Assembly (NCBI GenBank): GCA_040753675.1 | Contig: JBFMEB010000005.1 | Span: 2,303-66,302, forward strand | Direction: 5' to 3' | From: Candidatus Omnitrophota bacterium | GTDB taxonomy: Bacteria > Omnitrophota > Gorgyraeia > JAHJTE01 | DNA: 64,000 nt | Shown here: one piece after another, positions 1 through 64,000 of the stretch | Numbering within the stretch: the stretch's first letter is position 1 | How the letters are laid out: every line of letters begins with the position of its first letter | Made by a program: the position numbers and the translations under genes | Notes under the pieces: model-generated | Told to the model about the DNA's origin: nothing | Seen by the model: the letters and a program-made list of their open reading frames with translations, nothing else | Database searches by the model: none

Positions 1-938
1 AAGGAGAAAAATATTTTGCCTTGCTTAAAGTAGAAGCAGTGAATTTTGAAAATCCGGAAACCATTAAAGATAAAATTCTATTCGATAACCTCACCCCTAT
101 TTATCCGCATGAGCATCTAAACTTAGAGTCAAAACCAGACGATATGTCTACCAGGATTATGGATTTGCTCACTCCAATTGGAAAGGGCCAGCGCGGCATG
201 ATTGTGGCTGCTCCTTATAGCGGCAAGACCGTGCTTCTGCAGAAGATCGCTAACTCGATTATGGAAAATCACCCGGAAGTGACCTTAATTGTTTTATTAA
301 TTGATGAGCGGCCTGAAGAAGTAACTGAGATGCAGCGCATAGTCAAAGGCGAGGTAGTGTCTTCTACATTTGATGAGCCGGCAGAGCGCCATGTCCAGGT
401 TGCTGAAATTGTCCTGGAAAAAGCAAAGCGCCTAGTTGAGCATAAAAAAGACGTGGTAATCTTGCTTGATAGCATAACCAGGCTTGCCCGCGCCTACAAT
501 ACAGTTGCACCGCATAGCGGCAAGATTCTTACAGGCGGAGTTGATTCAAATGCCCTGCATAAGCCCAAACGCTTTTTTGGCGCAGCAAGGGCAATTGAAG
601 AGGGCGGCAGCCTAACCATTATTGCTACTGCCTTGGTTGATACTGGCTCCAGGATGGATGAAGTAATCTTTGAAGAATTTAAAGGAACCGGCAATATGGA
701 ATTGCAATTAGACAGAAATCTCTTCCAGAGGAGGATTTACCCAGCAATTGACATAAAGCGTTCAAATACCAGAAGAGAAGAATTGCTTGTCAAGGCAGAA
801 CAATTGCAGAAGGCTTGGATTTTGAGAAAAGTTTTAAATGAATTAAATTCTGCCGAGGCAATGGAGTTATTGGTTGAGAAATTAGGTAAGACGAAAAGTA
901 ATGAGGAGTTTTTAAACAGTATGAACCAGACGAAATGA
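1..938 (+). CDS. rho: Transcription termination factor Rho, 5'-truncated at window edge (linker plus complete RecA-like ATPase domain)
   Basis: The frame of ORF 21-938 stays open back to base 3 ([19 protein letters not shown] matches the Rho region just upstream of the ATPase domain). It has the P-loop APYSGKT and a conserved C-terminal ATPase. rpmE lies immediately downstream, the typical arrangement. Confidence 0.95.
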
Positions 939-957
939 AGGAGGTGACTAATCAGTA

Positions 958-1158
958 ATGAAAAAAGGTATTCATCCCGAGTATAAAGAGACTACGATTA
1001 CCTGCGCATGCGGAGAAGTAATTCATACCCGCTCTACCAGGCAGAATATCCGAGTGGAGATCTGTTCTAAATGCCATCCATTTTTCACCGGCAAACAGAA
1101 ATTCGTCGATTCTGCAGGTAGGGTGGAGAAGTTTATGAAAAAATATCAGAAACAGTAA
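958..1158 (+). CDS. rpmE: 50S ribosomal protein L31 (Zn-ribbon type, CxxC...CxxC)
   Basis: 66 aa, MKKGIHPEY... with Cys pairs CAC/CSKC. A GGAGG RBS lies 8 nt upstream. Confidence 0.95.
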
Positions 1159-1381
1159 TTTGTCTATTTTCTGATTTTTTTGCTTTTACTTGCAGATGGG
1201 TTAGTTGGTAAGACTCTATTTGGACTATTAAAAAAGATAAATTTAATTTATATGCTACACAGATTAACACAGATGAGATGCTACAAGATGAACACAGATG
1301 TTGGGTTAAACTACCTGTGTTTATCTACTTTTTTTAATCTGTGTCCATCTGTGCAATGTTTTTTATTTAATTGACAAAAAA

Positions 1382-2464
1382 ATGTTTGAAGAAAAATTAC
1401 AAAGTTTGGAAAAACGCTTGGTTGAAATCGAGGGTCTTTTATCAGACCCAAAGGTTGTTTCTAATCAGGGGCAATATTTATCTCTCTCTAAGGAGCTTTC
1501 TTTTTTGAGTGAGCCGGTTAAAAAATTCCGCAAGTGGAAAAAAACCATAGAGGAAAAAATTAAGATTAATAAACTTTTAACTGAGAAACACGACCGGGAT
1601 TTTCTTGAATTGGCAAAATCTGAAATCAGTGAATTGGAAAGTTTAGAGCAGAAGCTTAAACTTGAACTGGAGAAATTCTTATTAGGCGAAGATAAGGATG
1701 CTAGCAGGGATGTTATTGTGGAAATTCGCGCTGGCACCGGTGGCCAGGAAGCAAGTATATTCGCGGCAGATCTATTTAGGATGTATTCTAAATACGCGGA
1801 TAAGTGCAATTGGAAAACCGAAATCTTAAGTAGCCACACTACTGAGGCAAAGGGATTTAAGGAAATAATTTTCGCAGTGCGCGGTGAAGATGTCTATAAA
1901 AAATTAAAATTTGAAAGCGGCGTCCATAGGGTGCAGCGGGTTCCTGTAACCGAGGCATCAGGCAGAATACATACTTCTACAGCTACTGTTGCAGTGCTGC
2001 CAGAAGCAAAAGAAATAGATATTGTAATTGACCCAAAGGAACTTAAAATCGACATATTCCGTTCATCCGGACCAGGAGGCCAGAGCGTTAATACTGCTGA
2101 TTCTGCGATTAGAATTACTCATTTACCTTCTGGCATTGTGGTGCAGTGTCAGGATGAGCGTTCGCAATTAAAAAATAAAAACAAGGCGATGCGAGTCTTA
2201 AGAACCAGGCTCTTAGAGAAAAAGCAGAGAGATGCAGAAGACAAAATTTCTAATCAGCGGCGCAAACAGATTGGCGCAGGGGAGCGGTCCGAGAAGATAC
2301 GTACTTATAATTTTTCAGAGCACCGTGTTACTGACCATCGCATTGGTCTAACCATACATCGGCTGGAAGAGGTCTTAGAAGGAGACCTTGATGAATTCTT
2401 CGATACGCTGATTGCCGATGAAAAGAATAGAAAGGTTTTTAAAAAAGACATTTCAAATGAATGA
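1382..2464 (+). CDS. prfA: Peptide chain release factor 1
   Basis: 360 aa with the GGQ motif (RSSGPGGQSVNT) and a class I RF domain. It is followed by prmC, as in many bacteria. Confidence 0.95.
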   Translation: MFEEKLQSLEKRLVEIEGLLSDPKVVSNQGQYLSLSKELSFLSEPVKKFRKWKKTIEEKIKINKLLTEKHDRDFLELAKSEISELESLEQKLKLELEKFLLGEDKDASRDVIVEIRAGTGGQEASIFAADLFRMYSKYADKCNWKTEILSSHTTEAKGFKEIIFAVRGEDVYKKLKFESGVHRVQRVPVTEASGRIHTSTATVAVLPEAKEIDIVIDPKELKIDIFRSSGPGGQSVNTADSAIRITHLPSGIVVQCQDERSQLKNKNKAMRVLRTRLLEKKQRDAEDKISNQRRKQIGAGERSEKIRTYNFSEHRVTDHRIGLTIHRLEEVLEGDLDEFFDTLIADEKNRKVFKKDISNE

Positions 2465-3254
2465 AACTGAACTTATATTGACTGATTTATTAAATTGTAG
2501 CCGCAGTGAACTTTATTTAAAGCAGGTGGATCTATCTTATCAGGAGAAACTCAAGTTTTCCTCTATTATTAAAGAAAGGGAAAAGGGCGCGCCTTTGCAG
2601 TATATTTTAGGCAAATGCGAATTCTTCTGTCTGGAATTTAAGATTAGGCCAGGTATTTTTATCCCGCGTCCCGAGACAGAGATTCTGGTGGAAAAGGCAA
2701 TAAGTTTTTCAAACTACAAACTACAAACTACAAACTACCGTATTTTAGATATCGGCACTGGTTCGGGAAATATTGCGATAAGCCTGGCGAAACATATCCC
2801 TAATGCAAAGATTACAGCCGTAGATATTTCCCAGGATGCAATTGATTTAGCCAAAGAAAATGCACGCCTAAACTGCGTCGCTGAAAAAATCGAATTTATT
2901 CAAACCGATGTTTTTTCCCAAACTGTAAACAGTAAACTGTTCACTGTAAACTACGACGTAGTCGTTTCTAATCCTCCGTATATAAAAAGTGCTGATATTC
3001 AAAATCTGCCGACAGAAGTAAAACATGAGCCGCGCATTGCTCTTGATGGCGGTTGCGATGGTCTGGATTTTTATAGAAAAATTATTAAATTTTGCGAAAA
3101 AAATTTAAAACAAAATGGAATTCTAATGTTTGAAATTGGATTAGGCCAGGCAGAAGATATACATAATATTGTTTTAGATTCTGGCAAATTTAAAATTGAA
3201 AATATTCTAAAAGACTACAGCCAAATCGAACGGGTTGTGGTTATCAGAGGCTAA
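2457..3254 (+). CDS. prmC: Release factor glutamine N5-methyltransferase PrmC/HemK
   Basis: NPPY motif (VVSNPPYI) and SAM-binding DIGTGSG. The ORF-track start at 2412 overlaps prfA by 53 nt. The internal ATG at 2457 (MNETELIL) is the more plausible start, overlapping the prfA stop by 8 nt. Confidence 0.88.
   Translation: MNETELILTDLLNCSRSELYLKQVDLSYQEKLKFSSIIKEREKGAPLQYILGKCEFFCLEFKIRPGIFIPRPETEILVEKAISFSNYKLQTTNYRILDIGTGSGNIAISLAKHIPNAKITAVDISQDAIDLAKENARLNCVAEKIEFIQTDVFSQTVNSKLFTVNYDVVVSNPPYIKSADIQNLPTEVKHEPRIALDGGCDGLDFYRKIIKFCEKNLKQNGILMFEIGLGQAEDIHNIVLDSGKFKIENILKDYSQIERVVVIRG
2711..2738 (+). repeat. Perfect heptanucleotide tandem repeat (AAACTAC)x4 inside the prmC coding sequence
   Basis: Read directly from the sequence at 2711-2738. 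The 28-nt tract encodes NYKLQTTNY in the inter-domain linker. A second loose repeat (gtaaac, actgt motifs) lies at 2917-2953. Confidence 0.9.
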
Positions 3255-3255
3255 A

Positions 3256-4521
3256 ATGGACAAATTAGTTATTAAAGGCGGAGTAAGGCTTAGAGGCGAG
3301 GTAAGGATAAGCGGCGCTAAAAATGCAGTATTGCCTATTTTAGCTGCTACGCTCTTGACTGATGAGCCTTGCAGTATTTCAGGTGTGCCTAAGCTTAGGG
3401 ACGTGGGCTCAATGGTTAGGATTATTGATTATTTAGGAAAGAGAATAGAATTTAAAGATGGAACGATTGTGGTGCGTCCAAATAAACCGCTAAATTCTTT
3501 AGCGCCGTATAAGTTAGTATCTATGATGCGCGCTTCTTTCTGCGTTTTAGGGCCTTTGCTGGCGCGCTTAAAAATAGCCAAGGTTTCTTTACCTGGCGGC
3601 TGTGTTATTGGCGTGCGTCCAGTAGATTTACATTTAAAAGGCTTGAGCTCTTTGGGAGCTTCGATAAATATCCAGAGCGGTTACGTTGTTGCTAAAGTTA
3701 AAAGACACTTGAAAGGGAACCGGATTTATTTAGGCGGAGATTTTGGCTCTTCGGTAACTGGCACAGCAAACATAATGATGGCAGCCACCTTAGCCCAGGG
3801 CGAAACAGTGATTGAAGCAGCTGCATGTGAGCCGGAAATAGCAGACTTGGCTAATGTTCTAATAAAGATGGGAGGCAAGATTAGCGGTGCTGGCTCACCA
3901 ATTATCCGTATTCAGGGCGTAGAGAAATTGTGCGGCGCAGAGCATTTGGTTATACCTGACAGGATTGAAGCTGGTACGTTTATGTTGGCAGCCTGTATAA
4001 CTAAGGGCGATATAGTAATAAAGAATTGCGTGGCTGAGCATTTAGGCGCTTTAATAGATGGCTTGAGGAGAGTGGGTGCAATTATTAAGGTTGGCGATAA
4101 TGAAATAAGAGTCAGGATGTCTCGACGTGCTAAGCCGATTAACGTAACTACTTCGACTTATCCAGGCTTTCCTACTGATATGCAGGCGCAGATGATGTCT
4201 TTGATGGCAGTTACGCGGGGCATAAGTGTAATTCATGAGAAGATCTATCCTGACAGGTTTATGCATATTGCAGAATTAAATCGTATGGGTGCAAATATCC
4301 AACGCCAGGGCCCGTATGCAGTTGTCTATGGGGTAAAGCGCTTATCTGGAGCGCCGCTTATGGCGTCTGATTTACGCGCTTCAGCTGCTCTTGTTTTAGC
4401 AGCATTGGTTGCAGATGGAGAAAGCACTATATCAAGAATATATCATCTTGACAGAGGCTATGAAAAACTGGATTACAAGTTACAGAAACTTGGGGCAAAT
4501 ATTCACAGGGAGAAGGAGTAG
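3256..4521 (+). CDS. murA: UDP-N-acetylglucosamine 1-carboxyvinyltransferase
   Basis: MDKLVIKGGVRLRGEVRISGAKNAVLPILAA is the canonical MurA N-terminus. The ORF track begins 21 nt earlier at 3235, but the ATG at 3256 matches known MurA starts. Confidence 0.95.
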   Translation: MDKLVIKGGVRLRGEVRISGAKNAVLPILAATLLTDEPCSISGVPKLRDVGSMVRIIDYLGKRIEFKDGTIVVRPNKPLNSLAPYKLVSMMRASFCVLGPLLARLKIAKVSLPGGCVIGVRPVDLHLKGLSSLGASINIQSGYVVAKVKRHLKGNRIYLGGDFGSSVTGTANIMMAATLAQGETVIEAAACEPEIADLANVLIKMGGKISGAGSPIIRIQGVEKLCGAEHLVIPDRIEAGTFMLAACITKGDIVIKNCVAEHLGALIDGLRRVGAIIKVGDNEIRVRMSRRAKPINVTTSTYPGFPTDMQAQMMSLMAVTRGISVIHEKIYPDRFMHIAELNRMGANIQRQGPYAVVYGVKRLSGAPLMASDLRASAALVLAALVADGESTISRIYHLDRGYEKLDYKLQKLGANIHREKE

Positions 4522-4560
4522 CCTTTATTTACAATCTAAGATAAAAAAACTCTTGTGGGC

Positions 4561-4681
4561 AATGCCTAATGTCTAATGCCTAATGTCGAATGAATGTCCA
4601 AATTTTTAAATGACTAATTTTAAATTGGACATTAAATAATTAAAAAATTAATTAGGCATTCGGATTTAGGAATTAGTCATT
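4561..4681 (+). promoter_or_regulatory. Structured 5' leader of trpGDC: six heptad-spaced AATG repeats followed by three interleaved inverted-repeat pairs (candidate attenuator/antiterminator)
   Basis: 4561-4599 reads aatgcct aatgtct aatgcct aatgtcg aatg aatgtcc. Inverted-repeat pairs: A 4561-4570 aatgcctaat with A' 4651-4660 attaggcatt; B 4593-4605 aatgtccaaattt with B' 4623-4634 aaattggacatt; C 4609-4619 aatgactaatt with C' 4671-4681 aattagtcatt. C is nested inside B/B' while C' lies outside A', so C:C' is mutually exclusive with A:A' plus B:B'. Confidence 0.4.
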
Positions 4682-4712
4682 AAATAAAATCAGATTTAAA
4701 GAGAGGTTTAAT

Positions 4713-5279
4713 ATGATACTCATAATAGATAATTACGATTCATTTACCTATAACCTTGTTCAATATTTAGGCGAGTTAGGCGCAAAATTAAAAGTATTTC
4801 GCAACGACAAAATAGGTTTAGCCGAAATAAAAAAACTTAAACCCAGCAAAATAGTTATTTCTCCTGGCCCAGGCAGGCCAGAAGATGCTGGCATTTCGAT
4901 GCAGATTATTAAAGAGTTAGGAAAGCGTATTCCAATTTTAGGCGTCTGCTTAGGCCATCAATGCATTGGCGAGGTATTTGGTGGTAAGGTAGTGCGTGCA
5001 AAAAGGCTTATGCATGGAAAAACCTCATTGATTTATCATAACAATCGTAAAATCTTCAAAAATGTAAGCAATCCTTTTTCGGCAACAAGATATCATTCGC
5101 TAATTGTCTCAAAAAAAGGTTTTCCCTCGTGCTTAGAAATCACAGCTCATACAAAGCAGGGTGAAATAATGGGCCTACGTCATAAGCAGCTACCTATTTA
5201 TGGCGTTCAGTTTCATCCTGAATCGATTTTGACTGATGAAGGAAAAAAGATTTTAAAGAATTTTTTGGACCTATGTTAA
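4713..5279 (+). CDS. trpG: Anthranilate synthase component II / glutamine amidotransferase (TrpG or PabA type)
   Basis: [23 protein letters not shown], catalytic GVCLGHQ and HPES motifs, class I GATase. Followed by trpD. Confidence 0.9.
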
Positions 5280-6283
5280 AAAATGCCATAGAAATTTTAA
5301 GCAAGAAGAAAGATTTAAGTACTGACGAGATGCAACTGGCTATGGAAGAAATTATGAGCGGTAAGGCGCTTGAGCCAGATATTGAATCTTTCCTAATCAG
5401 GCTAAAAGATAAAGGCGAGAGCATTGACGAGATTACTGGCGCAGCTTTAGCTATGCGCAAGTTTGTTAAAAGAATAAAAACTACCCAGGATGTCATCTTG
5501 GATACCTGTGGCACAGGAGGAGATAATTGCCAGACTTTCAATATCTCAACTATTGCTGCTTTCCTGGTTGCCGCAGCCGGGATAAAGGTCGCCAAACACG
5601 GAAACCGCAGCATAACCAGTTCTTGCGGCAGCGCTGACCTGTTAGAATCTTTGGGCGTTAATTTATCCCTTGAGGAAGAAAGAATCGAACAGGCACTCGA
5701 AAAAATCGGAATAGCTTTTTTATTCGCACCTCAACTTCATCCGGCAATGAAATACGCAATGCCTGTGCGTAAAAAATTAAAAATTCGTACCATATTCAAT
5801 ATCCTAGGCCCTTTAACCAATCCAGCTTTTGCTACTCACCAGATTATGGGAGTATTTAAGAAAGATCTGGTTGAGCCCCTCGCACATGTCTTGGCAAATT
5901 TAGGCCTTGTCCATGCAATGGTTGTGCATGGTGAAGATGGTTTAGATGAAATTTCTACAACTTCTGGAACTTTTGTTTGTGAGTATAAGGATGGAAAATT
6001 TAAAACTTTTTCGATTAAACCAGAAGACCTTGACTTTAAGAGAGCGCTTCTATCAGACCTTAAAGGTGGCGATGGTGCAACAAATGCAAAAATTGCCTTA
6101 GACATCTTAAAAGGAAGCATTAGCCCGAAGAGGGATATTGTTTTGCTTAACGCGGCAGCAGCAATATACGTTGCAGATAAAGCTAAGGATATCTCAGACG
6201 GCCTAAAAATAGCCCGCGAAACTTTAGATTCGGGTGCTGCTTTAAAAAAATTAGAACTGCTTAGAGAATTTACTAATCAATAA
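5273..6283 (+). CDS. trpD: Anthranilate phosphoribosyltransferase
   Basis: GTGGD motif ([17 protein letters not shown]) and [10 protein letters not shown]. 336 aa. Confidence 0.93.
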
Positions 6284-6284
6284 A

Positions 6285-7043
6285 ATGGATATCTTAAAAA
6301 GAATAATCAAAAATAAATTAATTGAGATAAAAAAAGCGAAACAAGTAAGGCCTTTAAAGCATCTAATTTTATATGTAAATAAATGTCCAAAGCCGCGGGA
6401 TTTTAAAAAAGCAGTTTCTAAGAAAGGCAGAGTCTGTATTATTGCTGAAATTAAAAAGGCTTCGCCTTCAGTTGGAGTTATTCGTAGGGATTTTAACCCG
6501 ATAAAGTTAGCTAAAGCTTTAGAAAAAGCTGGCGCAGATGCATTATCTGTTCTTACGGATAAAAAATTTTTTAAAGGAGACCTTTCTTATATATCAAAAA
6601 TTAAAAGGAAGGTCAAACTGCCAATTTTAAGGAAGGATTTTATTATTGATGAGTATCAGGTTTACGAATCACGCGCCTTTAGAGCAGATGCAATTCTTTT
6701 GATAGCCAGGATAATTACGGGGAATAAACTTAAAAAACTTTATAATTTGGCAAAAAGTTTAGGCTTGGCTTGTCTGGTAGAGGCCTATTCAAAAAGCGAT
6801 TTAAAGAAGGCATTAAAGATTAGCCCTGAGATTATTGGCATCAATAATAGAAATTTGAAAGATTTTAGCTTAGATTTGAATACCACTTTTAGGTTAGCCA
6901 AATTTATCCCCAAGGGAAAGATTGTTGTCAGCGAGAGCGGATTTGAGGACTTCAGTCATTTAAAAAATCTAAGAGACAGGAACATTAATGCTGTATTAAT
7001 CGGTGAAGCTTTTATGAGAATGAAATCGATTCATATAGCATAG
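6285..7043 (+). CDS. trpC: Indole-3-glycerol phosphate synthase
   Basis: 252 aa with IAEIKKASPSVG and INNRNL motifs typical of IGPS. Confidence 0.92.
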   Translation: MDILKRIIKNKLIEIKKAKQVRPLKHLILYVNKCPKPRDFKKAVSKKGRVCIIAEIKKASPSVGVIRRDFNPIKLAKALEKAGADALSVLTDKKFFKGDLSYISKIKRKVKLPILRKDFIIDEYQVYESRAFRADAILLIARIITGNKLKKLYNLAKSLGLACLVEAYSKSDLKKALKISPEIIGINNRNLKDFSLDLNTTFRLAKFIPKGKIVVSESGFEDFSHLKNLRDRNINAVLIGEAFMRMKSIHIA

Positions 7044-7055
7044 GAAGAATTTAGA

Positions 7056-8486
7056 ATGAAAAAATCCGTAAATAAACATCTTTATGCTTTAATCTTGGCT
7101 GGTGGCGTAGGAAGCCGTTTCTGGCCATTTAGTAGAGAGCTTGAGCCAAAGCAATTCCTAAATATTACTGGTCAGGGTTCTTTGATTCAAAATACTATTA
7201 GGCGTTTAGATAAAGTTGTGGCTCCTTCTAATATTTATATCATCTCTCGTAATACCTATTTTTACGAACTTAAAAAACAGATAAAAAAATTTAATATCCC
7301 TGAGTCTAATATATTATTAGAGCCCCAAGCCAAGAATACAGCTCCAGCCATTGGCTTGGGTAGCAAGTTTATAGCCAAACTTGATAAGGATGCAATAGTT
7401 ATTGTATTACCGTCAGATCATTATGTGCCTGACTACGATAATTTTAGAGCATGTATATTTAAGGCAGCACAGATTGCTTGTCTTAATTTTTTAGTTACTA
7501 TAGGCATAAGGCCTAAAAGGCAATCTAGCGGATATGGATATATAAAAGTAGATAGAACAAAGTTATTTAAGTTAGAAAACAGGAATATATTTTATAAGGT
7601 CGAGAAATTTTTTGAAAAACCAAGCTTAGAAAAAATAAAGAAACATTTTAAGGGCACAGATTATTTCTGGAATAGCGGGATATTTGTCTGGAAGGCTTCT
7701 GAATTTATGGATGAGCTAAAGGCGTATCTGCCGGATTTATATAAAAAGATAATGTCTATAAGAAACAATAACGATTTAGTCAGGGTCTGGAAGAGAGTTA
7801 CCCCCATTTCAGTTGACTATGGAATTTTAGAGCATTCAAAAAAGATAGCTCTTATTGCGGCTAATTTTTCTTGGGCAGATTTGGGTAGCTGGGATGCGTT
7901 AAATGAAGTATTAGCTAAAGATGTTAACGGCAATGTATTTCAAGCTGATTCTTTGGATTTGGGCAGCAAAGAAACCTGTGTTTTTAGTCGCGGCAATAGA
8001 CTTATCGCTACCATTGGCCTTGAGGGCTTGGTTATAGCTGATACTCCTGATGCGCTTTTGGTATGCGATAGGCATAAAAGCCAGGAAGTCAGAAAGCTAA
8101 TAGACGACCTGAAATCATTGAGACGAAAAGAGCATATAAGGCATTTATGCGAAAAACGGCCATGGGGTTCATATACAGTCTTGCAAGTTGGCGAAGGCTT
8201 TAAAATTAAGCTGGTTGAGATTGACCCTAAAAAGCGCTTAAGCCTTCAGAGCCATAGTAAGCGCGCTGAGCATTGGGTGGTAGTCCACGGATGCGCCAAG
8301 GTTACTTACTCAAATAAGACGAAAACTGTCAAAAGCAACCAGAGTATTTACATACCTAAAGGAACAAAACATCGCCTTGAAAATATTACCAACTTGCCTC
8401 TTAAAATTGTTGAGGTGCAGACAGGCAATTACTTAGAAGAGGATGATATTAAGAGATTTGAAGATGATTTTGACCGATTACTATAA
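7056..8486 (+). CDS. manC: Bifunctional mannose-1-phosphate guanylyltransferase / mannose-6-phosphate isomerase (type II PMI, cupin C-terminus)
   Basis: ALILAGGVGSRFWP nucleotidyltransferase N-terminus plus a C-terminal cupin (RPWGSYTVL...HWVVVHG). 476 aa. Confidence 0.88.
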   Translation: MKKSVNKHLYALILAGGVGSRFWPFSRELEPKQFLNITGQGSLIQNTIRRLDKVVAPSNIYIISRNTYFYELKKQIKKFNIPESNILLEPQAKNTAPAIGLGSKFIAKLDKDAIVIVLPSDHYVPDYDNFRACIFKAAQIACLNFLVTIGIRPKRQSSGYGYIKVDRTKLFKLENRNIFYKVEKFFEKPSLEKIKKHFKGTDYFWNSGIFVWKASEFMDELKAYLPDLYKKIMSIRNNNDLVRVWKRVTPISVDYGILEHSKKIALIAANFSWADLGSWDALNEVLAKDVNGNVFQADSLDLGSKETCVFSRGNRLIATIGLEGLVIADTPDALLVCDRHKSQEVRKLIDDLKSLRRKEHIRHLCEKRPWGSYTVLQVGEGFKIKLVEIDPKKRLSLQSHSKRAEHWVVVHGCAKVTYSNKTKTVKSNQSIYIPKGTKHRLENITNLPLKIVEVQTGNYLEEDDIKRFEDDFDRLL

Positions 8487-8531
8487 ATAGTCATATTTAT
8501 CCTAACTATAAGCGGGTCAGATAGTTTTGTT

Positions 8532-8558
8532 TTTGAAAAATACCCGCTATGTCTCACT
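8532..8558 (+). terminator. Possible weak hairpin after manC (agcgggt ... acccgct)
   Basis: 7-bp inverted repeat with a long loop and no adjacent T-run, so weak. Confidence 0.2.
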
Positions 8559-8579
8559 TTATACCTTTGGTTAATATGC

Positions 8580-8608
8580 TTGACAGGTTTAAGAGTTGCA
8601 AGTAAAAT
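8580..8608 (+). promoter_or_regulatory. Sigma70-like promoter candidate for the glycan-island regulator (TTGACA -17 bp- TAAAAT)
   Basis: TTGACA at 8580-8585, a 17-nt spacer, TAAAAT at 8603-8608, about 34 nt upstream of the ORF start at 8642. A TATAAT is also present at 8609-8614. Confidence 0.45.
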
Positions 8609-8641
8609 TATAATGTTCATTTTACGAACATTACTTAGAAG

Positions 8642-9259
8642 ATGCCAAATCCTCCATTAGAATTCTTAAAACCATCTACAGATTTAAGGAATCTTAAATT
8701 ATTGGAAGAAATCTCCAAAGAGGCTAAAATTTCGCAGCGAAAACTCGCCCGTCGCCTCGGAGTGGCCCTGGGAGTTACCAATGCCTGCTTAAAAAAGATG
8801 ATAAAAAAAGGCTTTATAAAAGTCAAAGGCATTAGTAATCGCCGAATTATCTATTATCTTTCGCCCAAAGGCTTTAGCGAAAAAACGCGTCTCACATATT
8901 ACTTCCTCCAACACACAATTTCTTATTATGTAAGTCTTAAAAAGAAGATTTATGAAAAGTTGCGATTGTTAGAGGCCGATAATGTCAAAAGGATTATTTA
9001 TTATGGTGCAGGTGAGGTTATGGAAGTCGCCTTTATTACTTTGCATGAAACTAACCTCGAACTTGTCGGAATAATAGATGATGATGGAGCCAAACATGGC
9101 AAAAAGAAGTTTGGATTTGTTATAAGTGCTCCAGCGATTATAAAGGAACTAAAACCCGATGCTATTTTTATTACCTCTTTAAAATTTAGAGATGAAATCT
9201 TGAATAATCTGGAAAATGACGAGTCGTTAAGGCAAATCAGACGATATTCATTAGATTAA
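8642..9259 (+). CDS. Winged-helix transcriptional regulator fused to a NeuD/PglD-N-terminal-like Rossmann (nucleotide-sugar/CoA-binding-like) domain
   Basis: N-terminal LEEISKEAKISQRKLARRLGVALGVTNACLKKMIKKGF is HTH-like. The C-terminal YYGAGEVMEVAFITL...VGIIDDDGAKHGKKKFGFVISAPAIIKELKPDAIFITS resembles the N-domain of NeuD/PglD/WbaP-type enzymes. Confidence 0.55.
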   Translation: MPNPPLEFLKPSTDLRNLKLLEEISKEAKISQRKLARRLGVALGVTNACLKKMIKKGFIKVKGISNRRIIYYLSPKGFSEKTRLTYYFLQHTISYYVSLKKKIYEKLRLLEADNVKRIIYYGAGEVMEVAFITLHETNLELVGIIDDDGAKHGKKKFGFVISAPAIIKELKPDAIFITSLKFRDEILNNLENDESLRQIRRYSLD

Positions 9260-9293
9260 AATAGTTTCATATAAACGAAAGAGAGATTAAAAA

Positions 9294-10436
9294 ATGAAAA
9301 TTCCTTTAATTGATTTAAAAAAACAATATCGCAGCATTAAAGAAGAAGTAAATGAGGCAGTTCTGCAGGTTTTGGAAAGCGGCTCTTTTATCTTAGGCGA
9401 AAACGCAGAAGCACTAGAGGAAGAATTTGCCTACTTTTGTAAGGTAAAATACGCTGTAGGCGTTGCTTCTGGCACTGATGCTTTGGAGCTATCCTTGAGA
9501 GCTTTAGGCATAGGCCAAGGCGATAAAGTCATTACTACCCCCTTTACATTTATCGCTACCACAGAGGCCATCGGTCAGGTAGGCGCAACGCCAATATTTG
9601 TTGACATCAATCCAGAAACTTATAATATTGATCCTAAAAAAATAACCGAATATTTACTCGGAATTACGAATTTGCAACGTCAAGCCATAAAGGCTATAAT
9701 TCCAGTCCATCTTTATGGCCAACCCTGCGATATGGATAGACTAATTAAAATTGCTAAAGATTATAACTTAAGGATAGTCGAAGACTGTGCCCAAGCTGTT
9801 GGTAGCGAATATAAAGGGGAAAAAGTTGGCTCCTTTGGCGATACGGGTTGTTTTAGCTTTTTCCCAAGTAAAAACTTAGGTGCTTATGGCGACGGCGGCA
9901 TGATAGTTACCAATGACGAAAAAGTTGCCCAACGTTTAAGAATGCTACGTGTTCATGGAAGTAAAGATAAATATCACCACATTAGCGAAGGGCGTAACAG
10001 CCGCCTTGATGAGTTACAGGCAGCCATCTTAAGGGTAAAATTAAGACACTTAAATAACTGGAACGAATCTCGGCGAAAAAATGCAGCTGCCTACAATGAA
10101 AATCTAGGTAAAGAAAACCTTAATGGCAAAGTCATATTGCCAAGGGAACTCATGGGAGCAAAACATACTTACCATCTCTATGTAGTAAGAGTCAAAGATA
10201 GAGATAGACTACGTAATTTTTTAGAATCGAACGATGTCCAGACAGGCGTCCATTATCCTTTACCCCTTCATCTTCAAGAGGTTAATAAGAACTTGGGTTA
10301 TAATAGAGGCGATTTCCCAACAAGTGAACTAATTTCCGATGAAATTATCTCGCTTCCAATGTATCCAGAACTTGATAAAGTAGCAATTAGTTATATTTCA
10401 GATTTAATTTCCAATTTTCTTAAGGAGAGAAGATGA
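9294..10436 (+). CDS. DegT/DnrJ/EryC1 family PLP-dependent nucleotide-sugar aminotransferase (WbpE-like)
   Basis: 380 aa with a sugar-aminotransferase fold and a strong AGGAG-type RBS. Reading it as an aminotransferase depends on the DegT lysine, which I did not locate. Followed by a Gfo oxidoreductase and an acetyltransferase. Confidence 0.85.
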   Translation: MKIPLIDLKKQYRSIKEEVNEAVLQVLESGSFILGENAEALEEEFAYFCKVKYAVGVASGTDALELSLRALGIGQGDKVITTPFTFIATTEAIGQVGATPIFVDINPETYNIDPKKITEYLLGITNLQRQAIKAIIPVHLYGQPCDMDRLIKIAKDYNLRIVEDCAQAVGSEYKGEKVGSFGDTGCFSFFPSKNLGAYGDGGMIVTNDEKVAQRLRMLRVHGSKDKYHHISEGRNSRLDELQAAILRVKLRHLNNWNESRRKNAAAYNENLGKENLNGKVILPRELMGAKHTYHLYVVRVKDRDRLRNFLESNDVQTGVHYPLPLHLQEVNKNLGYNRGDFPTSELISDEIISLPMYPELDKVAISYISDLISNFLKERR

Positions 10437-11440
10437 TTACTTTAGCTCAAATTGGAGCAGGTGATTGGGGTCAGAACCACATCAGGATTTTTTCCGGTCT
10501 GAAGGATTGTTTCTTAAAGGTTTGCTGCGATAAAAGAAAAGATGTCTTGGAGAAGATAGGCACAATTTATAATAAGAGATTAAGATTAACTACAAATTTC
10601 CAAGACATTCTGCAAGATAATGAGATTGAAGCGGTGGTGATAGCAACTTCGGCTCCTACCCATGCCTTTCTGGCTATTGAAGCATTTTCAGCAGGCAAGC
10701 ATGTTTTTATAGAGAAGCCACTGGCCTTAACTTTAGAGGATGGAATAAAGATTCAAGAAGCAGCACAAAGAAATAAACGCATCCTTATGGTTGGCCATCT
10801 GTTACTTTATCACCCGGCAGTTTTAAAACTAAAAAGCTATATTGAAAGCGGCCAGTTAGGTAAAATTCTCTATCTCTATTCTACGCGTGTTAATTTAGGC
10901 AGGATAAGAGAAGAGGAAAGCGCTCTTTGGAGTCTGACCTCTCACGATATCTCTGTGGCCTTATTTCTATTAGATGATATCCCAGAGGAGGTCAGCGCTA
11001 AGGGTGACAGTTACTTAAGGAAGGGGATTGAGGACGTTGTTTTTATGACTCTTAGATTTAAGAATGATATCTTGACTCATATACACGCCAGTTGGCTTGA
11101 TCCGCACAAGATGAGAAAGTTTACTGTGGTAGGTTCTAAGAAGATGGCAGTTTTTGATGATATGCAACCCTCTGAGAAGATACGTATTTATGATAAAGGC
11201 GTTGACCGCAAAGTAGATTATAAGACTTACGCGGAATATTTAGCCCTGCGCGATGGAGATATTAACATTCCTCGCATTGAAATGAAAGAGCCTTTGCAAA
11301 TTGAATGTCAGCATTTTCTGGATTGTATTATGAATAATCATAAACCAATAACCAATGGAGAGAATGGCCTAGAAGTTTTGAAAGTTCTGTCTGCTGCCCA
11401 AAAATCATTAGAGGCAAATGGTGACTCCGTTAAAATTTAA
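10433..11440 (+). CDS. Gfo/Idh/MocA family NAD-dependent nucleotide-sugar oxidoreductase (WbpB/GnnA-like)
   Basis: [17 protein letters not shown]ossmann N-terminus, [11 protein letters not shown] and [11 protein letters not shown] motifs. Confidence 0.85.
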
Positions 11441-12038
11441 TAGAAGGAATAAAACAAGAAATTATTTTGTACATAAGTCTGCATATATAGATGAAGGGGC
11501 TGTTATTGGAAACGATACTAAGATATGGCACTTCAGCCATATTATGAGTGGCGCAAGAATAGGAAAAAAATGTAAACTCGGACAGAATGTTTATATAGGG
11601 CCTAATGTAAAAATAGGCAATAATGTAAAAATACAGAATAATGTGTCGGTTTATCCTGGTGTTACGCTGGAAGACGATGTCTTCTGTGGCCCTTCCACAG
11701 TTTTTACTAATATTATTAATCCGCGTTCAGCTATTAATCGAAACAACGAAGGTTTTTTTTTAAAAACCCTGATTAAAAAAGGCGCAAGTATCGGAGCAAA
11801 TGTGACTATAGTCTGTGGCCATATCATTGGTGAATATGCGTTTATAGGAGCGGGGGCAACGGTTACCAAAGATGTTTTACCATATTCATTAGTTTATGGC
11901 AATCCTGCACGCCATAAAGGCTGGATATGCGAATGCGGCGAAAAATTAGGATTTAATGGAGCAAAAGCTACCTGCCAAGAGTGTAAAAAGCAATATAGAA
12001 AGATAAAGGATAAAGTTAAAAGGATAAAAAAAGCGTAA
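11418..12038 (+). CDS. Hexapeptide-repeat (LbH) sugar N-acetyltransferase, WbpD-like, with C-terminal CxxC...CxxC zinc ribbon
   Basis: Repeating [LIV]GxxxxI hexapeptides ([32 protein letters not shown]) and a C-terminal CECGEK...CQEC. Confidence 0.8.
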
Positions 12039-12079
12039 TTCTTCGTTGTTTTTAAATATCTTCTATTAAGGAGGCTAAA

Positions 12080-13054
12080 GTGGATTGGTCTAAAAAAGTA
12101 ATTTTGTTAACTGGTGGGACAGGTTCATTTGGGCAGAAATTTACTGAAGTCATGCTTAAAAAATATAGACCCAAAGTTATAAGAATTTTTAGCCGCGATG
12201 AATTGAAACAGTGGGATATGGAGAAAAAGTTTAATAACCATAGACAGTTAAGATTTTTCATTGGCGATGTTCGGGATAAAAATAGATTAGAGCGTGCAAT
12301 GGATGGAACTAATATTGTAGTACACGCTGCTGCCCTAAAGCAAGTACCTTTATGTGAATACAATCCATTTGAGGCAGTGAAAACAAATATTCTTGGTGCT
12401 CAAAATGTTATCGAAGCGGCTATTGATCATAACATAGAAAAAGTTATGGCGATAAGCACAGATAAAGCAGTAAATCCTGTGAATTTATATGGTGCAAGCA
12501 AGATGTGCATGGAAAAACTATTTATTGCTGCAAATGCTTATGTGGGATCTAAAAGAAAGACAAAGATGTCCTCTGCCCGTTATGGGAATGTAATAGGCAG
12601 TAGAGGCAGTATCATTCCATTGCTTAAGGAGCAAAGGTTAAGCGGAACAATTACGATTACGGATAGAAGGATGACACGTTTCTGGATTACGCTTGAACAT
12701 GGCGTAGAATTTGTAATTCAATGCATAGAAAAAATGCATGGAGGCGAGGTATTTGTGCCAAAGGTACCTAGCATGAGGATTATGGATTTAGCAAAGACAA
12801 TCGCTCCAAGATGTAAAATAAAATATATTGGAATACGTCCAGGTGAAAAAATTCATGAATGTCTGCTGACTGAGGATGAGTCGGGGCATGCATTGGAATA
12901 TAAGGATTTATTTGTAATCATACCTGATCATCCATGGTGGTCTTTTGATAATTGGAAGGATGGAAAGAAGCTTTCTCAGGGATTCAAATATACAAGTGAT
13001 TCAAACCCTCACTGGTTAAACGAAAAGGAATTACTCAAGATGATAGAGGAGTAA
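12080..13054 (+). CDS. pseB: UDP-N-acetylglucosamine 4,6-dehydratase (inverting), PseB/FlaA1-type short-chain dehydratase
   Basis: VILLTGGTGSFGQKF, 324 aa, Polysacc_synt_2-like, with catalytic Y..K (YGASKMCMEK). Followed by a pseC-like gene. Confidence 0.82.
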   Translation: MDWSKKVILLTGGTGSFGQKFTEVMLKKYRPKVIRIFSRDELKQWDMEKKFNNHRQLRFFIGDVRDKNRLERAMDGTNIVVHAAALKQVPLCEYNPFEAVKTNILGAQNVIEAAIDHNIEKVMAISTDKAVNPVNLYGASKMCMEKLFIAANAYVGSKRKTKMSSARYGNVIGSRGSIIPLLKEQRLSGTITITDRRMTRFWITLEHGVEFVIQCIEKMHGGEVFVPKVPSMRIMDLAKTIAPRCKIKYIGIRPGEKIHECLLTEDESGHALEYKDLFVIIPDHPWWSFDNWKDGKKLSQGFKYTSDSNPHWLNEKELLKMIEE

Positions 13055-13055
13055 G

Positions 13056-14207
13056 GTGAGATTTATACCATATGGTCATCATACAATAGGTAGAGATGAT
13101 ATACGTGCCGTAGTAGATGTATTGAATTCTGATTGGATTACTCAAGGTTCAAAGATAGGAGAATTTGAAGATGCTGTCTGTAAGTATACGGGTGCAAAAT
13201 ATGCGGTAGCAGTAAATTCAGGGACAGCAGCTCTTCATGCAGCCAGTTTTGCTGCCGGTATAAAATGCAAAGATGAAGTTATTACATCTCCAGTAACTTT
13301 TCTGGCTACAGCAAATTGTATAGTTTACCAGAAAGCCAAACCTGTATTTGCAGATATCAATGCCAATAGTTTAAATATAAACCCTGAAGAGATAGAGAGA
13401 AAAATAACTCGTAGGACAAAAGCTATAATCGCCGTTCATTTCGCAGGTTTTCCTTGCAATATGGATAAGATTTTAAGTATTGCAAAGAAGAACCGGCTTA
13501 TTGTTATTGAAGATGCATCACATGCTTTGGGTGCGCAATATAAAGGCAGAAAGATTGGGTCAATTGGCAATATGACTACCTTTAGCTTTCACCCTTTGAA
13601 GTCTATTACTACAGGTGAAGGCGGAATGATATTAACTAACAATAAGAAATTATATACTCGTTTACTCTGTTTTAGAAATCATGGGATAGTAAAGAATAAA
13701 AAGAAGTTGCGCAAGATCGGTCCTTGGTATTATGAGATGCAGAATTTAGGTTATAATTACCGGATTACTGATTTTCAATGCGCATTAGGTATAAACCAAC
13801 TGGCAAAATTAGATAAATTTATTAGAAGGCGCGAAGAGATTGCCATTCGTTATAATGAATTATTTAAAGATATAGATAATTTTATAGAATTTCCTCAAGA
13901 AGTTCCAAATTATATTAAGCATGCCTGGCATCTTTATATTATTCAGTTAAGATTGGATAGGTTAAAAATAAGCAGGAAAAAATTTTTCAATATTTTGCGT
14001 AATAAGAATATTGGAGTTCAGGTGCATTATATCCCGATACACTTACAACCTTTTTATAAAAGAAATTTTGGTTATAAGAAGGGAGATTTTCCTCAGGCAG
14101 AGAGATTTTATGAAAGAGCAATAACTTTACCCATCTTTCCAGCATTGGCAAATAAAGATATAGACAGGATTGCTAAAACAGTTAAGAGTTTGGTGAAAAA
14201 TAGATGA
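13056..14207 (+). CDS. pseC: UDP-4-amino-4,6-dideoxy-N-acetyl-beta-L-altrosamine transaminase (PseC-like DegT aminotransferase)
   Basis: MRFIPYGHHTIGRDDIRAVVDVLNSDWITQG is the characteristic PseC N-terminus. The PLP lysine context is SFHPLKSI. Confidence 0.82.
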   Translation: MRFIPYGHHTIGRDDIRAVVDVLNSDWITQGSKIGEFEDAVCKYTGAKYAVAVNSGTAALHAASFAAGIKCKDEVITSPVTFLATANCIVYQKAKPVFADINANSLNINPEEIERKITRRTKAIIAVHFAGFPCNMDKILSIAKKNRLIVIEDASHALGAQYKGRKIGSIGNMTTFSFHPLKSITTGEGGMILTNNKKLYTRLLCFRNHGIVKNKKKLRKIGPWYYEMQNLGYNYRITDFQCALGINQLAKLDKFIRRREEIAIRYNELFKDIDNFIEFPQEVPNYIKHAWHLYIIQLRLDRLKISRKKFFNILRNKNIGVQVHYIPIHLQPFYKRNFGYKKGDFPQAERFYERAITLPIFPALANKDIDRIAKTVKSLVKNR

Positions 14208-15190
14208 GAGTATTAGTAATCGGTTGCGGATCAATAGGAGAAAGGCACATACAGAATTTAAGAAAATTAAAGATAGGGGAGATTTTAATATCCGACATAG
14301 ATAAGAAGAGACTTCTTTATGTATCAAGAAAATATAAAATTAGCCTCATATTTAATAATTTTAAGGATGCTTTAGAGAAAAAGCCTGATGCGGCAATAAT
14401 CTCTACGCCTCCCAATTCACACATCCCCATAGGGCTGGCAGTAGTTAATAGTGGGGTCCATGCTTTTATCGAAAAACCTCTTTCGGATAGACTAAAAGGA
14501 ATAGATGAATTTATTAAGGAATCAAAAAAGACAAAATTAGTAATTTTTATTGGGTATAATTTACGTTTTCATCCCGGCCTGCAGTTAGTTAGAAAAATCT
14601 TAACTAAAGGAACTATCGGCCGTATCCTTTGCGCCAGGGCAGAATTTGGGCAAAATCTTACCCAATGGAGACCTAATCAGGATTACCGGCGCAGTTATAG
14701 CGCTAAAAAAGCAATGGGCGGAGGGATTATTCTCGAATCTTCCCATGAATTAGATTATCTTTCTTGGCTAATCGGAGATATAAAAAATATTAATTGCTTT
14801 GCCAAAAAGGTTAGTACCTTAGAGGTAGATACTGAGGATACTGCCCAGATTCTGTTAGAGTTTAAGAGCGGTGTCATTGCCCAGGTTCATCTTGATTTTA
14901 TTCGCTATGATTATTCCCGTAATTGCGAGCTGATAGGAGACAAGGGGACGATAATCTGGGATTATTCCAAAAGTCAAGTCAAAGTCTATATTGCGGATAA
15001 AAAAAAATGGAAAATATTTAATGTAAACTTCAAACCGAATAATATGTATCTTGAAGAGTTGAGACATTTTATCAACTGCATCTTAAAAAAACAAAGGCCT
15101 TTAATTAGCGCAGAGGAAGGCAGAAAGATATTGAGAGTAGCTTTGGCAGCAAAAAGGTCTGCAAAAACGGGCAAAAAGGTCTCATTATGA
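14204..15190 (+). CDS. Gfo/Idh/MocA family oxidoreductase
   Basis: MRVLVIGCGSIGERH Rossmann, EKPLSD motif. 328 aa. Confidence 0.8.
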   Translation: MRVLVIGCGSIGERHIQNLRKLKIGEILISDIDKKRLLYVSRKYKISLIFNNFKDALEKKPDAAIISTPPNSHIPIGLAVVNSGVHAFIEKPLSDRLKGIDEFIKESKKTKLVIFIGYNLRFHPGLQLVRKILTKGTIGRILCARAEFGQNLTQWRPNQDYRRSYSAKKAMGGGIILESSHELDYLSWLIGDIKNINCFAKKVSTLEVDTEDTAQILLEFKSGVIAQVHLDFIRYDYSRNCELIGDKGTIIWDYSKSQVKVYIADKKKWKIFNVNFKPNNMYLEELRHFINCILKKQRPLISAEEGRKILRVALAAKRSAKTGKKVSL

Positions 15191-17244
15191 GAAAAGTCAT
15201 AGCAATAATCCAGGCAAGGATGGGTTCAAGCAGACTTGCGAATAAGGTATTAAAAGATATATCTGGTAAACCTATGCTCTGGCATGTAGTTGAGCGTACG
15301 CAGAGAGCAAAATCTGTTAACTTGGTTGTTTTAGCCACTTCTACCAATGTTTTAGATGACCCAATAGAGGAATTTGCCAAGAAGAACAACTTAAATATTT
15401 TTCGCGGATCGGAAGAAGACGTCTTGGATAGATATTACCGGGCTGCAAAAAAATTCAAGGCCGATATAGTTGTAAGGATTACAGGTGATTGTCCGCTAAT
15501 TCCTCCCGAAATCATTGATAAGGTAGTTAGGACTTTTCTTAAGGGCAAGTGCGACTTTGTTACTAATACAATCATCTACACCTATCCAGATGGTTGCGAC
15601 GTAGAAGTTTTTTCTTTTAAAGCACTTCTAAAATCTTGGAAAGAGTCTAGTGAGCCAATCGAGAGGGAACACGTTTCAGTCTATATTAGAAATTCTAATA
15701 GGTTTAAAATGAAAAACGTCAGGGATGAAACTTCGCTTGCTTCTGGAGCATACCATTGGTCTGTTGATAGAATTGAAGACTTGAAGTTTGTTAGAGAAGT
15801 ATATAAGCATTTATATAAAGATGGCAGGATATTTTCTTATGAAGATATCATTGATTTATTAAGACGACACCCTGAGATTAAAGAGATAAATAAGCAGGCA
15901 ATATCAAATGAGGGATATTATAGGAGTTTATTGAAGACACCTAAAATTAAACCAAAAAAAATAGCAATTAAAAAATCACTTTTGTTGAAAGATAAAGCAC
16001 GGAAGTTGATTCCCGGATGTAGCCAGACATTCAGTAAGGGCCCGTCTCAATTCGTGCAAGGGATCGCTCCTGTTTTTTTAGAAGATGCCAAAGGTTGTCG
16101 TGTTCGGGATGTTGATGGTAATGAATATATCGACTATGCTATGGCTCTCGGTCCGGTAGTTTTAGGTTACAACTATCCTTCCGTATCTGAGGCGGTTAAA
16201 AAGACTTTGGAAAAAGGCACTACTTTCACTCTGCCAAATAGATTAGAGGTGGAATTATCTGAAATTTTATGCGAGATAATTCCCTGCGCACAAATGGTCC
16301 GTTTTGGCAAGAATGGATCAGATGTAACTTCCGGTGCGGTTAGAGTTGCACGCGCCTACACAGGTAAGGATAAAGTTGCCTGCTGCGGCTATCACGGTTG
16401 GCAGGACTGGTATATTGCGACTACATCCAGAGATAGAGGCATTCCCGAAGCAGTGAAAAACTTAAGCTTAACCTTTGAATATAATAAAATCGAAACCTTA
16501 GAAAAAGTTTTTGCGCAAAATTTGAATCAGATTGCCTGCGTAATTATGGAACCTGTTGGAGTTATTGAGCCGAAAGATAATTTCTTAGAGAAGGTCAAGG
16601 AACTAACCCATAAAAATGGTTCAATATTGATATTTGATGAGGTTATTAGCGGATTCCGTTTCGCATTAGGTGGTGCAGGAGAATATTTTAATGTGATTCC
16701 TGACTTGGCGTGTTTTGGTAAGGCGATGGGGAACGGTTTTCCCATATCAGCGGTTGTAGGTAAAAAAGAGATTATGAAATTATTTGAAGAGGTATTTTAC
16801 TCTTTTACCTTTGGGGGTGAAATCGTTTCTATCGCTGCTGCTATAGCAACAATTAAAGAGCTAAGAAAAAAAAGTGTTATAAGATATCTTTGGAGTCAAG
16901 GAAGAAAAATAAAAGACGGATTCAATGTTTTGGTAAAAGAGTACAGTTTAGAAAATCACATGCAATGTAGAGGACTCCCCCCCAGAACCGTAATTACATT
17001 CAAAGACGAGAAAGGCGACGATGGTCTATTGTTAAAAAGTTTATTTCAACAAGAATGCATAGACAGAGGAATCCTCTTTACCTCTGCGCATAATATCTGT
17101 TTTAGCCATTCAGATAAAGATATTGATTATACCTTGCGAGTTTATAATACAGTTTTAGAAATAATTAAAGGAGCCGTTCTTAGGGGCAGAGTCAAAAAGA
17201 TGCTTAAAGGCGAGATGCTTAAGCCTATATTTAGAAAAGTCTGA
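15187..17244 (+). CDS. pseF: Fusion protein: N-terminal acylneuraminate/pseudaminate cytidylyltransferase (PseF/NeuA-like, CMP-sugar synthase) plus C-terminal class-III (GSA-aminomutase/HemL-like) PLP aminotransferase
   Basis: N-terminal VIAIIQARMGSSRLANKVLKDISGKPML (CTP_transf_3 signature) for about 230 aa, then a linker. Residues about 270-685 show an aminotransferase class III pattern (GYHGWQDWY, FDEVISGFR, ACFGKAMGNGFP with the PLP Lys). Confidence 0.8.
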   Translation: MRKVIAIIQARMGSSRLANKVLKDISGKPMLWHVVERTQRAKSVNLVVLATSTNVLDDPIEEFAKKNNLNIFRGSEEDVLDRYYRAAKKFKADIVVRITGDCPLIPPEIIDKVVRTFLKGKCDFVTNTIIYTYPDGCDVEVFSFKALLKSWKESSEPIEREHVSVYIRNSNRFKMKNVRDETSLASGAYHWSVDRIEDLKFVREVYKHLYKDGRIFSYEDIIDLLRRHPEIKEINKQAISNEGYYRSLLKTPKIKPKKIAIKKSLLLKDKARKLIPGCSQTFSKGPSQFVQGIAPVFLEDAKGCRVRDVDGNEYIDYAMALGPVVLGYNYPSVSEAVKKTLEKGTTFTLPNRLEVELSEILCEIIPCAQMVRFGKNGSDVTSGAVRVARAYTGKDKVACCGYHGWQDWYIATTSRDRGIPEAVKNLSLTFEYNKIETLEKVFAQNLNQIACVIMEPVGVIEPKDNFLEKVKELTHKNGSILIFDEVISGFRFALGGAGEYFNVIPDLACFGKAMGNGFPISAVVGKKEIMKLFEEVFYSFTFGGEIVSIAAAIATIKELRKKSVIRYLWSQGRKIKDGFNVLVKEYSLENHMQCRGLPPRTVITFKDEKGDDGLLLKSLFQQECIDRGILFTSAHNICFSHSDKDIDYTLRVYNTVLEIIKGAVLRGRVKKMLKGEMLKPIFRKV

Positions 17245-17263
17245 CAACATATTATTAGCCAAT

Positions 17264-17938
17264 ATGAACAAATTCGATGAATTAAGTTCCACTTATAAGT
17301 CTATATTAGATCACGATGTTAGATTTTCAGGTGAAAATGCCGAATATTTTGCCCTATATAAAGCTGAATATATAAAAAAATACCTCGGCAGTAATTTTAG
17401 AGGCCGCATTTTGGATTATGGGTGCGGCGTGGGCCTTGTTATAAAATTTCTGAGATCTCTTTTTGACAAGAAATATGTAGAAATAATAGGGTTTGATAAT
17501 TCGTTAGCTTCCATAAAACAATGTCGCAACTACATAGAAGGTGCTAGATTTACAAGTAATGATACTGATTTAGAACAAGAATTTTTTGATACAGTAATTA
17601 TGGCTAACGTCCTACATCATATAGATATAGCTGAAAGAGGCAAGATTTTAAAAAAGGCTATCACATTTTTAAAGAAAGGCGGTTATATTTTTATTTTTGA
17701 GCACAATCCTTACAATCCTATAACTAGAATGGTGGTAAAATCATCTCCCATCGATGAGAAGGCATCGCTGGTTAGTGCCAGGGATATTATGAGATTGTTA
17801 CGAAGTCTCTATATTGATATTCATAAAAAACGGTATATAGTATTCTTTCCAAGATTACTTAAAAAACTTAGGTTTCTTGAGCCAATAATGGGCTATATCC
17901 CCATAGGTGCGCAATATGTTTATGTGGGGCAAGTATAG
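17264..17938 (+). CDS. Class I SAM-dependent methyltransferase
   Basis: Motif I ILDYGCGVGL. 224 aa. Confidence 0.75.
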   Translation: MNKFDELSSTYKSILDHDVRFSGENAEYFALYKAEYIKKYLGSNFRGRILDYGCGVGLVIKFLRSLFDKKYVEIIGFDNSLASIKQCRNYIEGARFTSNDTDLEQEFFDTVIMANVLHHIDIAERGKILKKAITFLKKGGYIFIFEHNPYNPITRMVVKSSPIDEKASLVSARDIMRLLRSLYIDIHKKRYIVFFPRLLKKLRFLEPIMGYIPIGAQYVYVGQV

Positions 17939-17980
17939 CAATTCGAGTTAAGTGTTGTACAAAAATATTGGAGAGATGAA

Positions 17981-18427
17981 ATGAAAAAAATGTTGGTTCT
18001 TAATGGGCCAAATCTTAACATGTTCGGTAAGCGGGATCCCTCGTACTACGGTACCATCACCTTAAAGGAAATTAATGAGAAGATCGAGGAATTAGCCCTG
18101 GAACTCGGGTTTGCGGTAGAATGCTTCCAAACAAACCATGAGGGGATAATGGTGGAAAAAATACACGGGATCCGAGAAGAAGATGTTGATGCCCTGATTA
18201 TCAATGCTGGGGCGTGGACCCATTACAGCTACGCCATCATGGATGCTTTGGCTATCATTAAAGTGCCGATCATCGAGGTGCATATGTCTAATATTCACAC
18301 TAGGGAGGTATTTCGGCATTATTCAGTAATTGCGCCGCTGGCGAAGGGGCAAATCACTGGATTCGGGCTGAACAGTTATCTATTGGGCTTGAGAGCTGCA
18401 TGGGATTTGATCAAAGATAATAAATAG
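17981..18427 (+). CDS. aroQ: Type II 3-dehydroquinate dehydratase
   Basis: MLVLNGPNLNMFGKRDP...HMSNIHTRE, canonical type II DHQase, 148 aa. Confidence 0.9.
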   Translation: MKKMLVLNGPNLNMFGKRDPSYYGTITLKEINEKIEELALELGFAVECFQTNHEGIMVEKIHGIREEDVDALIINAGAWTHYSYAIMDALAIIKVPIIEVHMSNIHTREVFRHYSVIAPLAKGQITGFGLNSYLLGLRAAWDLIKDNK

Positions 18428-18490
18428 CACGCGTCATAATGACGTTTAGTTAGATAAATTTTAGTCAATATCAAAAAGAGAAAGGTAGCA

Positions 18491-19513
18491 ATGAATATCT
18501 TAATTTACGGTGCCGGTGCAATTGGATGTCACATTGCGTATTGTATGTATGTAACACGACATACTCCATATCTTATTGCGAGAGGGCAGCATTATGAGCA
18601 AATGAAAAAATATGGCATGCACATCAAGATATGTGATAATGAAATATTAAAGGATGAAAAATTTATCAAGGAAGATTCTAGGTTTTATATTGTAAACGAT
18701 GTGAACAAAGTAAAAGATACCAAAATGGACTATATTTTCATAACCGTCAAATTGAACGATTACAATGACAAAACACTCCAGGATCTATATCCATTTATGG
18801 GGAAAGACACAGCTGTTATTCCTCCTTGCACAGAACTTCCTTTCTGGTGGTTTTATGATCTTAATGGAAAATCTAATGAGAAATACAAAGATATTGATTT
18901 CAACCCAGAGGTAAGTAGGTATTTCATTAGAGAGAATATTATCGGCATGACCATGTGGCTATCCTCTGTTATAGAGAGTCCGGGCCACGTATGCGTTAAA
19001 CATGTCCAGAGAGGCTATCCATTGAAAGAACTATATCCGAATATGAAAGAGCGCGCAGAAAAGCTGAGAAGTATTTTTCAGATAACCTGTATGTCACCCG
19101 TTGTGGATAATATCAGAAGCGAAATCTTCATTAAATCCATAAATGCATTTGCTTTTAACTTAGTTGCTTTAGATAGGGAATGCGATAATGTACAATTAAG
19201 TCATGACAAATATGGCCAAGATTGTATCCGAAAGATTATGATAGAAGGCGAGCAGATCCTTCGAATCCTAAATATCCCAGTTATCCAAGAAATTGAGGAT
19301 AGAATTACTCAGACTTTATCCAGTACGAAACATACGATGAGTATGCTTCATGACTACAGGATGGGTAAGCAGATTGAATTAAGTGCTCTGTGGCAGAGCT
19401 TCGATAGTTTTTGCAAGATCTTGGGAATAAATATGGGATATTCTAGAGATATGTATGAAAAGGTAATGGCGAAGATTAGTGCGAAAAAACACGCAACAGT
19501 GTTAAAGAGATGA
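18491..19513 (+). CDS. Ketopantoate reductase (ApbA/PanE) family NAD(P)-dependent 2-ketoacid/hydroxyacid reductase-like protein
   Basis: MNILIYGAGAIGCHIA Rossmann typical of the ApbA family. 340 aa with a C-terminal helical domain. Confidence 0.6.
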   Translation: MNILIYGAGAIGCHIAYCMYVTRHTPYLIARGQHYEQMKKYGMHIKICDNEILKDEKFIKEDSRFYIVNDVNKVKDTKMDYIFITVKLNDYNDKTLQDLYPFMGKDTAVIPPCTELPFWWFYDLNGKSNEKYKDIDFNPEVSRYFIRENIIGMTMWLSSVIESPGHVCVKHVQRGYPLKELYPNMKERAEKLRSIFQITCMSPVVDNIRSEIFIKSINAFAFNLVALDRECDNVQLSHDKYGQDCIRKIMIEGEQILRILNIPVIQEIEDRITQTLSSTKHTMSMLHDYRMGKQIELSALWQSFDSFCKILGINMGYSRDMYEKVMAKISAKKHATVLKR

Positions 19514-19530
19514 ACTTTTGGTAAGGTAAA

Positions 19531-21111
19531 ATGGATATCATTCATTATCTTATTAATAATGTAGAGCGGTTTGCGGATAAAACTGCCATCATTTTTGCTG
19601 ATACCTTCTTATCTTACTCTGAATTTGCTGAAAAAACGCGCAGGCTAGCCGGCACCTTGAGCACAATAGGTGTCAGGAAAGGAACTCACATAGGCCTGCT
19701 TCTAAATAATTCTGTAGAGTTCGCAATAACCATGTTTGCTGCTGCTGATTTGGGCGCAACCATAGTGCCCATGGTTACTACTTTGGGTGATAACGATCTA
19801 CTTACAGCGATAAATTTCACCGATGTCGATTTTATTATTGGGTGGCATACCACCCTAAAGGATGTGTTCTATAGATTGCAGGGTAATTTTCCGCTTTCGC
19901 GTCAACATTGCATTTCTGTTGGCGCAGAGATTGACGGATGTAGGGCATTTAGCGAGATGTTGAACGCTCAGCTGCCAGCTTATGAATTGGGACGTAGGAT
20001 GATTGATGAGGAGACGGATTTTATTCTGACCATGACTTCAGGATCGACCAGTGCTCCTAAGCCTATAGTTTTTACACAAGGCACAAAAATCCGAAGGAGC
20101 TTGGGAGCGCAGGAACTATATAATATCACCGATAACGATGTCACGCTTGTTGGTACTCCTATGTACCATTCCCTTGCTCAACGGCTTGTTTTAATGCCGA
20201 TTATTACCGGAGGAACTTGTGTAATTATGCAGAAATTCACTCCTAATAATTGGCTCACCCACGTCAATAAGCATAAGGTTACTTTCAGCATTGCAGTTTC
20301 CTCCCAATTGGAAATGATATTGCAGGATTTAAAGGAGACAGAGGCTGATTTAAGCTCTTTGCGGTGTATTGTTTCCTGCTGTGCATTGTTAAAAAATGAC
20401 ATTAAATCGCGTTTAATCAAGGAATTAAAATGCCATTTTCACGAGTGTTACGGTACTTCTGAAGTTGGAGTTGTATCTAATCTGGCTCCCGAAGACTCGT
20501 CTAAGAAACTGTCTAGTGTCGGCAAGGCAGCTCCTGGTGTCGAGCTCAAGATCGTTGACGCAAAAGGAAAGCCAGTTGTCAGAGGGGAGATTGGCGAGAT
20601 TACCTGCAAAACGCCAATGCGCTTTTCCCGTTACTACAAGAATGAACAAGCTACCCAAGAGAGTATGGTAGATGGTTTCTTTTGCACTGGGGATATGGGA
20701 TATTTAGATGAGGACAATTACCTTGTTTTTTCTGGCCGCAAGAAAGAGATCATAATCACCGGTGGCATCAATGTCTATCCAACGGATGTTGAAGCTGTCT
20801 TGAATGAGCATCCAAAGGTCAAAGAGTGTGCGGTGATCGGGGTTGAAGATAGAAGGTTCGGGGAAGCCGTCCTGGCGCTGATCATTCCCAGAGAAGGCGA
20901 ACCACTCACCAGCCGCGAACTGCAACGTCACTGCATGTATCGCTTGGCCGACTTTCAGCAACCAATGAGTTACGAGTTTGTTAAAACACTTCCCAGAAAC
21001 GAATTAGGAAAACCTCTCAAACGCAAACTTAAAGAGCAGTTTCAAGGTTATGATGTAAGTGCGGCAGTAAGAAGAATAATGAGTAAGCCTAAGGAAAAAT
21101 ATGGAGAATAA
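19531..21111 (+). CDS. AMP-dependent synthetase/ligase (acyl-AMP / acyl-CoA or acyl-ACP ligase, ANL superfamily)
   Basis: AMP-binding core TSGSTSAPKP, YGTSE and a GDMGYLDEDNYLVFSGRKKE hinge, with a catalytic K in LGKPLKRKL. 526 aa. Confidence 0.85.
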   Translation: MDIIHYLINNVERFADKTAIIFADTFLSYSEFAEKTRRLAGTLSTIGVRKGTHIGLLLNNSVEFAITMFAAADLGATIVPMVTTLGDNDLLTAINFTDVDFIIGWHTTLKDVFYRLQGNFPLSRQHCISVGAEIDGCRAFSEMLNAQLPAYELGRRMIDEETDFILTMTSGSTSAPKPIVFTQGTKIRRSLGAQELYNITDNDVTLVGTPMYHSLAQRLVLMPIITGGTCVIMQKFTPNNWLTHVNKHKVTFSIAVSSQLEMILQDLKETEADLSSLRCIVSCCALLKNDIKSRLIKELKCHFHECYGTSEVGVVSNLAPEDSSKKLSSVGKAAPGVELKIVDAKGKPVVRGEIGEITCKTPMRFSRYYKNEQATQESMVDGFFCTGDMGYLDEDNYLVFSGRKKEIIITGGINVYPTDVEAVLNEHPKVKECAVIGVEDRRFGEAVLALIIPREGEPLTSRELQRHCMYRLADFQQPMSYEFVKTLPRNELGKPLKRKLKEQFQGYDVSAAVRRIMSKPKEKYGE

Positions 21112-22147
21112 AGAACATCATATAGTCATCTCTGTAATTATCCCTATGTACAACATTCAACGCTATATAACTACGTCTTTAAATAGATTAAAATCTCAAA
21201 CCCTATCTCAATATCTTTTTGAGGTAGTTTTGGTTGACGACTCCTCAACAGACGATACTTTTATTATTGCAAAAAGTTTTAGGGGAATAAGAAATTTAAC
21301 AGTAGATAAACTTAAAAAAAACTCAGGGCCGGGCATTGCCAGAAATAGGGGAATTGAGTTAGCAAAAGGAGACTATATACTTTTTCTTGATGGCGATGAT
21401 TATCTTTTAGAGTCTTCTTTAGAAAAGATATTTACCATAATCAATAACCATGACATCGATGTAGTCACTTTTAATTGGACGTATTACAAAGATTTAATAG
21501 AGCAGAATCCAATACCCAGAAGAAGAGATTTAGATGATATGCCTATGGATAGATTTTATTTAACAAAACACTATTTAGGAATGAATATGGATGGCTCTGT
21601 GATTTATACTTTAGTAAAGAAATCTGTATTAGTTAAGAATAACATCAAATTCCCAGCAGGTTTTCATGAAGACATGTCAATTATTTTTCAAATATATTAT
21701 TCTGCCAGAAACATATTAAAGCTAAATGAGATTATCTATATAAAAAGAGATAGGCCTGACTCAATTAATCACACTTTTAGCAAAAAGCATGTCTATGACT
21801 ATCTCAGTGCCTGGCCAAAAATAATGGATTTTTTAATAAAAAAAGAAGGCAGTAGTGCCAAGCATAAATATAGGCAAGACTACTTAAGAGGCATATCAGG
21901 ATTAGTGGCTACGTTGATTAGGAAAAATTTAAATATAAATTCTAAAAATTTTAATAAAAGATTAGAATTATATAAATGTATAGTAAAAAGCTTAAAAGCC
22001 AATAAATATTTAGCCGATATTAAAATGCTTCCCAACATAACAAAAAAAGACAAAATTACGCAACTATTTTTGAGATCAATGTTAGCAAAAGATCTTCCAA
22101 TTGAAAAAAAAGTAGAGTTTTTTGAGGAATGCGGTCTTAACAAATAA
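21101..22147 (+). CDS. Glycosyltransferase family 2
   Basis: ISVIIPMYNIQRY..., DDSSTD and FLDGDD (DxD) motifs. Confidence 0.85.
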   Translation: MENKEHHIVISVIIPMYNIQRYITTSLNRLKSQTLSQYLFEVVLVDDSSTDDTFIIAKSFRGIRNLTVDKLKKNSGPGIARNRGIELAKGDYILFLDGDDYLLESSLEKIFTIINNHDIDVVTFNWTYYKDLIEQNPIPRRRDLDDMPMDRFYLTKHYLGMNMDGSVIYTLVKKSVLVKNNIKFPAGFHEDMSIIFQIYYSARNILKLNEIIYIKRDRPDSINHTFSKKHVYDYLSAWPKIMDFLIKKEGSSAKHKYRQDYLRGISGLVATLIRKNLNINSKNFNKRLELYKCIVKSLKANKYLADIKMLPNITKKDKITQLFLRSMLAKDLPIEKKVEFFEECGLNK

Positions 22148-22204
22148 ATTGAACTTAATGGATCTGGTCATCCATATGAAACGGCCAAGAGGGAAGGATT
22201 TATT

Positions 22205-23464
22205 ATGAAAAAGAGTTGGAGCTGCAGTGGTTTACACTACTCAATCTTTGCCGCTCCTGATGTTTTAAGGCATTGTTGTAAAAGATTTTTTGTAAATGGC
22301 CAAATGAGAGGGGATGTAGAGATATTTAAGGTTTTTTCTAACTCGGATATAAGCACTAAAAAAATTTTAGAGCATAAGCAAAAACTATATGAAGATATCA
22401 ATAGCGGCAAAGAAACTCCTTGTAGTAGTTGCCCTTGGATAAAATACGATGATTGGGAGCCGTTTAATAAACTTAAAATAAAGCATCTATCTATAGAAAA
22501 TCACACTGTATGCAATCTAAGATGTACCTACTGCAATGAGACATATTACGGAGGTAAAAAATCTAACTATGATATTATGCATTTATATAAGGAGTTAAAA
22601 TTAAAAGATGCTTTTGATGAAAATATTTCTCTGGTGTGGGGTGGAGGCGAACCGCTTTTATTAAATTCTTTTTATGAAATTTTTTCAACATTAACTCAAG
22701 AGCTTGCCCCATCTCGTAATAACATCTTTACAAATGCCATTATATACAGTGATAGTGTTGCAAAGTATCTAAAAGAGGGCAAAGTTACCATTACAACAAG
22801 TATTGATGCAGGATTTAGGAGTACCTACAATAAAATTAGAGGCTCTGATAAATTAATTACAGTACTGCAAAACTTAAAAAAGTATTATCAATGTGATAAA
22901 GATGGAATTACTGTTAAATATTTACTACTACAAGAAAATAGCAATGAAGATGAAGTTTTAGCTTTTGTAGATAAAATAAAAGAATATGGGCTTAGTGGAT
23001 GTACTTTTCAAATAAGCACGAACTATAAAACCGAACGAATTGATGAAAAAATAGCCAGAACATCAATTTTTCTTTTTAATGAGTTAAAAAAATGTGGTAC
23101 TAAACTCATAAATTTCGATGATCATTTAAGGCCAAGGCTTAATTCAATGAGAGATAGTTTGAATATAAAGAGTAGTTACTCAGATAAAGACGTCATAATC
23201 TGGGGGGCGGGTGATTATGCAGAAATGATGTTAAAAGAGAGCAGCTTCTTTAATAATAGAAATATTAGATGCTTCGTAGATAGTAGTAGACAAAAGCATG
23301 GTAAAAAGTTTGGGCCTTACGAGATAAAGCCACCTAAAGCTGTTTTAGAGAATGAAGATACCTACATATTTATAGCCTCGACAAGCTATTACAGGCAAAT
23401 ATATAGCCAAATCTTAGATATGGGGGTTTCACCAAAAAGAATTATTGACGATGTTGTTATCTAA
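22205..23464 (+). CDS. Radical SAM enzyme (non-B12) with N-terminal Cys-rich segment and C-terminal NeuD/PglD-N-like Rossmann domain
   Basis: CNLRCTYCNE (CxxxCxxC), GGGEPLL glycine-rich SAM motif, N-terminal CSGLH...HCCKRFF...CSSCPW, and a C-terminal IIWGAGDYAEMML...RCFVDSSRQKHGKKFGPYEI...YIFIAS resembling the C-terminus of the regulator at 8642. Confidence 0.78.
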   Translation: MKKSWSCSGLHYSIFAAPDVLRHCCKRFFVNGQMRGDVEIFKVFSNSDISTKKILEHKQKLYEDINSGKETPCSSCPWIKYDDWEPFNKLKIKHLSIENHTVCNLRCTYCNETYYGGKKSNYDIMHLYKELKLKDAFDENISLVWGGGEPLLLNSFYEIFSTLTQELAPSRNNIFTNAIIYSDSVAKYLKEGKVTITTSIDAGFRSTYNKIRGSDKLITVLQNLKKYYQCDKDGITVKYLLLQENSNEDEVLAFVDKIKEYGLSGCTFQISTNYKTERIDEKIARTSIFLFNELKKCGTKLINFDDHLRPRLNSMRDSLNIKSSYSDKDVIIWGAGDYAEMMLKESSFFNNRNIRCFVDSSRQKHGKKFGPYEIKPPKAVLENEDTYIFIASTSYYRQIYSQILDMGVSPKRIIDDVVI

Positions 23465-24961
23465 TAAACATTTTTTAATTATAACTCCTTTGAGGACGGC
23501 TTCGTTGCCATTGGAACCTGCCTTGGGTCCTCTAAGCCTTTATTCATTTGCGGTAAAAAATGGTTTTGATGGTGACTTGCTGGATTTTAACACGATAATT
23601 AGCGAAGAGAATATTCGAGACTACGACGATATTGTAAATACTTCACTCCAGCAATGGCTCAATTCTCATCCAGAGGCAAAAATCGTTGGCATAACTGTAC
23701 TCTTTTCTGGGGTTTTTAGAAGAGCACTTAAAATTGCGAAAGTTGTAAAGAAGATACGCAGTGATGTTTCTGTGGTGATCGGCGGCAACCACCCATCTAT
23801 ATTTCCTAAAGAAATAATAGAAAACTGTCCAGAAATAGACTATGTAGTTATTGGGGAAGGTGAAGAACAATTTTTGAATCTGCTCAAGTTGCACTCACAA
23901 GGGTCTGTTTCTAAAGCCAATCTTGATATAGACAATGGCATTGCCTATAGGTCTGACGGTAAAGTTGTCGTAAAAGAGAAAATACGCTATATATACGATT
24001 TGGGCTCACTAGGTATAACAAATTATGTTCAAGTTAACTTTGCAAAATATCATACTCCAGATATGGATACATGGTATAACCCAAAGAAGCACGACATCAT
24101 ATGCGCAATGCCCATAACTACATCTAGAGCATGTCCCTATAGTTGCAGCTTTTGCAGTATGTATAGAGTAATGGGACGCAAATTTCGTTCCAGACCTGTT
24201 GAGGTTGTGCTGGAAGAATTGAAAATTTTGTATTATGAGCACAATATTAGATATTTTAGAATCATGGATGACTGTTCTACTTTTGACAAGAAAAATTCGA
24301 TGAAGCTGTTTCTTGAGATTGCTAAGAGTGATATGGATTTGTCTTTCGAATTTTATAACGGTTTAAGCATCAGAACACTCGACAATGAACTGATCGATAT
24401 CCTTGTGGAAAATGGCTTAGTGCGAGGAAGTCTACCCATTGAAAGCGGCTCGGAATTTCTTAGAAATAAGATTATGAATAAAAATCTTCCTGAAGATAAA
24501 ATTTATGAAGTATATAAATATTTTGAAAAAAACATCCCCACATATGGCTTATTGGATTTTTTTTGATAGGTCTTCCTGAAGAAACTGTTGAGACATTAGA
24601 GGATACTATTAACATGATCAAAAACTTAAAGACTATTTATCCTATTTTTAATATCCTTGTTCCTTTTCCAGGAACAAGGCTTTGGGAACAGTGCGTTAGA
24701 GATAACTTGCTGCTGATGGATATTAAAGATGTCTGGAAATACCCTTTTTGGGCACATCCGACCACTATTGACAGAGCAGAGAAAGATAGAGGCGAATGGT
24801 GCTCTGAAACTTTTGTCAAAAATGAGCAGGCTTTCCTAATCCAGCCTTACAACCTGAGTTTAGAGCAGCTTGCGTATTATTACAAAAAGCTACTCAATCT
24901 AAGAGCTGAATCATGGCAAAGAATTGAGCAACGGAAGCAACTTCAAGCCAAAATTCGTTGA
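23445..24961 (+). pseudogene. B12-binding radical SAM enzyme interrupted by a frameshift in a T8 homopolymer (two ORFs, 23445-24566 and 24563-24961)
   Basis: The first ORF has a B12-binding domain plus the rSAM motif ITTSRACPYSCSFC and ends LLDFF* inside tttttttt (24557-24564). The second ORF continues with IGLPEETVETLEDTINMIK, the FMIGLPxET region conserved in class-B rSAMs. A +1 T would fuse them as ...LLDFFLIGLPEE. Confidence 0.75.
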
Positions 24962-24972
24962 GAGGTAATGTT

Positions 24973-26085
24973 ATGATTAATAATCCACTACAACTCGCGT
25001 TTATCGGAGGAGGGATAGGCTCTATCGCCGGAACGCCACATTTTGCTGCTGCTTCCATGGATGCTAGATTTAAACTGATCGCCGGAGCGTTTAGCTTAGA
25101 TACGCAAACAAACCTTCAATCGGCTGCAAGATGGGGGATAAAACGATACTATGATTCCTGGCGGGATTTGATTAAAAAAGAAAAAAATAATATCGACGCT
25201 GTCGTTATTCTGACCCCTACTCCGATTCATTCTGATATGATATGTGCTTTATTGGAGCAAAACACCCCCATCATCAGTGAAAAAGCAGTTGTCCAGACAA
25301 TGGAGGAGATTCAAAAACTAAAAAAAATCTATAATCCCAAGGATCACTTTTTGACTGTAATATACAACTATAGCGGCTATCCGCTTATCAGGGAATTAAA
25401 ACAGAGGATTTCCAATGGTGAGCTTGGTAAAATTATCAATATTCGCTTGGAAATGCCCCAAGAGTCTTTTCTAAGGTCCCCCGTCAGCACAAAATACCCT
25501 CAAGATTGGAGACTGCAAGACAAATATATCCCGACAATCTGTCTTGATTTAGGTGTGCATTTACACCAATTGGCTTTCTTTTTAACAGAGATGGAACCCT
25601 GTTCACTTTTTTCAACAATGAAAAACTTTTCAAAGTATTCCGTTATAGACGATGTTGAAATACAACTAAAATACGATAATGGAGCTTCAGGAAATTTTTG
25701 GATGAGCAAGACAGCCATTGGTCACAGAAATGGACTTAGAGTACGTATTTATGGAAAAAAAGCATCAGCACAGTGGTATCAGGCCGAACCAGAAACTATG
25801 GTTTTAAGTTATGTCAATGGAGAAAAAAAGATAATTGAACGCGGCGGCGATAATTTTATTTGCAATAAAAAAAGATACAATAGGATGGTTCCTGGTCATC
25901 CGGCTGGATTTATCGAAGCCTTTGCAAATATATATAGTGATATCGCTGATGCTCTTACAGCGTTTAAAAATAAGAAAAATTATAAAAATCAATATGTTTT
26001 CGATCTCGAGCTGGCAGAAAGAGGATTAAATCTCTTTCACAGAGCCAGAGAATCACATGAACAGAAATGCTGGCTATCGATCTAA
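24973..26085 (+). CDS. Gfo/Idh/MocA family oxidoreductase
   Basis: LQLAFIGGGIGSIAGTPHF Rossmann. The ATG at 24973 is preceded by AGAGG, while the ORF-track start at 24958 is a TTG. Confidence 0.8.
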   Translation: MINNPLQLAFIGGGIGSIAGTPHFAAASMDARFKLIAGAFSLDTQTNLQSAARWGIKRYYDSWRDLIKKEKNNIDAVVILTPTPIHSDMICALLEQNTPIISEKAVVQTMEEIQKLKKIYNPKDHFLTVIYNYSGYPLIRELKQRISNGELGKIINIRLEMPQESFLRSPVSTKYPQDWRLQDKYIPTICLDLGVHLHQLAFFLTEMEPCSLFSTMKNFSKYSVIDDVEIQLKYDNGASGNFWMSKTAIGHRNGLRVRIYGKKASAQWYQAEPETMVLSYVNGEKKIIERGGDNFICNKKRYNRMVPGHPAGFIEAFANIYSDIADALTAFKNKKNYKNQYVFDLELAERGLNLFHRARESHEQKCWLSI

Positions 26086-26100
26086 AATGGGGGAAATATC

Positions 26101-26367
26101 ATGAACCCGCTGGAGGAAAGGATATACATATTCATAGTGGATTATCTAAGCAATATTTCGTCTATACCGTATCAAGATAAAAAAAGTATATTACAATACA
26201 GGTATTTGGATGTTGGGCATATTGATTCATTTGGCATTATAAACTTTATTATTACTCTGGAGGATAAGTTTGGTATTTCCTTGACAGCGCAAGATACAGA
26301 GTCGGATGAATTCAGAAGCATCGCAGGTCTCATAAAAACCATTACCAAAAAGCTTGAGAAAAGATGA
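26101..26367 (+). CDS. Acyl carrier protein-like (phosphopantetheine attachment Ser in GHIDSFGIINF)
   Basis: 88 aa, acidic with a four-helix pattern and a DSxx(I/L) motif. Sits next to an acyltransferase-like gene, with the AMP-ligase upstream. Confidence 0.65.
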   Translation: MNPLEERIYIFIVDYLSNISSIPYQDKKSILQYRYLDVGHIDSFGIINFIITLEDKFGISLTAQDTESDEFRSIAGLIKTITKKLEKR

Positions 26368-35935: not shown

Positions 35936-37420
35936 ATGAATGTATTACTTTTGAATATGCCTGTAGTGTTTAATTCCTGGCAAAACTTAGAAATGCCACT
36001 AGGAGTAATGTATATCGCCGCTCAGTTAGAAAGAGAAGGGTATCGGGTTAATATAAAAGATTATGAAGTTGAAAGGTTCGAAAAAAGCGAATTCGAAAAA
36101 CTTATTTCAAGATTTAAGCCAGATGTAATCGGAGTTTCATTCCGTTCTTCATCTTATGCTTCGGCAAAAAAAATTTGCTCTTTGATTAAAAAGATGAATC
36201 CGGATATAAAAATTGTTTTAGGGGGTCAGCATGCAAGCGCTTTTTCACAAGATACGTTGAAGGATATCCTTGCTGATTTTGTGGTTAGAGGAGAAGGCGA
36301 ATATATAATGGCCGAACTATTAGAGGCATTAAGTTTGAGAAAAAATTTTTCTGGAGTTGCTGGTATAACCTACCGCCATAACGGAGAAATCATAGAAAAT
36401 ATCTCTCGCGATAATATTGATAATTTAGACGGACTTGATTTTCCTGCCTGGCACTTAGTTCCCGTTGAGAAATACGTTACCGGATCGATATTAACCAGTA
36501 GAGGCTGTCCTTTTTCCTGTATATATTGCGATAAAGGTATATCTACAAGGAAAGTAAGATTCCGTTCTCCCGAAAATATATATAATGAAATTATTGCTTT
36601 TGAGAAAAAATATAAAAAAGGCAGGATATACTTTGTTGATGATTATTTCTTTTTGAATAAAGAAAGGCTACGGCAGATTTTCGCATTTGTTCTGGGAAAC
36701 GGGGGTTTGAAGATTAGGTGGGTCTGTCAGGCACGAGTCGATGGCGTTAATGATGTTAATTTTCTCCGGCTGGCTAAGAAAGCCGGCTGCGATATGATAA
36801 TCTATGGGGTTGAAACAGGCGATATACAGGAATTGGAATATATAAATAAAAAAGCTACGCTAGAAGATGCTGGCTGTGCGATAAAAATTACTAAAGACGC
36901 AGGTATTAAAACCAGAGTCAATTTTATGATTGGGTTTCCTATTTCTACTATCAAAATGGTAGGGAACTCAATTCGTTTTGCTAAAAAATTGAATGCTAAT
37001 CTTTATAGATTTTTTATAGTTTCTCCGCTACCGAATACGATTTTATGGGACAGGGTAGAAAAGATTTATCCGGATATTTCTCGGGTTGGCTGGGATAAGT
37101 TTGATTTTTATAGCGCAAGTTTTGACACCGCAGAAATCAGTAAAGGAGATTTGGTTAAATACGTTTTAGCCGCTTATATATATGTTTTAAAAAATAGAAC
37201 AATGAGAGAATTAAGTATTGAGTTAGTTTTCCGTTTAGCTAAACTGCTATACCTGTCTATTAGGGTCGGAAAAATGAGGGGAAACTTTTCTAATGCTTTT
37301 CCTGCCTGTGTTAATCTTTTTTTGGAGGGGTGGCAAGTCAGCCGGCATATAGAAAGAGGTAAGAAATTGTCTTATCTAAAAGAAGCTTTTGCCATAGCCA
37401 AGAGGTTTAAGAAGTGTTAA
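35936..37420 (+). CDS. B12-binding (class B) radical SAM enzyme
   Basis: N-terminal B12-binding-like domain (LGVMYIAAQLEREGY). rSAM motif LTSRGCPFSCIYCDKG. FMIGFP motif. 494 aa. Confidence 0.85.
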   Translation: MNVLLLNMPVVFNSWQNLEMPLGVMYIAAQLEREGYRVNIKDYEVERFEKSEFEKLISRFKPDVIGVSFRSSSYASAKKICSLIKKMNPDIKIVLGGQHASAFSQDTLKDILADFVVRGEGEYIMAELLEALSLRKNFSGVAGITYRHNGEIIENISRDNIDNLDGLDFPAWHLVPVEKYVTGSILTSRGCPFSCIYCDKGISTRKVRFRSPENIYNEIIAFEKKYKKGRIYFVDDYFFLNKERLRQIFAFVLGNGGLKIRWVCQARVDGVNDVNFLRLAKKAGCDMIIYGVETGDIQELEYINKKATLEDAGCAIKITKDAGIKTRVNFMIGFPISTIKMVGNSIRFAKKLNANLYRFFIVSPLPNTILWDRVEKIYPDISRVGWDKFDFYSASFDTAEISKGDLVKYVLAAYIYVLKNRTMRELSIELVFRLAKLLYLSIRVGKMRGNFSNAFPACVNLFLEGWQVSRHIERGKKLSYLKEAFAIAKRFKKC

Positions 37421-38670
37421 GTAAACAAGCCAAAGTTTTATATATCACCTACTTGGGAGTTCTTGAGGCAATTCCGCAGTCTCAGGTACTACCGTATCTT
37501 TTTGGGATCTCTAAAGAAGTAGAGATTCATTTGTTGAGCTTCGAGAAGAAGCAGCTGATAAAAAATATGCCAGATGAATTTAGACAAATAAAAGATATAT
37601 TAAATGAGAAAAAAATAGCATGGCATAGATTACCTTATCATAAATATCCTTTGGTGCTGTCTTCATTTTTTGACATTTTTATTGGAAGCATCATTTCTTT
37701 ATTTTTAATTGTCCGTTATAAAATATCTATAGTTCATGCCCGTTCAAACATACCTATTGCTATAGGTTTTATTCTCAAATTATTTTCCGCTCTTACCAGA
37801 GATAGGCTACGCTTCAAACTGCTTTATGACAGGCGAGGCATAATGGCAGAAGACCATACAGAACATAGCGGTTGGAAGCGAGGGGGGCTTCTTTATTGTC
37901 TCGCAGTTTGGTTTGAAAAAAAGGCAATCCACCGCAGCAACGCGATAACTGTTTTGACTGAAAGAATGAATAGGCATTTAAGAGAAACCTTAAACTTAGA
38001 GAAAGATATTTTAATTAAGACTATTCCCTGCTGTATAGACCTTGAGAAATTTAATTATGATAATAACGGAAATGTTAAATTAAGAGACAGTTCTGGTTTA
38101 AGGGGAAAATTTGTATTTGTTTATAGCGGCTCGTTAGGAACTTATAATTTATTAGGGGAAATGTTTGACTTTTTCCGGTTAGCAGTGAGTATGATACCAG
38201 ATGCACATTTTCTTATTCTTACCCAGAATAAAGATATTGTAGTTAACATGTTGGCCAAGAGACAAGATATAGATAGCCAGAGGATAATCCTTAAACATAT
38301 TCCTCCAGATAAAGTCCCAGTTTTTCTCTCTCTGGCGGATGTGGGGTTAATTTTTAGGAGAGACTCTTCTACGGCAATAGCATCTTGTCCTACAAAATTA
38401 GGTGAATATTTGGCTTGCGGCCTGCCGGTTATATCAATATCCAAGATTGGCGATGTGGACGAAATGTTAAAGTCTCATAAAATAGGCGTGATATTAAATA
38501 GTTACGAGGCAAGCGAATATCAAGAGGCAATTGGAAGATTATTATTTTTACTGAAAGAAAAAGATGATTTAAGAAAACGTTGCCGGAATTTTTCGGAGAA
38601 TTATTTTTCTCTGGAACGCGGCATAAATGCCTATTTAGATATATATAGTAATTTGTTAGAAAAGAGATGA
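37414..38670 (+). CDS. Glycosyltransferase family 4-like (GT-B, retaining)
   Basis: C-terminal PTKLGEYLACGLPVIS (the E-x7-E-like region of GT4). 418 aa. Confidence 0.78.
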   Translation: MLSKQAKVLYITYLGVLEAIPQSQVLPYLFGISKEVEIHLLSFEKKQLIKNMPDEFRQIKDILNEKKIAWHRLPYHKYPLVLSSFFDIFIGSIISLFLIVRYKISIVHARSNIPIAIGFILKLFSALTRDRLRFKLLYDRRGIMAEDHTEHSGWKRGGLLYCLAVWFEKKAIHRSNAITVLTERMNRHLRETLNLEKDILIKTIPCCIDLEKFNYDNNGNVKLRDSSGLRGKFVFVYSGSLGTYNLLGEMFDFFRLAVSMIPDAHFLILTQNKDIVVNMLAKRQDIDSQRIILKHIPPDKVPVFLSLADVGLIFRRDSSTAIASCPTKLGEYLACGLPVISISKIGDVDEMLKSHKIGVILNSYEASEYQEAIGRLLFLLKEKDDLRKRCRNFSENYFSLERGINAYLDIYSNLLEKR

Positions 38671-39797
38671 GAATTTGTTTTTTTACTAAATATGAAGTAA
38701 ATCAGGCTAGTAGTCGAGAGCGAATCGGTGCTTATCTTGAATTTCTAAATGACAGAGGCCATACCTATCGCATAATTTCTGTTATCCCTAATAAGTTAAG
38801 GCGACTCGGAATGGGGCAGTCTAATTTCTTTTGGTTATTCTATAAGCTCTATTGCTTTTGGTATAGTGGGATATCTAGATATCTGAAATGTCTCTGTTTA
38901 ATAAGTACTGCTAAAGGATTTAACCTTATAGTCATCCAAAAGGTAAATCTACCTTATATTTTATTGAGATTACTAAGGGCAAGGAATAAGAATATTATTT
39001 TTGATTTTGATGATTTATGTTTTTTTTATCCTGATTCAGAAAGAATTAGCGTCTGCCAGAGGTTAAAATTAGCGTGGAGATTGTGGTATCAAAATCCAAA
39101 TGTTTTACGTTTGTTTAAACATATAATCGCCGGGAATGAATATCTGGCTAAGATATCTAAGGATTCGCAACAGCCAGCAGTCACTGTTATACCTACTGCC
39201 GTTGATTGCAATTTGTATTTTCCTGGCATAAAAAATAATAATTCTCCTTTAATTATCGGTTTTTCAGGCGCAGGGGAAAATCATCTTGAGAATCTAAAGT
39301 TATTAGTAAGGCCTTTAAACACAATAAGTAAGACCTATCCGATTATATTTAAGTTAATAGGAGCAATGCATTCAAAAAAAATAAAATCGATGTTTTGCTC
39401 AGGTGCTTATAAGTTCATATGTATTGACTGGCTAAGTGTTAATGAATTGCCGGAAGCGATAAGATCCTTTGATATTGGCGTTATGCCTCTTGTGGATGAT
39501 AATCAGGCAAAAGGTAAATGTGGCTTTAAGGCATTGTTATATATGGCTAGCGCAGTGGCAACTGTGGCTTCTCCGGTAGGCGTCATTAGAGATATAATAC
39601 AGGATGGAATTAACGGCCTGTGGGCTAAAGGCGAGGATGAATGGATTGAGAAGTTATTGTTACTTATTGAAAATAAAGATTTAAGGCGTAATCTTGCAAT
39701 TGAAGGCAGGAAGACAGTAGAGAGAAGTTATTCTTTGCGGAAGATTTCAGATATATTTATTAATACACTCGAAAGTGTATCTAATGTTAATAATTAA
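38667..39797 (+). CDS. Glycosyltransferase family 4-like (GT-B)
   Basis: C-terminal GFKALLYMASAVATVASPVGVIRDIIQDGINGLW. 376 aa. Confidence 0.72.
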   Translation: MRICFFTKYEVNQASSRERIGAYLEFLNDRGHTYRIISVIPNKLRRLGMGQSNFFWLFYKLYCFWYSGISRYLKCLCLISTAKGFNLIVIQKVNLPYILLRLLRARNKNIIFDFDDLCFFYPDSERISVCQRLKLAWRLWYQNPNVLRLFKHIIAGNEYLAKISKDSQQPAVTVIPTAVDCNLYFPGIKNNNSPLIIGFSGAGENHLENLKLLVRPLNTISKTYPIIFKLIGAMHSKKIKSMFCSGAYKFICIDWLSVNELPEAIRSFDIGVMPLVDDNQAKGKCGFKALLYMASAVATVASPVGVIRDIIQDGINGLWAKGEDEWIEKLLLLIENKDLRRNLAIEGRKTVERSYSLRKISDIFINTLESVSNVNN

Positions 39798-39811
39798 TCT
39801 GATTTTAAGCT

Positions 39812-41224
39812 ATGAAAGTACTATTAATTTATCCTCCAAAATTTAATTTAGTAACACCGGCTTTACCTGAAGTTCAAGAGCGTGGATTAGGTTTTTTTCC
39901 TCCTTTAGGACTTATGTATATAGCCGCTCATCTAAAAAAATATACCCAACATAATGTAGAGATACTCGATGCAGATGTTGAACGGTTAAGTTATGAAGAA
40001 ATTAGAGATGAAGTTAAGATGAGGAAGCCGGACGTGGTTGGAATTACTGCCATGACTTATATGTTATACGATGCTATTTCTGTGGCTAGAGTTGTCAAGG
40101 AGGCAGATAAAAATATTCATATAAATTTAGGCGGACCACATGTAAATATTTACCCCCAAGAAACCATCAATTTTCCTTTTGTTGATTCAGTTACGTTAGG
40201 AGAAGGTGAAATTACCCTTACTGAATTCGTTGATGCTTTATCCCAGAAAGATTCTCTAAAACGAATAAAAGGGATAGTCTACAAAGAAAACGGTAATATA
40301 TTTTATAACGAACCTAGAGAATTGGTTAAAGATATTGATATCTTGCCTTATCCAGACAGAAGAATTATAAATTATAAGAAATATTATAACATAATGAGCA
40401 GAAATCAGATAAGTACAACTATGATTACTTCTCGAGGTTGCTCTAATAGATGCATTTTTTGTGATATACCTCATAAGACAGTGCGATATCGTTCAATTGA
40501 AAACGTTTTAGAAGAAGTAAAGGATTGTTTGAAGTTAGGGGTTAGAGAGATATATTTTTATGATGATACTTTCAATTTAGACAAAAGAAGGGTTATAGAA
40601 TTTTGTAGTAAGATTATTGAAGAAGGGTTTAAATTTTCTTGGACATTTAGAGGTAGGATTAAACCTTTAGATGAGGAGATGCTGGCTAAGTTAAGCAAAG
40701 CAGGCTGCCAGAGAATACAATTTGGCGTAGAGTCTGGAAATGAAGAGATATTAAAACTCATAAGGAAGAATATCACTTTAGAAGAAGTTAAACAAGCCTT
40801 TAGATTAACTAGAAAATTTGGAATCAGTTCATCGGCCTATTTTATGATTGGGTTTCCTAATGAAAGTAAGGAGATGGTTTTAGAGACTATTAAATTTGTC
40901 AATGAATTAAATCCAGACTATGTGGCCTTTTCAGTGACCCAGCCCTTTCCAAATACAGAACTTTATAAAATGGGACTAGAGAGGGGTATTTTTAAGACTG
41001 ATTTTTGGAAGGATTTCGCTTGTAATCCAAAGATTAATTTTGCTCCATTTTTGTGGGAAGAGACTTTGTCACGAGAACAAATGTATGAGTTGCAGAGAGT
41101 TGCGTTAAGGAGTTTCTATCTTAGGCCGAGATATTTAATAAAATCAGTTCTTGATTGTAGGAGTCCAAGAGAATTTTTAAGAAAATTATATGGCGGAATC
41201 AAATTATTTATAGGACTTTGTTAA
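39812..41224 (+). CDS. B12-binding (class B) radical SAM enzyme
   Basis: MKVLLIYPPKFNL..LGLMYIAAHLKK B12-like domain. ITSRGCSNRCIFCDIP. FMIGFPNE. 470 aa. A close paralog of 51271, 52693 and 54145. Confidence 0.85.
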   Translation: MKVLLIYPPKFNLVTPALPEVQERGLGFFPPLGLMYIAAHLKKYTQHNVEILDADVERLSYEEIRDEVKMRKPDVVGITAMTYMLYDAISVARVVKEADKNIHINLGGPHVNIYPQETINFPFVDSVTLGEGEITLTEFVDALSQKDSLKRIKGIVYKENGNIFYNEPRELVKDIDILPYPDRRIINYKKYYNIMSRNQISTTMITSRGCSNRCIFCDIPHKTVRYRSIENVLEEVKDCLKLGVREIYFYDDTFNLDKRRVIEFCSKIIEEGFKFSWTFRGRIKPLDEEMLAKLSKAGCQRIQFGVESGNEEILKLIRKNITLEEVKQAFRLTRKFGISSSAYFMIGFPNESKEMVLETIKFVNELNPDYVAFSVTQPFPNTELYKMGLERGIFKTDFWKDFACNPKINFAPFLWEETLSREQMYELQRVALRSFYLRPRYLIKSVLDCRSPREFLRKLYGGIKLFIGLC

Positions 41225-41257
41225 AAATCACCTATAGCAAGCATTTTTAAAAATACG

Positions 41258-41281
41258 TAACTTATGATTTTACATAAGTTA
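41258..41281 (+). terminator. Possible hairpin (taacttatg-atttta-cataagtta) in the 103-bp gap after the rSAM gene
   Basis: 9-bp perfect stem with a 6-nt loop. The T7 run lies about 20 nt downstream rather than adjacent, so a terminator call is weak. It may instead be an operator. Confidence 0.25.
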
Positions 41282-41327
41282 TGTTATTGTCTACATAAAA
41301 TTTTTTTAAATTTAATAAAGTGTAGTT

Positions 41328-41945
41328 ATGAACAAAAAATTTTTAAATTTTCTGATTAGATTGCAAAAGAAACAGAACGAACTATTTGATTTTATCGTAT
41401 TTTTCAATGATCTGATTATGAAACTAATGTTAAATAGAAGACAAAAAGCACTATTAAAAAATTACTACTCAGAATTTACAATCTTAGAAAAAAAATATTA
41501 CATTTCCATATTAAGATTTAATAGGCTAGGCGAAATATATCAATTTTTTAACCTTTCTTTTAACAACAATTCTGCTAATTTCTTTTTGCCACATAAAACC
41601 GATTTAAAATCTTTGAAGAAAATTTTTAGAAGAATTTCTTATGTCCCCTTAGGAATATTTTATGAGGATACAATTATCGGGTATGCGTTAATTAGATTAT
41701 TTTTCCCTTGCGTTGCTTCCTATTTCATATCTATTGCCAATCAATGGCAAGGCAAGGGCATTGGTACTGCGGCATTAGAAAGGCAGTTAGCCTTAATAAA
41801 TATACTTAATTTCCAGCCCTATTCTATGGTAAACAAGAATAACCTAAAGTCTATAAAAATGCTTAAGAAATTAAACATTGAGTTTGGTAAAGATTTAGGG
41901 GCTTTTTTTGAGGTAAAGGATCGTGTTGGTGCTAATAAGAATTAG
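41328..41945 (+). CDS. GNAT family N-acetyltransferase (start uncertain)
   Basis: C-terminal half IGYALIRLF...IANQWQGKGIGTAALERQLALI with Q/RxxGxG/A acetyl-CoA motif. The N-terminal 80 aa are low-complexity, so the true start may be downstream. Confidence 0.55.
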   Translation: MNKKFLNFLIRLQKKQNELFDFIVFFNDLIMKLMLNRRQKALLKNYYSEFTILEKKYYISILRFNRLGEIYQFFNLSFNNNSANFFLPHKTDLKSLKKIFRRISYVPLGIFYEDTIIGYALIRLFFPCVASYFISIANQWQGKGIGTAALERQLALINILNFQPYSMVNKNNLKSIKMLKKLNIEFGKDLGAFFEVKDRVGANKN

Positions 41946-42956
41946 ATGAATCACGAAAAAAAATTATTGATAAGCGTAGATATGGATACATTTACTTCAT
42001 TATCAAATTATTATGGAGTTAAAGATGTTAAATATATAAAAGACGAAATATATGAAATCGCAATACCACGCATATTAGGATTATTTAAGAGGTTTAATAT
42101 AAAAGCAACCTTTTTTATCTGTAGTAAGGATTTTTCTGACAGAGAAGACGTTTGTTTCTGGATAAAAAAAATAAAAGAAAATGGCCATGAACTAGCAAAT
42201 CATTCTTTAAGCCATAGATATGGCATCTCGCTGTTGTCTTTTAAGCAGATCGAACGGGAGATAATCGGAAATCATAATTTAATAAAAGAATATTTTGATT
42301 GTGATTGTGTCGGATTCAGAGCTCCGGGTTATAACATAAGCACTGCAATTGTTAAGATTTTAGAAAAAAACGGTTACTTATACGACTCTTCATTATTTCC
42401 TACATCACTAACGCTTTTTTACAAGGTTTATCACTGTCTTTTGGTTATAAATAAAGAAAAAAAGGTTTACGATGGAATGGATAATATGTTTTCGTTTTTT
42501 TTGCCTGCACAGCCGTATTTGATAACCAGCGCTAATTATTGTCAGAAGGCTAGAGGCAAAAACGGTTCTTTTATCCTTGAGATACCTATTGCTACAAGCA
42601 GGTTTTTGAAACTCCCTTTTTATTTCAATTTCCATCTGCTTTTCAGTGAAAAGATGCTAAAGATAATTTTTAGCAAGGAAAATCGTCATTGCATAAATTA
42701 TCTGTTACACGCGGTAGATTTTGTTGATTATTATAAAGATAAGATAGACGAGAGATTTGCCTGCGTTGTGAATATAAAACGCCCGCTTGCAGAAAAAATG
42801 GAAAAAATCGACTTAATTATATCCAGTTTATTAAATAATCAATATAAAGTCATATTATTATCATCCTTTGCAAAAGAACTAATTAAATCAGGAAGAAGTT
42901 GCGGGTTGCACGTAGACGATGAAGAGAGCCAAAAATGGAGAATAAAAAAATATTAA
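41946..42956 (+). CDS. Polysaccharide deacetylase (CE4 / NodB homology domain)
   Basis: LLISVDMDT (Asp motif) and HELANHSLSH (His-His metal motif). 336 aa. Confidence 0.78.
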   Translation: MNHEKKLLISVDMDTFTSLSNYYGVKDVKYIKDEIYEIAIPRILGLFKRFNIKATFFICSKDFSDREDVCFWIKKIKENGHELANHSLSHRYGISLLSFKQIEREIIGNHNLIKEYFDCDCVGFRAPGYNISTAIVKILEKNGYLYDSSLFPTSLTLFYKVYHCLLVINKEKKVYDGMDNMFSFFLPAQPYLITSANYCQKARGKNGSFILEIPIATSRFLKLPFYFNFHLLFSEKMLKIIFSKENRHCINYLLHAVDFVDYYKDKIDERFACVVNIKRPLAEKMEKIDLIISSLLNNQYKVILLSSFAKELIKSGRSCGLHVDDEESQKWRIKKY

Positions 42957-43933
42957 TTACAGGTATAGCAGGATTCATCGGTTCTCATTTAGCCGATGAA
43001 TTATTAGCTAGGGGTTATAAGGTTTGCGGTATAGATAATTTATCAATGGGCAAGATTGAAAATATTGAACATAATTTAAGCAACCCTCAATTTGTTTTTA
43101 AGAAAATTGATGTTCGTAATTTAAGTCTACTTAAAGAGACTGCTTCTGATAGTGTTGCTATAGTACATCTAGCGGCTTTTAAAATTCCTCGTTATGGGAA
43201 TTCACTGGATACTTTGTTAATAAATACTAAAGGCACAGAAAATGTATTTGAAGTGGCAAAGGAAATTGGCTGTAAAGTTATCTTTGCTTCCACATCCGAT
43301 GTTTATGGAAAGAATCCTAATTTACCATTCAAAGAAGACAGCAATTTAGTTTATGGCCCTAGCAATATAGCTAGGTGGAGTTATGCAGTATCCAAGTTAT
43401 TTGATGAGCACATGGCATTTGGTTACCAAGAATCTTTTGGTATTCCTGTAGTTATCTTGAGATTCTTTGGTGCTTATGGACCACGACAACATCTTTCTTG
43501 GTGGGGTGGCCCGCAATCTGTTTTTATAAGCGCCATTTTAAAAGATGAAGAAATACAAATTCATGGCGACGGAACTCAAAGAAGGACTTTTATCTACATC
43601 GAGGATTTAATCTATGGGGTAATGGCGGCGATTGAAAGAAAAGATGCGATCGGAGAGATTTTTAATCTTGGCACTACCGAAGAGATAAGCATATTGGATT
43701 TGGCGCGTTTAATAAAAAAACTCTGTGATACCAAGGATGAGATAAGGCTTAAGTTTGTGCCGTATTCAAGCCTTTCAAGTAATTATGAGGACGTCAGAAG
43801 GCGGATTCCTGATATCGCAAAGGCGCAAAGTATTTTAGGTTTTCAGCCCAAGATTAATCTTCGGGAAGGAATTAAGATGACTATTGGGTGGCAACGAAAT
43901 ATATTGGGCAAGATACCAGTAACAGAAAAATAA
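42935..43933 (+). CDS. NAD-dependent epimerase/dehydratase (extended SDR, UDP-glucuronate decarboxylase / UDP-sugar 4-epimerase-like)
   Basis: ILITGIAGFIGSHLADELLARGYKV, catalytic YAVSK. 332 aa. Confidence 0.85.
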   Translation: MENKKILITGIAGFIGSHLADELLARGYKVCGIDNLSMGKIENIEHNLSNPQFVFKKIDVRNLSLLKETASDSVAIVHLAAFKIPRYGNSLDTLLINTKGTENVFEVAKEIGCKVIFASTSDVYGKNPNLPFKEDSNLVYGPSNIARWSYAVSKLFDEHMAFGYQESFGIPVVILRFFGAYGPRQHLSWWGGPQSVFISAILKDEEIQIHGDGTQRRTFIYIEDLIYGVMAAIERKDAIGEIFNLGTTEEISILDLARLIKKLCDTKDEIRLKFVPYSSLSSNYEDVRRRIPDIAKAQSILGFQPKINLREGIKMTIGWQRNILGKIPVTEK

Positions 43934-43951
43934 GAGGAAAGGCAGGTTAAG

Positions 43952-44548
43952 ATGAATGTTTATAATATAGATGGAAAATTAGTAGGGTTTAGGCCATTAG
44001 AAGAAAAGGACTTAAACGGCAATTGGTTTAATTGGTTTAATGATCCAGAGGTTACAAAATATCTCTCTCGAGGAGCTATACCGAATACAAAAGAACAGCA
44101 AAGATTGTTTCTTCAAAATAATATAGCGGATGCTACAAATCAGATTATCTTTGCCGTAGTAGATAAAAAGAGCAGAAGACATATTGGCGTAGCTTCGATA
44201 CGTAATATTGATTGGGTTCATCGCAATGGAGATATAGCTATAATTATTGGAGAAAAAGATTTCTGGCGAGGAGGGTATGCTTTAGAAATATATTATTTAA
44301 TTGTAAAATATAGCTTTGAAACTTTAAATTTACATAGATTAGTTACGGCAACTATAGCAGAAAATAAAATTTCTTTGAAATATTGTGAGATTTTGGGATT
44401 TAAAAATTTTGGAGTTGGCAAAGAAGTATTTTTTAAAAGCGGCCATTATCTTGATTGTGTATATTCAGAGCTTTTAGAGAACGATTGGAAAATGATCCAA
44501 GACGATAGCGAAGAAAAAAATAAACAACTTAAAAAGAGAAAGAAATGA
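43952..44548 (+). CDS. GNAT family N-acetyltransferase (RimL/Acetyltransf_3-like)
   Basis: 198 aa. WFNDPEVTKYL and IGVASIRNIDWVHRNGDIAIIIG pattern. Confidence 0.72.
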   Translation: MNVYNIDGKLVGFRPLEEKDLNGNWFNWFNDPEVTKYLSRGAIPNTKEQQRLFLQNNIADATNQIIFAVVDKKSRRHIGVASIRNIDWVHRNGDIAIIIGEKDFWRGGYALEIYYLIVKYSFETLNLHRLVTATIAENKISLKYCEILGFKNFGVGKEVFFKSGHYLDCVYSELLENDWKMIQDDSEEKNKQLKKRKK

Positions 44549-44961
44549 AAAAATATAGCTTTGAGGATATTAAGGTAGGTATGAGTCGCTCTTTACAATT
44601 TAATGTAACAGATAAACTTGTCGATGATTTTTGTAAATTGTCAGGTGATTATTCAGATATTCACTGCTCTGTAGATTTTGCGAATAAGCAAGGTTTTCCC
44701 AATAGAATAGCACATGGGATGCTCATAGGAGCTTTTATATCGAGACTTATTGGCATGGAGTTACCGGGTAAATTTGGATTATTACATAGTATGAATCTTA
44801 AATTTCATAAACCATGCTTTCCTGGAGATACTATTAAGATGACCGGAGTTGTTTTAGAGAAAATAAAAGCGGTAAAAACAATTATAGTCGGTGTAAGGGT
44901 TACTAAAAAAAATAGAATTTTGTTAATCTCAGGCACTGTACAAGCGGGGGTTATCAAATGA
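44545..44961 (+). CDS. MaoC-like (R)-specific enoyl-CoA/ACP hydratase, hot-dog fold
   Basis: 138 aa. IAHGMLIGAFISRLIG is the MaoC dehydratase signature. Confidence 0.8.
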   Translation: MKKYSFEDIKVGMSRSLQFNVTDKLVDDFCKLSGDYSDIHCSVDFANKQGFPNRIAHGMLIGAFISRLIGMELPGKFGLLHSMNLKFHKPCFPGDTIKMTGVVLEKIKAVKTIIVGVRVTKKNRILLISGTVQAGVIK

Positions 44962-45713
44962 TTAATAGAAAAAAAATAATATTAATTACGGGTGGCAGTC
45001 GTGGTATTGGCTCAGAAATTGCTAAGACTATAGCGAATAAAGAAAGGATTATTTATATTAACTATTACAAAAATAGAACTAAAGCAGAACAAACAGCGAG
45101 CGTTATCAACAAGAAAGGATTTAGCGCCAAAATAATACAAGCTGATGTGTCGAATGAAAAAGATGTCAAGATGATGATAAACTCGATTATAAAAGAAAGT
45201 AAATATATTGATGTTTTAATAAATAATGCAACTCCTACTTTGAGCCAAAAGAATTTTTTTAATTTATCTTGGAAAGATTTTCAAAAACAGCTTGATGTAT
45301 TAGTAAAAGGAGCCTTTTATTGTTCAAATAAAGCTTCTGAAGTTATGAAACAACAAAAAAGCGGACATATTGTTACACTTCTTTCTTCTTGCGTATTTGG
45401 ATTGCCGCCTGCTAATTTGGCACACTATGTTATAGCTAAATATGGACTTATGGGTTTGTGTAAAAGCATGGCAGTGGAGTTGGTAAGATTTGGCATCAGG
45501 GTGAATATGGTTTCGCCCTTTATTACTGTGGGTACGGATTTGACAGCTAAATTATTCCCTGAACGTCTATTGGAAATAATACAGCAACAGCATCCTTTAA
45601 AGCGGTTAGCTACTATTAAAGACACAGCAGAGATAGTGAATTTTTTAATTTCTGAAAAAGCCAGTTATCTTAACTCTGTAAATATTCCAATTACAGGGGG
45701 GGTTGTGGGTTAA
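44958..45713 (+). CDS. Short-chain dehydrogenase/reductase (FabG-like 3-oxoacyl-ACP reductase family)
   Basis: ILITGGSRGIGSEIAK, NNA, YVIAKYGLMGLCKS (YxxxK). 251 aa. Confidence 0.85.
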   Translation: MINRKKIILITGGSRGIGSEIAKTIANKERIIYINYYKNRTKAEQTASVINKKGFSAKIIQADVSNEKDVKMMINSIIKESKYIDVLINNATPTLSQKNFFNLSWKDFQKQLDVLVKGAFYCSNKASEVMKQQKSGHIVTLLSSCVFGLPPANLAHYVIAKYGLMGLCKSMAVELVRFGIRVNMVSPFITVGTDLTAKLFPERLLEIIQQQHPLKRLATIKDTAEIVNFLISEKASYLNSVNIPITGGVVG

Positions 45714-47587
45714 TGCCAAAGAACATTTTGAAACATCGTATTAAAAACGCTATTGAAAAAAAAGATTATAAAAAAGCTTATAATCTAACTGTGCAATTTT
45801 TGGATGAAGATTTACACATAAGCGAACTTATAATGTTAGATAAGTTCTGGCAGAAGAATATTAATAGAGCCTCAGAAGAACTTATGCTCAAACCTCTTCA
45901 TTTAGCCGTCACAGGTAGCTATACTTTAGATACGATTGTTTCGGTAATACGTCTTTTTCTTTTAAAAGATGGATATCGTGCTGATATTTATCAGTCAGAT
46001 TATGGAGTTTTTCAACAAGAGATTATTAATAAAGATAGTGCACTTTATGCTTTTAACCCCCATATCATACTATTGTTTATTGGTTATCGTGATGTAAAAG
46101 ACTTCCCTTCTCCTGGCATGTCTTTTGAAGAAATAAATAAAATGATAGAAATAGAGACATCTAGATATAGCCGTTTATGGCAACTACTTTCAGAAAGATT
46201 AACTTGTCATATTATCCAAAACAACTTTGATGTACCTTTGGAGAGAACTTTTGGGGAATTGGAAACAAAATATCCTTGGACTAAAAGTAATTATCTTAGG
46301 CGACTAAATTTGAGATTAGGAGAGGTTGCGCCATCGTTTGTTTCTATTTTAGATATTGAGCATTTATCAGCAAAGATAGGCAAAGAATGCTGGTTTGACG
46401 AACGTTTTTATTATCATTCTAAACAAGGCATTTCTTTTGATTGCATTTCAGCTTATGTAAAAGTTCTTGTAGCTTTAGTAAAGGCGACAATAGGCGATTC
46501 CAAGAAATGTTTAGTTTTTGATTTAGATAATACTCTGTGGGGTGGGGTTATTGGTGAAGTCGGATTGGAAAATATTGAATTTGGTATAGGTTCTGCGCAA
46601 GGAGAAGCATATCTTGCCTTTGCTAAATATATAAAATCACTTAAAGATAAGGGAGTTATTCTTGCGGTTTGTAGTAAGAACGATGAAAAAATAGCCAAGG
46701 AACCATTCAGACTGCATCCAGAGATGCCTATCAAGTTAGAAGATATCGCTTGTTTTATGGCCAATTGGGAAGATAAGGCTACTAATTTAAGGAGAATCGC
46801 CAAGGAATTGAATATTGGTTTAGATTCCATAGTTTTTTTAGATGATGATATTGTTGAAAGAAAGATGGTTAGAGCATTTTGCCCTGAGGTTACCGTGGTA
46901 GAGCTGAAGGAAGACCCCTCATTGCAACCCCGCTTTTTAGATAGCAAGTATTATTTTGAGACTATTTCTTATTCAAAAGAGGACGCTGATAGAACTAATT
47001 TTTACTTAACAAGTAAAAGACTGCAAGAAATACGAGCCGATTATTCCGATTTGCCTTCTTTTTTGAAATCTTTGAAAATGGTGGGAAAAATTAGCCGATT
47101 TAATGAATCTGATTTAAAGAGAATCGTTCAACTTATTAATAAAACTAATCAGTTTAATCTTATGACAAGACGTTATACAGAAATGCAGGTTAGGAACTTT
47201 ATGAAAAATAATAATTGTATTACTTTATCTGTTAGACTGAAGGATAAATACAGTGATTATGGTTTGATTTCTGTTTTTATTGGAAATATTTCTGAAAAAA
47301 ATTTAATTATCGATACTTGGGTTATGAGCTGTAGGGTATTTTCTAGGACAACCGAATATTTTTTATTTAATTATATACTTTATGATGCAATAAAACGTGG
47401 GATAAATAAAATTTTAGGAACATATATTCCCACAAAGAAAAATCTTGCAGTAAAAGATTTATTCCAGCAATTAAGTTTTAATTTGGATTCTAAATCTGAA
47501 AATGGGACTACTAACTGGTCTTTAAGAATTAATCAAGACTTACCTCTAAAAGAAACTTATATTAAAGCAGCTACCTTAGATGAGTGA
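45713..47587 (+). CDS. FkbH-like protein (HAD-IIIC phosphatase domain; glyceryl-ACP-forming enzyme family) with N-terminal extension
   Basis: LVFDLDNTLWGGVIGEVGLENIEFGI is the FkbH/HAD-IIIC hallmark (DxDxT plus LWGG). A catalytic Cys-type C-terminal domain follows (IDTWVMSCRVFSR). 624 aa. Confidence 0.8.
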   Translation: MPKNILKHRIKNAIEKKDYKKAYNLTVQFLDEDLHISELIMLDKFWQKNINRASEELMLKPLHLAVTGSYTLDTIVSVIRLFLLKDGYRADIYQSDYGVFQQEIINKDSALYAFNPHIILLFIGYRDVKDFPSPGMSFEEINKMIEIETSRYSRLWQLLSERLTCHIIQNNFDVPLERTFGELETKYPWTKSNYLRRLNLRLGEVAPSFVSILDIEHLSAKIGKECWFDERFYYHSKQGISFDCISAYVKVLVALVKATIGDSKKCLVFDLDNTLWGGVIGEVGLENIEFGIGSAQGEAYLAFAKYIKSLKDKGVILAVCSKNDEKIAKEPFRLHPEMPIKLEDIACFMANWEDKATNLRRIAKELNIGLDSIVFLDDDIVERKMVRAFCPEVTVVELKEDPSLQPRFLDSKYYFETISYSKEDADRTNFYLTSKRLQEIRADYSDLPSFLKSLKMVGKISRFNESDLKRIVQLINKTNQFNLMTRRYTEMQVRNFMKNNNCITLSVRLKDKYSDYGLISVFIGNISEKNLIIDTWVMSCRVFSRTTEYFLFNYILYDAIKRGINKILGTYIPTKKNLAVKDLFQQLSFNLDSKSENGTTNWSLRINQDLPLKETYIKAATLDE

Positions 47588-47825
47588 TATTAAAAAAAGA
47601 CTACAGGATATATTTCGCTATGTGTTTGAGAAGAAAAATCTCAAAATTTTTGATGAGATGACAGCTAATGATATAGAGGAGTGGGATTCCCTTATGCACA
47701 TTAATTTGATCATTGCTATCGAGAAAGAATTTTCTATTAAATTTAAACTGGGGGAACTCGTAGAGTTGGGAAATGTTGGCGATACTATACAACTAATTGA
47801 GAAAAAGCTAATGAAACAAAATTAA
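47580..47825 (+). CDS. Acyl carrier protein (DSL phosphopantetheinylation motif)
   Basis: 81 aa with EEWDSLMHINLIIAIEKEF. Overlaps the FkbH stop by 8 nt, suggesting translational coupling. Confidence 0.75.
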   Translation: MSDIKKRLQDIFRYVFEKKNLKIFDEMTANDIEEWDSLMHINLIIAIEKEFSIKFKLGELVELGNVGDTIQLIEKKLMKQN

Positions 47826-47873
47826 TGCGAAGGTCTTTATAGAGATGCATTAGTTTTAAAATTATAAAATAAG

Positions 47874-48611
47874 ATGATAATTATACTTTTGGCAGCTTAT
47901 AACGAAGAGAAAGATTTGCCACAGTTGTTGGCAAGGATTAGAGAATCGATAGCTAAGAATCATTACGAATATCGGTTATTTATTGTAAATGATGGTAGCA
48001 CCGATGGTACTGTGAATGTGGTTAAGGAGCATATGCAAATAATGCCGATAGACTTTATTGATTTTAAATTTAATCGCGGAGTAGGGGAAGCTTTCAGGGT
48101 GGCTTTGCGGCAGGTGCTTAAAATTGCCAAAGATTCAGATATTATTGTGACCATGGATGCAGATAATACGCACGACCCAAATTTAATAAAATCAATAGTT
48201 GAAAAGATAGATGAAGGTAATGATATTGTCATAACTTCTTGCTATGGGGAAAATGGCAAAATAACAGGATTGTCTTTTTCTCGCCATGTGTTAAGTCGAA
48301 GCTGTAACCTTGTTTATAGGCTTTTATTCCCAATCAAAGGAGTAAGTTTATATACTGGTTTTTATCGGGGGCATACAGCTAGAGCATTTCGCAAAACCGA
48401 AGGAATTTTTGGAGATAATCTTATAGAGTCGGTTGGATTTGGTGCTATGGCAGAATTGTTAATTAAATTCAGAAAGGCAAATTTAAGAATAGCCGAAATC
48501 CCCATGACATTGAGATACGATATTAAAATAGGAATAAGTAAGATTAAAATCCTTTCGACAATTAAGGAGCATCTGACATCAATTTTTAAAAACATATATA
48601 ATAATTATTGA
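47874..48611 (+). CDS. GT2 polyprenyl-phosphate sugar synthase (DPM1/ArnC-like)
   Basis: MIIILLAAYNEEKDL, NDGSTDGT, MDADNTHDP (DxD). 245 aa. Followed by a GT-C membrane transferase. Confidence 0.83.
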   Translation: MIIILLAAYNEEKDLPQLLARIRESIAKNHYEYRLFIVNDGSTDGTVNVVKEHMQIMPIDFIDFKFNRGVGEAFRVALRQVLKIAKDSDIIVTMDADNTHDPNLIKSIVEKIDEGNDIVITSCYGENGKITGLSFSRHVLSRSCNLVYRLLFPIKGVSLYTGFYRGHTARAFRKTEGIFGDNLIESVGFGAMAELLIKFRKANLRIAEIPMTLRYDIKIGISKIKILSTIKEHLTSIFKNIYNNY

Positions 48612-48621
48612 AAGATAATTT

Positions 48622-50139
48622 ATGCTCTCTAAAAACAAAAAAATATGGTTTTTTTTTATAATTTTGTTATTAGCATTAGCCCTCAGATTGCCGAATATAG
48701 AAAAAAGTTTGAATGGTGACGAAGCTTATACTGTTATAGGTGCCAGAAATAATTTGTCTGAAATTATTCCGCATCTTTCTAAAGGTGAGCCACATCCACC
48801 ATTGACATATATCCTTTTGCATTTTTGGCTGTTTGTTGGCAGCTCAGATGGCTGGATTAGGCTTTTATTCATTTTATTTGGCTTAGGAGTTTGCTTTGTA
48901 ACTTATTTATTGGCCAAAGAATATATTAATGAGGAATTTGGCCTTCTGAGTATGTTTTTTGTTAGCCTATTGCCGGGGCAGATTTATCTATCTCAGTATG
49001 TACGGGTCTATATTGTTGCTACCTTTTTTATTAGCCTCTCAGCCTATTTTTTTATAAAACTGCTACGTTATGAGCATAAATTTTCCAATTGGCTTGGATA
49101 TCTTATTTCTACAATTTGTAGTTTATATACTTTTTATTTTGTAATTTTGTTTATTATTGGAGAAAATATTTTTCTGTTTATAAATTGGAATAGATACAAA
49201 AAAATTATTACGCGCTGGATTTTAACTCAAATTACGATATTGCTATTGTTTTCTTTTTGGATACCTAATCTTTTCATGCAGAGATTTAAAATTAGCTATT
49301 CAACGGTAGTCGCTGCAAAAAAAGGTTTTTATATAGCGGGGCAACATTTCGGACTTTTAGCACGTTGGGTTATGGCTACGTTAGGGCTGGATCCTATTTT
49401 TTTATCCGAAGGTTTATCTGGAAAATTGCCTCATCAGTTGCTTGCTGTTGTGGCAATTTCTAGCATAATTATATTATTTGTGGTGCTCACTTTAGCAGTT
49501 AATTTTTTTAGAAAATACCACAAGATAGGCAGGCACGAAGCCTACTTATTTCCTGTGTTAGTTATTGTCCCGATCATTGTTGCGGGTTTGTGGCGCAATT
49601 TAAGCAATGGAGCGGTTGCTGCACGTTATTTTATTTGTATCTCGGGTATCTTCACATTGATTTTAATCGCTGCAATTTTTTTTATCGAAAGAAAAAAGGC
49701 GCAGATAATACTTATTTCAACATTTTGCTTTTTCTGCATGCTTAGATTGCCTGTAGTTTATGCTCCAGAGGAGAACTGGCGCGAGGCCGTTAATCATATT
49801 GAGAGAGAGCTAAAAACTGATGATTGTATAGTTTTTTTTAGGTCTGGCCACAGCGGATATAATTATTATGCCAATTCAAACATTCCGCAGATTACTTTTG
49901 CTACTTATATGGATATGAGCCAAAGGACATTTGATTTTCTGAATATCCAACAAGAAGATTCAAAAAGACTCTATCAAATATTAAAGCCATACAAACGTAC
50001 GTGGATAATTTTAACTCATCATCTTATGTTTTCAGGATTCGATAAGATGATTACCTGGTTTAGCGATAACAGATACAAGATATTAGAAGAAAGTAAATTT
50101 GAAGGAATTGAACTTTTATTATATGAACGGCCGATCTAA
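48622..50139 (+). CDS. GT-C fold membrane glycosyltransferase (ArnT/PMT, GT39/GT83-like)
   Basis: 505 aa with about 11 TM helices. N-terminal loop with NGDEAYTVIGARN (DE motif of GT-C) and a soluble C-terminal domain. Confidence 0.72.
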   Translation: MLSKNKKIWFFFIILLLALALRLPNIEKSLNGDEAYTVIGARNNLSEIIPHLSKGEPHPPLTYILLHFWLFVGSSDGWIRLLFILFGLGVCFVTYLLAKEYINEEFGLLSMFFVSLLPGQIYLSQYVRVYIVATFFISLSAYFFIKLLRYEHKFSNWLGYLISTICSLYTFYFVILFIIGENIFLFINWNRYKKIITRWILTQITILLLFSFWIPNLFMQRFKISYSTVVAAKKGFYIAGQHFGLLARWVMATLGLDPIFLSEGLSGKLPHQLLAVVAISSIIILFVVLTLAVNFFRKYHKIGRHEAYLFPVLVIVPIIVAGLWRNLSNGAVAARYFICISGIFTLILIAAIFFIERKKAQIILISTFCFFCMLRLPVVYAPEENWREAVNHIERELKTDDCIVFFRSGHSGYNYYANSNIPQITFATYMDMSQRTFDFLNIQQEDSKRLYQILKPYKRTWIILTHHLMFSGFDKMITWFSDNRYKILEESKFEGIELLLYERPI

Positions 50140-50199
50140 TTTCTTTGCTTTGATCAGCAAAATCTAATTGCATTAGTTTTATATGGGAGGAGGATAACC

Positions 50200-51231
50200 G
50201 TGGTGAATATAGGAGTTATCGGTTGTGGTCATTGGGGACCTAATTTAGTAAGGAATTTCGTTGAATTACCCGATGTTGAATTAAAGGTTCTATGTGATTT
50301 GGACGAAAATAAGGTTAAGTCGTTGAAAAAATACTACCCCAGTGTTAATACGGTCACAGATTATAAAGAAATACTTGATAATAAAGAAATAGATGCTGTG
50401 GCTATAGCTACGCCTGCCAAGAGTCACTATGCATTAGCAAGAGAATGTCTCTTAGCCGGAAAACATATTTTAGTCGAGAAACCATTAGCTCTATCCAGTA
50501 GTGAAGGAGCGGATTTATTGCAGCTTTCAGAAAAATATAAAAAGGTTTTAATGGTTGGACACACTTTTTTGTATAACCCAGCAATACGCGAATTAAAAAA
50601 ATATATAAAGTCCAAAGAAATCGGGGATATATATTATATTTTTTCGCAGAGATTGAATTTAGGCCAGATTAGGAGAGATGTCAATGCTATGTGGAATTTT
50701 GCTCCGCATGACATTTCTATAATTTTGCATCTAATTGATGAAATACCTATTAGGGTAAATGCGAAAGGATTGTCCTGCCTACATAGCGACAACGAAGATA
50801 TAGTTTTCTTAAATCTCGATTTTAAGAGCGGCATAAATGCCCATATTCATATTAGTTGGCTAGATCCTGTAAAAGTACGCAGGATGGTAGTTGTAGGCAG
50901 CAAAAAGATGATTGTTTATGATGATATTAGCGCCGATTCAAAAATTCAAATTTATGATAAAGGAGTAGATAAAATTAATAATTCCAAAAATGCACAGGGT
51001 TTAGGTTCTTTTGCGGAATTTCAGTTAAAGCTTCGTAGCGGCGACATTCATATCCCTCGAATAGACTTTTACGAACCGCTAAAAGAAGAATGTGCTCATT
51101 TCATAGACTGTATAAAGAATAAAAGAGTGCCTTTGACCGATGGTAAACATGGTTTGATGGTTGTTAAGATTTTAGAAGTTGCAAATAATTCAATCAAACA
51201 GGCCGGTGCACCTATTAATTTTACAACATAA
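50200..51231 (+). CDS. Gfo/Idh/MocA family oxidoreductase (paralog of 10433-11440)
   Basis: VNIGVIGCGHWGPNLVRNF, EKPLALSSSEG, MVGHTFLYNPA. Clearly paralogous to the WbpB-like gene at 10433. Confidence 0.85.
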   Translation: MVNIGVIGCGHWGPNLVRNFVELPDVELKVLCDLDENKVKSLKKYYPSVNTVTDYKEILDNKEIDAVAIATPAKSHYALARECLLAGKHILVEKPLALSSSEGADLLQLSEKYKKVLMVGHTFLYNPAIRELKKYIKSKEIGDIYYIFSQRLNLGQIRRDVNAMWNFAPHDISIILHLIDEIPIRVNAKGLSCLHSDNEDIVFLNLDFKSGINAHIHISWLDPVKVRRMVVVGSKKMIVYDDISADSKIQIYDKGVDKINNSKNAQGLGSFAEFQLKLRSGDIHIPRIDFYEPLKEECAHFIDCIKNKRVPLTDGKHGLMVVKILEVANNSIKQAGAPINFTT

Positions 51232-51270
51232 TGCAATTGCCCAGTTACTCTCTATAAGGATGGTTAGATT

Positions 51271-52686
51271 ATGAAAGTACTTTTAATAAATCCACCGGAT
51301 AGGAATATGATAATCTCCGATAATCCATCTTTTATAGATGAAGAGAGAGGGGTTAATCCTCCTTTAGGTCTTTTATATCTGGCTGCTTATTTAAAGCAGA
51401 ACAGTAATCATGAGGTAGAGGTTCTTGATACGCTTGTTGAGAAAATAGGCTATGAAAGATTAGGTGAAATTATCGGCCAGAAATCTCCGGATATCGTAGG
51501 TATAACAACTACGACATTTACTTTAATTGACGTTATGAAAACCGCAAAGATAGTAAAGTCTGTTTCTGATGATATAAAGCTGGTCTTAGGTGGGCCTCAT
51601 CCAAGTATCTACCCACGAGAGTCGGCATCTCTGAAAGAAATTGATTTTGTAATTGCCGGCGAGGGAGAGAGGGTATTTCTCGCATTGATTAATAATATAA
51701 ATAATAAGGCTGTCCTTTCGACCATAAACGGGCTCTTTTTCAAAAATAACGGCAAGGTCATTGGAAATGCGCAGTGTGACTTTATAGACGATTTGGATAA
51801 TCTTCCCTTTCCCGCAAGGAGTCTTACGCCCTACAGAAAATATAACTCTATCATTGCTAGGAGAAATCCTATAACCACAATGTTTACCTCCAGAGGTTGT
51901 CCGTTTAATTGTTCATTTTGTGACAGGCCACACATGGGTAGGCACTTTCGGGCGAGGTCATATAAAGGCGTTGTAGACGAAATGCAGGAATGTGTAGGAA
52001 TGGGCATAAAAGAGATATTTATCTACGATGATACTTTTACCGTAGATAGAAAAAGAGTCTTAGATATATGCGAGGAAATAATCAGGAGGAATTTAGATTT
52101 TAGCTGGGATATAAGGACAAGGGTTGATACAGTAGATGCAGAGATGCTAGTAAAGTTGAAAAAAGCTGGCTGTGAGAGGATTCACTATGGAGTAGAGGCA
52201 GGTACCGATAAGATACTTAAGATTCTAAATAAAGGAACAAGTGTAAAGAAGATAAAGGATAGCTTTAGATTGACTAAAAAAGTAGGAATTTCTACCTTGG
52301 CCTATTTTATGATTGGTTCACCTGAGGAGAAAAAAGAGGATATATTGTCTACAATAAATCTTATGAAAGAATTGAATCCCGATTACGTCCATATTACCAT
52401 AACAACCCCTTTTCCTTCAACAGAACTTTACAGAAAGGCTATGTTAGAAGGTGTTATAAAAAGCGATTATTGGAGAGAGTTTGCTAACAATCCAGATCAG
52501 AAGATATCTTCAATATATTGGGAAAAGGAATTTACAAGAGAAGAGCTGCTCGATTTATTAAGTTTCGCTTATAAGAGTTTCTATGGAAGACCAAGTTTTA
52601 TATTATCTAATCTTATTAAGATAAGATCATTTGTTGATTTTAAAAGAAAAGCCAAGGCAGGTTTTAAGATTCTAAGTGCTAAATAG
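51271..52686 (+). CDS. B12-binding (class B) radical SAM enzyme
   Basis: MKVLLINPP..LGLLYLAAYLKQ. FTSRGCPFNCSFCDRP. FMIGSPEE. 471 aa. Confidence 0.85.
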   Translation: MKVLLINPPDRNMIISDNPSFIDEERGVNPPLGLLYLAAYLKQNSNHEVEVLDTLVEKIGYERLGEIIGQKSPDIVGITTTTFTLIDVMKTAKIVKSVSDDIKLVLGGPHPSIYPRESASLKEIDFVIAGEGERVFLALINNINNKAVLSTINGLFFKNNGKVIGNAQCDFIDDLDNLPFPARSLTPYRKYNSIIARRNPITTMFTSRGCPFNCSFCDRPHMGRHFRARSYKGVVDEMQECVGMGIKEIFIYDDTFTVDRKRVLDICEEIIRRNLDFSWDIRTRVDTVDAEMLVKLKKAGCERIHYGVEAGTDKILKILNKGTSVKKIKDSFRLTKKVGISTLAYFMIGSPEEKKEDILSTINLMKELNPDYVHITITTPFPSTELYRKAMLEGVIKSDYWREFANNPDQKISSIYWEKEFTREELLDLLSFAYKSFYGRPSFILSNLIKIRSFVDFKRKAKAGFKILSAK

Positions 52687-52692
52687 AAAGAT

Positions 52693-54114
52693 ATGAAGAT
52701 ATTATTATTAAACCCCCCCTTTACGGAATACGGCGGCCTGGAAGGCCATGGCGGAAAAGCAGCGCCTTTAAATCTAGCATATTTAGCTGCATTTCTAAGA
52801 GCAAAGCGTCCACAAGATAAGATATCCATACTGGATTGTGAGGGTCTGGAGCTTTCTTATAATGATATAGCAATTGAACTAAAAAGCATACAACCGGATA
52901 TAGTTGGTATTACTGCTCCTACGCCTGCCTATGTCCAGGTGAAGGAGGTTTCAAAGATTATTAAAGAAATTAGTAAAGATATAAAAGTTATATTAGGAGG
53001 GCCTCATCCTACAGCATTTCCATTAGAGACTGTTAAAGAAGAGTTTGTTGATTTTTCAGTATACGGCGAAGGAGAGTTAACTCTTTTGGACTTAGTTAAT
53101 GCCATCGATAAAAAAATGGATTTTAGTTCAGTAAAAGGCATAGCTTTTAAGGATATTTATGGTGATGCTCATTTGACAGAATTGCGCCCATTAATTCAGG
53201 ATTTAGATTCGATTCCCTTCCCAGCAAGAGAACTTTTGCCACTAGAGATATACTTTCCACCTCCAACAAAACGGGTCAGTAATAAAAAAAGTGGAAATAT
53301 GATTACCTCCAGAGGTTGTCCGTATCAGTGTACTTATTGTATGGCGCGAATTATATGGAATAAAAAAGTACGTTATAGAAGCGTTAAAAATGTTGTAGAT
53401 GAGATCGAAGAATGTGTTAAGAATTTTGGAATAGGTGAATTTAATTTTCATGATGAATTATTTACTTTAAAAAAAGAACGCACAATTGAGATTTGTAGGG
53501 AAATAAGACGCAGAAAGTTAGACATAGCCTGGGTATGTATGGTTCGAGTTGATTATGTCTGGGAAGATGTTTTAAGAGAGATGAAATTAGCGGGTTGTAA
53601 GAAAATAATGTTTGGATTTGAATCCGGCTCACAAGAAATTTTAGACCTGATGAAGAAAAATGTTAAAGTAGAACAGGCTTATGAGGCTGTTAAGTTAGTA
53701 AAACGTTGTGGAATTAAGACCGCCGGAAATTTTATGTTTGGCAATATTGGAGAGACTGAAGAGACTATAAGGAAGAGTATCAATCTGGCAAAAAGATTAA
53801 ATACAGATACCGTGGCATTTTTTATTGCCAGTCCATATCCGGGTACTGAATTTTATAATATTGCCAAGGAAAGTGGATATTTTAGGCAAGGCCTAGACTG
53901 GAAAGATTTTACATTAGTCTCTGATAATGCAAGACCACCTTTAGACCTTCCCGGATTGAGTTCTGAAAGAATAGCCTATTGGCAAAAGAAAGCATATAAA
54001 GAATATTATTTTAGGATGGATTACATATTTCAGAAATTATTTGGCATACGTTCAATTATTGATGTTAATAATCTATTTTATGGGGTCAGACTTTTATTTA
54101 AATTGCAAAAATAA
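52693..54114 (+). CDS. B12-binding (class B) radical SAM enzyme
   Basis: MKILLLNPPF..LNLAYLAAFLRA. ITSRGCPYQCTYCMAR. 473 aa. Confidence 0.85.
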   Translation: MKILLLNPPFTEYGGLEGHGGKAAPLNLAYLAAFLRAKRPQDKISILDCEGLELSYNDIAIELKSIQPDIVGITAPTPAYVQVKEVSKIIKEISKDIKVILGGPHPTAFPLETVKEEFVDFSVYGEGELTLLDLVNAIDKKMDFSSVKGIAFKDIYGDAHLTELRPLIQDLDSIPFPARELLPLEIYFPPPTKRVSNKKSGNMITSRGCPYQCTYCMARIIWNKKVRYRSVKNVVDEIEECVKNFGIGEFNFHDELFTLKKERTIEICREIRRRKLDIAWVCMVRVDYVWEDVLREMKLAGCKKIMFGFESGSQEILDLMKKNVKVEQAYEAVKLVKRCGIKTAGNFMFGNIGETEETIRKSINLAKRLNTDTVAFFIASPYPGTEFYNIAKESGYFRQGLDWKDFTLVSDNARPPLDLPGLSSERIAYWQKKAYKEYYFRMDYIFQKLFGIRSIIDVNNLFYGVRLLFKLQK

Positions 54115-54144
54115 TTTTTTAAGATTAAGGCTTATTCCTAAAAA

Positions 54145-55572
54145 ATGAGTTGTCGAATTGCATTTATAGTGCCTCCTTCGCAAGCCATATCATTAAAATT
54201 CGTTTCCTATCAGCAGCCTATAAACATGGCTTATTTAGCTGCTGAGGTTATCAAGGCTGGCCATAATGCCGTGATATGGGATTATGGAGTTGAAGAGTAT
54301 AATTTAGAAGACATTATTGATAGAATTAATGGTTTTAAGCCTCAGATAATAGGTATCCATTGCAAAACTTTTAGCATTATTCAGGGTAATGAACTGGCAA
54401 GGGAAATTAAGAAAAGTTACCCCCAGATATTAATCCTGGTGGGGGGGCCTCATTCTACGGCACTGCCGGAAGAGACATTGAGAGAGTTTGAGAATTTCGA
54501 TGCTGTGGCTATAGGAGAAGGTGAGAAAACAATCGTTGATTTATGTGAACATATAGCAATAGGTAAATCGCTAGAGGGTGTAAATGGTATAGCAATACGC
54601 AACGGGATAAAGATAATACGCACTTCACAGAGAGAATTAATAGCTGATTTAAATGCACTTTCATATCCTGCTAGACAATTGCTACCAGAAAATTTATATA
54701 ATAAACGCCATGCTTCAAGGGGGATTTCTTCTCGTGGACGAAAAGTAACAGAGATCTTTACTTCGCGGGGTTGTCCAGGGCAATGTATTTTTTGTGCGGC
54801 ACGTCTTTCCTATGGAAATTGTGTTCGATTTAGAAGTTTAGATAATGTATTAGGAGAGGTAGACGAATGTATAAATAAATTCTCCTATGATCACATAGTT
54901 ATTCAAGATGATACCTTTACCCTAAATCATGAAAGAGTATACGGGTTGCTTGAAGGATTTCGAAAACTCGGCGTTAAATCATGGAGTTGCGATACAAGGG
55001 TCGATGCTGTAGATAAAGATCTAATTAGAGAGATGGCGCGTTCAAACTGCAAAAAAGTTTCCTTAGGGGTAGAATCGGGAAGCGAGAGAATTTTAAAGCT
55101 GATAAAGAAGAATATTAGTCTACAGCAGGTACGCAACGCGGTTAGATGGGCAAGGTCCTCTGGAATCCAGTTGGTTGAATGCACTTTTATCATTGGTAGT
55201 CATCCCGATGAGACAAATGAAGATGTTTCTCTTACCTGGAAGATGATAAAAGAACTTAGTCCGGATATAATCTCTGTTTCAGTAATAGTTCCCTATCCTG
55301 GTACAGAAGTTTACAGTTTAATGAAAGAGAGAGGCTATATTGATAATCAAGACTGGGAAAACTTTCAATTGATAGGCAGTAAATTAAGCTGGCATACAAA
55401 ATATTTTTCTTCAGAGGAATTGCTTCGGCTGCAGCGGCAATTTATTAATAACTATTATTTTAATTTCAAATATATTATGCGCTCCTTAAGAAGAGCCAAG
55501 AGTATCAAAGATATCAGCTATCTCTTCAAAACAGGACTGGGCGTCTTAGGGTTTCTCTTTAAGAAAGATTGA
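54145..55572 (+). CDS. B12-binding (class B) radical SAM enzyme
   Basis: IAFIVPP..INMAYLAAEVIKAG. FTSRGCPGQCIFCAAR. FIIGSHPDET. 475 aa. Confidence 0.85.
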   Translation: MSCRIAFIVPPSQAISLKFVSYQQPINMAYLAAEVIKAGHNAVIWDYGVEEYNLEDIIDRINGFKPQIIGIHCKTFSIIQGNELAREIKKSYPQILILVGGPHSTALPEETLREFENFDAVAIGEGEKTIVDLCEHIAIGKSLEGVNGIAIRNGIKIIRTSQRELIADLNALSYPARQLLPENLYNKRHASRGISSRGRKVTEIFTSRGCPGQCIFCAARLSYGNCVRFRSLDNVLGEVDECINKFSYDHIVIQDDTFTLNHERVYGLLEGFRKLGVKSWSCDTRVDAVDKDLIREMARSNCKKVSLGVESGSERILKLIKKNISLQQVRNAVRWARSSGIQLVECTFIIGSHPDETNEDVSLTWKMIKELSPDIISVSVIVPYPGTEVYSLMKERGYIDNQDWENFQLIGSKLSWHTKYFSSEELLRLQRQFINNYYFNFKYIMRSLRRAKSIKDISYLFKTGLGVLGFLFKKD

Positions 55573-55585
55573 GGAGACAGATATT

Positions 55586-56338
55586 ATGGAACCTGAAATC
55601 TCGGTAGTTATTTTATGTTATAAAAGTGGACGTCAAGTTTATGATTTTTTTGAAAGGACAATGCACTCTCTTAGAGAGGCGATTCCTTTATGGGAAATAA
55701 TTCTTGTTGGGAATTATTTCGAGAACACAGATGACGATACTCCTCGAATAGTAAATGAAATCGCATTAAAATTTGAGCAGGTAAGAGCCATTACGTTGCC
55801 TAAAGAAGGAATGATGGGATGGGATGCTCGTACCGGCTTAAATGCAGCAAGAGGTAAATATATTTGCCTTATCGATGGTGACGATCAGATGTCATGCGAA
55901 GACATAATAAGAGTGTATAAGAAGATTAAGGAAGAAAAATCGGATTTCGTTCAGACCTACCGGGCAAAGCGGCATGACGGATTTAGGAGAAAAATGATAT
56001 CTTTACTTTATAATAAGCTGTTTCAGATATTATTTCCCGGCACGGCCATAAAAGATGTTAATTCTAAGCCTAAGATTTTTACGAAAGTTGCATATGAAAA
56101 AATGCATCTTTTATCAAATGATTGGTTTCTTGATGCGGAAATTATTATACAAGCAAGAAAACTCAAGCTTAAAATGGCCGAGGTTCCTACCGTCTTCCGT
56201 AAATGTAAATATAGAAAATCTTTTGTAAAATCCAGCGCTATATTTGAGTTTTTAAGAAATCTTTTTTTGGCAAGGATAAGATATTTTTTTAAAGAAGATA
56301 ATGGCAAAGAACATCTTTATAACCGGTGCCACGGGTAG
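55586..56338 (+). CDS. Glycosyltransferase family 2
   Basis: ISVVILCYKSG, LIDGDDQ (DxD). 250 aa. Confidence 0.8.
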   Translation: MEPEISVVILCYKSGRQVYDFFERTMHSLREAIPLWEIILVGNYFENTDDDTPRIVNEIALKFEQVRAITLPKEGMMGWDARTGLNAARGKYICLIDGDDQMSCEDIIRVYKKIKEEKSDFVQTYRAKRHDGFRRKMISLLYNKLFQILFPGTAIKDVNSKPKIFTKVAYEKMHLLSNDWFLDAEIIIQARKLKLKMAEVPTVFRKCKYRKSFVKSSAIFEFLRNLFLARIRYFFKEDNGKEHLYNRCHG

Positions 56339-57191
56339 GATCGGCAGGCATTTGATAAAATCATTGCTTTCAGCAGGAAATTCCCTTTTTTTATTAGAGA
56401 AACCCGCAGACAATAGCGTTAAAAATAAGAGCATGCATTATATATTAGGCGATTTGTTAGATCCTGACAGTTATAAGCAGGTTTTTAAGGAAGGCATAGA
56501 TTGCCTGCTGCATATGGCCGCTGTAACTCATACAAATGATATAAATAAATATTATGCCGTTAACACCGATGCGACTCTACATTTAGTGCGACTTTGTGGG
56601 AATTTTGGGGTAAAAAGATTTATTTTTATAAGCACACGGGCCTTGGCTGAGAGCGCAGGGGATTATAGCAGATCAAAGATGCTGGCTGAAAGATTTATAA
56701 GAGAGAGTTCTTTAGATTGGATTATATTACGGCTCTCAGAGGTTTACGGTAGTTCTACGGATAAAGGCATTACTTTGATTTTAAACCATATCGGAAAACT
56801 CCCCTTTATACCTATTATCGGAAGAGGCGATTATTCCGTTGCCCCTGTTCACATATCAGATGTCATTTTTGCTATAACTAAAGTTATAGAGGATGATACC
56901 TTACGTAATAAGATTTATACTATAGCTGGTCCCCTAAGCTTTAAATATAATGATTTTATTGATAATGTGTTGGCGATAAGGAAGTTAAGAAAAAGAAAGC
57001 TATATATACCGGAATCTGTTGCTAAGATTTGTCTTGGGCTTAGCGCATTGCTGTTTAAGGATAAATTTTTTGTAAAAGATCAGCTTCCTCGGTTGCTTTG
57101 TGAAAAATCTTATGACATATCAGAGGCAGAAAAGGATTTTGGTTTCCATCCAATATCCATTGAAGAGGCGGTCCTAAAAAATGACAAGTAA
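56301..57191 (+). CDS. NAD(P)-dependent epimerase/dehydratase family protein (atypical SDR)
   Basis: IFITGATGRIGRHLIKSLL. 296 aa. Catalytic YSRSK. Confidence 0.75.
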   Translation: MAKNIFITGATGRIGRHLIKSLLSAGNSLFLLEKPADNSVKNKSMHYILGDLLDPDSYKQVFKEGIDCLLHMAAVTHTNDINKYYAVNTDATLHLVRLCGNFGVKRFIFISTRALAESAGDYSRSKMLAERFIRESSLDWIILRLSEVYGSSTDKGITLILNHIGKLPFIPIIGRGDYSVAPVHISDVIFAITKVIEDDTLRNKIYTIAGPLSFKYNDFIDNVLAIRKLRKRKLYIPESVAKICLGLSALLFKDKFFVKDQLPRLLCEKSYDISEAEKDFGFHPISIEEAVLKNDK

Positions 57192-57193
57192 AA

Positions 57194-58930
57194 ATGAAGA
57201 GAACATTTAATTATAATATAATAGTTTGTATTCTTTTTATTGGTTTCTTATTTGCCTTTCCGCGAATTTTCTTAGGAGAGGATTCTTATGTAACTATTCA
57301 TGATAATTTAGATATAGGTTCTATTTGGTTTATAAGGCATATTGAAAAAAGTAATATTTTTAATCCCCAGTCTTTGCTTGATAATACTATGAATGGTCTA
57401 CCGCGGCCGTTTCTAACCACCGGTTCTGCTGTGATGTTGGCCCTTTTTCTGTTATTCAAACCGTTTACCGCCTATGTAATAAATGAGCTATTGGTGCATT
57501 TGCTTGCATTCATCGGGATGTATTTATTGCTTAAGAGGCATGTTTTAAAATCGAAGGATGAGGATTTCATAGCCTTTGGTGTATCAGTTTGTTTTGCGGC
57601 ATTGCCATTTTATTCGCTTTTTGGCTTATCCGTTGCCGGCCAGCCGTTATTACTTTATGCATTTTTAAATTTAATAAATAATAAAAAGCACATTTTAGAT
57701 TTCATGATAATTTTTATTTTTCCTTTTTATGCGCCTTTATATTATGCCGGATTTGCTATTCTTATAGCGCTAGGAATTTTATTTATCTTCTATTACATAA
57801 GTGAGAGAAAGGCTAATAAACTATTCTTATCTGGGCTAATACTTTTCTCAATTAGCTATGTGTTTGTCGAATTCAATTTTATTAAAATGGCTATCTTCGA
57901 TAATAATTTGGCTATTCATAGGATGGATTGGAATCCTCTTTATTTAGCTAGAAACTATAAAGAGGCGATGAAGCTAGGATTCAAGAATTTTTTATTCGGA
58001 GATTATAATGCACCGAGTAAACATACTCCTATTATATTAGTCTCTTTTTTGAGTATCCTAACGGTATTTCTCGCTAACAGAAAAGCTCAATTAGGAAATA
58101 CTGCGAAATCAATCTTTATTTTATTGCTTATAGCTTTCAGTATATCGCTATTCCATGGTCTTTACCATTGGGAAGGATTAGTTCTCCTAAAGGAGAAAAT
58201 CGACCTTTTGAGGGTAACACAGTTTAATAGGTTCTTTTACCTAGAGACTATTCTATGGTACATTGTTTTTGCATTATCTCTTTTTTCATTATTGCATTTG
58301 GAACATGGAAAATCTTTTGTAAGAATTTTGATTATATCTCAGTTAATTTTTATTTTTACCAGCAAATTTGAATCGAAAAATGAATTGAGTATTAATTATA
58401 AGATCATTTTTGAAAGAGCCTTCGGTAAAGAGAAAAACAGGCTTACCTATGGGAAGTTTTTTTCAGAAACTTTATTTTCTGATATTGATGAGTACCTTGG
58501 CCTACCTAAGAAGACATACCGCCTGGTCAGTATTGGTATCCATCCGAGTATCCTTCAGTATAACGGTTTTTATACTCTGGACAGTTATCAGAATGTTTAT
58601 CCTCTGATATATAAACATCGTTTCAGAGAAATCATTGCAAAGGAGTTAGATAAGAGCACTCAATTGAAAGATTACTTCGATTATTGGGGTAATAGATGCT
58701 ATATATTTGTAGCCGAGCTTGAAGATGAAGGGTTTACAATCACGAAAGAGAGGAATATAAAAATCCATAATCTTGAATTAAATACCAACGCCTTAAAGAA
58801 ACTAGGTGGAAGGTTTATACTTTCAGCGGTACAGATTCTAAACGCCAAGGATAACAACTTGGCGCTATTAAAGATATTTGAACGCGATGATTCTCCTTGG
58901 CAGATTTATTTGTATAAAGTGGATAGTTAG
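57194..58930 (+). CDS. Large integral membrane protein of unknown function (about 10 TM N-domain plus about 180-aa soluble C-domain). Possible polymerase or GT-C-like.
   Basis: 578 aa, strongly hydrophobic for the first about 390 aa. No recognisable catalytic motif. Confidence 0.5.
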   Translation: MKRTFNYNIIVCILFIGFLFAFPRIFLGEDSYVTIHDNLDIGSIWFIRHIEKSNIFNPQSLLDNTMNGLPRPFLTTGSAVMLALFLLFKPFTAYVINELLVHLLAFIGMYLLLKRHVLKSKDEDFIAFGVSVCFAALPFYSLFGLSVAGQPLLLYAFLNLINNKKHILDFMIIFIFPFYAPLYYAGFAILIALGILFIFYYISERKANKLFLSGLILFSISYVFVEFNFIKMAIFDNNLAIHRMDWNPLYLARNYKEAMKLGFKNFLFGDYNAPSKHTPIILVSFLSILTVFLANRKAQLGNTAKSIFILLLIAFSISLFHGLYHWEGLVLLKEKIDLLRVTQFNRFFYLETILWYIVFALSLFSLLHLEHGKSFVRILIISQLIFIFTSKFESKNELSINYKIIFERAFGKEKNRLTYGKFFSETLFSDIDEYLGLPKKTYRLVSIGIHPSILQYNGFYTLDSYQNVYPLIYKHRFREIIAKELDKSTQLKDYFDYWGNRCYIFVAELEDEGFTITKERNIKIHNLELNTNALKKLGGRFILSAVQILNAKDNNLALLKIFERDDSPWQIYLYKVDS

Positions 58931-58948
58931 GTTGATATATAACTGTTA

Positions 58949-59908
58949 ATGGCGGAAAAGTTTCAAATGAAAGAATACTTACTTAAAATAATAGGTATAA
59001 TTATTTTAGTTTTTATTTTAAAGGATGTTGATATCCGTTTAGTGGCATTGAATATCAAAGATTGTAATCTATTTTTATTAATAGCGGCAGTTATTTTAGA
59101 GACGAGCTGTATTATACCGAAGGCAATAAAATGGCAGGTAATTTTAAAGGCATTAAAAATAAAAGCCAGTTTTTTTGATAGTTTGAGGGCCTATTGGTCG
59201 GGATTGTTTTTTGGTGCGATAACTCCGGGTAAAGTCGGAGATATATCAAGGGTATATTTTTTGAGTAAACATAACCCTTTTATCGTTAGGTCTATATTTT
59301 CTGTTGTGTTGGACAGACTATCTGATATTGTAGTTCTGCTATTAATAGGTTTGGCTGTTAGTTTTTTCTACTTGAATGAGATAAAGTTTTTAAATTTCGC
59401 TATTCTTTTGACTTTAGCTGGCCTTTGCTTATCTGCCACATTGATGTTTCTCAAAAGAGATTTTTTTTATAGTCTATTTATGAAATTGTTATATAAGTTT
59501 ATACCTAAAGAAAGATTATGGCTAAAAGTAAATCCTAATTATGAAATTTTAAAAGATATAAAACCCATAAATTATATTTTAGTTTTTATGTATCTATTGC
59601 TAGCGTGGGCAATATATTTTTTAGCCTACTGGGTTCTAAGCAAGGCTTTATTTATAGAAATGCCTTTCTTATATTTGGTAGGAACAGTTACAGTAGCTAC
59701 TATAGTATCTTTGATTCCTATATCTATCAGTGGCTTGGGGACGCGAGACGCAGCAGTTGTATTTATGTTATCCAAGATAGGGATATCTAAAACTTCTGCC
59801 CTTTCTTTCTCATTGATGATGTTTGCTATAGGAATGTTTATTGTAAGCTTCGGATTTATATTTTATTTCCAAGGGCAGGGCAGGAGGGCCTTAAGAGTAG
59901 ATGGATAA
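58949..59908 (+). CDS. Flippase-like domain protein (lysylphosphatidylglycerol-synthase TM-region / UPF0104 family)
   Basis: 319 aa with about 8 TM helices. GAITPGKVGDISRVYF motif typical of this family, which is often paired with GT2 polyprenyl-phosphate sugar synthases. Confidence 0.6.
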   Translation: MAEKFQMKEYLLKIIGIIILVFILKDVDIRLVALNIKDCNLFLLIAAVILETSCIIPKAIKWQVILKALKIKASFFDSLRAYWSGLFFGAITPGKVGDISRVYFLSKHNPFIVRSIFSVVLDRLSDIVVLLLIGLAVSFFYLNEIKFLNFAILLTLAGLCLSATLMFLKRDFFYSLFMKLLYKFIPKERLWLKVNPNYEILKDIKPINYILVFMYLLLAWAIYFLAYWVLSKALFIEMPFLYLVGTVTVATIVSLIPISISGLGTRDAAVVFMLSKIGISKTSALSFSLMMFAIGMFIVSFGFIFYFQGQGRRALRVDG

Positions 59909-60983
59909 AACGAATATTAGCAACGACGTATTGGAAAATTTATCTTGGTGGACTTTATTAGACCCGGATTTGATTCGTGAGGATTTGATTAAGAGCCAAT
60001 GGATAAAGCGTATAGACGGTTTGCTCGACACGAGGGTTATATCTCCATTTGAGGCAGTATGCAGGAGGATTCTACATAAAATTCTTTTGTACTCTTCTGA
60101 TACGAATAGGTATCGGATTACGGATTCGATTAAAAAGTTGCGTCAGTTAGTGAGAAAGGAACTGATAGAGATTCCCCATTGTACTTTTGTAGAGATTTAT
60201 TCATACCTGGTTAAAAAATTTAATGCTACACCTTTAACTTGGAATGGGCATAAAGCCTGTGTTTGCTTAACTCATGATGTGGATTCCAAGGAAGGGTATA
60301 GATTTATAGAAAATATTTTAGATTTGGAGAAACGTTTTAAAGCTAGAAGTACATATAATTTCCTTACTAATTGGGGATACAGAATAGATTCACATTTAGT
60401 TAAAAAAATTTTGGAGGCTAAGTTTGAAGTAGGATTACACGGATGGACACATGATATCGCTTTGGGATGCCGAGATAAAAAAAGAATAAAGAGGGAACTT
60501 GGTCTAGCAATGAAAGAATTAGGAGTGCGAGTTTCTGGTTTTCGCGCTCCTGCTTTTGCTATAAGTAAAGCCTTACTTGAAGTATTAGTAGAGCTAGGAA
60601 TAAAGTACGATAGTTCAATGAAAACTCTCAGTTGCTATGGCCAGGCAGTAGAATCGCCTTATCCTTATAGATATCCAGGGGTAGATATCTGGGAAATCCC
60701 TTTAACTATACAGGATGACAGGATATTCAGGGATTTACATCTGAGCTGCGAGGAAGGCCTGGGTGTAATAAAAGAATTGGTCGAAAGGATTATTAAGGTT
60801 GGGGGCGTTGTCGTGATTAATACACATCCCAGACTGATCAAGTCAAGATATATATTTTACGAAGATTTCCTTGCCTGGTTATCTGAACAACCGGATATTT
60901 TGGTATGTCCAACAATAGAAGTCATAGATATATGTGAGCAGAGAAGAGAGGAATTTAATAGATGTCTTTCGATAAAAAAGTAA
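59901..60983 (+). CDS. Polysaccharide deacetylase-like (CE4/NodB-like) protein
   Basis: CVCLTHDVDSKEGY (DxD/H region) and GLHGWTHD (His motif). 360 aa. Confidence 0.62.
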   Translation: MDKTNISNDVLENLSWWTLLDPDLIREDLIKSQWIKRIDGLLDTRVISPFEAVCRRILHKILLYSSDTNRYRITDSIKKLRQLVRKELIEIPHCTFVEIYSYLVKKFNATPLTWNGHKACVCLTHDVDSKEGYRFIENILDLEKRFKARSTYNFLTNWGYRIDSHLVKKILEAKFEVGLHGWTHDIALGCRDKKRIKRELGLAMKELGVRVSGFRAPAFAISKALLEVLVELGIKYDSSMKTLSCYGQAVESPYPYRYPGVDIWEIPLTIQDDRIFRDLHLSCEEGLGVIKELVERIIKVGGVVVINTHPRLIKSRYIFYEDFLAWLSEQPDILVCPTIEVIDICEQRREEFNRCLSIKK

Positions 60984-61927
60984 TATTGGTAACTGGCGGT
61001 GCAGGATTCATAGGGAGTAATTTAGTTGAGGTAATTTTAAAGGATAAAGTCAAGAAGCTCATTGTTCTCGATAATTTTGTAGCCGGAAAAAAAGAAAATA
61101 TAGAGAACTTTCAGAATGATAGGCGTTTTGAATTAATTGCTGGAGATATAAGAGACTATGGCCTTGTTAAAAAATTAGTCCAAAAAAGCGACCTGATTTT
61201 TAATCTGGCTGCCTCAAAGTTGGTAGTCTCTTTGGAGCATCCAAGAGTCGATTTAGAGACTAATATCTTAGGTACATTTAATATATTAGAGGCAGCAAGG
61301 AAAAACCCTGTGGTTAGAATAGTACATGCTTCAACTGGCTCGGTGCTTGGTAGTTCGCATAGCCCTATGGCTGAGGAGCATTGCCCTAACCCTACTACCT
61401 TATATGGAATTTCTAAGTTGGCGGCAGAAAAATATTGCTTATTTTATGTTAAGGAATTCGGCGTTAAGGTCTCTGTGGTTCGTTATTTCCATGTTTTCGG
61501 CCCGAGGCAAGATTATACTGGAAGTTCGGGTGTAGTGAATATATTCCTGTCTCGCGTATTGACAGGTAAATCTCCAGTTATTTTTGGTACAGGAGAACAA
61601 ATTAGATGCTTGACTTATGTCGAGGATGATATAGAGGCTACGCTAATGCTGGCAAATTCAGATGGGGCTATCGGTGAAATTTATAATGTCGCTTCTTTAA
61701 CTCGAATTTCAGTAAAACAACTGGCAGAAATAATTATCAGTAAATTCGGCCCTAAAGGAATGAAACCTGAATATGGAGCTTCCCGTCAAGGAGAAAATCT
61801 AAGGCCAATCCCAGATACGACCAAGATTGAACGCTTGGGTTTTAAAGCCAAGGTTGAGTTTGAAGAGGGCTTAGAGAAAACAAAAGCGTGGATTCAAGGA
61901 GATTTAAATAAAAGAAATGTCATTTGA
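60962..61927 (+). CDS. NAD-dependent epimerase/dehydratase (extended SDR; UDP-glucuronate decarboxylase / dTDP-glucose 4,6-dehydratase-like)
   Basis: VILVTGGAGFIGSNLVE, YGISKLAAE (YxxxK). 321 aa. Confidence 0.85.
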   Translation: MSFDKKVILVTGGAGFIGSNLVEVILKDKVKKLIVLDNFVAGKKENIENFQNDRRFELIAGDIRDYGLVKKLVQKSDLIFNLAASKLVVSLEHPRVDLETNILGTFNILEAARKNPVVRIVHASTGSVLGSSHSPMAEEHCPNPTTLYGISKLAAEKYCLFYVKEFGVKVSVVRYFHVFGPRQDYTGSSGVVNIFLSRVLTGKSPVIFGTGEQIRCLTYVEDDIEATLMLANSDGAIGEIYNVASLTRISVKQLAEIIISKFGPKGMKPEYGASRQGENLRPIPDTTKIERLGFKAKVEFEEGLEKTKAWIQGDLNKRNVI

Positions 61928-62648
61928 AAATCCCCAATCTAAAATTCTAGTTTTGATTCCTGTTTTTAACGAAGACGGCAAGATCCTAAAAGTCGTGAAA
62001 AAGATTCCTAGAGACTCAGTTGATCAGATAGTAGTCATAAATGACGGTTCGACCGATTCTACTCCATTTGACGCTATAGGAGAAGGAGTTAAGGTTCTCA
62101 ACCATGATATCCGAAGAGGCATAGGGGCTGCTATTAGGACGGGGATAGAGTACGCTATTGCCAATAACTACGATATAATCGTCATATTAGCAGGAAATGA
62201 TAAAGACGACCCTACTCAGATCAATAGGTTGGTCGAACCTATAGTTAAAGATAACTTTGATTACGTCCAGGGTTCAAGGTATATAAAAGGTGGCATTAGT
62301 GGAAAAATGCCATTACATAGGCTGATATTTACAAAGGGCTATTCTTTCTTAATCCGTCTTTGTACAAATTGCATAATAACAGACGGCACAAATGGTTTTC
62401 GCGCTTACCGCAGGGTCATATTTGATGATAAGAGGATAAATATCTGGCAGGATTGGCTTAGTCAGTCCTTAGAATATTATCTTTCGATCAAGGTATTGAA
62501 GCTTGGTTATAAAATCAAAGAAGTGCCTGTTACTAAGATATATCCTACAGGTGTATCTTACAAAGCATACACTAAAGTAAAGCCTTTTTATGGTTGGATA
62601 GAAAGGCTTAAGCCTATTATTTATTTAACGTTAGGAATAAAAAAATGA
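61917..62648 (+). CDS. GT2 polyprenyl-phosphate sugar synthase (DPM1/ArnC-like)
   Basis: ILVLIPVFNE, NDGSTDST, LAGNDKDDP. 243 aa. Confidence 0.8.
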   Translation: MSFENPQSKILVLIPVFNEDGKILKVVKKIPRDSVDQIVVINDGSTDSTPFDAIGEGVKVLNHDIRRGIGAAIRTGIEYAIANNYDIIVILAGNDKDDPTQINRLVEPIVKDNFDYVQGSRYIKGGISGKMPLHRLIFTKGYSFLIRLCTNCIITDGTNGFRAYRRVIFDDKRINIWQDWLSQSLEYYLSIKVLKLGYKIKEVPVTKIYPTGVSYKAYTKVKPFYGWIERLKPIIYLTLGIKK

Positions 62649-63769
62649 TTAAAATTATAAGTGTAGTCGGAGCAAGGCCTCAGTTTATCAAGGCGGCGAT
62701 GATTGCGCAGGCTATTAGGGCCTTTAACCAAGACGCTGATTCTAGGCAAAGATTCTATCATTTATTGGTGCATACCGGTCAGCATTATGATTCCAGAATG
62801 TCAAAAATATTTTTCGACCAATTAGATATCCCACGTCAAGCTTACAATCTAAAGATAGGTTCATGCGGGCACGCTGTCCAGACAGGGAAGATGCTCATAC
62901 GACTTGAAAAAGTCTTGCTAAAAGAAAGGCCAAGATTACTGCTGACTTACGGTGATACGAATTCCGCATTAGCTGGTGCCTTGACGGCAGTAAAGTTGTC
63001 TATCCCTATAGCACATGTAGAGGCCGGCTTGCGTAGTTTTAATCGTTCTATGCCAGAGGAAGTTAACAGAATCCTGATTGACCACATATCACATTTATGC
63101 TTTTGCCCTACGCAGAGTGCAGTAAAAAACTTGAAAATCGAAGGAATAGTAGAAGGGGTTTACCATACTGGAGACGTAATGATAGATGCATTAAAATACT
63201 ATGCCAAAATCGCAATCAAAAAATCAACCATCTTGGATAAATTAAACATTAATGCACGAAAATATTACCTCGCGACAATACATCGTCCTGCTAATACAGA
63301 CAATAAAGGTAATTTAAGAGATATAATTAATGCCTTTTGTTCTTTGGACTTGCCGGTAATTTTTCCTGTGCATCCAAGGACGAAGAGGAAACTTTTTAAC
63401 ATAGGATTTCCTTTGAACAAATCTAATATTGTAATAATTGAACCAGTAAGTTATTTTGATATGCTTACTTTAGAAAAATACGCTAAGACTGTTTTTACAG
63501 ATTCCGGGGGAGTTCAAAAGGAGGCATATTTCTTCGAGGTCCCATGCATTACTCTGAGGACAGAGACGGAGTGGATTGAGACAGTAACTGAGGGATGGAA
63601 TGTTATCGCAGGTGCAGATAAAACAAAGATAATTCGAAGTGCGCTTACTTTTTCATCGCCTTTTAGAGGAAAAAACATATTTGGGCGAGGTAGGGCAGCA
63701 GAGAAAATAACTAGAATTATAAGTAGATTTTTAAGCCAACACAGAGATTCAATATGTTGCGAAAGTTAA
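62645..63769 (+). CDS. wecB: UDP-N-acetylglucosamine 2-epimerase (WecB/MnaA family; a hydrolysing NeuC-type cannot be excluded)
   Basis: MIKIISVVGARPQFIKAAM, HTGQHYD, GDTNSAL, HVEAGLRS. Canonical. Confidence 0.85.
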   Translation: MIKIISVVGARPQFIKAAMIAQAIRAFNQDADSRQRFYHLLVHTGQHYDSRMSKIFFDQLDIPRQAYNLKIGSCGHAVQTGKMLIRLEKVLLKERPRLLLTYGDTNSALAGALTAVKLSIPIAHVEAGLRSFNRSMPEEVNRILIDHISHLCFCPTQSAVKNLKIEGIVEGVYHTGDVMIDALKYYAKIAIKKSTILDKLNINARKYYLATIHRPANTDNKGNLRDIINAFCSLDLPVIFPVHPRTKRKLFNIGFPLNKSNIVIIEPVSYFDMLTLEKYAKTVFTDSGGVQKEAYFFEVPCITLRTETEWIETVTEGWNVIAGADKTKIIRSALTFSSPFRGKNIFGRGRAAEKITRIISRFLSQHRDSICCES

Positions 63770-64000
63770 ATAAACAAGGCTATATATTAATCCTGATTTT
63801 AATGCTAAATCTATTCCTAAATGTATATGGCATTAATTGGGGGCTTCCTAATAGGTGGAATGTTGATGAACAAGTAGCAACCTCTTTGCGTATGCTGCAT
63901 GAAAAAAGCATAGTTACTTCTGATGATTTTGGTCACCCAACTTTTTATTATTTTTTCTTAATATTGGTGTTATCACTTTTTATAATTTTTCTTAAGTTCA
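63754..64000 (+). CDS. 3'-truncated membrane protein, probably a GT-C (ArnT/PMT-like) glycosyltransferase
   Basis: The ATG at 63754 overlaps the wecB stop. MLRKLNKQGYILILILMLNLFLNVYGINWGLPNRWNVDEQVATS has a hydrophobic helix and then a DE-containing loop like the gene at 48622. The ORF runs off the window, so it is absent from the ORF track. Confidence 0.5.
   Translation, partial: MLRKLNKQGYILILILMLNLFLNVYGINWGLPNRWNVDEQVATSLRMLHEKSIVTSDDFGHPTFYYFFLILVLSLFIIFLKF

Follow-up and report, generated by a model that had tools for sequence, protein, structure and literature searches.

Does the long co-directional gene series that begins at manC in an uncultured Candidatus Omnitrophota bacterium specify one heavily decorated nonulosonic acid, as an initial annotation proposed, or a set of separate modules? 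Reading all 57 kb as decoration of a single sugar proves to be an over-interpretation: there are several modules, and analogues are already known for the majority of the "extra" genes (an N-acyl module, a Tannerella-type transferase candidate, an Arn/Gtr-like module and a WbpB/E/D-like trio). Our data suggest that a divergent pseudaminic acid (Pse) pathway forms the core, amid acyl-transfer and radical SAM tailoring genes, and we consider it probable that the region serves cell-surface glycan synthesis as a composite of this Pse-variant core and several further modules. Family membership and synteny were computed; all chemistry is deduced from established knowledge of the families. In the literature searched we found no paper that links a solved glycan to either the locus or the phylum, in agreement with the annotation.

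Extent and organization of the locus

The window, i.e. the whole stretch of 64,000 nucleotides analysed, has 53 + strand ORFs in an unbroken series between 7056 and 63769 (ORF listing and gap analysis), or 52 genes once the frameshifted pair 23445-24566/24563-24961 is merged, and a 54th + strand ORF (membrane protein) begins at 63754 and continues past the window end. Coding density is 99% from 7056 to the window edge; 26 ORF junctions overlap, 11 of these by 4 nt, and just three gaps exceed 60 nt (155, 63 and 103 nt). All minus-strand ORFs are ≤164 aa and nested within + strand genes with strong family hits. The claim of a co-directional locus of at least 57 kb and about 50 genes is thus borne out, and family scans confirmed its enzyme-family counts, among them seven radical SAM enzymes and four Gfo/Idh/MocA oxidoreductases (starts 10433, 14204, 24958 and 50200). 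One-strandedness is a property of the whole window and not of the locus alone, since the + strand also carries the seven upstream housekeeping genes (rho, prfA, prmC, murA, trpG, trpD, trpC) and every 2-kb bin shows positive GC skew. The functional left edge is manC, 12 nt past trpC; homologues of the regulator that follows are located upstream of PseB in other loci.

7056..8486, +, ManC, mannose-1-phosphate guanylyltransferase/mannose-6-phosphate isomerase (TIGR01479 476.7 bits, above cut-off 372.95)
8642..9259, +, MarR/wHTH regulator, EPS-associated-like (TIGR04176 73.1 bits, below cut-off 88; Pfam HTH_24, MarR)

Promoter and terminator scans of the window did not rise above shuffles; the best sigma-70-like match (8580-8608) lies in the 155-nt gap before the MarR/wHTH gene, and a 12-bp hairpin (41255-41284) lies 5' of the GNAT gene at 41328.

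The pseudaminic-type core and its synthase

12080..13054, +, PseB, inverting UDP-GlcNAc 4,6-dehydratase (TIGR03589 488.9 bits, above cut-off 407.75)
13056..14207, +, PseC, UDP-4-amino-4,6-dideoxy-beta-L-AltNAc transaminase (TIGR03588 494.4 bits, above cut-off 423.5)
14204..15190, +, GFO-B, Gfo/Idh/MocA oxidoreductase conserved in the variant pathway block (family scan)
15187..17244, +, fusion of CTP_transf_3 cytidylyltransferase (N-terminal; Pfam 116 bits) and class-III GSAM-like aminotransferase (C-terminal; Aminotran_3 173.7 bits)
28214..29152, +, PseG-like UDP-sugar hydrolase, GT-B, GT28-like (TIGR03590 127.3 bits, below cut-off 153.55)
29139..30170, +, NeuB-family nonulosonic acid synthase of a distinct clade (NCBIfam scores and tree)
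30146..30613, +, PseH-like GNAT N-acetyltransferase (TIGR03585 50.9 bits, below cut-off 93.1)

The proposal of a complete Pse pathway stands in part: PseB and PseC are bona fide and all six functions have homologues, but the set is not canonical, as only these two reach NCBIfam equivalog cut-offs, and the names pseF, pseG, pseH and pseI denote family-level resemblance rather than equivalog-level calls. The PseG and PseH assignments are weakened by their scores, yet not reassigned. Every Klebsiella plasmid pse gene has its best window match within the 12-30.6 kb block, covering all six canonical functions, with identities to the annotated genes of 54% (pseB), 43% (pseC), 24% (pseF), 24.5/25% (pseG(H); the PseG-like protein aligns over its full length at 24.5%) and 40% (pseI).

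The one cytidylyltransferase gene in the window gives 26.6 bits with the PseF model (cut-off 205.7) and scores higher with KdsB-like models; its CTP_transf_3 domain is a candidate CMP-nonulosonate synthetase. The top PDB match of the fusion is GSAM (218 bits), and its two parts are encoded side by side as individual genes in most related loci, L072 having the fusion as well. GFO-B orthologues (36-50% identity) lie directly 3' of PseC in Thermoplasmata, ANME-1, Atribacterota and Rokubacteria loci, a PseG-like syntenic homologue is found 5' of the synthase in 24 of 82 loci, and a homologue of the PseH-like GNAT (53% identity) lies directly 3' of the synthase in L001.

The synthase, single copy in the window (tblastn), scores higher with NeuB_NnaB (333.0 bits, cut-off 399.65) than with PseI (304.9 bits, cut-off 340.25), both below cut-off. 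In an NJ tree built with few references and with deep nodes at 23-30% bootstrap, it falls in its own clade (98-100%) outside the canonical PseI clade (99-100%). Phylogeny of the synthase had been named beforehand as the check on Pse specificity, and this placement goes in part against the annotation; gene context remains Pse-type. The synthase clade supplied 35 loci with 8 kb or more of upstream sequence; PseB is present in 27, PseC in 29, a cytidylyltransferase in 27, a class-III aminotransferase in 15 and GFO-B in 8. Because the clade co-occurs with PseB/PseC in approximately 80% of these loci, a Pse-type nonulosonic acid appears to be the best reading of the pathway product; in some related loci there is another NeuB-family synthase of a different kind, and there the PseB/PseC product is assignable to either. 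Four of the six Pse enzymes score below their equivalog thresholds and the tree puts the synthase outside the canonical PseI clade; rather than pseudaminic acid itself, the product could therefore be one of its stereoisomers or derivatives, although the gene context still indicates a Pse-type sugar.

The clade, a distinct and widespread environmental one, occurs across Bacteria and Archaea; cultured organisms that carry it include Thermanaerovibrio acidaminovorans, Dethiosulfovibrio and Geomonas propionica. The order PseB, PseC, GFO-B, cytidylyltransferase, aminotransferase, PseG-like, synthase is repeated in Thermoplasmata, with partial versions in ANME-1, Planctomycetales, Synergistales and WOR-1. 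In other genomes, most of the accessory genes lack conservation in the vicinity of the synthase.

For the Pse-type product, PseB and PseC would convert UDP-GlcNAc to UDP-4-amino-4,6-dideoxy-beta-L-AltNAc, followed by N4 acylation by the PseH-like GNAT, UDP removal by the PseG-like hydrolase, condensation of the hexose with PEP by the NeuB-family synthase and CMP activation by the divergent CTP_transf_3 domain. GFO-B and the class-III aminotransferase may add an extra oxidation/transamination step; such a step is so far uncharacterised.

Predicted nonulosonate transfer, glycan assembly and radical SAM tailoring

21101..22147, +, GT2 glycosyltransferase (family scan)
31995..33455, +, Wzx-type (MOP family) flippase (Pfam Polysacc_synt 73 bits; 10 hydrophobic segments)
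33481..35355, +, nonulosonate glycosyltransferase candidate, GT-B fold, 624 aa (family models and structure model)
37414..38670, +, GT4 glycosyltransferase (family scan)
38667..39797, +, GT4 glycosyltransferase (Pfam Glyco_trans_1_4; 31% identity to the L001 GT4)

The CMP-nonulosonate may be transferred by the 624-aa protein, a candidate transferase of the Tannerella BFO_1060 type scoring below the family cut-off (NF046086 96.4 bits, cut-off 200; TIGR04396 87.7 bits, cut-off 125). Members of this family in Tannerella add Pse or Leg derivatives, by genetics (PMC5420450). The protein carries the NCBI name UDP-GlcNAc 2-epimerase, and a role as hydrolase or epimerase is possible because the top structural matches of its predicted GT-B fold (pLDDT 81) are UDP-GlcNAc 2-epimerases, which likewise are GT-B; the transferase reading is based on the BFO_1060 family match, the GT-B fold and homologues beside synthase genes, directly downstream of the synthase and GNAT gene in L001 and directly 3' of a cytidylyltransferase-synthase fusion in L093-L095. 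Following transfer by the GT-B candidate, the glycan would be extended by the GT4 and GT2 enzymes and flipped by Wzx. No initiating phosphoglycosyltransferase, Wzy, Wzz or ligase was seen among the window genes.

B12 radical SAM genes lie 3' of the 624-aa homologue in all four of these loci, and in L093-L095 so do small GT2 and methyltransferase genes; this recurrent pairing with the BFO_1060-type family is so far uncharacterised.

17264..17938, +, SAM-dependent methyltransferase (weak class-I methyltransferase matches)
22205..23464, +, radical SAM enzyme without B12 domain (Pfam Radical_SAM 54 bits; CNLRCTYC at residue 103)
23445..24961, +, B12-binding radical SAM enzyme 1, two ORFs (Pfam B12-binding, Radical_SAM)
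35333..35932, +, SAM-dependent methyltransferase (Pfam Methyltransf_23)
35936..37420, +, B12-binding radical SAM enzyme 2 (family scans)
39812..41224, +, B12-binding radical SAM enzyme 3 (family scans; closest solved structure AprD4, 6FD2, 99.8 bits)
51271-52686, 52693-54114, 54145-55572, +, B12-binding radical SAM enzymes 4-6, tandem (family scans)

All seven radical SAM enzymes have CxxxCxxC, and in six both B12-binding and Radical_SAM exceed the Pfam gathering score. A T8 run at ~24556-24563 (sequence read directly) holds the frameshift that splits enzyme 1, the second ORF picking up the HpnJ profile at positions 345-396. Enzymes 4-6 share 33-36% identity among themselves and 33-37% with the radical SAM genes that neighbour the L093-L095 homologues of the transferase candidate. 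The six class-B (cobalamin) enzymes and the seventh may carry out sugar C-methylation and/or deoxygenation as anaerobic tailoring.

Acyl, precursor and polyprenyl-phosphate modules

17981..18427, +, AroQ, type II 3-dehydroquinate dehydratase (TIGR01088 187.8 bits, above cut-off 169.85)
18491..19513, +, ApbA/PanE-type ketoreductase (Pfam ApbA, ApbA_C; NCBIfam matches below cut-off)
19531..21111, +, AMP-forming acyl ligase, acyl-CoA/acyl-carrier-protein synthetase family (NF004837 377 bits, below cut-off 476)
24958..26085, +, GFO-C, divergent Gfo/Idh/MocA oxidoreductase (family scan)
26101..26367, +, acyl carrier protein 1 (carrier-protein models E ~1e-5; HIDSFG serine motif)
26364..28217, +, fusion of AAC(3)-like aminosugar N-acyltransferase and DUF4910/DUF2172 metallopeptidase-like part (Pfam Antibiotic_NAT 109, DUF4910 68.5, DUF2172 53 bits)
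30649..32013, +, DUF4910/DUF2172/HTH_47 three-domain protein, CA_C2195/Cj1295 type (Pfam DUF4910 214 bits; PDB 3K9T 217.7 bits)
41328..41945, +, GNAT acetyltransferase (Pfam Acetyltransf_1)
43952..44548, +, GNAT acyltransferase 2 (PseH model 47.1 bits, below cut-off 93.1)
44545..44961, +, MaoC-like (R)-hydratase/dehydratase (Pfam MaoC_dehydratas 60.8 bits)
44958..45713, +, FabG-like SDR ketoreductase (family scan)
45713..47587, +, FkbH-family protein (TIGR01686 282.9 bits, above cut-off 146.65; Pfam FkbH_N; PDB 3SLR 230.7 bits)
47580..47825, +, acyl carrier protein 2 (Pfam PP-binding 21.6 bits, above gathering 20.8; EWDSLM serine motif)

The N-acyl module resembles the C. acetobutylicum CA_C2195-2199 gene set and C. 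jejuni Cj1295-Cj1304 (DUF4910, AAC(3)-like acyltransferase, carrier protein, FkbH), the latter likeness resting on shared Pfam/PIRSF family descriptions. Members of the 3K9T family occur in linkage with, or fused to, aminosugar N-acetyltransferases, a carrier protein and a protein of the HAD/FkbH type (PMC4000134). C. jejuni needs Cj1295, which belongs to the same aminopeptidase-like class, for its 5-N-(2,3-di-O-methylglyceroyl) pseudaminic acid (PMC3068675), and its locus includes the FkbH-domain gene cj1302 (PMC7099621). The two parts of the 26364..28217 fusion are separate adjacent genes in L002, which also has an AMP-binding gene 3' of the synthase; homologues of GNAT acyltransferase 2 lie near the synthase in 18 of 35 loci, and the MaoC and GNAT pair is present too in the NulO cluster of L092. 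Both carrier proteins retain the DS(F/L) serine motif. The FkbH-family protein is predicted to load a glyceryl unit onto carrier protein and, with the AMP ligase, would supply this or another hydroxy-acyl unit to the two carriers, for tailoring by MaoC, FabG and SAM methyltransferases; we propose that the DUF4910 metallopeptidase-like proteins take off an N-acetyl group, to be replaced with the new acyl by the AAC(3)-like and GNAT enzymes. The aroQ gene, an outlier in GC3 (0.537), either is a housekeeping gene carried along or supplies an acyl precursor.

9294..10436, +, DegT-A, DegT-family sugar aminotransferase (PseC model 272 bits, below cut-off 423.5)
10433..11440, +, GFO-A, Gfo/Idh/MocA oxidoreductase, UDP-GlcNAc 3-dehydrogenase-like (NF040723 197 bits, below cut-off 450)
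11418..12038, +, hexapeptide-repeat sugar N-acetyltransferase, NeuD/PglB/VioB-like (TIGR03570 82.6 bits, below cut-off 160.8)
42935..43933, +, SDR nucleotide-sugar epimerase/dehydratase, UDP-xylose synthase/ArnA C-terminal domain-like (family scan)
50200..51231, +, GFO-D, as GFO-A (NF040723 196 bits, below cut-off 450)
56301..57191, +, SDR epimerase/reductase (family scan)
60962..61927, +, SDR, 4,6-dehydratase-like, RmlB/LegB-like (family scan, below cut-offs)
62645..63769, +, WecB, non-hydrolysing UDP-GlcNAc 2-epimerase (TIGR00236 301 bits, above cut-off 210.15)

The first three resemble the WbpB/E/D trio (also GnnA/B), with DegT-A as the WbpE/GnnB-like member (36% identity to its true PseC paralogue), and are predicted to make a 2,3-diacetamido-2,3-dideoxy-hexose nucleotide; GFO-A and GFO-D share 46% identity. 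ManC would supply GDP-mannose, and WecB with several SDR enzymes further sugar nucleotides.

41946..42956, +, CE4 polysaccharide deacetylase (family scan)
47874..48611, +, small GT2, ArnC/GtrB-type polyprenyl-phosphate glycosyltransferase-like (family scans)
48622..50139, +, GT-C membrane glycosyltransferase, PMT_2/ArnT-like (Pfam PMT_2 32.8 bits, above gathering 26.1; 9 hydrophobic segments)
55586..56338, +, small GT2 (family scans)
57194..58930, +, DUF6044 polytopic membrane protein (Pfam 564 bits; 11 hydrophobic segments)
58949..59908, +, LPG_synthase_TM/TIGR00374 flippase-like membrane protein (TIGR00374 64.8 bits, above cut-off 43.2; Pfam 154 bits)
59901..60983, +, CE4 polysaccharide deacetylase (Pfam Polysacc_deac_1 36.1 bits)
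61917..62648, +, small GT2, Dpm1/PpgS polyprenyl-phosphate sugar synthase-like (NF058614 85.9 bits, below cut-off 370; Pfam GT2)
63754..64000, +, membrane protein 5' part, GT-C-like N-terminus, cut by the window end (translation; the 78-aa fragment had no hit in the family scan)

Altogether the glycosyltransferases comprise four GT2, two GT4 and two GT-C-type enzymes plus the partial tail ORF, alongside two flippase types (Wzx and LPG_synthase_TM flippase-like) and two CE4 deacetylases. The GT2, GT-C, flippase-like and CE4 set resembles an Arn/Gtr polyprenyl-phosphate module, and the PMT_2, TIGR00374, CE4 and GT2 matches lie above Pfam/NCBIfam thresholds. The three small GT2 enzymes would make polyprenyl-phosphate sugars, to be modified by the CE4 deacetylases, flipped by the LPG_synthase_TM-type protein and passed to the final acceptor as periplasmic decoration by the GT-C enzymes (PMT_2, DUF6044 and the partial last ORF). 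The DUF6044 protein is probably a GT-C-like transferase; its homologues adjoin GT2 genes and, in L092, lie within a Pse-type cluster.

Organization and gene content of the locus

We report that the open reading frames (ORFs) of substantial size in the window (n = 60; ORF listing) are all on the + strand. The first seven are housekeeping genes (rho, 3' part, prfA, prmC, murA, trpG, trpD and trpC), and between 7056 and 63769 there are 53 ORFs in unbroken succession, with 99% coding sequence, 26 overlapping junctions and only three gaps >60 nt. As stated in the initial annotation the locus extends to the window edge, where a 54th + strand ORF encoding a membrane protein (start 63754) is cut by the window end. 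Since the housekeeping genes are co-oriented and the GC skew is above zero in every 2-kb bin of the window, the strand bias is genomic (probably leading strand) and not specific to the locus; the GC content is ~0.40 among the housekeeping genes and drops to 0.31-0.38 within the locus. The gene inventory of the initial annotation was borne out by NCBIfam and Pfam scans of every ORF.

Table. Gene families predicted in the locus (all + strand)
Radical SAM enzymes: seven; CxxxCxxC in 7/7, B12-binding and Radical_SAM domains above the gathering score in 6/7
Gfo/Idh/MocA oxidoreductases: four (GFO-A to GFO-D; 10433, 14204, 24958 and 50200)
Carrier proteins: two, serine motifs intact
SAM methyltransferases: two
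Glycosyltransferases: four GT2 and two GT4
Polytopic membrane proteins: a GT-C of the PMT_2 type and a DUF6044 protein
Flippases: one Wzx and one LPG_synthase_TM flippase-like protein
CE4 deacetylases: two
Further genes: FkbH protein, AMP-ligase, MaoC, FabG, several SDR enzymes, ManC and WecB

Neither an initiating phosphoglycosyltransferase nor a polymerase, chain-length regulator or ligase was found in the window, tRNA and Rfam scans of the window gave no match (cobalamin riboswitch included), and its promoter and terminator scans gave counts not above those of shuffles. On the basis of the gene content and the comparisons below we consider it probable that this is a multi-module surface-glycan locus with a variant Pse-type pathway, and the interpretation in the initial annotation is supported in part.

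Core enzymes and the synthase clade

The scores of the predicted Pse enzymes against the NCBIfam equivalog models are as follows.

Table. Pse-type enzymes (all + strand), with score and equivalog cut-off
PseB: TIGR03589, 488.9, cut-off 407.75, above
PseC: TIGR03588, 494.4, cut-off 423.5, above
15187-17244, cytidylyltransferase-aminotransferase fusion, PseF model: TIGR03584, 26.6, cut-off 205.7, below
28214-29152, PseG-like protein: TIGR03590, 127.3 (E 8.5e-37), cut-off 153.55, below
29139-30170, NeuB-family synthase, PseI model: TIGR03586, 304.9, cut-off 340.25, below
29139-30170, NeuB-family synthase, NeuB/NnaB model: TIGR03569, 333.0, cut-off 399.65, below
30146, PseH-like GNAT: TIGR03585, 50.9, cut-off 93.1, below (GNAT-family membership only)
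43952, GNAT: TIGR03585, 47.1, cut-off 93.1, below (GNAT-family membership only)

Hence, of the complete pseudaminic acid pathway proposed in the initial annotation PseB and PseC stand, whereas PseF, PseG, PseH and PseI do not reach the cut-offs of their models. The window has one NeuB-family gene and one cytidylyltransferase, and for each of the canonical Pse genes of a Klebsiella plasmid locus the best window match is within the 12-30.6 kb block. The cytidylyltransferase constitutes the N-terminal 258 residues of the 685-aa fusion protein (Pfam CTP_transf_3, 116 bits) and KdsB-like models score higher (95.6) than the PseF model. The PseG-like protein shows 24.5% identity to an annotated PseG, and its place directly 5' of the synthase is conserved in related loci. 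PDB searches with the aminotransferase domain and GFO-B gave GSAM relatives and inositol-dehydrogenase-type relatives, respectively, which did not narrow the substrates.

The canonical CMP-Pse pathway (Campylobacter, Helicobacter, Acinetobacter K loci and the Klebsiella plasmid locus L083) has the same start, i.e. bona fide PseB and PseC, and likewise combines in one block a GNAT, a PseG-like GT-B hydrolase, a NeuB-family synthase with a SAF domain and a CTP_transf_3 cytidylyltransferase. In contrast, four of the six window enzymes are below the equivalog cut-off, the synthase belongs to a separate clade, the cytidylyltransferase (KdsB-like rather than PseF by score) forms one protein with a class-III aminotransferase, PseC is followed by an inserted Gfo/Idh/MocA oxidoreductase, and tailoring genes spanning ~11 kb stand between PseC and PseG. 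In the O-antigen locus of Legionella pneumophila serogroup 6, GNAT, PseG, "glutamate-1-semialdehyde aminomutase" and cytidylyltransferase genes are listed in a similar neighbourhood (PMC3694923).

The synthase phylogeny was computed by neighbour-joining with few references: the solved pseudaminic acid synthase (PDB 8H2C), four plasmid genes annotated pseI, two genes annotated neuB, SpsE, Leptospira and Neisseria NeuB proteins, and BpsE. The window synthase is positioned in its own clade (98-100% bootstrap) and the PseI references in a separate one (99-100%), while the bootstrap values of the deeper nodes are 23-30%. The synthase was called PseI in the initial annotation, which had named a position outside the PseI clade as part of what would speak against its reading; this is the position obtained. 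NeuB-family clades beyond the textbook three are already known (PMC8208679).

To find relatives, species-representative genomes were scanned with a degenerate pattern, giving 316 loci of which the best 80 were kept. The bacterial sources among these best 80 of 316 are Synergistota, Omnitrophota, WOR-1, Rokubacteria, Actinomycetota, Planctomycetota and Dehalococcoidia, and the archaeal sources Thermoplasmata, ANME-1, Aenigmarchaeota, Hodarchaeota and Methanofastidiosa. All window proteins were then searched against these loci (L numbers in this text denote loci of other genomes, plasmids or metagenomes). For the 35 loci whose flanks extend at least 8 kb upstream and 4 kb downstream, homologues of PseB (27/35), PseC (29/35), the cytidylyltransferase (27/35), the class-III aminotransferase (15/35) and GFO-B (8/35) were present near the synthase. 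Specifically, the order PseB, PseC, GFO-B, cytidylyltransferase, aminotransferase, PseG-like, synthase is kept in the Thermoplasmata loci L056, L057 and L060 (47-66% identity) and in partial form in ANME-1, Planctomycetales, Synergistales and WOR-1 loci, and the cytidylyltransferase-aminotransferase fusion was seen again in a Nitrospiraceae locus. The accessory genes of the window are mostly missing from other loci of the clade. Cultured carriers of the synthase clade include Thermanaerovibrio acidaminovorans, Dethiosulfovibrio peptidovorans and Geomonas propionica; the Thermanaerovibrio locus was considered as a cultured model and set aside, clustering the synthase, a GNAT and one further gene only, without the variant block.

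Because PseB and PseC travel together with the synthase clade and no Leg/Neu-specific enzyme reaches its cut-off in the window, a Pse-type pathway is the best-supported reading of the core. Such a pathway would start from an L-altro 4-amino sugar and then pass through the divergent synthase and the divergent cytidylyltransferase, with an additional oxidation/transamination step.

The synthase clade is common, at 53-58% identity (L027, L030, L032, L035-L041, L056-L058, L060 and L065), to Bacteria and several archaeal lineages, among them ANME-1, Thermoplasmata, Aenigmarchaeota, Hodarchaeota and Methanofastidiosa, which implies transfer of the pathway between the domains. We also noted two NeuB-family synthases per locus in L005, L010, L017, L029, L040 and L092. 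In L005, L010, L017 and L029 the second synthase belongs to another non-canonical clade (71% bootstrap), shared with a cytidylyltransferase-fused synthase of L092, which in addition carries a canonical PseI; the second synthase of L040 is 39% identical and branches beside the window's clade.

Tailoring, transfer and export modules

The following features (+ strand) are discussed in this section.

26101, carrier protein
26364, AAC(3)-like aminosugar N-acyltransferase fused to a second DUF4910 domain, directly 3' of the carrier protein
30649, 454-aa DUF4910/DUF2172/HTH_47 protein
33481-35355, 624-aa candidate nonulosonate transferase
45.7-47.8 kb, FkbH protein followed by a second carrier protein
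47.8 kb to window end, distal module

The 454-aa protein has three Pfam domains, DUF4910 (214 bits), DUF2172 (95) and HTH_47 (22, below its gathering score of 27.1), and matches PDB 3K9T over residues 38-436 (217.7 bits). The AAC(3)/DUF4910 pairing was also detected as separate genes, in L002. The FkbH protein scores 282.9 (cut-off 146.65), and FkbH enzymes load a glyceryl unit onto a carrier protein. Given the FkbH score, the adjoining carrier protein and the glyceryl loading known for the family, it is reasonable to infer, by analogy, that the product may be an N-glyceroyl, possibly O-methylated, nonulosonic acid (NulO), while the AMP-ligase, ApbA-type reductase, MaoC, FabG and further GNATs suggest a second acyl substituent.

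The structural-genomics study of CA_C2195 found this family linked, and sometimes fused, to its partners in surface-carbohydrate loci, i.e. aminosugar N-acetyltransferases, a carrier protein, a HAD-type protein, SAM methylases and glycosyltransferases, and proposed a role in sugar modification and not as a peptidase (PMC4000134). The window shows the linkage and fusion with an N-acetyltransferase, a carrier protein and a HAD/FkbH-type protein that characterizes this type of module. In C. jejuni NCTC 11168, genetic data show that 5-N-(2,3-di-O-methylglyceroyl) pseudaminic acid needs the aminopeptidase-like Cj1295, which the authors proposed to strip the N5-acetyl group, letting a new acyl group in (PMC3068675); the locus also has the N-acetyltransferase Cj1296/7 and the FkbH-domain gene cj1302 (PMC3068675, PMC7099621). 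Likened by family description, C. jejuni Cj1295-Cj1304, C. acetobutylicum CA_C2195-CA_C2199 and the window share the DUF4910/DUF2172/HTH_47 protein, N-acetyltransferase, carrier proteins, FkbH/HAD-type protein, GNAT and SAM methyltransferases. In the window the N-acetyltransferase is fused to a second DUF4910 domain. As differences, the window module is split (26-32 kb and 41-48 kb) and has AMP-ligase, MaoC, FabG, AroQ and the ApbA-type reductase with it, and the window is without flagellar or Maf (DUF115) genes. An N-glyceroyl NulO exists in Tannerella forsythia (Pse5Am7Gra), for which the genes for the N-acyl groups are not known (PMC5378307). The window also gathers at one locus a DUF4910/AAC(3)/carrier protein/FkbH set whose biochemistry is still unsolved in Campylobacter.

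The gene for the 624-aa protein, 3.3 kb 3' of the synthase and beside the CMP-NulO genes, is named UDP-N-acetylglucosamine 2-epimerase by NCBI. The C-terminal 240 residues match the BFO_1060 family NF046086 (96.4, cut-off 200; profile positions 100-363/365); the C-terminal half also matches TIGR04396, Capsule_synth is among the family matches, and Glyphos_transf is found in relatives. The N-terminal 380 aa gave no family match. In the AlphaFold model (pLDDT 81) the protein has a GT-B fold, with 2-epimerases and GT4 enzymes as top structural matches (Foldseek E 1e-14), and the fold is compatible with either role. The family is rare (9 matches). A homologue comes after the synthase and GNAT genes in L001, and in L093, L094 and L095 immediately 3' of a cytidylyltransferase-synthase fusion (L093:8387-9991, L094:1708-3312 and L095:1522-3144; CTP_transf_3, NeuB and SAF, 534-540 aa, separate clade). 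B12 radical SAM genes, one to three per locus, come after it in each of these four loci; SAM methyltransferases and a small GT2 of the Dpm-like kind are further present in L093-L095, where Wzx, LPG_synthase_TM or WecB genes are close by, and the cassette of the four loci resembles window 29-41 kb and parts of 47-64 kb.

These family matches suggest that the 624-aa protein is a candidate CMP-ulosonate transferase and, as the matches and the gene context both point to this function, the 2-epimerase name is probably a misannotation. The Tannerella orthologues of BFO_1060 were shown genetically to add a Pse or Leg derivative to the O-glycan (PMC5420450). As in the window, the T. forsythia genes (Tanf_01245/TFUB4_00887/BFO_1060) are located 3' of the NulO biosynthesis genes and adjoin a methyltransferase (PMC5420450), and in view of FkbH an N-glyceroyl NulO, as in the Pse5Am7Gra-terminated S-layer O-glycan of Tannerella, is plausible in the window. 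The window protein differs from the Tannerella transferases (442-445 aa) in its size, its unrelated 380-aa N-terminal half and its score below the family cut-off.

All six B12 radical SAM enzymes exceed the Pfam gathering scores and carry the motif (6/6 each), and none reaches an NCBIfam equivalog cut-off. The nearest solved structure is that of the aminoglycoside C3'-deoxygenase AprD4, with which they share the B12-binding and Radical_SAM architecture and CxxxCxxC. GenK-type C-methylases represent class-B radical SAM sugar tailoring in aminoglycoside pathways. The window enzymes differ in being part of a surface-glycan, not an antibiotic, locus and in constituting six divergent paralogues (24-43% identity) at one locus; with identities in this range a recent duplication was ruled out. 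We suggest that these enzymes act on a NulO-containing glycan, for which the recurrent cassette is the strongest evidence, and C-methylation and deoxygenation are plausible reactions. Our literature search gave no paper on both nonulosonic acids and radical SAM enzymes. One of the B12 radical SAM genes (23445-24961) is present as two overlapping ORFs with a frameshift in a T8 run (~24556-24563), which may reflect misassembly, a pseudogene or, as in Campylobacter glycosylation genes, a phase-variable tract prone to slippage. Matches to P-methyltransferase-type radical SAM enzymes led us to consider phosphonate tailoring, but neither PEP mutase nor any other phosphonate gene was detected in the window.

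The distal module, from 47.8 kb to the window end, looks like a polyprenyl-phosphate-sugar branch of the Arn/Gtr type by analogy. It includes three small GT2 (Pfam 62-90 bits), the TIGR00374 flippase-like protein (64.8, threshold 43.2), a CE4 deacetylase (36.1, threshold 23.1), the PMT_2 GT-C (32.8, threshold 26.1), the DUF6044 protein (11 hydrophobic segments) and the GT-C-like ORF truncated at the window end; interspersed with these are WecB, two SDR enzymes, three radical SAM enzymes and an oxidoreductase resembling UDP-GlcNAc 3-dehydrogenase. By scores and membrane topology, small GT2, flippase, GT-C and deacetylase genes thus cluster as in Arn/Gtr-like systems, and the Arn (L-Ara4N), Gtr and Francisella/Mycobacterium GalN systems likewise combine ArnC/Dpm1/PpgS-like GT2, CE4, flippase-like and GT-C-type proteins, here within 47.8-64 kb. 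Equivalog identity with ArnC, ArnT, ArnD, PpgS or GtrB was not obtained (ArnC model 52.7, cut-off 529; PpgS 85.9, cut-off 370). In contrast to those systems, the GT2 scores are all far below the equivalog cut-offs, the module contains three B12 radical SAM enzymes and a Gfo/Idh/MocA oxidoreductase, and its DUF6044 protein is uncharacterised. DUF6044 homologues adjoin GT2 genes and, in the metagenomic locus L092, lie within a Pse-type cluster; a scan of genome contigs with DUF6044 gave no relative.

Alternative readings and minor sequence features

Large co-directional glycan loci, NulO in environmental microbes and N-acyl-diversified pseudaminic acids are already known; the locus is not a new kind of system and most of its modules have precedents. 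Uncharacterised are the synthase and cytidylyltransferase clade, the conserved Gfo/Idh/MocA and class-III aminotransferase step, the 615-624 aa transferase-like family and its recurrent association with class-B radical SAM enzymes. It is a tentative possibility that the conserved block PseB, PseC, Gfo/Idh/MocA oxidoreductase, cytidylyltransferase, class-III aminotransferase, PseG-like protein and clade-specific synthase, distributed in uncultured anaerobic Bacteria and Archaea, makes an undescribed NulO, e.g. of the pseudaminic series with an extra amino group or altered stereochemistry, and that the B12 radical SAM enzymes beside the 615-624 aa family C-methylate or deoxygenate that sugar or its glycan. 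If true, class-B radical SAM chemistry would for the first time be linked to the glycobiology of nonulosonic acids.

NulOs shape the recognition of microbial surfaces by hosts, phages and neighbouring cells, and the Tannerella work notes how little is known of the enzymes behind their diversity. Three leads come from the locus and its relatives. One is the synthase clade, which falls outside PseI, LegI and NeuB and accompanies PseB and PseC in Bacteria as well as Archaea; another is the conserved step of oxidoreductase and aminotransferase, whose chemistry is unassigned; the third is the recurrent pairing of B12 radical SAM enzymes with a rare transferase family. In this uncultured organism, specialist interest would centre on the variant pathway, with its conservation, and on the association of radical SAM enzymes with NulO, and for the Omnitrophota the locus points to a chemically elaborate cell surface.

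That the whole region of at least 57 kb constitutes a single pathway around a complete canonical Pse5Ac7Ac-type route, with essentially all extra genes decorating that NulO, is unlikely. The genes are uninterrupted, co-directional and closely packed, the small Dpm-like GT2, LPG_synthase_TM, WecB and B12 radical SAM genes also occur beside the transferase/synthase genes in L093-L095, and DUF6044 resides within the Pse-type cluster of L092. However, the upstream housekeeping genes share the strand, so the co-orientation is no evidence for one pathway; four Pse enzymes score below the cut-offs and the synthase is outside the PseI clade, and most of the accessory genes do not recur at other loci of the synthase clade. 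Moreover, several different sugars and a lipid-linked periplasmic branch are implied by the gene content, in which a diacetamido-hexose trio of its own stands next to ManC, WecB and four SDR enzymes, and six GT2/GT4 are joined by two types of flippase and at least two GT-C. The claim in the initial annotation that all the extra content decorates one NulO was not upheld; the locus holds several sugar-nucleotide routes and at least two export/transfer logics.

A legionaminic, neuraminic or other NeuB/LegI-type product, outside the pseudaminic series altogether, is less probable still. Consistent with such a product, the synthase clade is outside PseI, the NeuB/NnaB model scores above the PseI model, the best PDB match of the synthase is B. 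subtilis SpsE (201.7 bits, vs 193.7 for the solved pseudaminic acid synthase), and JGI names for the relatives read 'N-acetylneuraminate / N,N'-diacetyllegionaminate synthase'. Against it, the window has no LegB (best 166.9, cut-off 475), no LegC above the cut-off (270.7, cut-off 420, on the PseC gene) and no hydrolysing NeuC/LegG-type 2-epimerase (62.3, cut-off 235.9, on a gene scoring 301 for WecB, cut-off 210.15). In addition, the PseB and PseC equivalogs are 15 kb 5' within the same block and recur in most of the 35 well-flanked loci, a PseG-like gene lies immediately 5' of the synthase, and the synthase identity to annotated PseI (37-40%) is marginally above that to annotated NeuB (35-37%).

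Finally, we regard it as highly improbable that the product, of the locus or of its central part, is a diffusible secondary metabolite resembling an aminoglycoside or a nucleoside instead of a surface glycan: the AprD4-like radical SAM enzymes, a class-III aminotransferase akin to aminoglycoside C-6' aminotransferases, the Gfo/Idh/MocA oxidoreductases, the AAC(3)-family acetyltransferase, FkbH, the carrier proteins and the AMP-ligase would fit, but the locus is without 2-deoxy-scyllo-inosose synthase, PKS and NRPS genes, has the hallmarks of envelope glycan assembly (Wzx, polyprenyl-phosphate GT2, GT-C, CE4, NulO synthase and cytidylyltransferase), and its DUF4910/AAC(3)/carrier protein/FkbH set has documented precedents in loci for flagellin and surface glycans (PMC4000134, PMC3068675).

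Some minor features of the multi-module locus were also noted. The best sigma-70-like match (11/12) is at 8580-8608, in the 155-nt gap 5' of a MarR/wHTH gene (8642-9259), in a scan with counts at or below those of shuffles. MarR-like genes are also present 5' of PseB in L002, L017 and several Rokubacteria loci, which suggests a conserved regulator heading these clusters. A perfect 12-bp inverted repeat, ACGTAACTTATG...CATAAGTTATGT (41255-41284), which lies where radical SAM gene 3 and the GNAT at 41328 are 103 nt apart, could be a weak terminator or operator at a sub-operon boundary. GFO-A (10433-11440) and GFO-D (50200-51231), both UDP-GlcNAc 3-dehydrogenase-like, are 39 kb apart and 46% identical, far above the identity of either to the other two paralogues, and may serve two 3-keto or 3-amino sugar branches. 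The aroQ gene (17981-18427) encodes a bona fide type II 3-dehydroquinate dehydratase (above the cut-off) inside the glycan locus and is an outlier in composition (GC 0.443 and GC3 0.537, vs ~0.33-0.38 in neighbours); it may be a housekeeping passenger, a recent acquisition or, with the adjacent ApbA-type reductase and AMP-ligase, a source of a shikimate-derived acyl precursor.

Follow-up and report, generated by a model that had tools for sequence, protein, structure and literature searches.

The window analysed here, a 64-kb stretch of DNA, encoded a fusion protein of a cytidylyltransferase (CT) domain and a class-III PLP aminotransferase (AT3) domain, CT::AT3, within a pseudaminic acid (Pse) gene cluster. 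[quoted passage not shown] The features of the window are listed in Table 1.

Table 1. Genes, domains and motifs of the window, with residue numbers (aa) of the fusion protein.
Feature	Position	Strand	Evidence
PseB, UDP-GlcNAc 4,6-dehydratase (inverting)	12080..13054	+	TIGR03589, 489 bits (cut-off 408)
PseC, DegT-type Pse-pathway aminotransferase	13056..14207	+	TIGR03588, 494 bits (cut-off 423.5)
Gfo/Idh/MocA (GFO) NAD(P) oxidoreductase	14204..15190	+	Pfam
Fusion ORF, 685 aa, CT and AT3 domains	15187..17244	+	ORF list, Pfam
SpsF/KdsB-type CT domain, aa 1-~250	15187..15936	+	Pfam PF02348, PDB 6oew match
CTP-binding motif QARMGSSRLANK, aa 9-20	15211..15246	+	
Acidic motif D101-C-P-L	15487..15498	+	
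Class-III GSAM-like PLP aminotransferase domain, aa 259-685	15961..17241	+	NF004856, Pfam, GSAM structures
Asp484 codon, contacts PLP pyridine N (GSAM D245)	16636..16638	+	Alignment to 3fq8
Lys512 codon, PLP Schiff-base Lys (GSAM K273)	16720..16722	+	Alignment to 3fq8
Type II dehydroquinase (AroQ), downstream of fusion	17981-18427		
PseG-like UDP-sugar hydrolase	28214..29152	+	TIGR03590, 127 bits (below cut-off 153.6)
NeuB/PseI-type nonulosonate synthase	29139..30170	+	Pfam NeuB and SAF
PseH-like GNAT N-acetyltransferase	30146..30613	+	TIGR03585, 51 vs 93 bits; Pfam Acetyltransf_3

Integrity and distribution of the fusion

The fusion ORF was a single reading frame without interruption. Pfam placed CTP_transf_3 at residues 5–173 (116 bits; cut-off 22.6) and Aminotran_3 at residues 295–635 (173.7 bits; cut-off 30.5). 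The ORF listing and Pfam therefore agreed on what the original prediction had described, a single polypeptide joining a CT-family domain to a complete class-III PLP domain. Both motifs quoted in that prediction were found, VIAIIQARMGSSRLANKVLKD from residue 4 and ACFGKAMGNGFP from residue 508, with the lysine at residue 512. A protein of a Candidatus Omnitrophota MAG at NCBI was 100% identical to the fusion. The two Pfam domains were present in one polypeptide in all of the 120 best-scoring 90%-identity clusters of relatives in the protein database (58–100% identity, 663–700 aa), and query residues ~3–685 were matched in one frame at 79 of the 80 best loci in species-representative genomes. 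Since all 120 clusters and, in over 15 phyla, at least 79 species-representative genomes shared the full-length architecture, the fusion is genuine and not a frameshift or assembly artefact.

Gene neighbourhood

The gene order in the window was PseB-PseC-GFO-CT::AT3, with PseG, PseI and PseH located 11 kb further downstream, past lineage-specific inserts. As in the canonical PseB-PseC-PseH-PseG-PseI-PseF pathway of Helicobacter and Campylobacter, PseB and PseC passed their equivalog cut-offs, and PseG-, PseH- and PseI-like proteins were present; the aminotransferase of the canonical route, PseC, was thus already in the cluster, upstream of the fusion, as had been predicted. The synthase scored 305 versus 340 bits with the PseI model and 333 versus 400 bits with the NeuB model. 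The fusion took the operon position of pseF in canonical Aeromonas operons (pseBCFGHI). The canonical pathway differs in its TIGR03584-type PseF, whereas an SpsF/KdsB-like CT::AT3 and an extra NAD(P) oxidoreductase were found here. ATGA stop/start overlaps between PseC and GFO and between GFO and the fusion indicate that these three genes are translationally coupled. This adjoining oxidoreductase partner had been passed over in the original prediction. Inositol dehydrogenases were its nearest PDB entries, and its scores were below the cut-offs of the UDP-GlcNAc 3-dehydrogenase and inositol 2-dehydrogenase models. A classical set of GFO, DegT and N-acetyltransferase genes was located at 9294-12038 in the same window.

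Among 81 related loci, all of which contained the fusion, PseB was found in 68, PseI in 67, PseG in 66 (downstream of the fusion), PseC in 65 and the oxidoreductase in approximately 69, while every further gene family was limited to 24 loci or fewer. The conserved order was PseB-PseC-[GFO or AKR]-CT::AT3-PseG(-PseH)-PseI, where AKR is an aldo-keto reductase. The oxidoreductase slot was occupied by GFO at 52 loci, by AKR at 10 and by a GFO fused to CT::AT3 at approximately 7. The window contained the same module, consisting of an adjacent oxidoreductase, CT and AT3 between PseC and PseG/PseI. On a plasmid of a cultured Pseudosulfitobacter, the PGAP annotation around the fusion contains pseB, pseC, pseG and pseI but lacks pseF. 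Cultured organisms with the fusion include Desulfatibacillum alkenivorans DSM 16219 and Pseudosulfitobacter pseudonitzschiae SMR1. The GFO::CT::AT3 fusions were ~1030 aa long (7 loci); further fusions were CT::AKR, GFO::AT3, AT3::SDR, NeuB::AT3, GNAT::AT3 and PseB::AT3.

Downstream of the fusion, AroQ was accompanied by genes for an ApbA-like reductase and an AMP-dependent ligase. With these genes, the PLP domain could leave the sugar itself unmodified and make an amino-bearing side-chain precursor, for instance by a PctV-like conversion of 3-dehydroshikimate to 3-aminobenzoate, which the AMP-ligase would attach to Pse; PctV (4zm3) was among the PDB relatives (158 bits). We consider this highly unlikely, since homologues of AroQ, the ApbA-like reductase and the AMP-ligase were present at none of the 81 related loci, whereas the oxidoreductase-CT::AT3 core was widespread, and since GSAM-type enzymes outscored PctV. 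The adjacent methyltransferase, the GT2 and the first radical-SAM gene also had homologues at none of these loci.

A search of other genomes for the fusion versus separate genes showed that the fusion was not rare. The trio of oxidoreductase, CT and class-III aminotransferase is already known in split form from clusters of Aeromonas and Legionella, and a related CT::AKR is known from Vibrio. The polar-flagellin islands of Aeromonas Group I (subgroups IA–IE) have the order pseB-pseC-[aldo/keto reductase]-pseF-[class III aminotransferase]-pseG...pseI (PMC7874193), and the LPS cluster of Legionella pneumophila Sg6/Sg12 contains PseG-'GSA aminomutase'-cytidylyltransferase...AKR-like-DegT-CapD (PMC3694923). 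Judged by gene descriptions, the Aeromonas order is the same as here and both kinds of cluster contain the trio, but the genes are separate. In Vibrio B9-25K2, the gene immediately following PseC encodes an SpsF-like CT joined to an aldo-keto reductase, and the excerpted text reports no class-III aminotransferase for this cluster (PMC7371886); there, again judged by gene descriptions, the partner of the CT is an AKR and not an aminotransferase as in the window. None of these three publications (PMC7874193, PMC3694923, PMC7371886) assigns a function to the trio or to CT::AKR.

N-terminal cytidylyltransferase domain

The Pfam gathering score, the xARxxSxRLxxK motif and the acidic D-x-P motif placed the N-terminal domain in the CTP_transf_3 / KdsB-NeuA superfamily (PF02348). 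Its motifs from Q9 to K20 and D101-C-P-L were (near-)invariant in an alignment of 11 homologues. PDB entry 6oew ('Cytidylyltransferase') matched residues 3–244 (152 bits, E=1.7e-43), whereas KdsB structures matched just residues ~3–128 (30–54 bits) and left out a C-terminal subdomain of the N-terminal domain. This full-length similarity put the domain in the SpsF-like clade (COG1861 / 6OEW), for which there is no curated threshold. The best curated models were KdsB-type, and homologues were named 'SpsF' by JGI; we know of no published SpsF enzyme assay. The PseF model TIGR03584 matched only residues 5–54, at 26.5 bits (cut-off 205.7), which together with the SpsF/6OEW placement ruled out PseF identity. 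The 'PseF-like' assignment of the original prediction thus held at the family level, as a CTP:ulosonate CT, and not for PseF proper.

Pfam scans detected no other cytidylyltransferase in the 64-kb window, and an additional CT was present in approximately 8 of the 81 related 20-kb loci. Since the fused CT was the only one in the window and in ~90% of the related loci, the N-terminal domain is probably the functional equivalent of PseF. In Bacillus subtilis, spsF is required for the transfer of legionaminic acid and not for its synthesis (PMC7439481), which fits a CMP-nonulosonate synthetase. The N-terminal domain aligned full-length with 6oew, but SpsF and 6OEW each stand alone, at ~240–250 aa, and the CT of the window is fused; unlike the operon described here, the sps operon in the composition given by PMC7439481 (spsC/D/E/F/G/M) has no class-III aminotransferase.

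C-terminal class-III PLP domain

The Pfam score, the lysine, the aspartate and the Gly-Ser pair identified the C-terminal domain as a class-III aminotransferase (PF00202) of fold type I. In the HMMER alignment to Synechococcus GSAM (3fq8), from which the residues were mapped, the PLP lysine and aspartate were both conserved (Table 1), and G377-S378 aligned with the phosphate-binding G123-T124. K512, D484, G377/S378, Y402/H403 and T541 were invariant in the alignment of 11 homologues, and K512 and D484 were invariant in both alignments (A1 and A2, the latter of the AT3 family). The family alignment also contained the hallmark TFSKGPSQFVQG at residues 281–292.

The domain failed the hemL model TIGR00713 (280.2 bits; cut-off 527.3) and the other HemL models, NF000818 (284 vs 398 bits) and NF009055 (247 vs 637 bits). 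The closest curated model was NF004856/PRK06209 (residues 259–684, 439.2 bits, below the cut-off of 486), whose 'GSA aminomutase' annotation is probably a misnomer. Public annotation pipelines label relatives of the fusion 'glutamate-1-semialdehyde 2,1-aminomutase'. GSAMs were the best relatives with solved structures (~216 bits), and the PDB matches ranked just under them included the C-6' aminotransferases 7lld and 7lm0, which we take to be GenB-type. Substrate binding by GSAM depends on Arg32 and Glu406 and on a full-length active-site gating loop (Synechococcus numbering). In AT3, Arg32 was replaced by Lys284, inside the invariant hallmark motif, which differs from that of GSAM; Glu406 fell in a deletion; and the gating loop, between GSAM Y150/H151 and the next conserved block, was shorter by 9 residues. 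Because the HemL models failed, both substrate-binding residues were lost and the loop was shortened, an aminomutase role of the C-terminal domain is unlikely. The description 'HemL-like' was borne out for the fold and for every PLP-binding residue, which AT3 has in common with HemL, but not as HemL/GSAM identity. HemL also differs in its tetrapyrrole gene context, whereas AT3 belonged to a glycan operon.

That two genes had been joined by a frameshift, or that a bona fide HemL of haem biosynthesis had become fused, has next to no probability. The pipeline label and the split (unfused) versions of CT and AT3 that do occur (L080, Halorussus) agree with such a reading. It was refuted by the recurrence of the continuous architecture in the top clusters and best loci across many phyla, by the HemL scores and the lost GSAM residues and shortened loop, and by the related loci, which were Pse-type operons with no haem-operon setting among them.

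Proposed pathway and alternatives

In the pathway we propose, the N-terminal SpsF/KdsB-type CT would use CTP to form a CMP-activated nonulosonate in PseF's place, as suggested by its family membership and position and by the lack of any other candidate. The upstream GFO, or AKR in some lineages, would oxidise a secondary hydroxyl of Pse to a ketone, a step suggested by the conserved gene neighbourhood and the gene fusions, and AT3 would transaminate this ketone to a triamino nonulosonate. C8, the methyl-carbinol position of this 9-deoxy sugar, is the likeliest target, and amination there would yield an 8-amino-3,5,7,8,9-pentadeoxy Pse-type product. Fusion of the two domains would let the intermediate be channelled whether amination came before or after CMP attachment. 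Of the extra amination or aminomutase step coupled to CMP activation in the original prediction, the amination fits well with the adjacent oxidoreductase, the fusions and the precedents, and the aminomutase step is unlikely.

The same dehydrogenase-aminotransferase logic as proposed for GFO and AT3 is known from WbpB/WbpE, GnnA/GnnB and NtdC/NtdA, in which a GFO dehydrogenase makes a keto sugar that is aminated by the PLP aminotransferase of a neighbouring gene. The GFO and DegT genes at 9294-12038 of the window are a classical case of such a pair. Those partners are DegT/fold-type-I 'sugar aminotransferases' acting on hexoses, whereas AT3 is a class-III, GSAM-like enzyme with a proposed nonulosonate substrate. 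In PntC-AEPT and FrbH of phosphonate pathways, a cytidylyltransferase is likewise fused to the PLP enzyme with which it shares a pathway; these proteins combine a LicC-type NTP transferase with class-V or class-I/II PLP enzymes, act on phosphonate substrates and consist of domain families unrelated to CT and AT3. In the synthesis of Kdo8N in Shewanella, a 3-deoxy-2-ulosonic acid undergoes oxidation at a hydroxyl, then transamination, and CMP activation by a KdsB-family enzyme, again by the same logic; the KdnA aminotransferase and KdsB steps were reportedly described by Gattis and colleagues in JBC in 2013. The 8-oxidase of this pathway is KdnB (PMC5125639). Unlike GFO and AKR, KdnB is an iron-type alcohol dehydrogenase, the sugar has eight carbons with a primary alcohol, and the enzymes are unfused. 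Homology of the window oxidoreductase to KdnB was excluded by its assignment to the GFO family in Pfam, and the resemblance to Kdo8N synthesis is mechanistic only. A sugar of the proposed type, 8-amino-3,5,7,8,9-pentadeoxy-manno-nonulosonic acid, occurs in the O-antigen of Flexibacter/Tenacibaculum maritimum (PMC3210612).

Counting against the amination, no third N-acyltransferase was found conserved with the module at the 81 loci, so that a new amine would either remain free or serve as substrate for acylation by PseH or for lineage-specific enzymes. Counting against the oxidation, the slot was occupied by an AKR at about 10 of the 81 loci; AKRs are usually carbonyl reductases, and for these loci reduction fits at least as well as oxidation. 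The PLP domain might thus work in the reverse direction and deaminate a Pse intermediate, whose ketone AKR or GFO would reduce to yield a 7- or 5-hydroxy nonulosonate resembling fusaminic acid or Kdn. Besides AKRs, several GFOs (e.g. 1,5-anhydrofructose reductase) are physiological reductases, and there are trideoxy nonulosonates with a smaller number of amino groups, among them fusaminic acid, which is mentioned in PMC7371886. Such a route is decidedly unlikely: it would be wasteful, since PseC would not be needed for a direct reduction of the 4-keto sugar made by PseB, yet PseC was retained at 65 of the 81 loci and PseH at most of them; and the amines, being N-acetylated, would be out of reach of a transaminase.

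The interchange of AKR and GFO in one slot and the lack of an extra conserved N-acyltransferase would also suit a simple keto/alcohol interconversion, in which the oxidoreductase and/or the PLP domain invert one or two stereocentres and the SpsF-type CT activates the resulting Pse stereoisomer. GenB2 and isoleucine 2-epimerase are amine epimerases of the same fold class, and the class-III PDB matches included the 6'-epimerase/C-6' aminotransferase 9au3 and the isoleucine 2-epimerase 4ysn. Natural C7/C8 epimers of nonulosonates have been explained by additional dehydrogenases that work on the CMP-sugar (PMC5595891). We nevertheless regard epimerisation as rather unlikely. A PLP route needs a free amine, and the conserved PseH would acetylate the sole amine derived from PseC; for hydroxyls a dehydrogenase alone would be enough, which leaves the strict co-occurrence of AT3 with GFO or SDR, and their direct fusion, unexplained; and the nearest solved relatives were transaminases and GSAM, with no racemases.

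Returning to amination at C8, we suggest tentatively, and at less than even confidence, that the oxidoreductase and CT::AT3 may be the missing route to 8-amino-8-deoxy pseudaminic-type (5,7,8-triamino) nonulosonic acids. To our knowledge, an 8-amino Pse-type sugar has so far been found only in the Tenacibaculum maritimum O-antigen. If the suggestion is true, triamino nonulosonates would be products of hundreds of species, spread over more than 15 phyla of bacteria and also some archaea, Aeromonas flagellin glycans with still unsolved structures would be among them, and the GSAM-like class-III clade annotated as HemL would be a (CMP-)ulosonate aminotransferase family. Counting against amination at C8, the A. 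hydrophila AH-1 flagellin carries a glycan of 403 Da, a mass explained neither by plain 8-NH2 Pse (315 Da) nor by 8-NHAc Pse (357 Da), a comparison limited in that the placement of AH-1 in a trio-bearing Aeromonas subgroup is not stated explicitly.

A further point against the proposal is that more distant relatives (~40–50% identity) were found in non-Pse settings, namely in a CT-transketolase-AT3 arrangement in Chlorobi and Methylococcales and in an RfbF/PIG-L/DUF4910 cluster in rhizobia. The substrate range of the wider family clearly reaches beyond Pse.

Architecture and distribution of the fusion protein

The fusion was an uninterrupted ORF of 685 aa, in which Pfam placed a CTP_transf_3 cytidylyltransferase domain (CT or N-domain, aa 5-173, 116 bits) and a class III PLP domain, Aminotran_3 (AT3 or C-domain, aa 295-635, 173.7 bits). 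It was thus a single polypeptide, as originally predicted, and the quoted peptide motifs were located from aa 4 (VIAIIQARMGSSRLANKVLKD) and from aa 508 (ACFGKAMGNGFP, with the lysine at aa 512). The sequence was 100% identical to an NCBI protein of a Candidatus Omnitrophota MAG. In a 5.8-billion-protein database, the 120 best 90%-identity clusters all contained both domains at a length of 663-700 aa and, self match aside, were 58-74% identical to the fusion. Scanning a single genome from each GTDB species yielded at least 580 stretches encoding a relative; in 79 of the best 80, query residues ~3-685 were matched in one frame. These 80 loci included Omnitrophota, Acidobacteriota, Planctomycetota, Dehalococcoidia, Desulfobacterota (among them the cultured Desulfatibacillum alkenivorans DSM 16219), Verrucomicrobiota, Elusimicrobiota, one cyanobacterium, Aquificaceae and one Woesearchaeote. 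The check for a frameshift or assembly artefact was negative, since the same full-length architecture recurred in database clusters and genome loci. Far from being unusual, the architecture was common, occurring in at least 79 species-level genomes.

With the C-domain as query, HMMER was run exhaustively over 1.84 billion cluster representatives and gave 3228 matches at E<1e-30. Among the best 150, AT3 was most often a stand-alone protein (96), followed by CT::AT3 (38), fusions to a Gfo/Idh/MocA NAD(P) oxidoreductase (GFO::AT3, four), GNAT::AT3 (two) and single cases of GFO::CT::AT3, NeuB::AT3 and PseB::AT3; seven had other extensions, AT3::SDR included. The GFO/SDR, NeuB, PseB and CT fusions tie AT3 to a dehydrogenase and to the nonulosonate pathway with its cytidylyltransferase. 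The database proteins P0121, P0130, P0125 and P0152 were among the representatives of the GFO::AT3, NeuB::AT3, GNAT::AT3, AT3::SDR and PseB::AT3 fusions. Triple fusions of ~1030 aa (GFO::CT::AT3) were seen in the Acidobacteriota loci L038, L040, L048, L051, L054, L062 and L064, and locus L067 encoded a fusion of CT to an aldo-keto reductase (AKR; CT::AKR, 554 aa) beside CT::AT3.

Genomic context

Within the window, the fusion followed PseB, PseC (correctly noted before as already present in the cluster) and a GFO gene (see table). ATGA overlaps at the PseC/GFO and GFO/fusion junctions imply translational coupling. An 11-kb insert of lineage-specific genes separated the fusion from the PseG-, PseI- and PseH-like genes. 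No second cytidylyltransferase was found in the 64-kb window with phmmer --max and a family HMM on all six-frame ORFs and with Pfam scans of most ORFs. All gene-like ORFs of at least 120 aa were on the + strand, GC skew was positive throughout, and from ~7 kb onward the window was essentially one giant glycan-biosynthesis island with many glycosyltransferases and GNATs.

Coordinates of features in the window and in loci with AT3 relatives outside Pse operons
Location	Feature	Position	Remark
Window	GATase	4713-5279	tryptophan pathway, 5' edge
Window	IGPS	6285-7043	tryptophan pathway, 5' edge
Window	DegT aminotransferase	9294-10436	
Window	GFO resembling UDP-GlcNAc 3-dehydrogenase	10433-11440	197 bits to archaeal model, under cut-off
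Window	Hexapeptide N-acetyltransferase	11418-12038	
Window	PseB	12080-13054	489 bits, over cut-off
Window	PseC	13056-14207	494 bits, over cut-off
Window	GFO	14204-15190	between PseC and fusion
Window	CT::AT3 fusion	15187-17244 (+)	685 aa
Window	SAM methyltransferase	17264-17938	first of run directly 3' of fusion
Window	Type II 3-dehydroquinase AroQ	17981-18427	
Window	ApbA/PanE-like reductase	18491-19513	
Window	AMP-dependent acyl ligase	19531-21111	
Window	GT2	21101-22147	
Window	Radical-SAM enzyme	22205-23464	
Window	B12-binding radical-SAM enzyme	23445-24566	
Window	AAC(3)-type aminoglycoside N-acetyltransferase fused to DUF2172/DUF4910	26364-28217	M28-peptidase-like domain
Window	PseG-like	28214-29152	
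Window	NeuB/PseI-like	29139-30170	
Window	PseH-like	30146-30613	
Window	Stand-alone DUF4910 protein	30649-32013	second DUF4910 protein; flanks PseG/PseI/PseH
Window	Wzx-like flippase	31995-33455	
Window	B12-binding radical-SAM enzyme	35936-37420	
Window	B12-binding radical-SAM enzyme	39812-41224	
L087, Chloroherpeton thalassium	Hypothetical protein, SpsF-like CT, split transketolase (DXS-N/TK-C), AT3	5014-10341	
L085, Methylomagnum ishizawai plasmid	Same module, then KduD-like SDR, NeuB-family synthase, HAD-IIIA phosphatase	5174-12656	
L083, Shinella sp. HZN7 plasmid	Cluster with AT3 homologue	8947-16368	homologue ~40% identity
L082, S. fredii NGR234 pNGR234b	AT3 homologue		~40% identity

ORFs were called within ±10 kb in 81 related loci and labelled by the window's proteins. 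The order PseB-PseC-[oxidoreductase]-CT::AT3-PseG(-PseH)-PseI was found in almost all of them. The fusion was present in 81/81, PseB in 68, PseI in 67, PseG in 66 and PseC in 65; every other family was limited to at most 24, except GFO (52, with ~7 further loci carrying the ~1030-aa GFO fusion) and the PseH-type GNAT, encoded separately in 43 and elsewhere in PseG::PseH fusions, which were common in Acidobacteriota. AKR was found in 10. The original prediction had overlooked the essential oxidoreductase partner: a GFO gene lies directly 5' of the fusion, and most related loci have an oxidoreductase. An additional CT-family ORF occurred in only ~8 of the 81, and no conserved third N-acyltransferase accompanied the module in these loci. 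In the PGAP annotation of a plasmid of the cultured Pseudosulfitobacter pseudonitzschiae, the order was pseB-pseC-aldo/keto reductase-GNAT-hypothetical-[CT::AT3]-pseG-pseI, and pseF was absent from this cluster. A Halorussus plasmid had the split order GFO-CT-AT3 beside NeuB, DegT and PseB-like genes. The variant with a CT tied to a dehydrogenase and a class III aminotransferase in place of PseF is probably present in several hundred species-level genomes.

Nonulosonic acids such as pseudaminic acid (Pse) decorate flagella, capsules and LPS, where they influence motility, recognition by the immune system and susceptibility to phage; the canonical Pse route, with its six enzymes, is a target for drugs and for glyco-engineering. 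Given the PseF-replacing variant in at least 79 species-level genomes, a sugar other than Pse5Ac7Ac is probably the product of a large fraction of environmental "Pse" clusters.

Cytidylyltransferase domain

The N-domain, previously called PseF-like, was of the SpsF type instead, scoring 26.5 bits against the PseF model TIGR03584 (cut-off 205.7). Its top curated models were KdsB-type, every one under cut-off. Among solved structures, PDB 6OEW, an unannotated "cytidylyltransferase", aligned full length (aa 3-244, 152 bits), KdsB structures aligned over the first ~120 residues only, and NeuA/PseF-type structures gave no match. Homologues were named "SpsF" by JGI. Two motifs, the CTP-binding QARMGSSRLANK and D101-C-P-L, were invariant or nearly so in the alignment. 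In B. subtilis, spsF is needed for legionaminic acid transfer to the spore surface and not for its synthesis (PMC7439481), as expected of a CMP-nonulosonate synthetase. The CT domain would be the operon's CMP-nonulosonate synthetase.

Class III PLP domain

The nearest curated model for the C-domain was NF004856/PRK06209 (439 bits, cut-off 486). Its proposed likeness to HemL (glutamate-1-semialdehyde 2,1-aminomutase, GSAM) held for the fold; the domain clearly fell short of the HemL models (280 vs 527 bits) and the GSAM substrate residues were gone. When an HMMER alignment to Synechococcus GSAM was transferred onto literature numbering, the cofactor-binding residues were all retained and invariant (C-domain=GSAM: K512=K273, D484=D245, G377/S378=G123/T124, Y402/H403=Y150/H151, T541=T305), including the PLP lysine and aspartate. 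GSAM Arg32 was replaced by Lys284 within a different, invariant motif, TFSKGPSQFVQG, the Glu406 position was deleted, and the active-site gating loop was nine residues shorter. Because the cofactor residues are kept, the substrate residues Arg32 and Glu406 lost and the loop shortened, the C-domain, on this residue map, looks like an active PLP enzyme and is no GSAM. A true HemL, or an artefact, is hardly credible. The PDB relatives ranking just under the GSAMs included D-phenylglycine aminotransferase, PctV (4zm3) and two GenB-type C-6' aminotransferases, 7lld and 7lm0.

The AT3s of L084 (Halorussus) and L086 (Pseudosulfitobacter) formed a divergent subclade, 33-37% identical to the window's C-domain, still in a PseB/PseC-oxidoreductase-CT-AT3-PseG/PseI context. 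Their counterpart of TFSKGPSQFVQG read LLSKRAEM, and at the site of the window protein's shortened gating loop they carried a ~14-residue insertion (…DxNLxGHLLPGLDP…).

Proposed function and precedents

We hypothesize that the adjoining oxidoreductase and the PLP domain would act as a dehydrogenase/aminotransferase pair converting a hydroxyl of the Pse skeleton to an amine, on free Pse or CMP-Pse. C8 would be the favoured site, since the ketone formed from this methyl-carbinol would be of a kind typically accepted by class III (omega-transaminase-type) enzymes, since on chemical reasoning a C4 ketone, beta to the anomeric centre, would labilise the CMP-glycoside, and since the sole known natural precedent carries its amine at C8. 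This precedent is 5-acetamido-7-[(S)-3-hydroxybutyramido]-8-amino-3,5,7,8,9-pentadeoxy-manno-nonulosonic acid in the O-antigen of Flexibacter (Tenacibaculum) maritimum (review, PMC3210612), so a Pse-type sugar with an extra C8 amino group exists in nature. Extra amination, as originally predicted, is the best-supported reading of the module and now has a natural-product precedent. The original interpretation is supported in part: its domain labels need correcting, and it missed the oxidoreductase.

AKRs are usually reductases, a weakness of the oxidation step. Net epimerisation instead of amination is unlikely, and the reverse direction, deamination and then reduction, somewhat more so. Less probable still is a PctV-like PLP domain making a side-chain precursor (3-dehydroshikimate to 3-aminobenzoate): AroQ is close by in the window, but homologues of it and of the ApbA-like, AMP-ligase, methyltransferase, GT2 and first radical-SAM genes were found in 0/81 related loci, and the PctV/AroQ link was rejected as a general function. 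The run 17264-24566 is itself unusual for a nonulosonate cluster and may build a dehydroquinate/shikimate-derived acyl substituent. Homologues of the AAC(3)/DUF4910 proteins recurred in 7-8 related loci; the fused and stand-alone proteins are candidates for acetylating or de-acylating an extra amine.

Just upstream of PseB, 9294-12038 formed a second, classical sugar-amination set in a WbpE/WbpB/WbpD-like arrangement, the classical version of the dehydrogenase/aminotransferase logic proposed for the module. WbpB-type GFO enzymes recycle NAD+ via 2-oxoglutarate to 2-hydroxyglutarate. The T. maritimum polymer also has 2-hydroxyglutarate (PMC3210612), and a relation between the two is a speculative lead. 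In the search for precedents, the acinetaminic-acid aci genes were uninformative as a model, AciB and AciE being short-chain dehydrogenases (PMC5595891).

In the Kdo8N route, as Gattis et al. reportedly described in 2013, KdnA transaminates the oxidised sugar and KdsB then activates it. The Kdo 8-oxidase starting Kdo8N synthesis is KdnB (PMC5125639). The trio of oxidoreductase, CT and AT3 has been reported before in split form, its function not explained there. Aeromonas flagellin glycosylation islands (Group I subgroups IA-IE, ~90 strains) carry pseB-pseC-[aldo/keto reductase]-pseF-[class III aminotransferase]-pseG...pseI (PMC7874193), and Legionella pneumophila Sg6/Sg12 LPS clusters carry PseG-"GSA aminomutase"-cytidylyltransferase with an AKR-like gene, DegT and CapD (PMC3694923). 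CT and aminotransferase are separate genes in both, whereas they form one polypeptide in the window. In a Vibrio Pse cluster, PseC is directly followed by an SpsF-like CT joined to an aldo-keto reductase rather than to AT3, and the authors suggest NeuA replacement (PMC7371886). The small-island strain A. hydrophila AH-1 has a 403-Da Pse-like flagellin glycan of unsolved structure (PMC4691044), with a mass unlike simple 8-NH2 or 8-NHAc Pse and a tentative published formula; some of its fragments were noted to be one m/z unit off those of an acetylated Pse, a hint that is suggestive at most. The literature search returned nothing relevant joining SpsF with glutamate-1-semialdehyde, or GSA with flagellin glycosylation.

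The module is widespread and systematically misannotated. Assigning its function would mend the "glutamate-1-semialdehyde aminomutase" misannotation, account for an 8-amino nonulosonate that is so far an orphan in a major fish pathogen, help with the unsolved Aeromonas flagellin glycans and give enzymes with which amino-functionalised CMP-nonulosonates could be made chemo-enzymatically.

Relatives outside Pse operons

Relatives at 40-50% identity occurred in other contexts, as CT-split transketolase-AT3 in Chloroherpeton and Methylomagnum and in an RfbF/methyltransferase/PIG-L/DUF4910 cluster in Shinella and S. fredii NGR234, so the wider AT3 family is not Pse-specific. The transketolase module may represent another aminated ulosonate or head-group pathway. 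In Methylomagnum it was near lipid-related genes (LPG_synthase_TM, PAP2, LplT, acyltransferases). The Bacteroidota stand-alone homologue P0141, used as a protein-search seed, led to a different, very large FCB-group subfamily with ~70% identity among hundreds of clusters, which belongs to the same AT3 clade and has this transketolase module as its context.

The rhizobial homologues in Shinella and NGR234 were annotated as GSA aminomutase and neighboured an extended SDR, DUF4910, an RfbC-like epimerase, a methyltransferase, a PIG-L deacetylase and an RfbF-like (glucose-1-phosphate cytidylyltransferase-like) nucleotidyltransferase gene. This suggests that the rhizobial class III enzyme is a nucleotide-sugar aminotransferase of a CDP-sugar pathway. 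Sinorhizobium fredii NGR234 produces a known Pse K-antigen; its AT3 homologue was outside the Pse cluster, in the RfbF-like/methyltransferase/PIG-L/DUF4910 cluster.

Follow-up and report, generated by a model that had tools for sequence, protein, structure and literature searches.

A probably acquired type II dehydroquinase gene beside a widespread reductase–ligase cassette in an Omnitrophota glycan locus

We analysed a 64-kb stretch of DNA (the window) from a Candidatus Omnitrophota MAG. A glycan locus that spans 57 kb or more of it holds both a type II 3-dehydroquinate dehydratase gene (aroQ) and a gene for a reductase of the ketopantoate reductase (KPR) fold. The features referred to below are:

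3235–4521: MurA (EPSP-synthase fold; TIGR01072, 552.6 bits)
4713–7043, + strand: trpG/pabA, trpD and trpC, the left border of the glycan locus
12080–17244, + strand: pseudaminic-acid-type genes, namely PseB, PseC, a GFO oxidoreductase and a fusion of a CMP-transferase with a class III aminotransferase
17264–17938, + strand: class I SAM methyltransferase (domain match), the 5' neighbour of aroQ in the window only
17981–18427, + strand: aroQ, type II 3-dehydroquinate dehydratase, 148 aa (PF01220, TIGR01088)
18491–19513, + strand: KPR-fold NAD(P)-dependent reductase, 340 aa (ApbA and ApbA_C)
19531–21111, + strand: acyl-AMP/CoA (ANL) ligase (AMP-binding and AMP-binding_C), a cassette member
21101–22147, + strand: GT2 glycosyltransferase (domain match), a cassette member
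22205–23464, + strand: radical SAM protein with a C2185-like domain (domain match), a cassette member
23445–24566 and 24563–24961, + strand: B12-binding radical SAM methyltransferase-like gene in two pieces, split at a T8 run
24958–26085, + strand: GFO/IDH/MocA oxidoreductase (GFO3; domain match)
26101–26367, + strand: putative acyl carrier protein, 88 aa (motif HIDSFGI)
26364–28217, + strand: AAC(3)-like N-acyltransferase (Antibiotic_NAT) fused to DUF4910/DUF2172 (domain match)
28214–32013, + strand: PseG-like hydrolase, NeuB/PseI-type synthase, GNAT acetyltransferase and a second DUF4910 protein (domain and profile matches)

The aroQ and KPR-fold reading frames lie exactly where the sequence-only reading had placed them and, as it described, are flanked by the methyltransferase (5') and the acyl-AMP ligase (3'). 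The gaps between these four + strand genes are 42, 63 and 17 bp. The same reading had found no other aro genes nearby, which holds for the whole 64-kb window, and a domain search of the window returned no DHS dehydratase, AroB, AroE, chorismatase or AHBA synthase. The gene at 3235–4521 was considered as aroA and rejected, since against the aroA model it scores 90.5 bits and its match is to MurA. The trpG/pabA, trpD and trpC genes are chorismate-consuming and have native composition (GC3 0.30–0.35). Across the at least 57 kb of glycan locus, aroQ is the sole gene of non-glycan type. A search for a promoter, terminator, riboswitch or tRNA that would set aroQ apart as its own unit or betray a site of insertion gave no signal: promoter- and terminator-like counts are at shuffle expectation, the best + strand promoter-like site (17814–17841) is not significant, and there are no Rfam matches or tRNAs. 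The split radical SAM gene is an intact 498-aa reading frame in another locus (L093), with 78% and 70% identity to the two pieces.

The AroQ protein matches PF01220 (DHquinase_II) end to end with 190 bits (cut-off 23.3) and TIGR01088 with 187.8 bits (equivalog cut-off 169.85); its best PDB match is 6cv6 (190 bits). The motifs NGPNLN..GKRDPSYYG, INAGAWTHYS and EVHMSNIHTREVFRHYS align with those of the PDB dehydroquinases, and the active-site motifs are intact. Mapped by eye onto M. tuberculosis numbering, Arg19, Tyr24, Asn75, His81, Glu99, His101, Ser103, Arg108 and Arg112, which we take to be the catalytic and lid residues, are all conserved. The protein is also equal in length to the known type II enzymes (6cv6 and those of M. 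tuberculosis, H. pylori and S. coelicolor), and differs from them in its setting, i.e. a nonulosonic-acid decoration cassette, an apparently foreign origin and the lack of nearby aro genes. The earlier assignment as a canonical type II 3-dehydroquinate dehydratase is thus confirmed at the level of profiles and motifs, from which we predict a genuine type II dehydroquinase. We considered a 4-keto-3-deoxy-ulosonic acid, which is an oxa-analogue of dehydroquinate, as the substrate; this is unlikely, as the protein is 78–79% identical to ordinary AroQs and its active site is unchanged.

The composition of aroQ sets it apart from its surroundings. Its GC3 is 0.537, compared with 0.26–0.44 in the other 39 genes of the window, whose GC content is 36% overall; this is about five sampling standard deviations above the window mean and exceeds every housekeeping gene in the window. 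The three glycan-locus copies of aroQ all have values of 0.50–0.59, and Desulfobacterota-type homologs have values of 0.53–0.65. Together with KPR and the ligase, aroQ forms a stretch of raised GC3 (0.54, 0.38 and 0.43), with flanks at 0.29 and 0.275. The nearest relatives of the protein (78–79% amino acid and ~75% nucleotide identity) are found in Desulfobacterota-type clusters, where they adjoin genes for Tct, TRAP or ABC transporters, Zn-ADH, AP_endonuc_2, TPP-enzyme and aldehyde dehydrogenase; to judge from these neighbours, the clusters are transporter-linked, catabolic-looking and non-biosynthetic. Among the best 120 matches, none of those that are named comes from Omnitrophota. A housekeeping gene would be expected to have host-like composition and relatives that follow the host phylogeny, and aroQ has neither. 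It appears instead to be a xenolog, acquired from another phylum, with a higher-GC, Desulfobacterota-like donor indicated by its composition and relatives. If so, the plain housekeeping reading fails on this one point. The gene is under purifying selection (dN/dS 0.15–0.22) and has co-diverged with KPR, the two having similar dS.

The KPR-like protein scores 59.3 bits against ApbA and 35.2 bits against ApbA_C, both above the Pfam gathering thresholds, and falls below the cut-off in all ten of the NCBIfam PanE models that it matches (best NF005089, 128.9 bits versus 223). At least 230 homologs were found. The best 50 PDB matches of its AlphaFold model (pLDDT 92.4) are all structures of KPR or D-mandelate dehydrogenase, and the model shares the two-domain fold of PanE/ApbA and D-mandelate dehydrogenase (3ghy, 5hws, 3wfi, 5x20) with TM scores of 0.65–0.79. 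The Rossmann GxGxxG and the positions of the catalytic Lys, Asn, Ser and Glu are shared with the PanE/ApbA family, the invariant K215, N218, S284 and E296 aligning with the KPR catalytic residues. However, identity to the solved PanE/ApbA members is only 13–21%, and the protein has an invariant set of its own (W119, W156, H171-x-QRGYP, R271 and H281). KPR-family reductases usually act on 2-oxo acids, small free ones in the members known to us. Since the context here is glycan synthesis rather than pantothenate synthesis, the substrate is probably not ketopantoate. The enzyme is probably a 2-oxoacid reductase.

The reductase gene had been described as stranded in the glycan locus. This description fails: orthologs occur in 91 loci (88 found by KPR seeding and three that bear aroQ, which together are the basis of the counts that follow), in which the gene is one of the core components of a conserved cassette. 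The carriers are SAR11, Omnitrophota-like and other aquatic bacteria, and the members are a GFO/IDH/MocA oxidoreductase, the KPR-like reductase, the ligase, a putative carrier protein of ~85 aa, an AAC(3)-like N-acyltransferase/DUF4910 protein, GT2, radical SAM and NeuB. GFO3 is present in 79/91 loci, directly upstream of KPR, and the ligase in 69/91, usually straight after it. GT2/radical SAM genes occur in 56 of the loci (fused to one another in L001), carrier-protein homologs in at least 45, beside the ligase, NAT/DUF4910 in 39 and NeuB in 35. The KPR-like reductase thus belongs to the core of a widespread and uncharacterised gene set, which is found together with nonulosonic-acid genes of the NeuB type. 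Our literature search found nothing tying a KPR-type reductase to nonulosonic-acid synthesis.

The window carries every gene of the cassette between 18491 and 32013, with GFO3 displaced downstream of KPR. PseB (488.9 bits, cut-off 407.75) and PseC (494.4 bits, cut-off 423.5) are equivalogs, whilst PseG (127.3 versus 153.55), PseI (304.9 versus 340.25) and NeuB (333 versus 399.65) are all below their equivalog cut-offs. With regard to PseH and PseF, the window has a GNAT protein and, separately, a CTP_transf_3 fusion, both of which are assigned by Pfam domains only. The 88-aa frame taken as the carrier has the DS motif noted above and scores 17.6 bits against PP-binding (PF00550; cut-off 20.8). 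For the ligase, the nearest solved structures are feruloyl- and fatty-acyl-CoA synthetases and MenE, which give no clue to its substrate.

In contrast to the reductase, aroQ is not a regular member of the cassette but a rare, lineage-specific add-on upstream of the KPR-like gene. It is present in 3/91 KPR-ortholog loci, all of one lineage (the window, L171–L173 and L176), and in 0/88 of the KPR-seeded loci. Within this lineage, aroQ is always immediately upstream of KPR, in three arrangements that differ in its 5' neighbour: the methyltransferase, GFO3, or DUF4910 with a short ORF. Synteny between the three always breaks just 5' of aroQ, whilst the aroQ–KPR junction is never interrupted; homology of the window with L171 and L176 begins only at ~17949–17973. 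Close relatives of the cassette lack aroQ. In L001 the KPR is 83–89% identical to those of the AroQ-bearing loci, and in L091–L095 and L166 the ligases are 67–72% identical to that of the window. The GFO3 of L171 is 74–77% identical to the GFO3s of AroQ-less loci, and L171 is therefore an ordinary GFO3–KPR–ligase unit with an inserted aroQ. Within the clade whose KPRs are 79–89% identical, aroQ and the ligase are either both present (the window, L171) or both absent (L001).

We favour, tentatively and at slightly less than even odds (about 0.45), a joint reading in which the KPR cassette N-acylates a pseudaminic-type sugar with a 2-hydroxy acid and the acquired aroQ is not needed by the cassette. 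The KPR-like enzyme would convert a 2-oxo acid into a 2-hydroxy acid by reduction; the ligase would adenylate this acid and load it onto the carrier protein; and the AAC(3)-like transferase would move the acyl group to an amino group of the sugar. Of the three readings proposed from the sequence, adenylation of a 2-hydroxyacid for an N-acyl decoration is the one that the anatomy of the cassette supports best. The cassette works almost everywhere without aroQ, and aroQ therefore lies outside its basic chemistry. The gene would have come by horizontal transfer from the Desulfobacterota-like donor, entering between the GFO and KPR genes in an ancestor of the small Omnitrophota lineage that now carries it, and would since have been inherited alongside KPR and the ligase under purifying selection. 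As the host has native trpG, trpD and trpC, it uses chorismate; most likely, aroQ supplies its predicted dehydroquinase activity to the host's own shikimate pathway from a recombination-prone glycan island. We found no usable literature on shikimate or amino acid biosynthesis in Omnitrophota.

Several observations count against this reading: aroQ is the only gene of non-glycan type in the locus, its junction with KPR is unbroken, the raised GC3 is shared by the two genes and the ligase, and the carrier is below the PP-binding threshold. Moreover, when a specialised cluster contains an additional, acquired copy of an enzyme from a primary pathway, the usual interpretation is precursor supply.

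A precursor-supply role, a weakened form of the diversion proposed from the sequence, is the main alternative, albeit a doubtful one. Here, the acquired AroQ would have been recruited to the nonulosonic-acid decoration cassette and would raise or redirect shikimate-pathway flux for it. A shikimate intermediate or a derived aromatic 2-oxo acid would be reduced and then activated by adenylation, and the 88-aa protein would carry the product until it is N-linked to a pseudaminic-type sugar. In one version, the KPR-like enzyme reduces 3-dehydroshikimate to a shikimate-type acid; in the other, it reduces phenylpyruvate or 4-hydroxyphenylpyruvate to an aryl-lactate. The isolation of aroQ among glycan genes fits this role, as do its donor-like composition, which argues against an ancestral housekeeping copy, the junction with KPR kept in three arrangements, the co-divergence of the two genes under purifying selection, and the joint presence or absence of aroQ and the ligase in the KPR clade above. 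The solved relatives nearest to the KPR-like protein also include D-mandelate dehydrogenase, which takes bulky aryl 2-oxo acids. However, none of the 88 KPR-seeded cassettes has aroQ, close relatives with similar ligases included; no DAHP synthase, AroB, AroE or DHS-modifying enzyme accompanies aroQ here; dehydroquinase is not the flux-controlling step of the shikimate pathway; and 3-dehydroshikimate, unlike the usual KPR-family substrates, is not a 2-oxo acid. We know of no bacterial glycan with a shikimate-derived acyl group, and our literature search found none; nor did it find a dehydroquinase or dehydropantoate paired with nonulosonic or pseudaminic acid. The specific proposal made from the sequence, that dehydroquinate or dehydroshikimate is diverted via KPR and the ligase to a cyclohexane-type acyl group, gains no comparative support from the KPR-seeded loci, and the window has no enzyme of the DHCHC, CHC or AHBA routes.

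SAR11 loci also carry AroE-like and DAHP-synthase-like genes, which we considered as support for a shikimate-derived acid and did not count, as they belong to a separate recurrent module. They occur there with GFO, rSAM/SPASM, DHDPS, an enolase-superfamily protein and CMP-transferases, and without AroB or AroQ, in what looks like a module for ulosonic-acid sugar synthesis.

It is less probable still that GFO3 and KPR edit the nonulosonic acid itself rather than the acyl donor, either by epimerising a ring or side-chain hydroxyl through oxidation and reduction or by reducing the 2-oxo group of the NeuB product, with the ligase, carrier and N-acyltransferase acting separately and AroQ unrelated to KPR. 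Nonulosonic acids are alpha-keto acids, and the position of GFO3 directly upstream of KPR in most loci, the SAR11 gene order GFO3–KPR–NeuB, and the retention of KPR, GFO3 and NeuB in L001, where an ATP-grasp enzyme stands in place of the ligase, are all consistent with such editing. Against it, the ligase co-occurs in 69 of the 91 loci and usually follows KPR immediately, and the KPR-family members known to us act on small free 2-oxo acids. The genes aciA–E for acinetaminic-acid epimerisation were considered as a precedent for GFO plus KPR and set aside as not relevant, AciB and AciE being short-chain dehydrogenases.

An ordinary, vertically inherited housekeeping aroQ that lies by chance in the glycan locus of an operon-poor genome is very improbable: although the enzyme is canonical in every respect, the trp genes do not make up a complete operon but are scattered, and all genes are tightly packed on one strand, the gene has a GC3 above that of every housekeeping gene in the window, its closest relatives lie in Desulfobacterota-type non-biosynthetic clusters with no Omnitrophota among the named matches in the best 120, and it is limited to one small lineage of the cassette. 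This reading, also offered from the sequence, is thus contradicted in part, by the foreign codon composition, the non-biosynthetic relatives in another phylum and the attachment to KPR in three arrangements.

The cassette, more than aroQ, is the useful outcome, since it accompanies NeuB-type genes in at least 91 loci of aquatic bacteria that are very abundant, SAR11 among them. It probably specifies a family of sialic-acid-like surface sugars that bear N-hydroxyacyl groups (or are modified in some other way), and these cell surfaces matter for recognition by phage and grazers. The aroQ insertion is a natural variant of the cassette and, if it feeds the pathway, points to the identity of the acid. 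Were AroQ indeed recruited, the surface glycan would bear an acyl group of a chemical class so far unreported, and glycan loci for ulosonic acids would repeatedly have recruited enzymes of the shikimate family, with AroQ here and the AroE-like and DAHP-synthase-like proteins in SAR11 and other marine loci. If aroQ does not feed the cassette, it is an example of a gene of primary metabolism that was taken up from another phylum and resides in a glycan island.

Parts of this arrangement have been seen elsewhere. Neighbourhoods of DUF4910 (CA_C2195) contain genes for an aminosugar N-acetyltransferase, an ACP, NeuB (SpsE), an ATP-grasp enzyme and a methyltransferase (PMC4000134), and the cassette shares the association of DUF4910, aminosugar N-acyltransferase, ACP (putative in the cassette) and NeuB with these ‘modified polysaccharide’ neighbourhoods; the passages on DUF4910 neighbourhoods in that source make no mention of the GFO–KPR–ligase triad or of shikimate-family enzymes. 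With the shikimate starter-unit pathways (DHCHC in FK506/rapamycin, cyclohexanecarboxylate in ansatrienin, and AHBA with the AroQ-like RifJ), the window has in common a dehydroquinase-type enzyme near an acid-activating ligase; among window ORFs of at least 100 aa there is no chorismatase FkbO, enoyl reductase, aminoDAHP synthase, AroB-like protein or AHBA synthase of those pathways. The tetronate genes of Vibrio cholerae O1 (rfbK–O: an ACP, an AMP-ligase, dehydrogenases and an acyltransferase) build an N-hydroxyacyl group on perosamine; both systems combine a ligase, a carrier (putative in the cassette), reductases and an N-acyltransferase for an amino sugar, whereas the enzyme families used for the redox steps and the sugar differ. 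In the enniatin and beauvericin synthetases, the KPR-family ketoisovalerate reductase KivR supplies D-2-hydroxyisovalerate to an adenylation domain. The product there is a depsipeptide, made by a fungal NRPS, whilst in the cassette the ligase stands alone and is accompanied, within a glycan locus, by a putative carrier and an aminosugar N-acyltransferase, but the logic would be the same: a reductase of the KPR type comes first, and an enzyme that adenylates a 2-hydroxy acid comes after it.

The two genes lie where the sequence-only reading placed them: the ORF calls reproduce its coordinates, and the flanking genes are, as it claimed, a SAM methyltransferase before aroQ and an AMP-binding ligase after the reductase.

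17981-18427, + strand: aroQ, type II 3-dehydroquinate dehydratase, 148 aa (DHquinase_II and NCBIfam aroQ)
18491-19513, + strand: KPR-like reductase, 340 aa (ApbA and ApbA_C domains)

From its sequence, the aroQ product is predicted to be a real dehydroquinase, in agreement with the earlier assignment. The DHquinase_II match spans the entire protein (190 bits), the NCBIfam equivalog score of 187.8 is above the cut-off of 169.85, and the lid and active-site motifs (GKRDPSYYG, INAGAWTHYS and EVHMSNIHTREVFRHYS) are unbroken; among solved structures, 6cv6 scores best (190 bits). Of the sigma-70-like sites on the + strand in 14-27 kb, the best (17814-17841, TTGATA-16-TATAGT, 10/12 matches) lies about 140 bp upstream of aroQ, within the 3'-terminal part of the methyltransferase gene; overall, such sites occur at chance level.

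The window derives from a Candidatus Omnitrophota MAG. All its genes are on the + strand, and they begin with housekeeping functions.

21-7043, + strand: housekeeping block (Rho-like C-terminus, prfA, prmC, murA, trpG/pabA, trpD, trpC)
3235-4521, + strand: MurA, of the EPSP-synthase fold

An aroA identity for the latter was ruled out (TIGR01072 552.6 bits versus aroA 90.5 bits). The native trp genes indicate that the organism consumes chorismate. From 7056 to the window end (at least 57 kb), the genes are of glycan type with the sole exception of aroQ. They include ManC, PseB and PseC (the last two both exceeding equivalog cut-offs), PseG-like, NeuB/PseI-like and GNAT genes, two DUF4910 proteins, several GFO oxidoreductases, glycosyltransferases and a flippase. 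As had been noted, aroQ has no other aro gene nearby: none was found within the 64-kb window, nor were DAHP synthase, AroB, AroE, DHS dehydratase, chorismatase or AHBA synthase.

Several other features of the glycan stretch were recorded. A single 685-aa protein (15187-17244) fuses a CMP-sugar cytidylyltransferase (CTP_transf_3) to a class III, glutamate-1-semialdehyde aminomutase-like aminotransferase; parts of it have homologs in about 8-12 of the KPR loci. Six genes encode B12-binding radical SAM proteins (23445-24566, 35936-37420, 39812-41224, 51271-52686, 52693-54114 and 54145-55572), with a tandem trio at 51-55 kb, an unusual density of putative C-methyltransferases for one locus. At a T8 homopolymer (about 24556-24563) the first of these (23445-24961) falls into two ORFs, of 373 and 132 aa, whilst its ortholog in L093, a comparison locus, is one 498-aa ORF; either a frameshift has made it a pseudogene or the assembly is in error here. 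A second acyl-supply module (43952-47587) comprises GNAT, a MaoC-like dehydratase, an SDR reductase and an FkbH-like protein, so that the glycan locus may install more than one unusual acyl group. L001, an AroQ-less relative, holds a comparable FkbH/ACP/MaoC set. At the distal end, a DUF6044 protein (57194-58930; 564 bits, full length) adjoins an LPG_synthase_TM protein and a polysaccharide deacetylase.

The predicted structure of the KPR-like protein is of high confidence (pLDDT 92.4), and its top 50 PDB neighbours are solely ketopantoate reductases and D-mandelate dehydrogenases (TM 0.65-0.79, 13-21% identity). K215, N218, S284 and E296 are invariant and align with the KPR catalytic residues. 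Since every PanE cut-off is missed, we regard it as a KPR-fold reductase but not PanE. It has >230 homologs. Loci carrying these were drawn from genomes, metagenomes and exact look-ups, and were compared with the window proteins by tblastn and ORF clustering. Among the 91 loci with a KPR ortholog (≥35% identity), GFO3, a particular GFO/IDH/MocA oxidoreductase, is present in 79 and almost always lies immediately upstream of KPR; the ligase is present in 69, mostly immediately downstream. GT2 with a C2185-type radical SAM protein was found in 56/91, a protein of ~85 aa in at least 45/91, an AAC(3)-like N-acyltransferase and/or DUF4910 in 39/91, and NeuB in 35/91. The window's 88-aa counterpart has a carrier-protein-like DS motif and a PP-binding match below threshold. 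Pelagibacterales single-cell genomes are among the carriers, as are numerous contigs of marine and freshwater origin. In L001 (10001-14625), the closest AroQ-less relative, GT2 and the C2185-type radical SAM protein are fused (779 aa), and an ATP-grasp enzyme occupies the position of the AMP-ligase. Far from being 'stranded', the KPR-like gene belongs to a conserved cassette for which no earlier description was found. A 2014 computational study reports that DUF4910 associates with aminosugar N-acyltransferase, ACP and NeuB (PMC4000134); no mention of the GFO-KPR-ligase triad was found in the literature searched. The cassette is probably a variant on N-acyl decoration systems already described.

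aroQ is a rare add-on to this cassette. It occurs in 0/88 loci found through KPR, and is confined to the window and to glycan loci retrieved via AroQ itself, with these gene orders and identities:

L171-L173: GFO3, AroQ (86%), KPR (79%), ligase (72%)
L176: DUF4910, short ORF, AroQ (90%), KPR (89%)

Nucleotide homology between the window and the L171/L176 loci starts 8-32 bp ahead of the start codon of aroQ, so that three arrangements with differing upstream neighbours all break just before aroQ. The GFO3 of L171 shares 74-77% identity with the GFO3 proteins of AroQ-less loci, which marks L171 as an ordinary GFO3-KPR-ligase unit with an inserted aroQ. KPR identity to the window is 83% in AroQ-less L001 and 79% in L171. 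A dedicated AroQ is missing from ~97% of cassette loci, including close relatives with ligases 67-72% identical to the window's.

The gene is also foreign. Its GC3 is 0.537 (0.50 in L171, 0.59 in L176) versus 0.26-0.44 in the other 39 window genes. This agrees with the nearest outside relatives (GC3 0.53-0.65, on loci of 44-53% GC), to which aroQ is 78-79% identical in amino acids and ~75% in nucleotides. The named matches among the best 120 for AroQ are Desulfobacterales, Desulfamplus, Desulfonema, unclassified 'Deltaproteobacteria' and one 'Nitrospira bacterium SG8_3', with none from Omnitrophota. Neighbour-joining groups the five glycan-locus AroQs in a single clade beside the Desulfobacterota-type proteins. 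A dN/dS of 0.15-0.22 points to purifying selection, and dS is similar for aroQ and the adjoining KPR gene, indicating that the acquisition of aroQ preceded the divergence of these lineages and that the gene has been retained from then on. We conclude that aroQ is a xenolog, acquired across phyla. The outside relatives neighbour TctCBA, TRAP or ABC transporters, a Zn-dependent dehydrogenase, an AP_endonuc_2 protein, a TPP enzyme, an acylating aldehyde dehydrogenase, an IolG-like GFO enzyme and, in one case, a molybdopterin oxidoreductase. The Desulfobacterota-type loci (L084:1-14450, L087, L089, L174, L175) are transporter-linked clusters that also hold a CoA-transferase; the Zn-dependent dehydrogenase is a Zn-ADH, the TPP enzyme is acetolactate-synthase/Xsc-like and the aldehyde dehydrogenase SauS-like, with all NCBIfam scores save AroQ's below cut-offs. 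They may encode an anaerobic catabolic route for quinate, shikimate or a cyclitol acid.

In the SAR11 loci L004, L005 and L137, an operon adjoining the cassette encodes an AroE-like dehydrogenase (331 aa, catalytic motifs VTxPxK and NTD retained; 127 bits, aroE cut-off 200) and a type I-beta DAHP synthase (TIGR01361 270.7, cut-off 267.75).

L005:641-8817, - strand: AroE-like module, in nonulosonic-acid loci
L004, L137, L177:9010-19682, L178, L179, L180:8835-13625: other sites of the module

The AroE-like proteins form a separate ~330-aa family with small contig counts, unlike the expectation for a SAR11 housekeeping gene. They turn up again in L177-L180, which are unrelated loci, together with a GFO enzyme, a DAHPS-like enzyme, rSAM/SPASM, DHDPS-family and enolase-superfamily proteins and one or two CMP-transferases; neither AroB nor AroQ is present. 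The module probably makes another 3-deoxy-ulosonic acid sugar rather than performing aromatic chemistry, and given this recurrent pattern we do not count the SAR11 genes as evidence that the acyl group is derived from shikimate. What the module does show is that shikimate-family folds are repeatedly employed in such glycan loci.

Any link of aroQ to the glycan is hypothetical. We favour, with a probability of about 0.45, a joint reading in which aroQ, sited in a recombination-prone island, provides dehydroquinase for the shikimate pathway of the cell itself, as a replacement or redundant copy, and the cassette works by a hydroxyacyl mechanism. A second, less likely reading is that aroQ raises or redirects flux through the shikimate pathway to serve the acyl group. 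Points for it are the retained aroQ-KPR junction, a raised-GC3 stretch comprising aroQ, KPR and ligase, and the position of aroQ as the only non-glycan gene of the locus; extra copies of primary-pathway enzymes acquired within specialised clusters also usually serve the cluster. A direct AroQ to KPR to ligase chain is not general cassette chemistry, given the ~97% of loci without AroQ; the usual KPR-family substrate is a 2-oxo acid, which 3-dehydroshikimate is not. The reading of aroQ as a simple housekeeping gene founders on its xenologous origin. The original observation stands, with its interpretation supported in part.

The part that fares best is its secondary suggestion of a 2-hydroxyacid N-acyl group, which fits the cassette anatomy best. 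A 2-oxo acid would be reduced to a 2-hydroxy acid, which would be adenylated and loaded onto the carrier protein, and the AAC(3)-like transferase would pass the acyl group to a sugar amine. The tight pairing of GFO3 and KPR, and the gene order GFO3-KPR-NeuB in SAR11, suggest another possibility, that these two enzymes edit the nonulosonic acid itself. The hydroxyacyl scheme would resemble KivR-type systems, which supply D-hydroxy acids, and would have a further likeness in the tetronate genes of V. cholerae.

Follow-up and report, generated by a model that had tools for sequence, protein, structure and literature searches.

The window analysed here is a stretch of 64,000 nucleotides from a metagenome-assembled genome of Candidatus Omnitrophota, in which the genes for an adenylating ligase and a small carrier protein (ACP) lie inside a pseudaminic acid (Pse) locus encoded on one strand. 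The features on which the analysis draws are as follows.

12080..14207, + strand: PseB and PseC, which catalyse the first two steps on the way to pseudaminic acid (NCBIfam equivalogs)
17981..18427, + strand: type II 3-dehydroquinate dehydratase AroQ (TIGR01088, 188 bits against a cut-off of 170)
18491..19513, + strand: ApbA/PanE-like NAD(P)H oxidoreductase (Pfam ApbA and ApbA_C), directly upstream of the ligase
19531..21111, + strand: ANL-superfamily carboxylic acid adenylating enzyme of 526 aa, the ligase (Pfam AMP-binding and AMP-binding_C)
21101..22147, + strand: GT2 glycosyltransferase (Pfam), travelling with the cassette
22205..23464, + strand: radical SAM enzyme with a C-terminal PglD_N/C2185-like domain (Pfam)
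23445..24961, + strand: B12-binding radical SAM enzyme, in two ORFs of 373 aa and 132 aa
24958..26085, + strand: GFO/IDH/MocA oxidoreductase (Pfam), third gene of the conserved module core
26101..26367, + strand: discrete carrier protein of 88 aa, with the motif GHIDSFG and Ser43 as predicted phosphopantetheine attachment site
26364..28217, + strand: AAC(3)-like N-acyltransferase (residues ~7-245) fused to a DUF4910/DUF2172 M28-like domain
28214..30613, + strand: PseG-like, PseI/NeuB-like and PseH-like genes, divergent and below the equivalog cut-offs
30649..32013, + strand: stand-alone DUF4910/DUF2172/M28-like protein of the Cj1295 / CA_C2195 family
45713..47825, + strand: FkbH-domain protein with its own 81-aa ACP (47580-47825), a separate module

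Nonulosonic acids (NulO) are nine-carbon sialic-acid-like sugars that include pseudaminic and legionaminic (Leg) acid. PseB and PseC pass their NCBIfam cut-offs (TIGR03589, 489 bits against 408; TIGR03588, 494 bits against 424), and the best NCBIfam scores of the late enzymes stay under theirs (127 against 154 bits for the PseG-like, 51 against 93 for the PseH-like and 305 against 340 for the PseI-like protein), a divergence that is expected if their substrates are altered. The cassette is situated between PseB/PseC and the PseG-/PseI-like genes, and the stop of the ACP gene overlaps the start of the gene for the AAC(3)-like N-acyltransferase. The first-pass annotation had proposed a Pse-type amino sugar as acceptor, which the passing PseB/PseC and this overlap make plausible. 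It had also placed an ANL enzyme and a small serine-bearing carrier within a sugar locus, and both genes are intact.

The ligase matches PF00501 over residues 10-369 (8.3e-66) and PF13193 over residues 420-494 (6.4e-17). The sequence contains every core ANL motif (TSGSTSAPK, YGTSE, TGD, GRKKE and the lysine of the C-terminal LGK), and an alignment of 48 orthologues shows T169-K177, E305-E311, D388 and K494 to be invariant and R403 nearly so. An A4 motif of the form FDxS is the hallmark of amino-acid-activating domains; the A4 motif of the ligase instead reads YHSLAQR, which is of the acyl-CoA-synthetase type and gives a clue to the acid, namely that it would carry no alpha-amino group. No NCBIfam cut-off is reached: the best model, PRK06187, which carries the name long-chain-fatty-acid--CoA ligase, gives 377 bits against 476, and the FadD equivalogs give 211-273 bits against cut-offs of 650-875. 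In the PDB, fatty-acyl/feruloyl-CoA synthetases and MenE match best (~1e-55). Likeness in NCBIfam and PDB assigns no substrate, with fatty-acyl, feruloyl, OSB, oxalyl and malonyl ligases about equally near. The ligase has its own family of orthologues (43-89% identity), always in NulO loci, and all orthologues of at least 35% identity are found in NeuB/Pse/Leg loci that also encode an ACP and a GFO oxidoreductase, not in a context of lipid metabolism. The ligase is not a housekeeping acyl-CoA synthetase, and of the two results that would have spoken against the first-pass reading, such a ligase or an ACP without a conserved serine, neither was obtained.

The 88-aa carrier is annotated by NCBI as a hypothetical protein (MEW6008470.1), a label that we ascribe to its belonging to a divergent carrier subfamily below the curated cut-offs. 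More specifically, the single sequence scores 17.6 bits on PF00550 against a cut-off of 20.8, and its best NCBIfam model, DltC, gives 25.7 against 68. A profile of 8 orthologues matches solved PCP, ACP and DltC chains of the PDB with E=2e-8 to 1e-5. The serine to which the first-pass annotation had drawn attention in a DSFG context is Ser43 of GHIDSFG, invariant among 26 non-redundant orthologues. In the AlphaFold model (pLDDT 94.4), helix II spans residues 43-57 and starts at Ser43; the best 50 PDB matches listed by Foldseek for this model are essentially all carriers or carrier-containing complexes (TM 0.51-0.74), with PltL, DltC and ACPs as top neighbours (TM 0.6-0.74). Profile and model identify the product of 26101-26367 as a genuine four-helix carrier protein. 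Among the scanned ORFs of the window, no gene for an ACPS/Sfp-type phosphopantetheinyl transferase was found.

The association between the two proteins was assessed in 32 loci with a ligase at least 35% identical to that of the window (family loci) and in 135 generic ANL loci (1.96 Mb), whose ligases are at most 33% identical to it (controls). The controls came from a genome-collection scan with a single ligase, whose peptide patterns caught mostly generic ANL enzymes and only three loci of relevance (L004-L006). By tblastn, 25 of the 32 family loci have an ACP homologue no more than 5 kb from the ligase. Reading of locus L105, which tblastn had missed, revealed a divergent ACP, and the contigs of the other six misses end about 1.3 kb or less from the ligase; an ACP is thus present in 26 of 26 family loci with enough flank, compared to 0 of 135 controls. 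Cassette or NulO genes are likewise found around none of the 135 generic ANL enzymes. In nine loci, 31-95 bp separate the end of the ligase match from the start of the ACP match, and the identity matrices of the two proteins reveal that they co-diverge (r=0.73, Mantel, p<=0.0005). Hosts of the pairing are Omnitrophota, Magnetococcus, a Methylococcaceae MAG, Paenibacillus azoreducens, Halothermothrix and Peptococcaceae; the loci carry NeuB together with PseB/PseC or Leg-type genes, and several adjoin flagellin or Maf genes. The ligase and the ACP belong together, in agreement with the first-pass view of them as a working set.

These counts bear on two other readings of the pair. The name of the best NCBIfam model and the score of the single ACP sequence under the Pfam cut-off would suit a housekeeping fatty-acid CoA ligase that lies in the locus by chance, next to a small ORF that is no functional carrier; with the ligase below every NCBIfam cut-off, cassette and NulO genes absent from all 135 generic ANL loci and both the carrier fold and the serine conserved, this reading is effectively refuted. 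The other is that the ligase feeds acyl-CoA straight to the AAC(3)-like N-acyltransferase and that the ACP serves another step with another loader. The closest characterised relatives of the ligase (NCBIfam, PDB) all produce CoA thioesters, and solved AAC(3) enzymes, to which the transferase is linked by PDB match, use acetyl-CoA, not acyl-ACP. We nevertheless consider this route unlikely, as the linkage of ligase and ACP is universal across phyla, often at the short spacing given above, and the pair co-diverges. Furthermore, the cassette contains no FabD-, FabH- or FkbH-like loader, the FkbH module has an ACP of its own, and the ACP resembles PltL and DltC, type II carriers that are loaded by stand-alone adenylating enzymes. 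On such a CoA route, the other step of the ACP might be, e.g., that of a scaffold for radical-SAM or GFO tailoring enzymes.

The GFO oxidoreductase is found in 25 of the 32 family loci and in none of the 135 controls, and it co-diverges with the ligase (r=0.64). Its best PDB match is 3v5n (2e-50), inositol dehydrogenases being more distant. Our main reading, to which we give a probability of about 60%, is that the ligase and the 88-aa ACP form a dedicated acyl-ACP synthetase/carrier pair that makes up, with the GFO oxidoreductase, the core of a NulO-tailoring cassette. We propose the ligase as the acyl-ACP synthetase of this cassette; what points to direct loading of the ACP is gene linkage.

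The fusion protein adjoining the ACP matches Antibiotic_NAT (3e-31) and DUF4910 (5e-19) in Pfam, and AAC(3) 7lap (1e-8) and 3k9t (1e-18) in the PDB. The same order, ACP followed by NAT/DUF4910, is found in loci L001, L087 and L088 and on the P0009 contig. We propose that this fusion acts as the transferase and receives the acyl group from the ACP. The transferase differs between loci and may elsewhere be a 345-380 aa protein ('X') beside the ACP, for which Pfam, NCBIfam and PDB gave no match. With the stand-alone protein at 30649-32013 (DUF4910 1.7e-63, DUF2172 3e-27 in Pfam), the Pse locus holds two copies of the DUF4910/DUF2172 protein. In C. jejuni, Cj1295 of the DUF4910 family is needed for 5-N-(2,3-di-O-methylglyceroyl)-Pse (PMC3068675). 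The conserved residues in the DUF4910 domain structure match no known peptidase active site (PMC4000134), and a role of this domain as deacetylase is for that reason speculative. Two Leg-type loci link the ligase to a CE4 deacetylase, in L085 as a fused domain of the same protein and in L086 as a separate upstream gene that, as annotated, runs into the start of the ligase gene. This fits a logic of deacetylation followed by reacylation.

Taken together, the cassette most likely swaps the usual N-acetyl group of Pse for an unusual acid. An acid without alpha-amino group would be made or trimmed by the ApbA-like reductase, with a contribution of AroQ in this lineage. The ligase would adenylate this acid and then attach it as a thioester to the phosphopantetheine carried by Ser43 of the ACP, where the GFO oxidoreductase and the radical-SAM enzymes may tailor it. 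A point against this scheme is that one of these genes, for the B12 radical SAM enzyme, is split in this assembly by a frameshift in an A7 tract (24526-24532); L001 has it as one gene of 495 aa. The AAC(3)-like domain of 26364-28217 would then move the acid to an amine of pseudaminic acid or of its UDP-sugar precursor; removal of the N-acetyl group by the DUF4910 domains, fused and stand-alone, may come first and free that amine. Both this transfer step and the acceptor position are inferred from the genes present.

Clues to the acid come from the genes around the ligase. All NCBIfam 2-dehydropantoate reductase matches of the ApbA-like reductase are below cut-off, and its gene also immediately precedes the ligase gene in L001, L002, L084, L087, L102, L103, L168 and the P0009 contig; we propose the enzyme as the maker of a hydroxy acid. 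The order GFO-AroQ-ApbA-ligase recurs in L168 and L169 (AroQ 86% and ligase 72% identical), and AroQ is missing from the remaining family loci, making it a lineage-restricted accessory gene. An EPSP-synthase-family gene at 3235-4521 was considered as AroA, which would have put aroQ in an aromatic-amino-acid cluster; this was ruled out, the gene being MurA. True DAHP synthase genes are part of the cassette in four other loci (L006, L089, L097 and L100), with 424-441 bits against a cut-off of 335 in three of the four (NCBIfam). An assignment of these neighbours as KDO8P synthases was rejected, since the DAHP models pass and the KdsA models are well below cut-off. An AroE-like gene is found in the L084 cassette. 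Shikimate-pathway genes occur in a minority of loci only, and none is within reach in the closest relatives L001, L087 and L088.

The leads for the acid are accordingly a shikimate-pathway-derived cyclitol or aryl carboxylate, or a 2-hydroxy acid. Because DAHP synthase (four loci), AroQ and the AroE-like gene (L084) were recruited independently, and because the conserved GFO partner belongs to the inositol-dehydrogenase family of oxidoreductases, we tentatively raise the idea, doubtful as it is, that the cassette amide-links a shikimate-derived carbocyclic or aryl acid, tailored on the ACP, to pseudaminic or legionaminic acid. Candidates would be a cyclitol carboxylate of the shikimate or quinate type, or a hydroxybenzoate made from dehydroshikimate. 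A search of the literature for the ligase-GFO-ACP cassette or a link between shikimate and NulO returned nothing specific, and to our knowledge a shikimate-type acid on a nonulosonic acid is a class of decoration not yet described.

Some of the same genes suggest a different fate for the acid. The GT2 gene is found in 10 of the 32 family loci and the radical SAM/PglD_N-like gene in 9 of the 32, i.e., they travel with the cassette in about one third of the loci, and both are found in 0 of 135 controls. The PglD_N-like domain of 22205-23464 may bind a nucleotide-sugar, by analogy with PglD_N. The presence of a GFO oxidoreductase with shikimate-type genes would be reminiscent of aminoshikimate pathways, such as that of RifL/RifJ. 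Together with the variable transferase beside the ACP, this would suit an ACP-bound acid that is not the N-acyl donor of Pse, being a scaffold glycosylated by GT2 or otherwise elaborated (the logic of mitomycin MitE/MmcB/MitB), an O-linked group or a separate small molecule. We judge this improbable: the cassette is invariably part of a NulO operon, in many cases flanked by PseC and PseG/PseI, the N-acyltransferase domain overlaps the ACP in the window, and either the ligase or the transferase carries a fused deacetylase-like domain.

The first-pass annotation had derived the donor acid either from the adjacent aroQ and reductase genes or from the FkbH module. The former part is supported by the linkage of these genes to the ligase in other genomes. 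The FkbH-domain protein is clear (TIGR01686, 283 bits against a cut-off of 147) and is followed by an ACP with the motif EEWDSL (Pfam PP-binding, 21.6 bits against 20.8). Given this ACP of its own, its distance of about 20 kb and the absence of an FkbH homologue from the ligase-family loci, the FkbH module was rejected as a donor source for the 88-aa ACP.

Comparison with known systems places the cassette near several of them. The V. cholerae O1 tetronate set includes LuxC/LuxE-like and iron-alcohol-dehydrogenase genes, and neither family was found by Pfam among the + strand ORFs of at least 100 aa in the window. The conserved third partner is instead the GFO oxidoreductase, and the plausible acceptor is Pse, compared to perosamine in V. 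cholerae O1; the RfbKLMN-like tetronate system, on which the first-pass annotation had modelled the locus, is thus an analogy only. What is shared is a dedicated ACP together with an AMP-forming ligase, placed among genes for an amino sugar or a nonulosonic acid, both in the V. cholerae Wbe/Rfb set and in flagellin islands, and all of these sets presumably supply a non-acetyl acyl substituent. The ApbA-like enzyme, as a 2-oxo-acid reductase, could in principle yield a 2-hydroxy acid of the tetronate kind. In V. cholerae, wbeL and the downstream genes are required for tetronate synthesis (PMC3441752), and the RfbKLMN-like set in the flagellin islands of Aeromonas and Enterobacteriaceae differs in gene content, with ACP, CaiC, LuxE, LuxC and FabG (PMC4875605, PMC7874193). 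Compared by gene content, the window cassette is devoid of LuxC/LuxE, FabG and iron-alcohol dehydrogenase and instead has the GFO oxidoreductase, the ApbA-like reductase, radical-SAM enzymes and the AAC(3)/DUF4910 transferase. We consider it highly improbable that the cassette is a homologue of RfbK-L-M-N-O (Wbe) installing 3-deoxy-L-glycero-tetronate (2,4-dihydroxybutyrate).

By gene families and published description, the Cj1295 region of C. jejuni NCTC 11168 and CA_C2195 of C. acetobutylicum resemble the window in having a DUF4910/DUF2172 protein beside an N-acetyltransferase (Cj1296/7) and an ACP in a Pse locus (PMC3068675, PMC4000134), and the outcome in C. jejuni is the replacement of the Pse N-acetyl group by another acid (PMC3068675). 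Unlike in the C. jejuni set, N-acyltransferase and DUF4910 are fused in the window, and delivery of the acid would involve an ANL ligase, an ACP and a GFO oxidoreductase in place of an FkbH/HAD-type loader.

For the delivery itself, AsbC/AsbD/AsbE place 3,4-dihydroxybenzoate on spermidine, DltA/DltC likewise combine an adenylating enzyme with a carrier, and BtrJ/BtrI/BtrH of butirosin follow a related logic with an ATP-grasp loader. The AsbF/AsbC precedent ties 3-dehydroshikimate to an ANL/carrier pair. By analogy with the Asb and Dlt systems, the acid here would be adenylated, passed to a small type II carrier and from there to the acceptor; different from these systems, the acceptor would be a nonulosonic acid, and no window gene was identified as an AsbE, AsbF or BtrH homologue. 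In Rhodobacteria, an acyl-CoA-synthetase-like enzyme acylates the carrier AcpR. The co-occurrence of this enzyme with the dedicated AcpR, used by serine palmitoyltransferase, is described in PMC9386255. The pattern of an 'acyl-CoA synthetase' with a dedicated ACP would be the same as in our cassette, by analogy, but it belongs to a sphingolipid pathway.

The family of ANL ligases, the divergent ACP and the GFO oxidoreductase constitute a portable module of Pse and Leg loci, ranging from Omnitrophota to Firmicutes and Proteobacteria, with an ACP that is unannotated in the public record. NulO on flagella, capsules and LPS differ mainly in their N-acyl groups, which shape immune recognition, phage adsorption and motility, and for most of the non-acetyl groups we know of no acid-supplying enzymes. 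The module offers a testable route to an unusual N-acyl nonulosonic acid and a genomic marker for such sugars, and at least one cultured carrier, Paenibacillus azoreducens KCTC 3829 (L004), is at hand for identification of the product. Should the acid be of the shikimate type, this NulO decoration would span many phyla, flagellins included.

The first 7 kb of the window carry the housekeeping genes prfA, prmC, murA and trpGDC. Beyond them nearly all long ORFs lie on the + strand and form one glycan locus of more than 55 kb, with the ligase and the acyl carrier protein (ACP) in its pseudaminic acid (Pse) part.

Pse pathway genes in the window
12080-13054, + strand, PseB, passes the NCBIfam equivalog cut-off
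13056-14207, + strand, PseC, passes the NCBIfam equivalog cut-off
start 28214, + strand, PseG-like, best match to the PseG model, below the equivalog cut-off
start 29139, + strand, PseI/NeuB-like, best match to the PseI model, below the equivalog cut-off
start 30146, + strand, PseH-like (GNAT), best match to the PseH model, below the equivalog cut-off

The interval from PseC to the PseG-like gene holds genes for a GFO/IDH/MocA oxidoreductase (GFO), a CMP-transferase/class-III aminotransferase fusion, a methyltransferase, AroQ, an ApbA-like reductase and the ligase, followed by a GT2, a radical SAM protein, a B12 radical SAM protein, a second GFO, the ACP and an AAC(3)-like/DUF4910 fusion.

The ligase (19531-21111, 526 aa; MEW6008464.1, "class I adenylate-forming enzyme family protein") is an intact ANL enzyme, with an AMP-binding match at 8e-66, the C-terminal domain and all core ANL motifs, which are invariant among 48 orthologues. 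This bears out the first-pass annotation, which had placed an adenylating enzyme of this superfamily within a sugar locus. Its orthologue family comprises the top 120 of 1,235 matches (43-89% identity, nearly all metagenomic). The A4 motif, YHSLAQR, is of the acyl-CoA-synthetase type and lacks FDxS, the hallmark of amino-acid-activating domains. Among solved structures, fatty-acyl/feruloyl-CoA synthetases, MenE and the oxalyl- and malonyl-CoA synthetases stand about equally near to the ligase, so sequence similarity gives no substrate name. Grouping with housekeeping acyl-CoA synthetases, which would have spoken against a dedicated loading system, was not observed: the ligase reaches no cut-off among the NCBIfam models, and its generic relatives sit in a different context.

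The ORF at 26101-26367 (88 aa, motif GHIDSFG) is a carrier protein, as the serine in its DSFG context had indicated. In the public record it is a "hypothetical protein" (MEW6008470.1) because the single sequence misses the Pfam cut-off (17.6 vs 20.8 bits). Searched as a profile, eight orthologues retrieve PCP, ACP and DltC chains of solved structure (E=2e-8 to 1e-5), and Ser43 is invariant in 26/26 non-redundant orthologues. In the AlphaFold model (pLDDT 94.4) helix II begins at Ser43, and the best 50 Foldseek matches in the PDB are essentially all carrier proteins or carrier-containing complexes, led by PltL and DltC. The orthologues carry no precomputed Pfam domain; the subfamily slips past current PP-binding models.

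Related loci were gathered by exact look-up, a genome scan and a metagenome scan and scored by tblastn with the window proteins as queries. The 32 family loci, with a ligase at least 35% identical, were compared with 135 control loci around generic ANL genes (1.96 Mb).

Homologues by tblastn in family and control loci
ACP within 5 kb of the ligase: 25/32 family, 0/135 control
GFO oxidoreductase: 25/32 family, 0/135 control
NeuB: 14/32 family, 0/135 control
PseC/DegT: 18/32 family, 0/135 control

Of the seven family loci with no ACP match, six lie on contigs that stop about 1.3 kb or less from the ligase; in L105, the remaining one, a divergent ACP (LLDSFE) is encoded two genes upstream. The ACP match begins 31-95 bp past the end of the ligase match in nine loci. 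The pair occurs in Omnitrophota, Magnetococcus, a Methylococcaceae MAG, Paenibacillus azoreducens, Halothermothrix and a Peptococcaceae MAG. Identity matrices of ligase and ACP correlate (Mantel r=0.73, p<=0.0005), as do those of ligase and GFO (r=0.64). From co-occurrence, absence from controls and co-divergence, we therefore conclude that ligase, ACP and GFO are a co-inherited module specific to nonulosonic-acid (NulO) loci, and ligase and ACP very probably act together. Maf and flagellin genes mark several module loci as flagellin glycosylation islands. In Magnetococcus sp. MYC-9 (L003, 2118-4915) three opposite-strand genes break up the orthologous cassette; they encode gluconolactonase-like, 6-phosphogluconate-dehydrogenase and gluconate/shikimate-kinase-like P-loop kinase proteins.

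The pair had been likened to the tetronate system of V. cholerae O1, where tetronate on perosamine requires wbeL and genes downstream of it (PMC3441752). Flagellin islands of Aeromonas and enterobacteria carry ACP/CaiC/LuxE/LuxC/FabG sets (PMC7874193, PMC4875605), which by analogy are of this tetronate type. The likeness stands as an analogy but not in its parts: no LuxC/LuxE, FabG-type or iron-ADH partner is present in the window, the conserved core is different, and the proposed acceptor is Pse rather than perosamine. An FkbH module (43952-47825), also named as a source of the donor acid, begins with GNAT, MaoC dehydratase and SDR genes and continues as follows.

FkbH gene and second ACP
45713-47587, + strand, FkbH gene, above the TIGR01686 cut-off
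47580-47825, + strand, second ACP (81 aa, EEWDSL motif), directly after the FkbH gene

We rejected this source for the ligase-linked ACP: the cassette is self-contained and lies about 20 kb away, and no FkbH homologue turned up in any related locus. Since it brings its own 81-aa ACP, the locus encodes two separate acyl-carrier routes.

The other proposed source, the adjoining aroQ and reductase genes, fared better in part, as both recur beside the ligase elsewhere. An ApbA/PanE-like reductase lies directly upstream of the ligase in eight loci, which suggests reduction of a keto acid to a 2-hydroxy acid as the substrate. The type reaction of the ApbA/PanE family yields pantoate (2,4-dihydroxy-3,3-dimethylbutanoate), an acid similar to the tetronate of V. 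cholerae; the protein encoded in the window belongs to that family only distantly. AroQ scores above its equivalog cut-off, and a related organism has the order GFO-AroQ-ApbA-ligase, so the AroQ-ApbA-ligase triad persists under a different upstream gene. A DAHP_synth_1-family gene adjoins ligase, ACP and GFO in 4/32 family loci vs 1/135 controls.

Class I-beta DAHP synthase genes in NulO loci
L006, 11763-12602
L089, 9794-10603
L097, 6780-7628
L100, ~4942

The first three score 424-441 bits against a DAHP synthase cut-off of 335 and fail the KDO8P synthase models; the L100 copy is assigned to the family by 75% tblastn identity only. Another locus, L084, has an AroE-like dehydrogenase (6885-7721) in place of the DAHP synthase gene. 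The conserved GFO is a member of the inositol-dehydrogenase family, which acts on cyclitols; its PDB matches include scyllo- and myo-inositol dehydrogenases. Shikimate-pathway enzymes have thus been recruited repeatedly into the cassette. In the closest relatives (L001, L087, L088) the reachable sequence shows no shikimate gene. The link accordingly counts as a lead rather than a conclusion, and we consider it rather unlikely that the acid derives from this pathway.

For the proposed transfer, the gene whose start overlaps the ACP stop codon encodes a 617-aa protein in which an N-acyltransferase domain of AAC(3)-like type (Antibiotic_NAT 3e-31, PDB AAC(3) 1e-8) is fused to a DUF4910/DUF2172 M28-like domain (PDB 3k9t at 1e-18). 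The closest relatives share the order ACP, NAT/DUF4910 fusion, stand-alone DUF4910 gene, and ACP-NAT order is kept in the P0009 contig and in L088. C. jejuni Cj1295 belongs to the DUF4910/DUF2172 family (PMC3068675; PMC4000134); it is needed for the 5-N-(2,3-di-O-methylglyceroyl) form of Pse and was proposed to take the acetyl group off N5 (PMC3068675). For CA_C2195, the structural paper describes the same neighbourhood, with an N-acetyltransferase, ACP and Maf, and conserved residues that match no known peptidase site (PMC4000134). In two legionaminic acid-type flagellin islands the ligase goes with a CE4 polysaccharide deacetylase, either as the N-terminal domain of an 869-aa fusion with the ligase (L085, 10001-12610) or encoded by a separate gene before the ligase, whose start its annotated end overlaps (L086, 9084-10010). 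Two different deacetylase-like domains, fused to ligase or transferase, point to one logic, in which an amine would be freed and then re-acylated. The PseH-like GNAT is kept, and therefore just one of the two N-acetyl groups of Pse is probably exchanged for the special acyl group. We give roughly 0.6 as the probability of an N-acyl pseudaminic acid as final product, made by the proposed route.

A conserved family of ~345-380 aa goes with ligase, ACP and GFO in loci without the AAC(3)/DUF4910 fusion. It has no match in Pfam, NCBIfam or PDB sequences and is a candidate alternative acyltransferase.

Members of the ~345-380 aa family
L085, 15262-16350
L086, 13149-14186
L097, 2758-3792
L004, 7469-8560
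L006, 7146-8285

Further genes may bear on the sugar itself. At 15187-17244 a PseF/NeuA-like CMP-sugar cytidylyltransferase is fused to a class-III (glutamate-1-semialdehyde aminomutase-like) aminotransferase, which suggests an extra amino group somewhere in the product; in L001 these are two separate adjoining genes. Just upstream of PseB, 9294-12038 encodes a DegT aminotransferase, a GFO oxidoreductase and a hexapeptide acetyltransferase, a trio reminiscent of the WbpB/WbpE/WbpD-type route that leads to diacetamido sugars. Six B12-binding radical SAM genes, an unusually heavy investment for one glycan locus, probably serve C-methylations or other radical tailoring of sugars.

B12-binding radical SAM genes in the window
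35936-37420
39812-41224
51271-52686
52693-54114
54145-55572
23445-24961

In the last, a frameshift in an A7 tract (24526-24532) leaves two ORFs of 373 and 132 aa; A8 would give ...YFEKKHPH..., matching the single 495-aa L001 orthologue. Possible explanations of the frameshift are an error in the assembly, heterogeneity within the population and phase variation; similar tracts switch Cj1295 and Cj1296/7 in C. jejuni and wbeL in V. cholerae.

Our literature search found no paper describing the ligase-ACP-GFO module. The module is conserved, and its general logic, in which an ANL enzyme works with a carrier and a transferase to decorate an amino sugar, is already known; what is new is its composition, its family membership and the possible substrate class.
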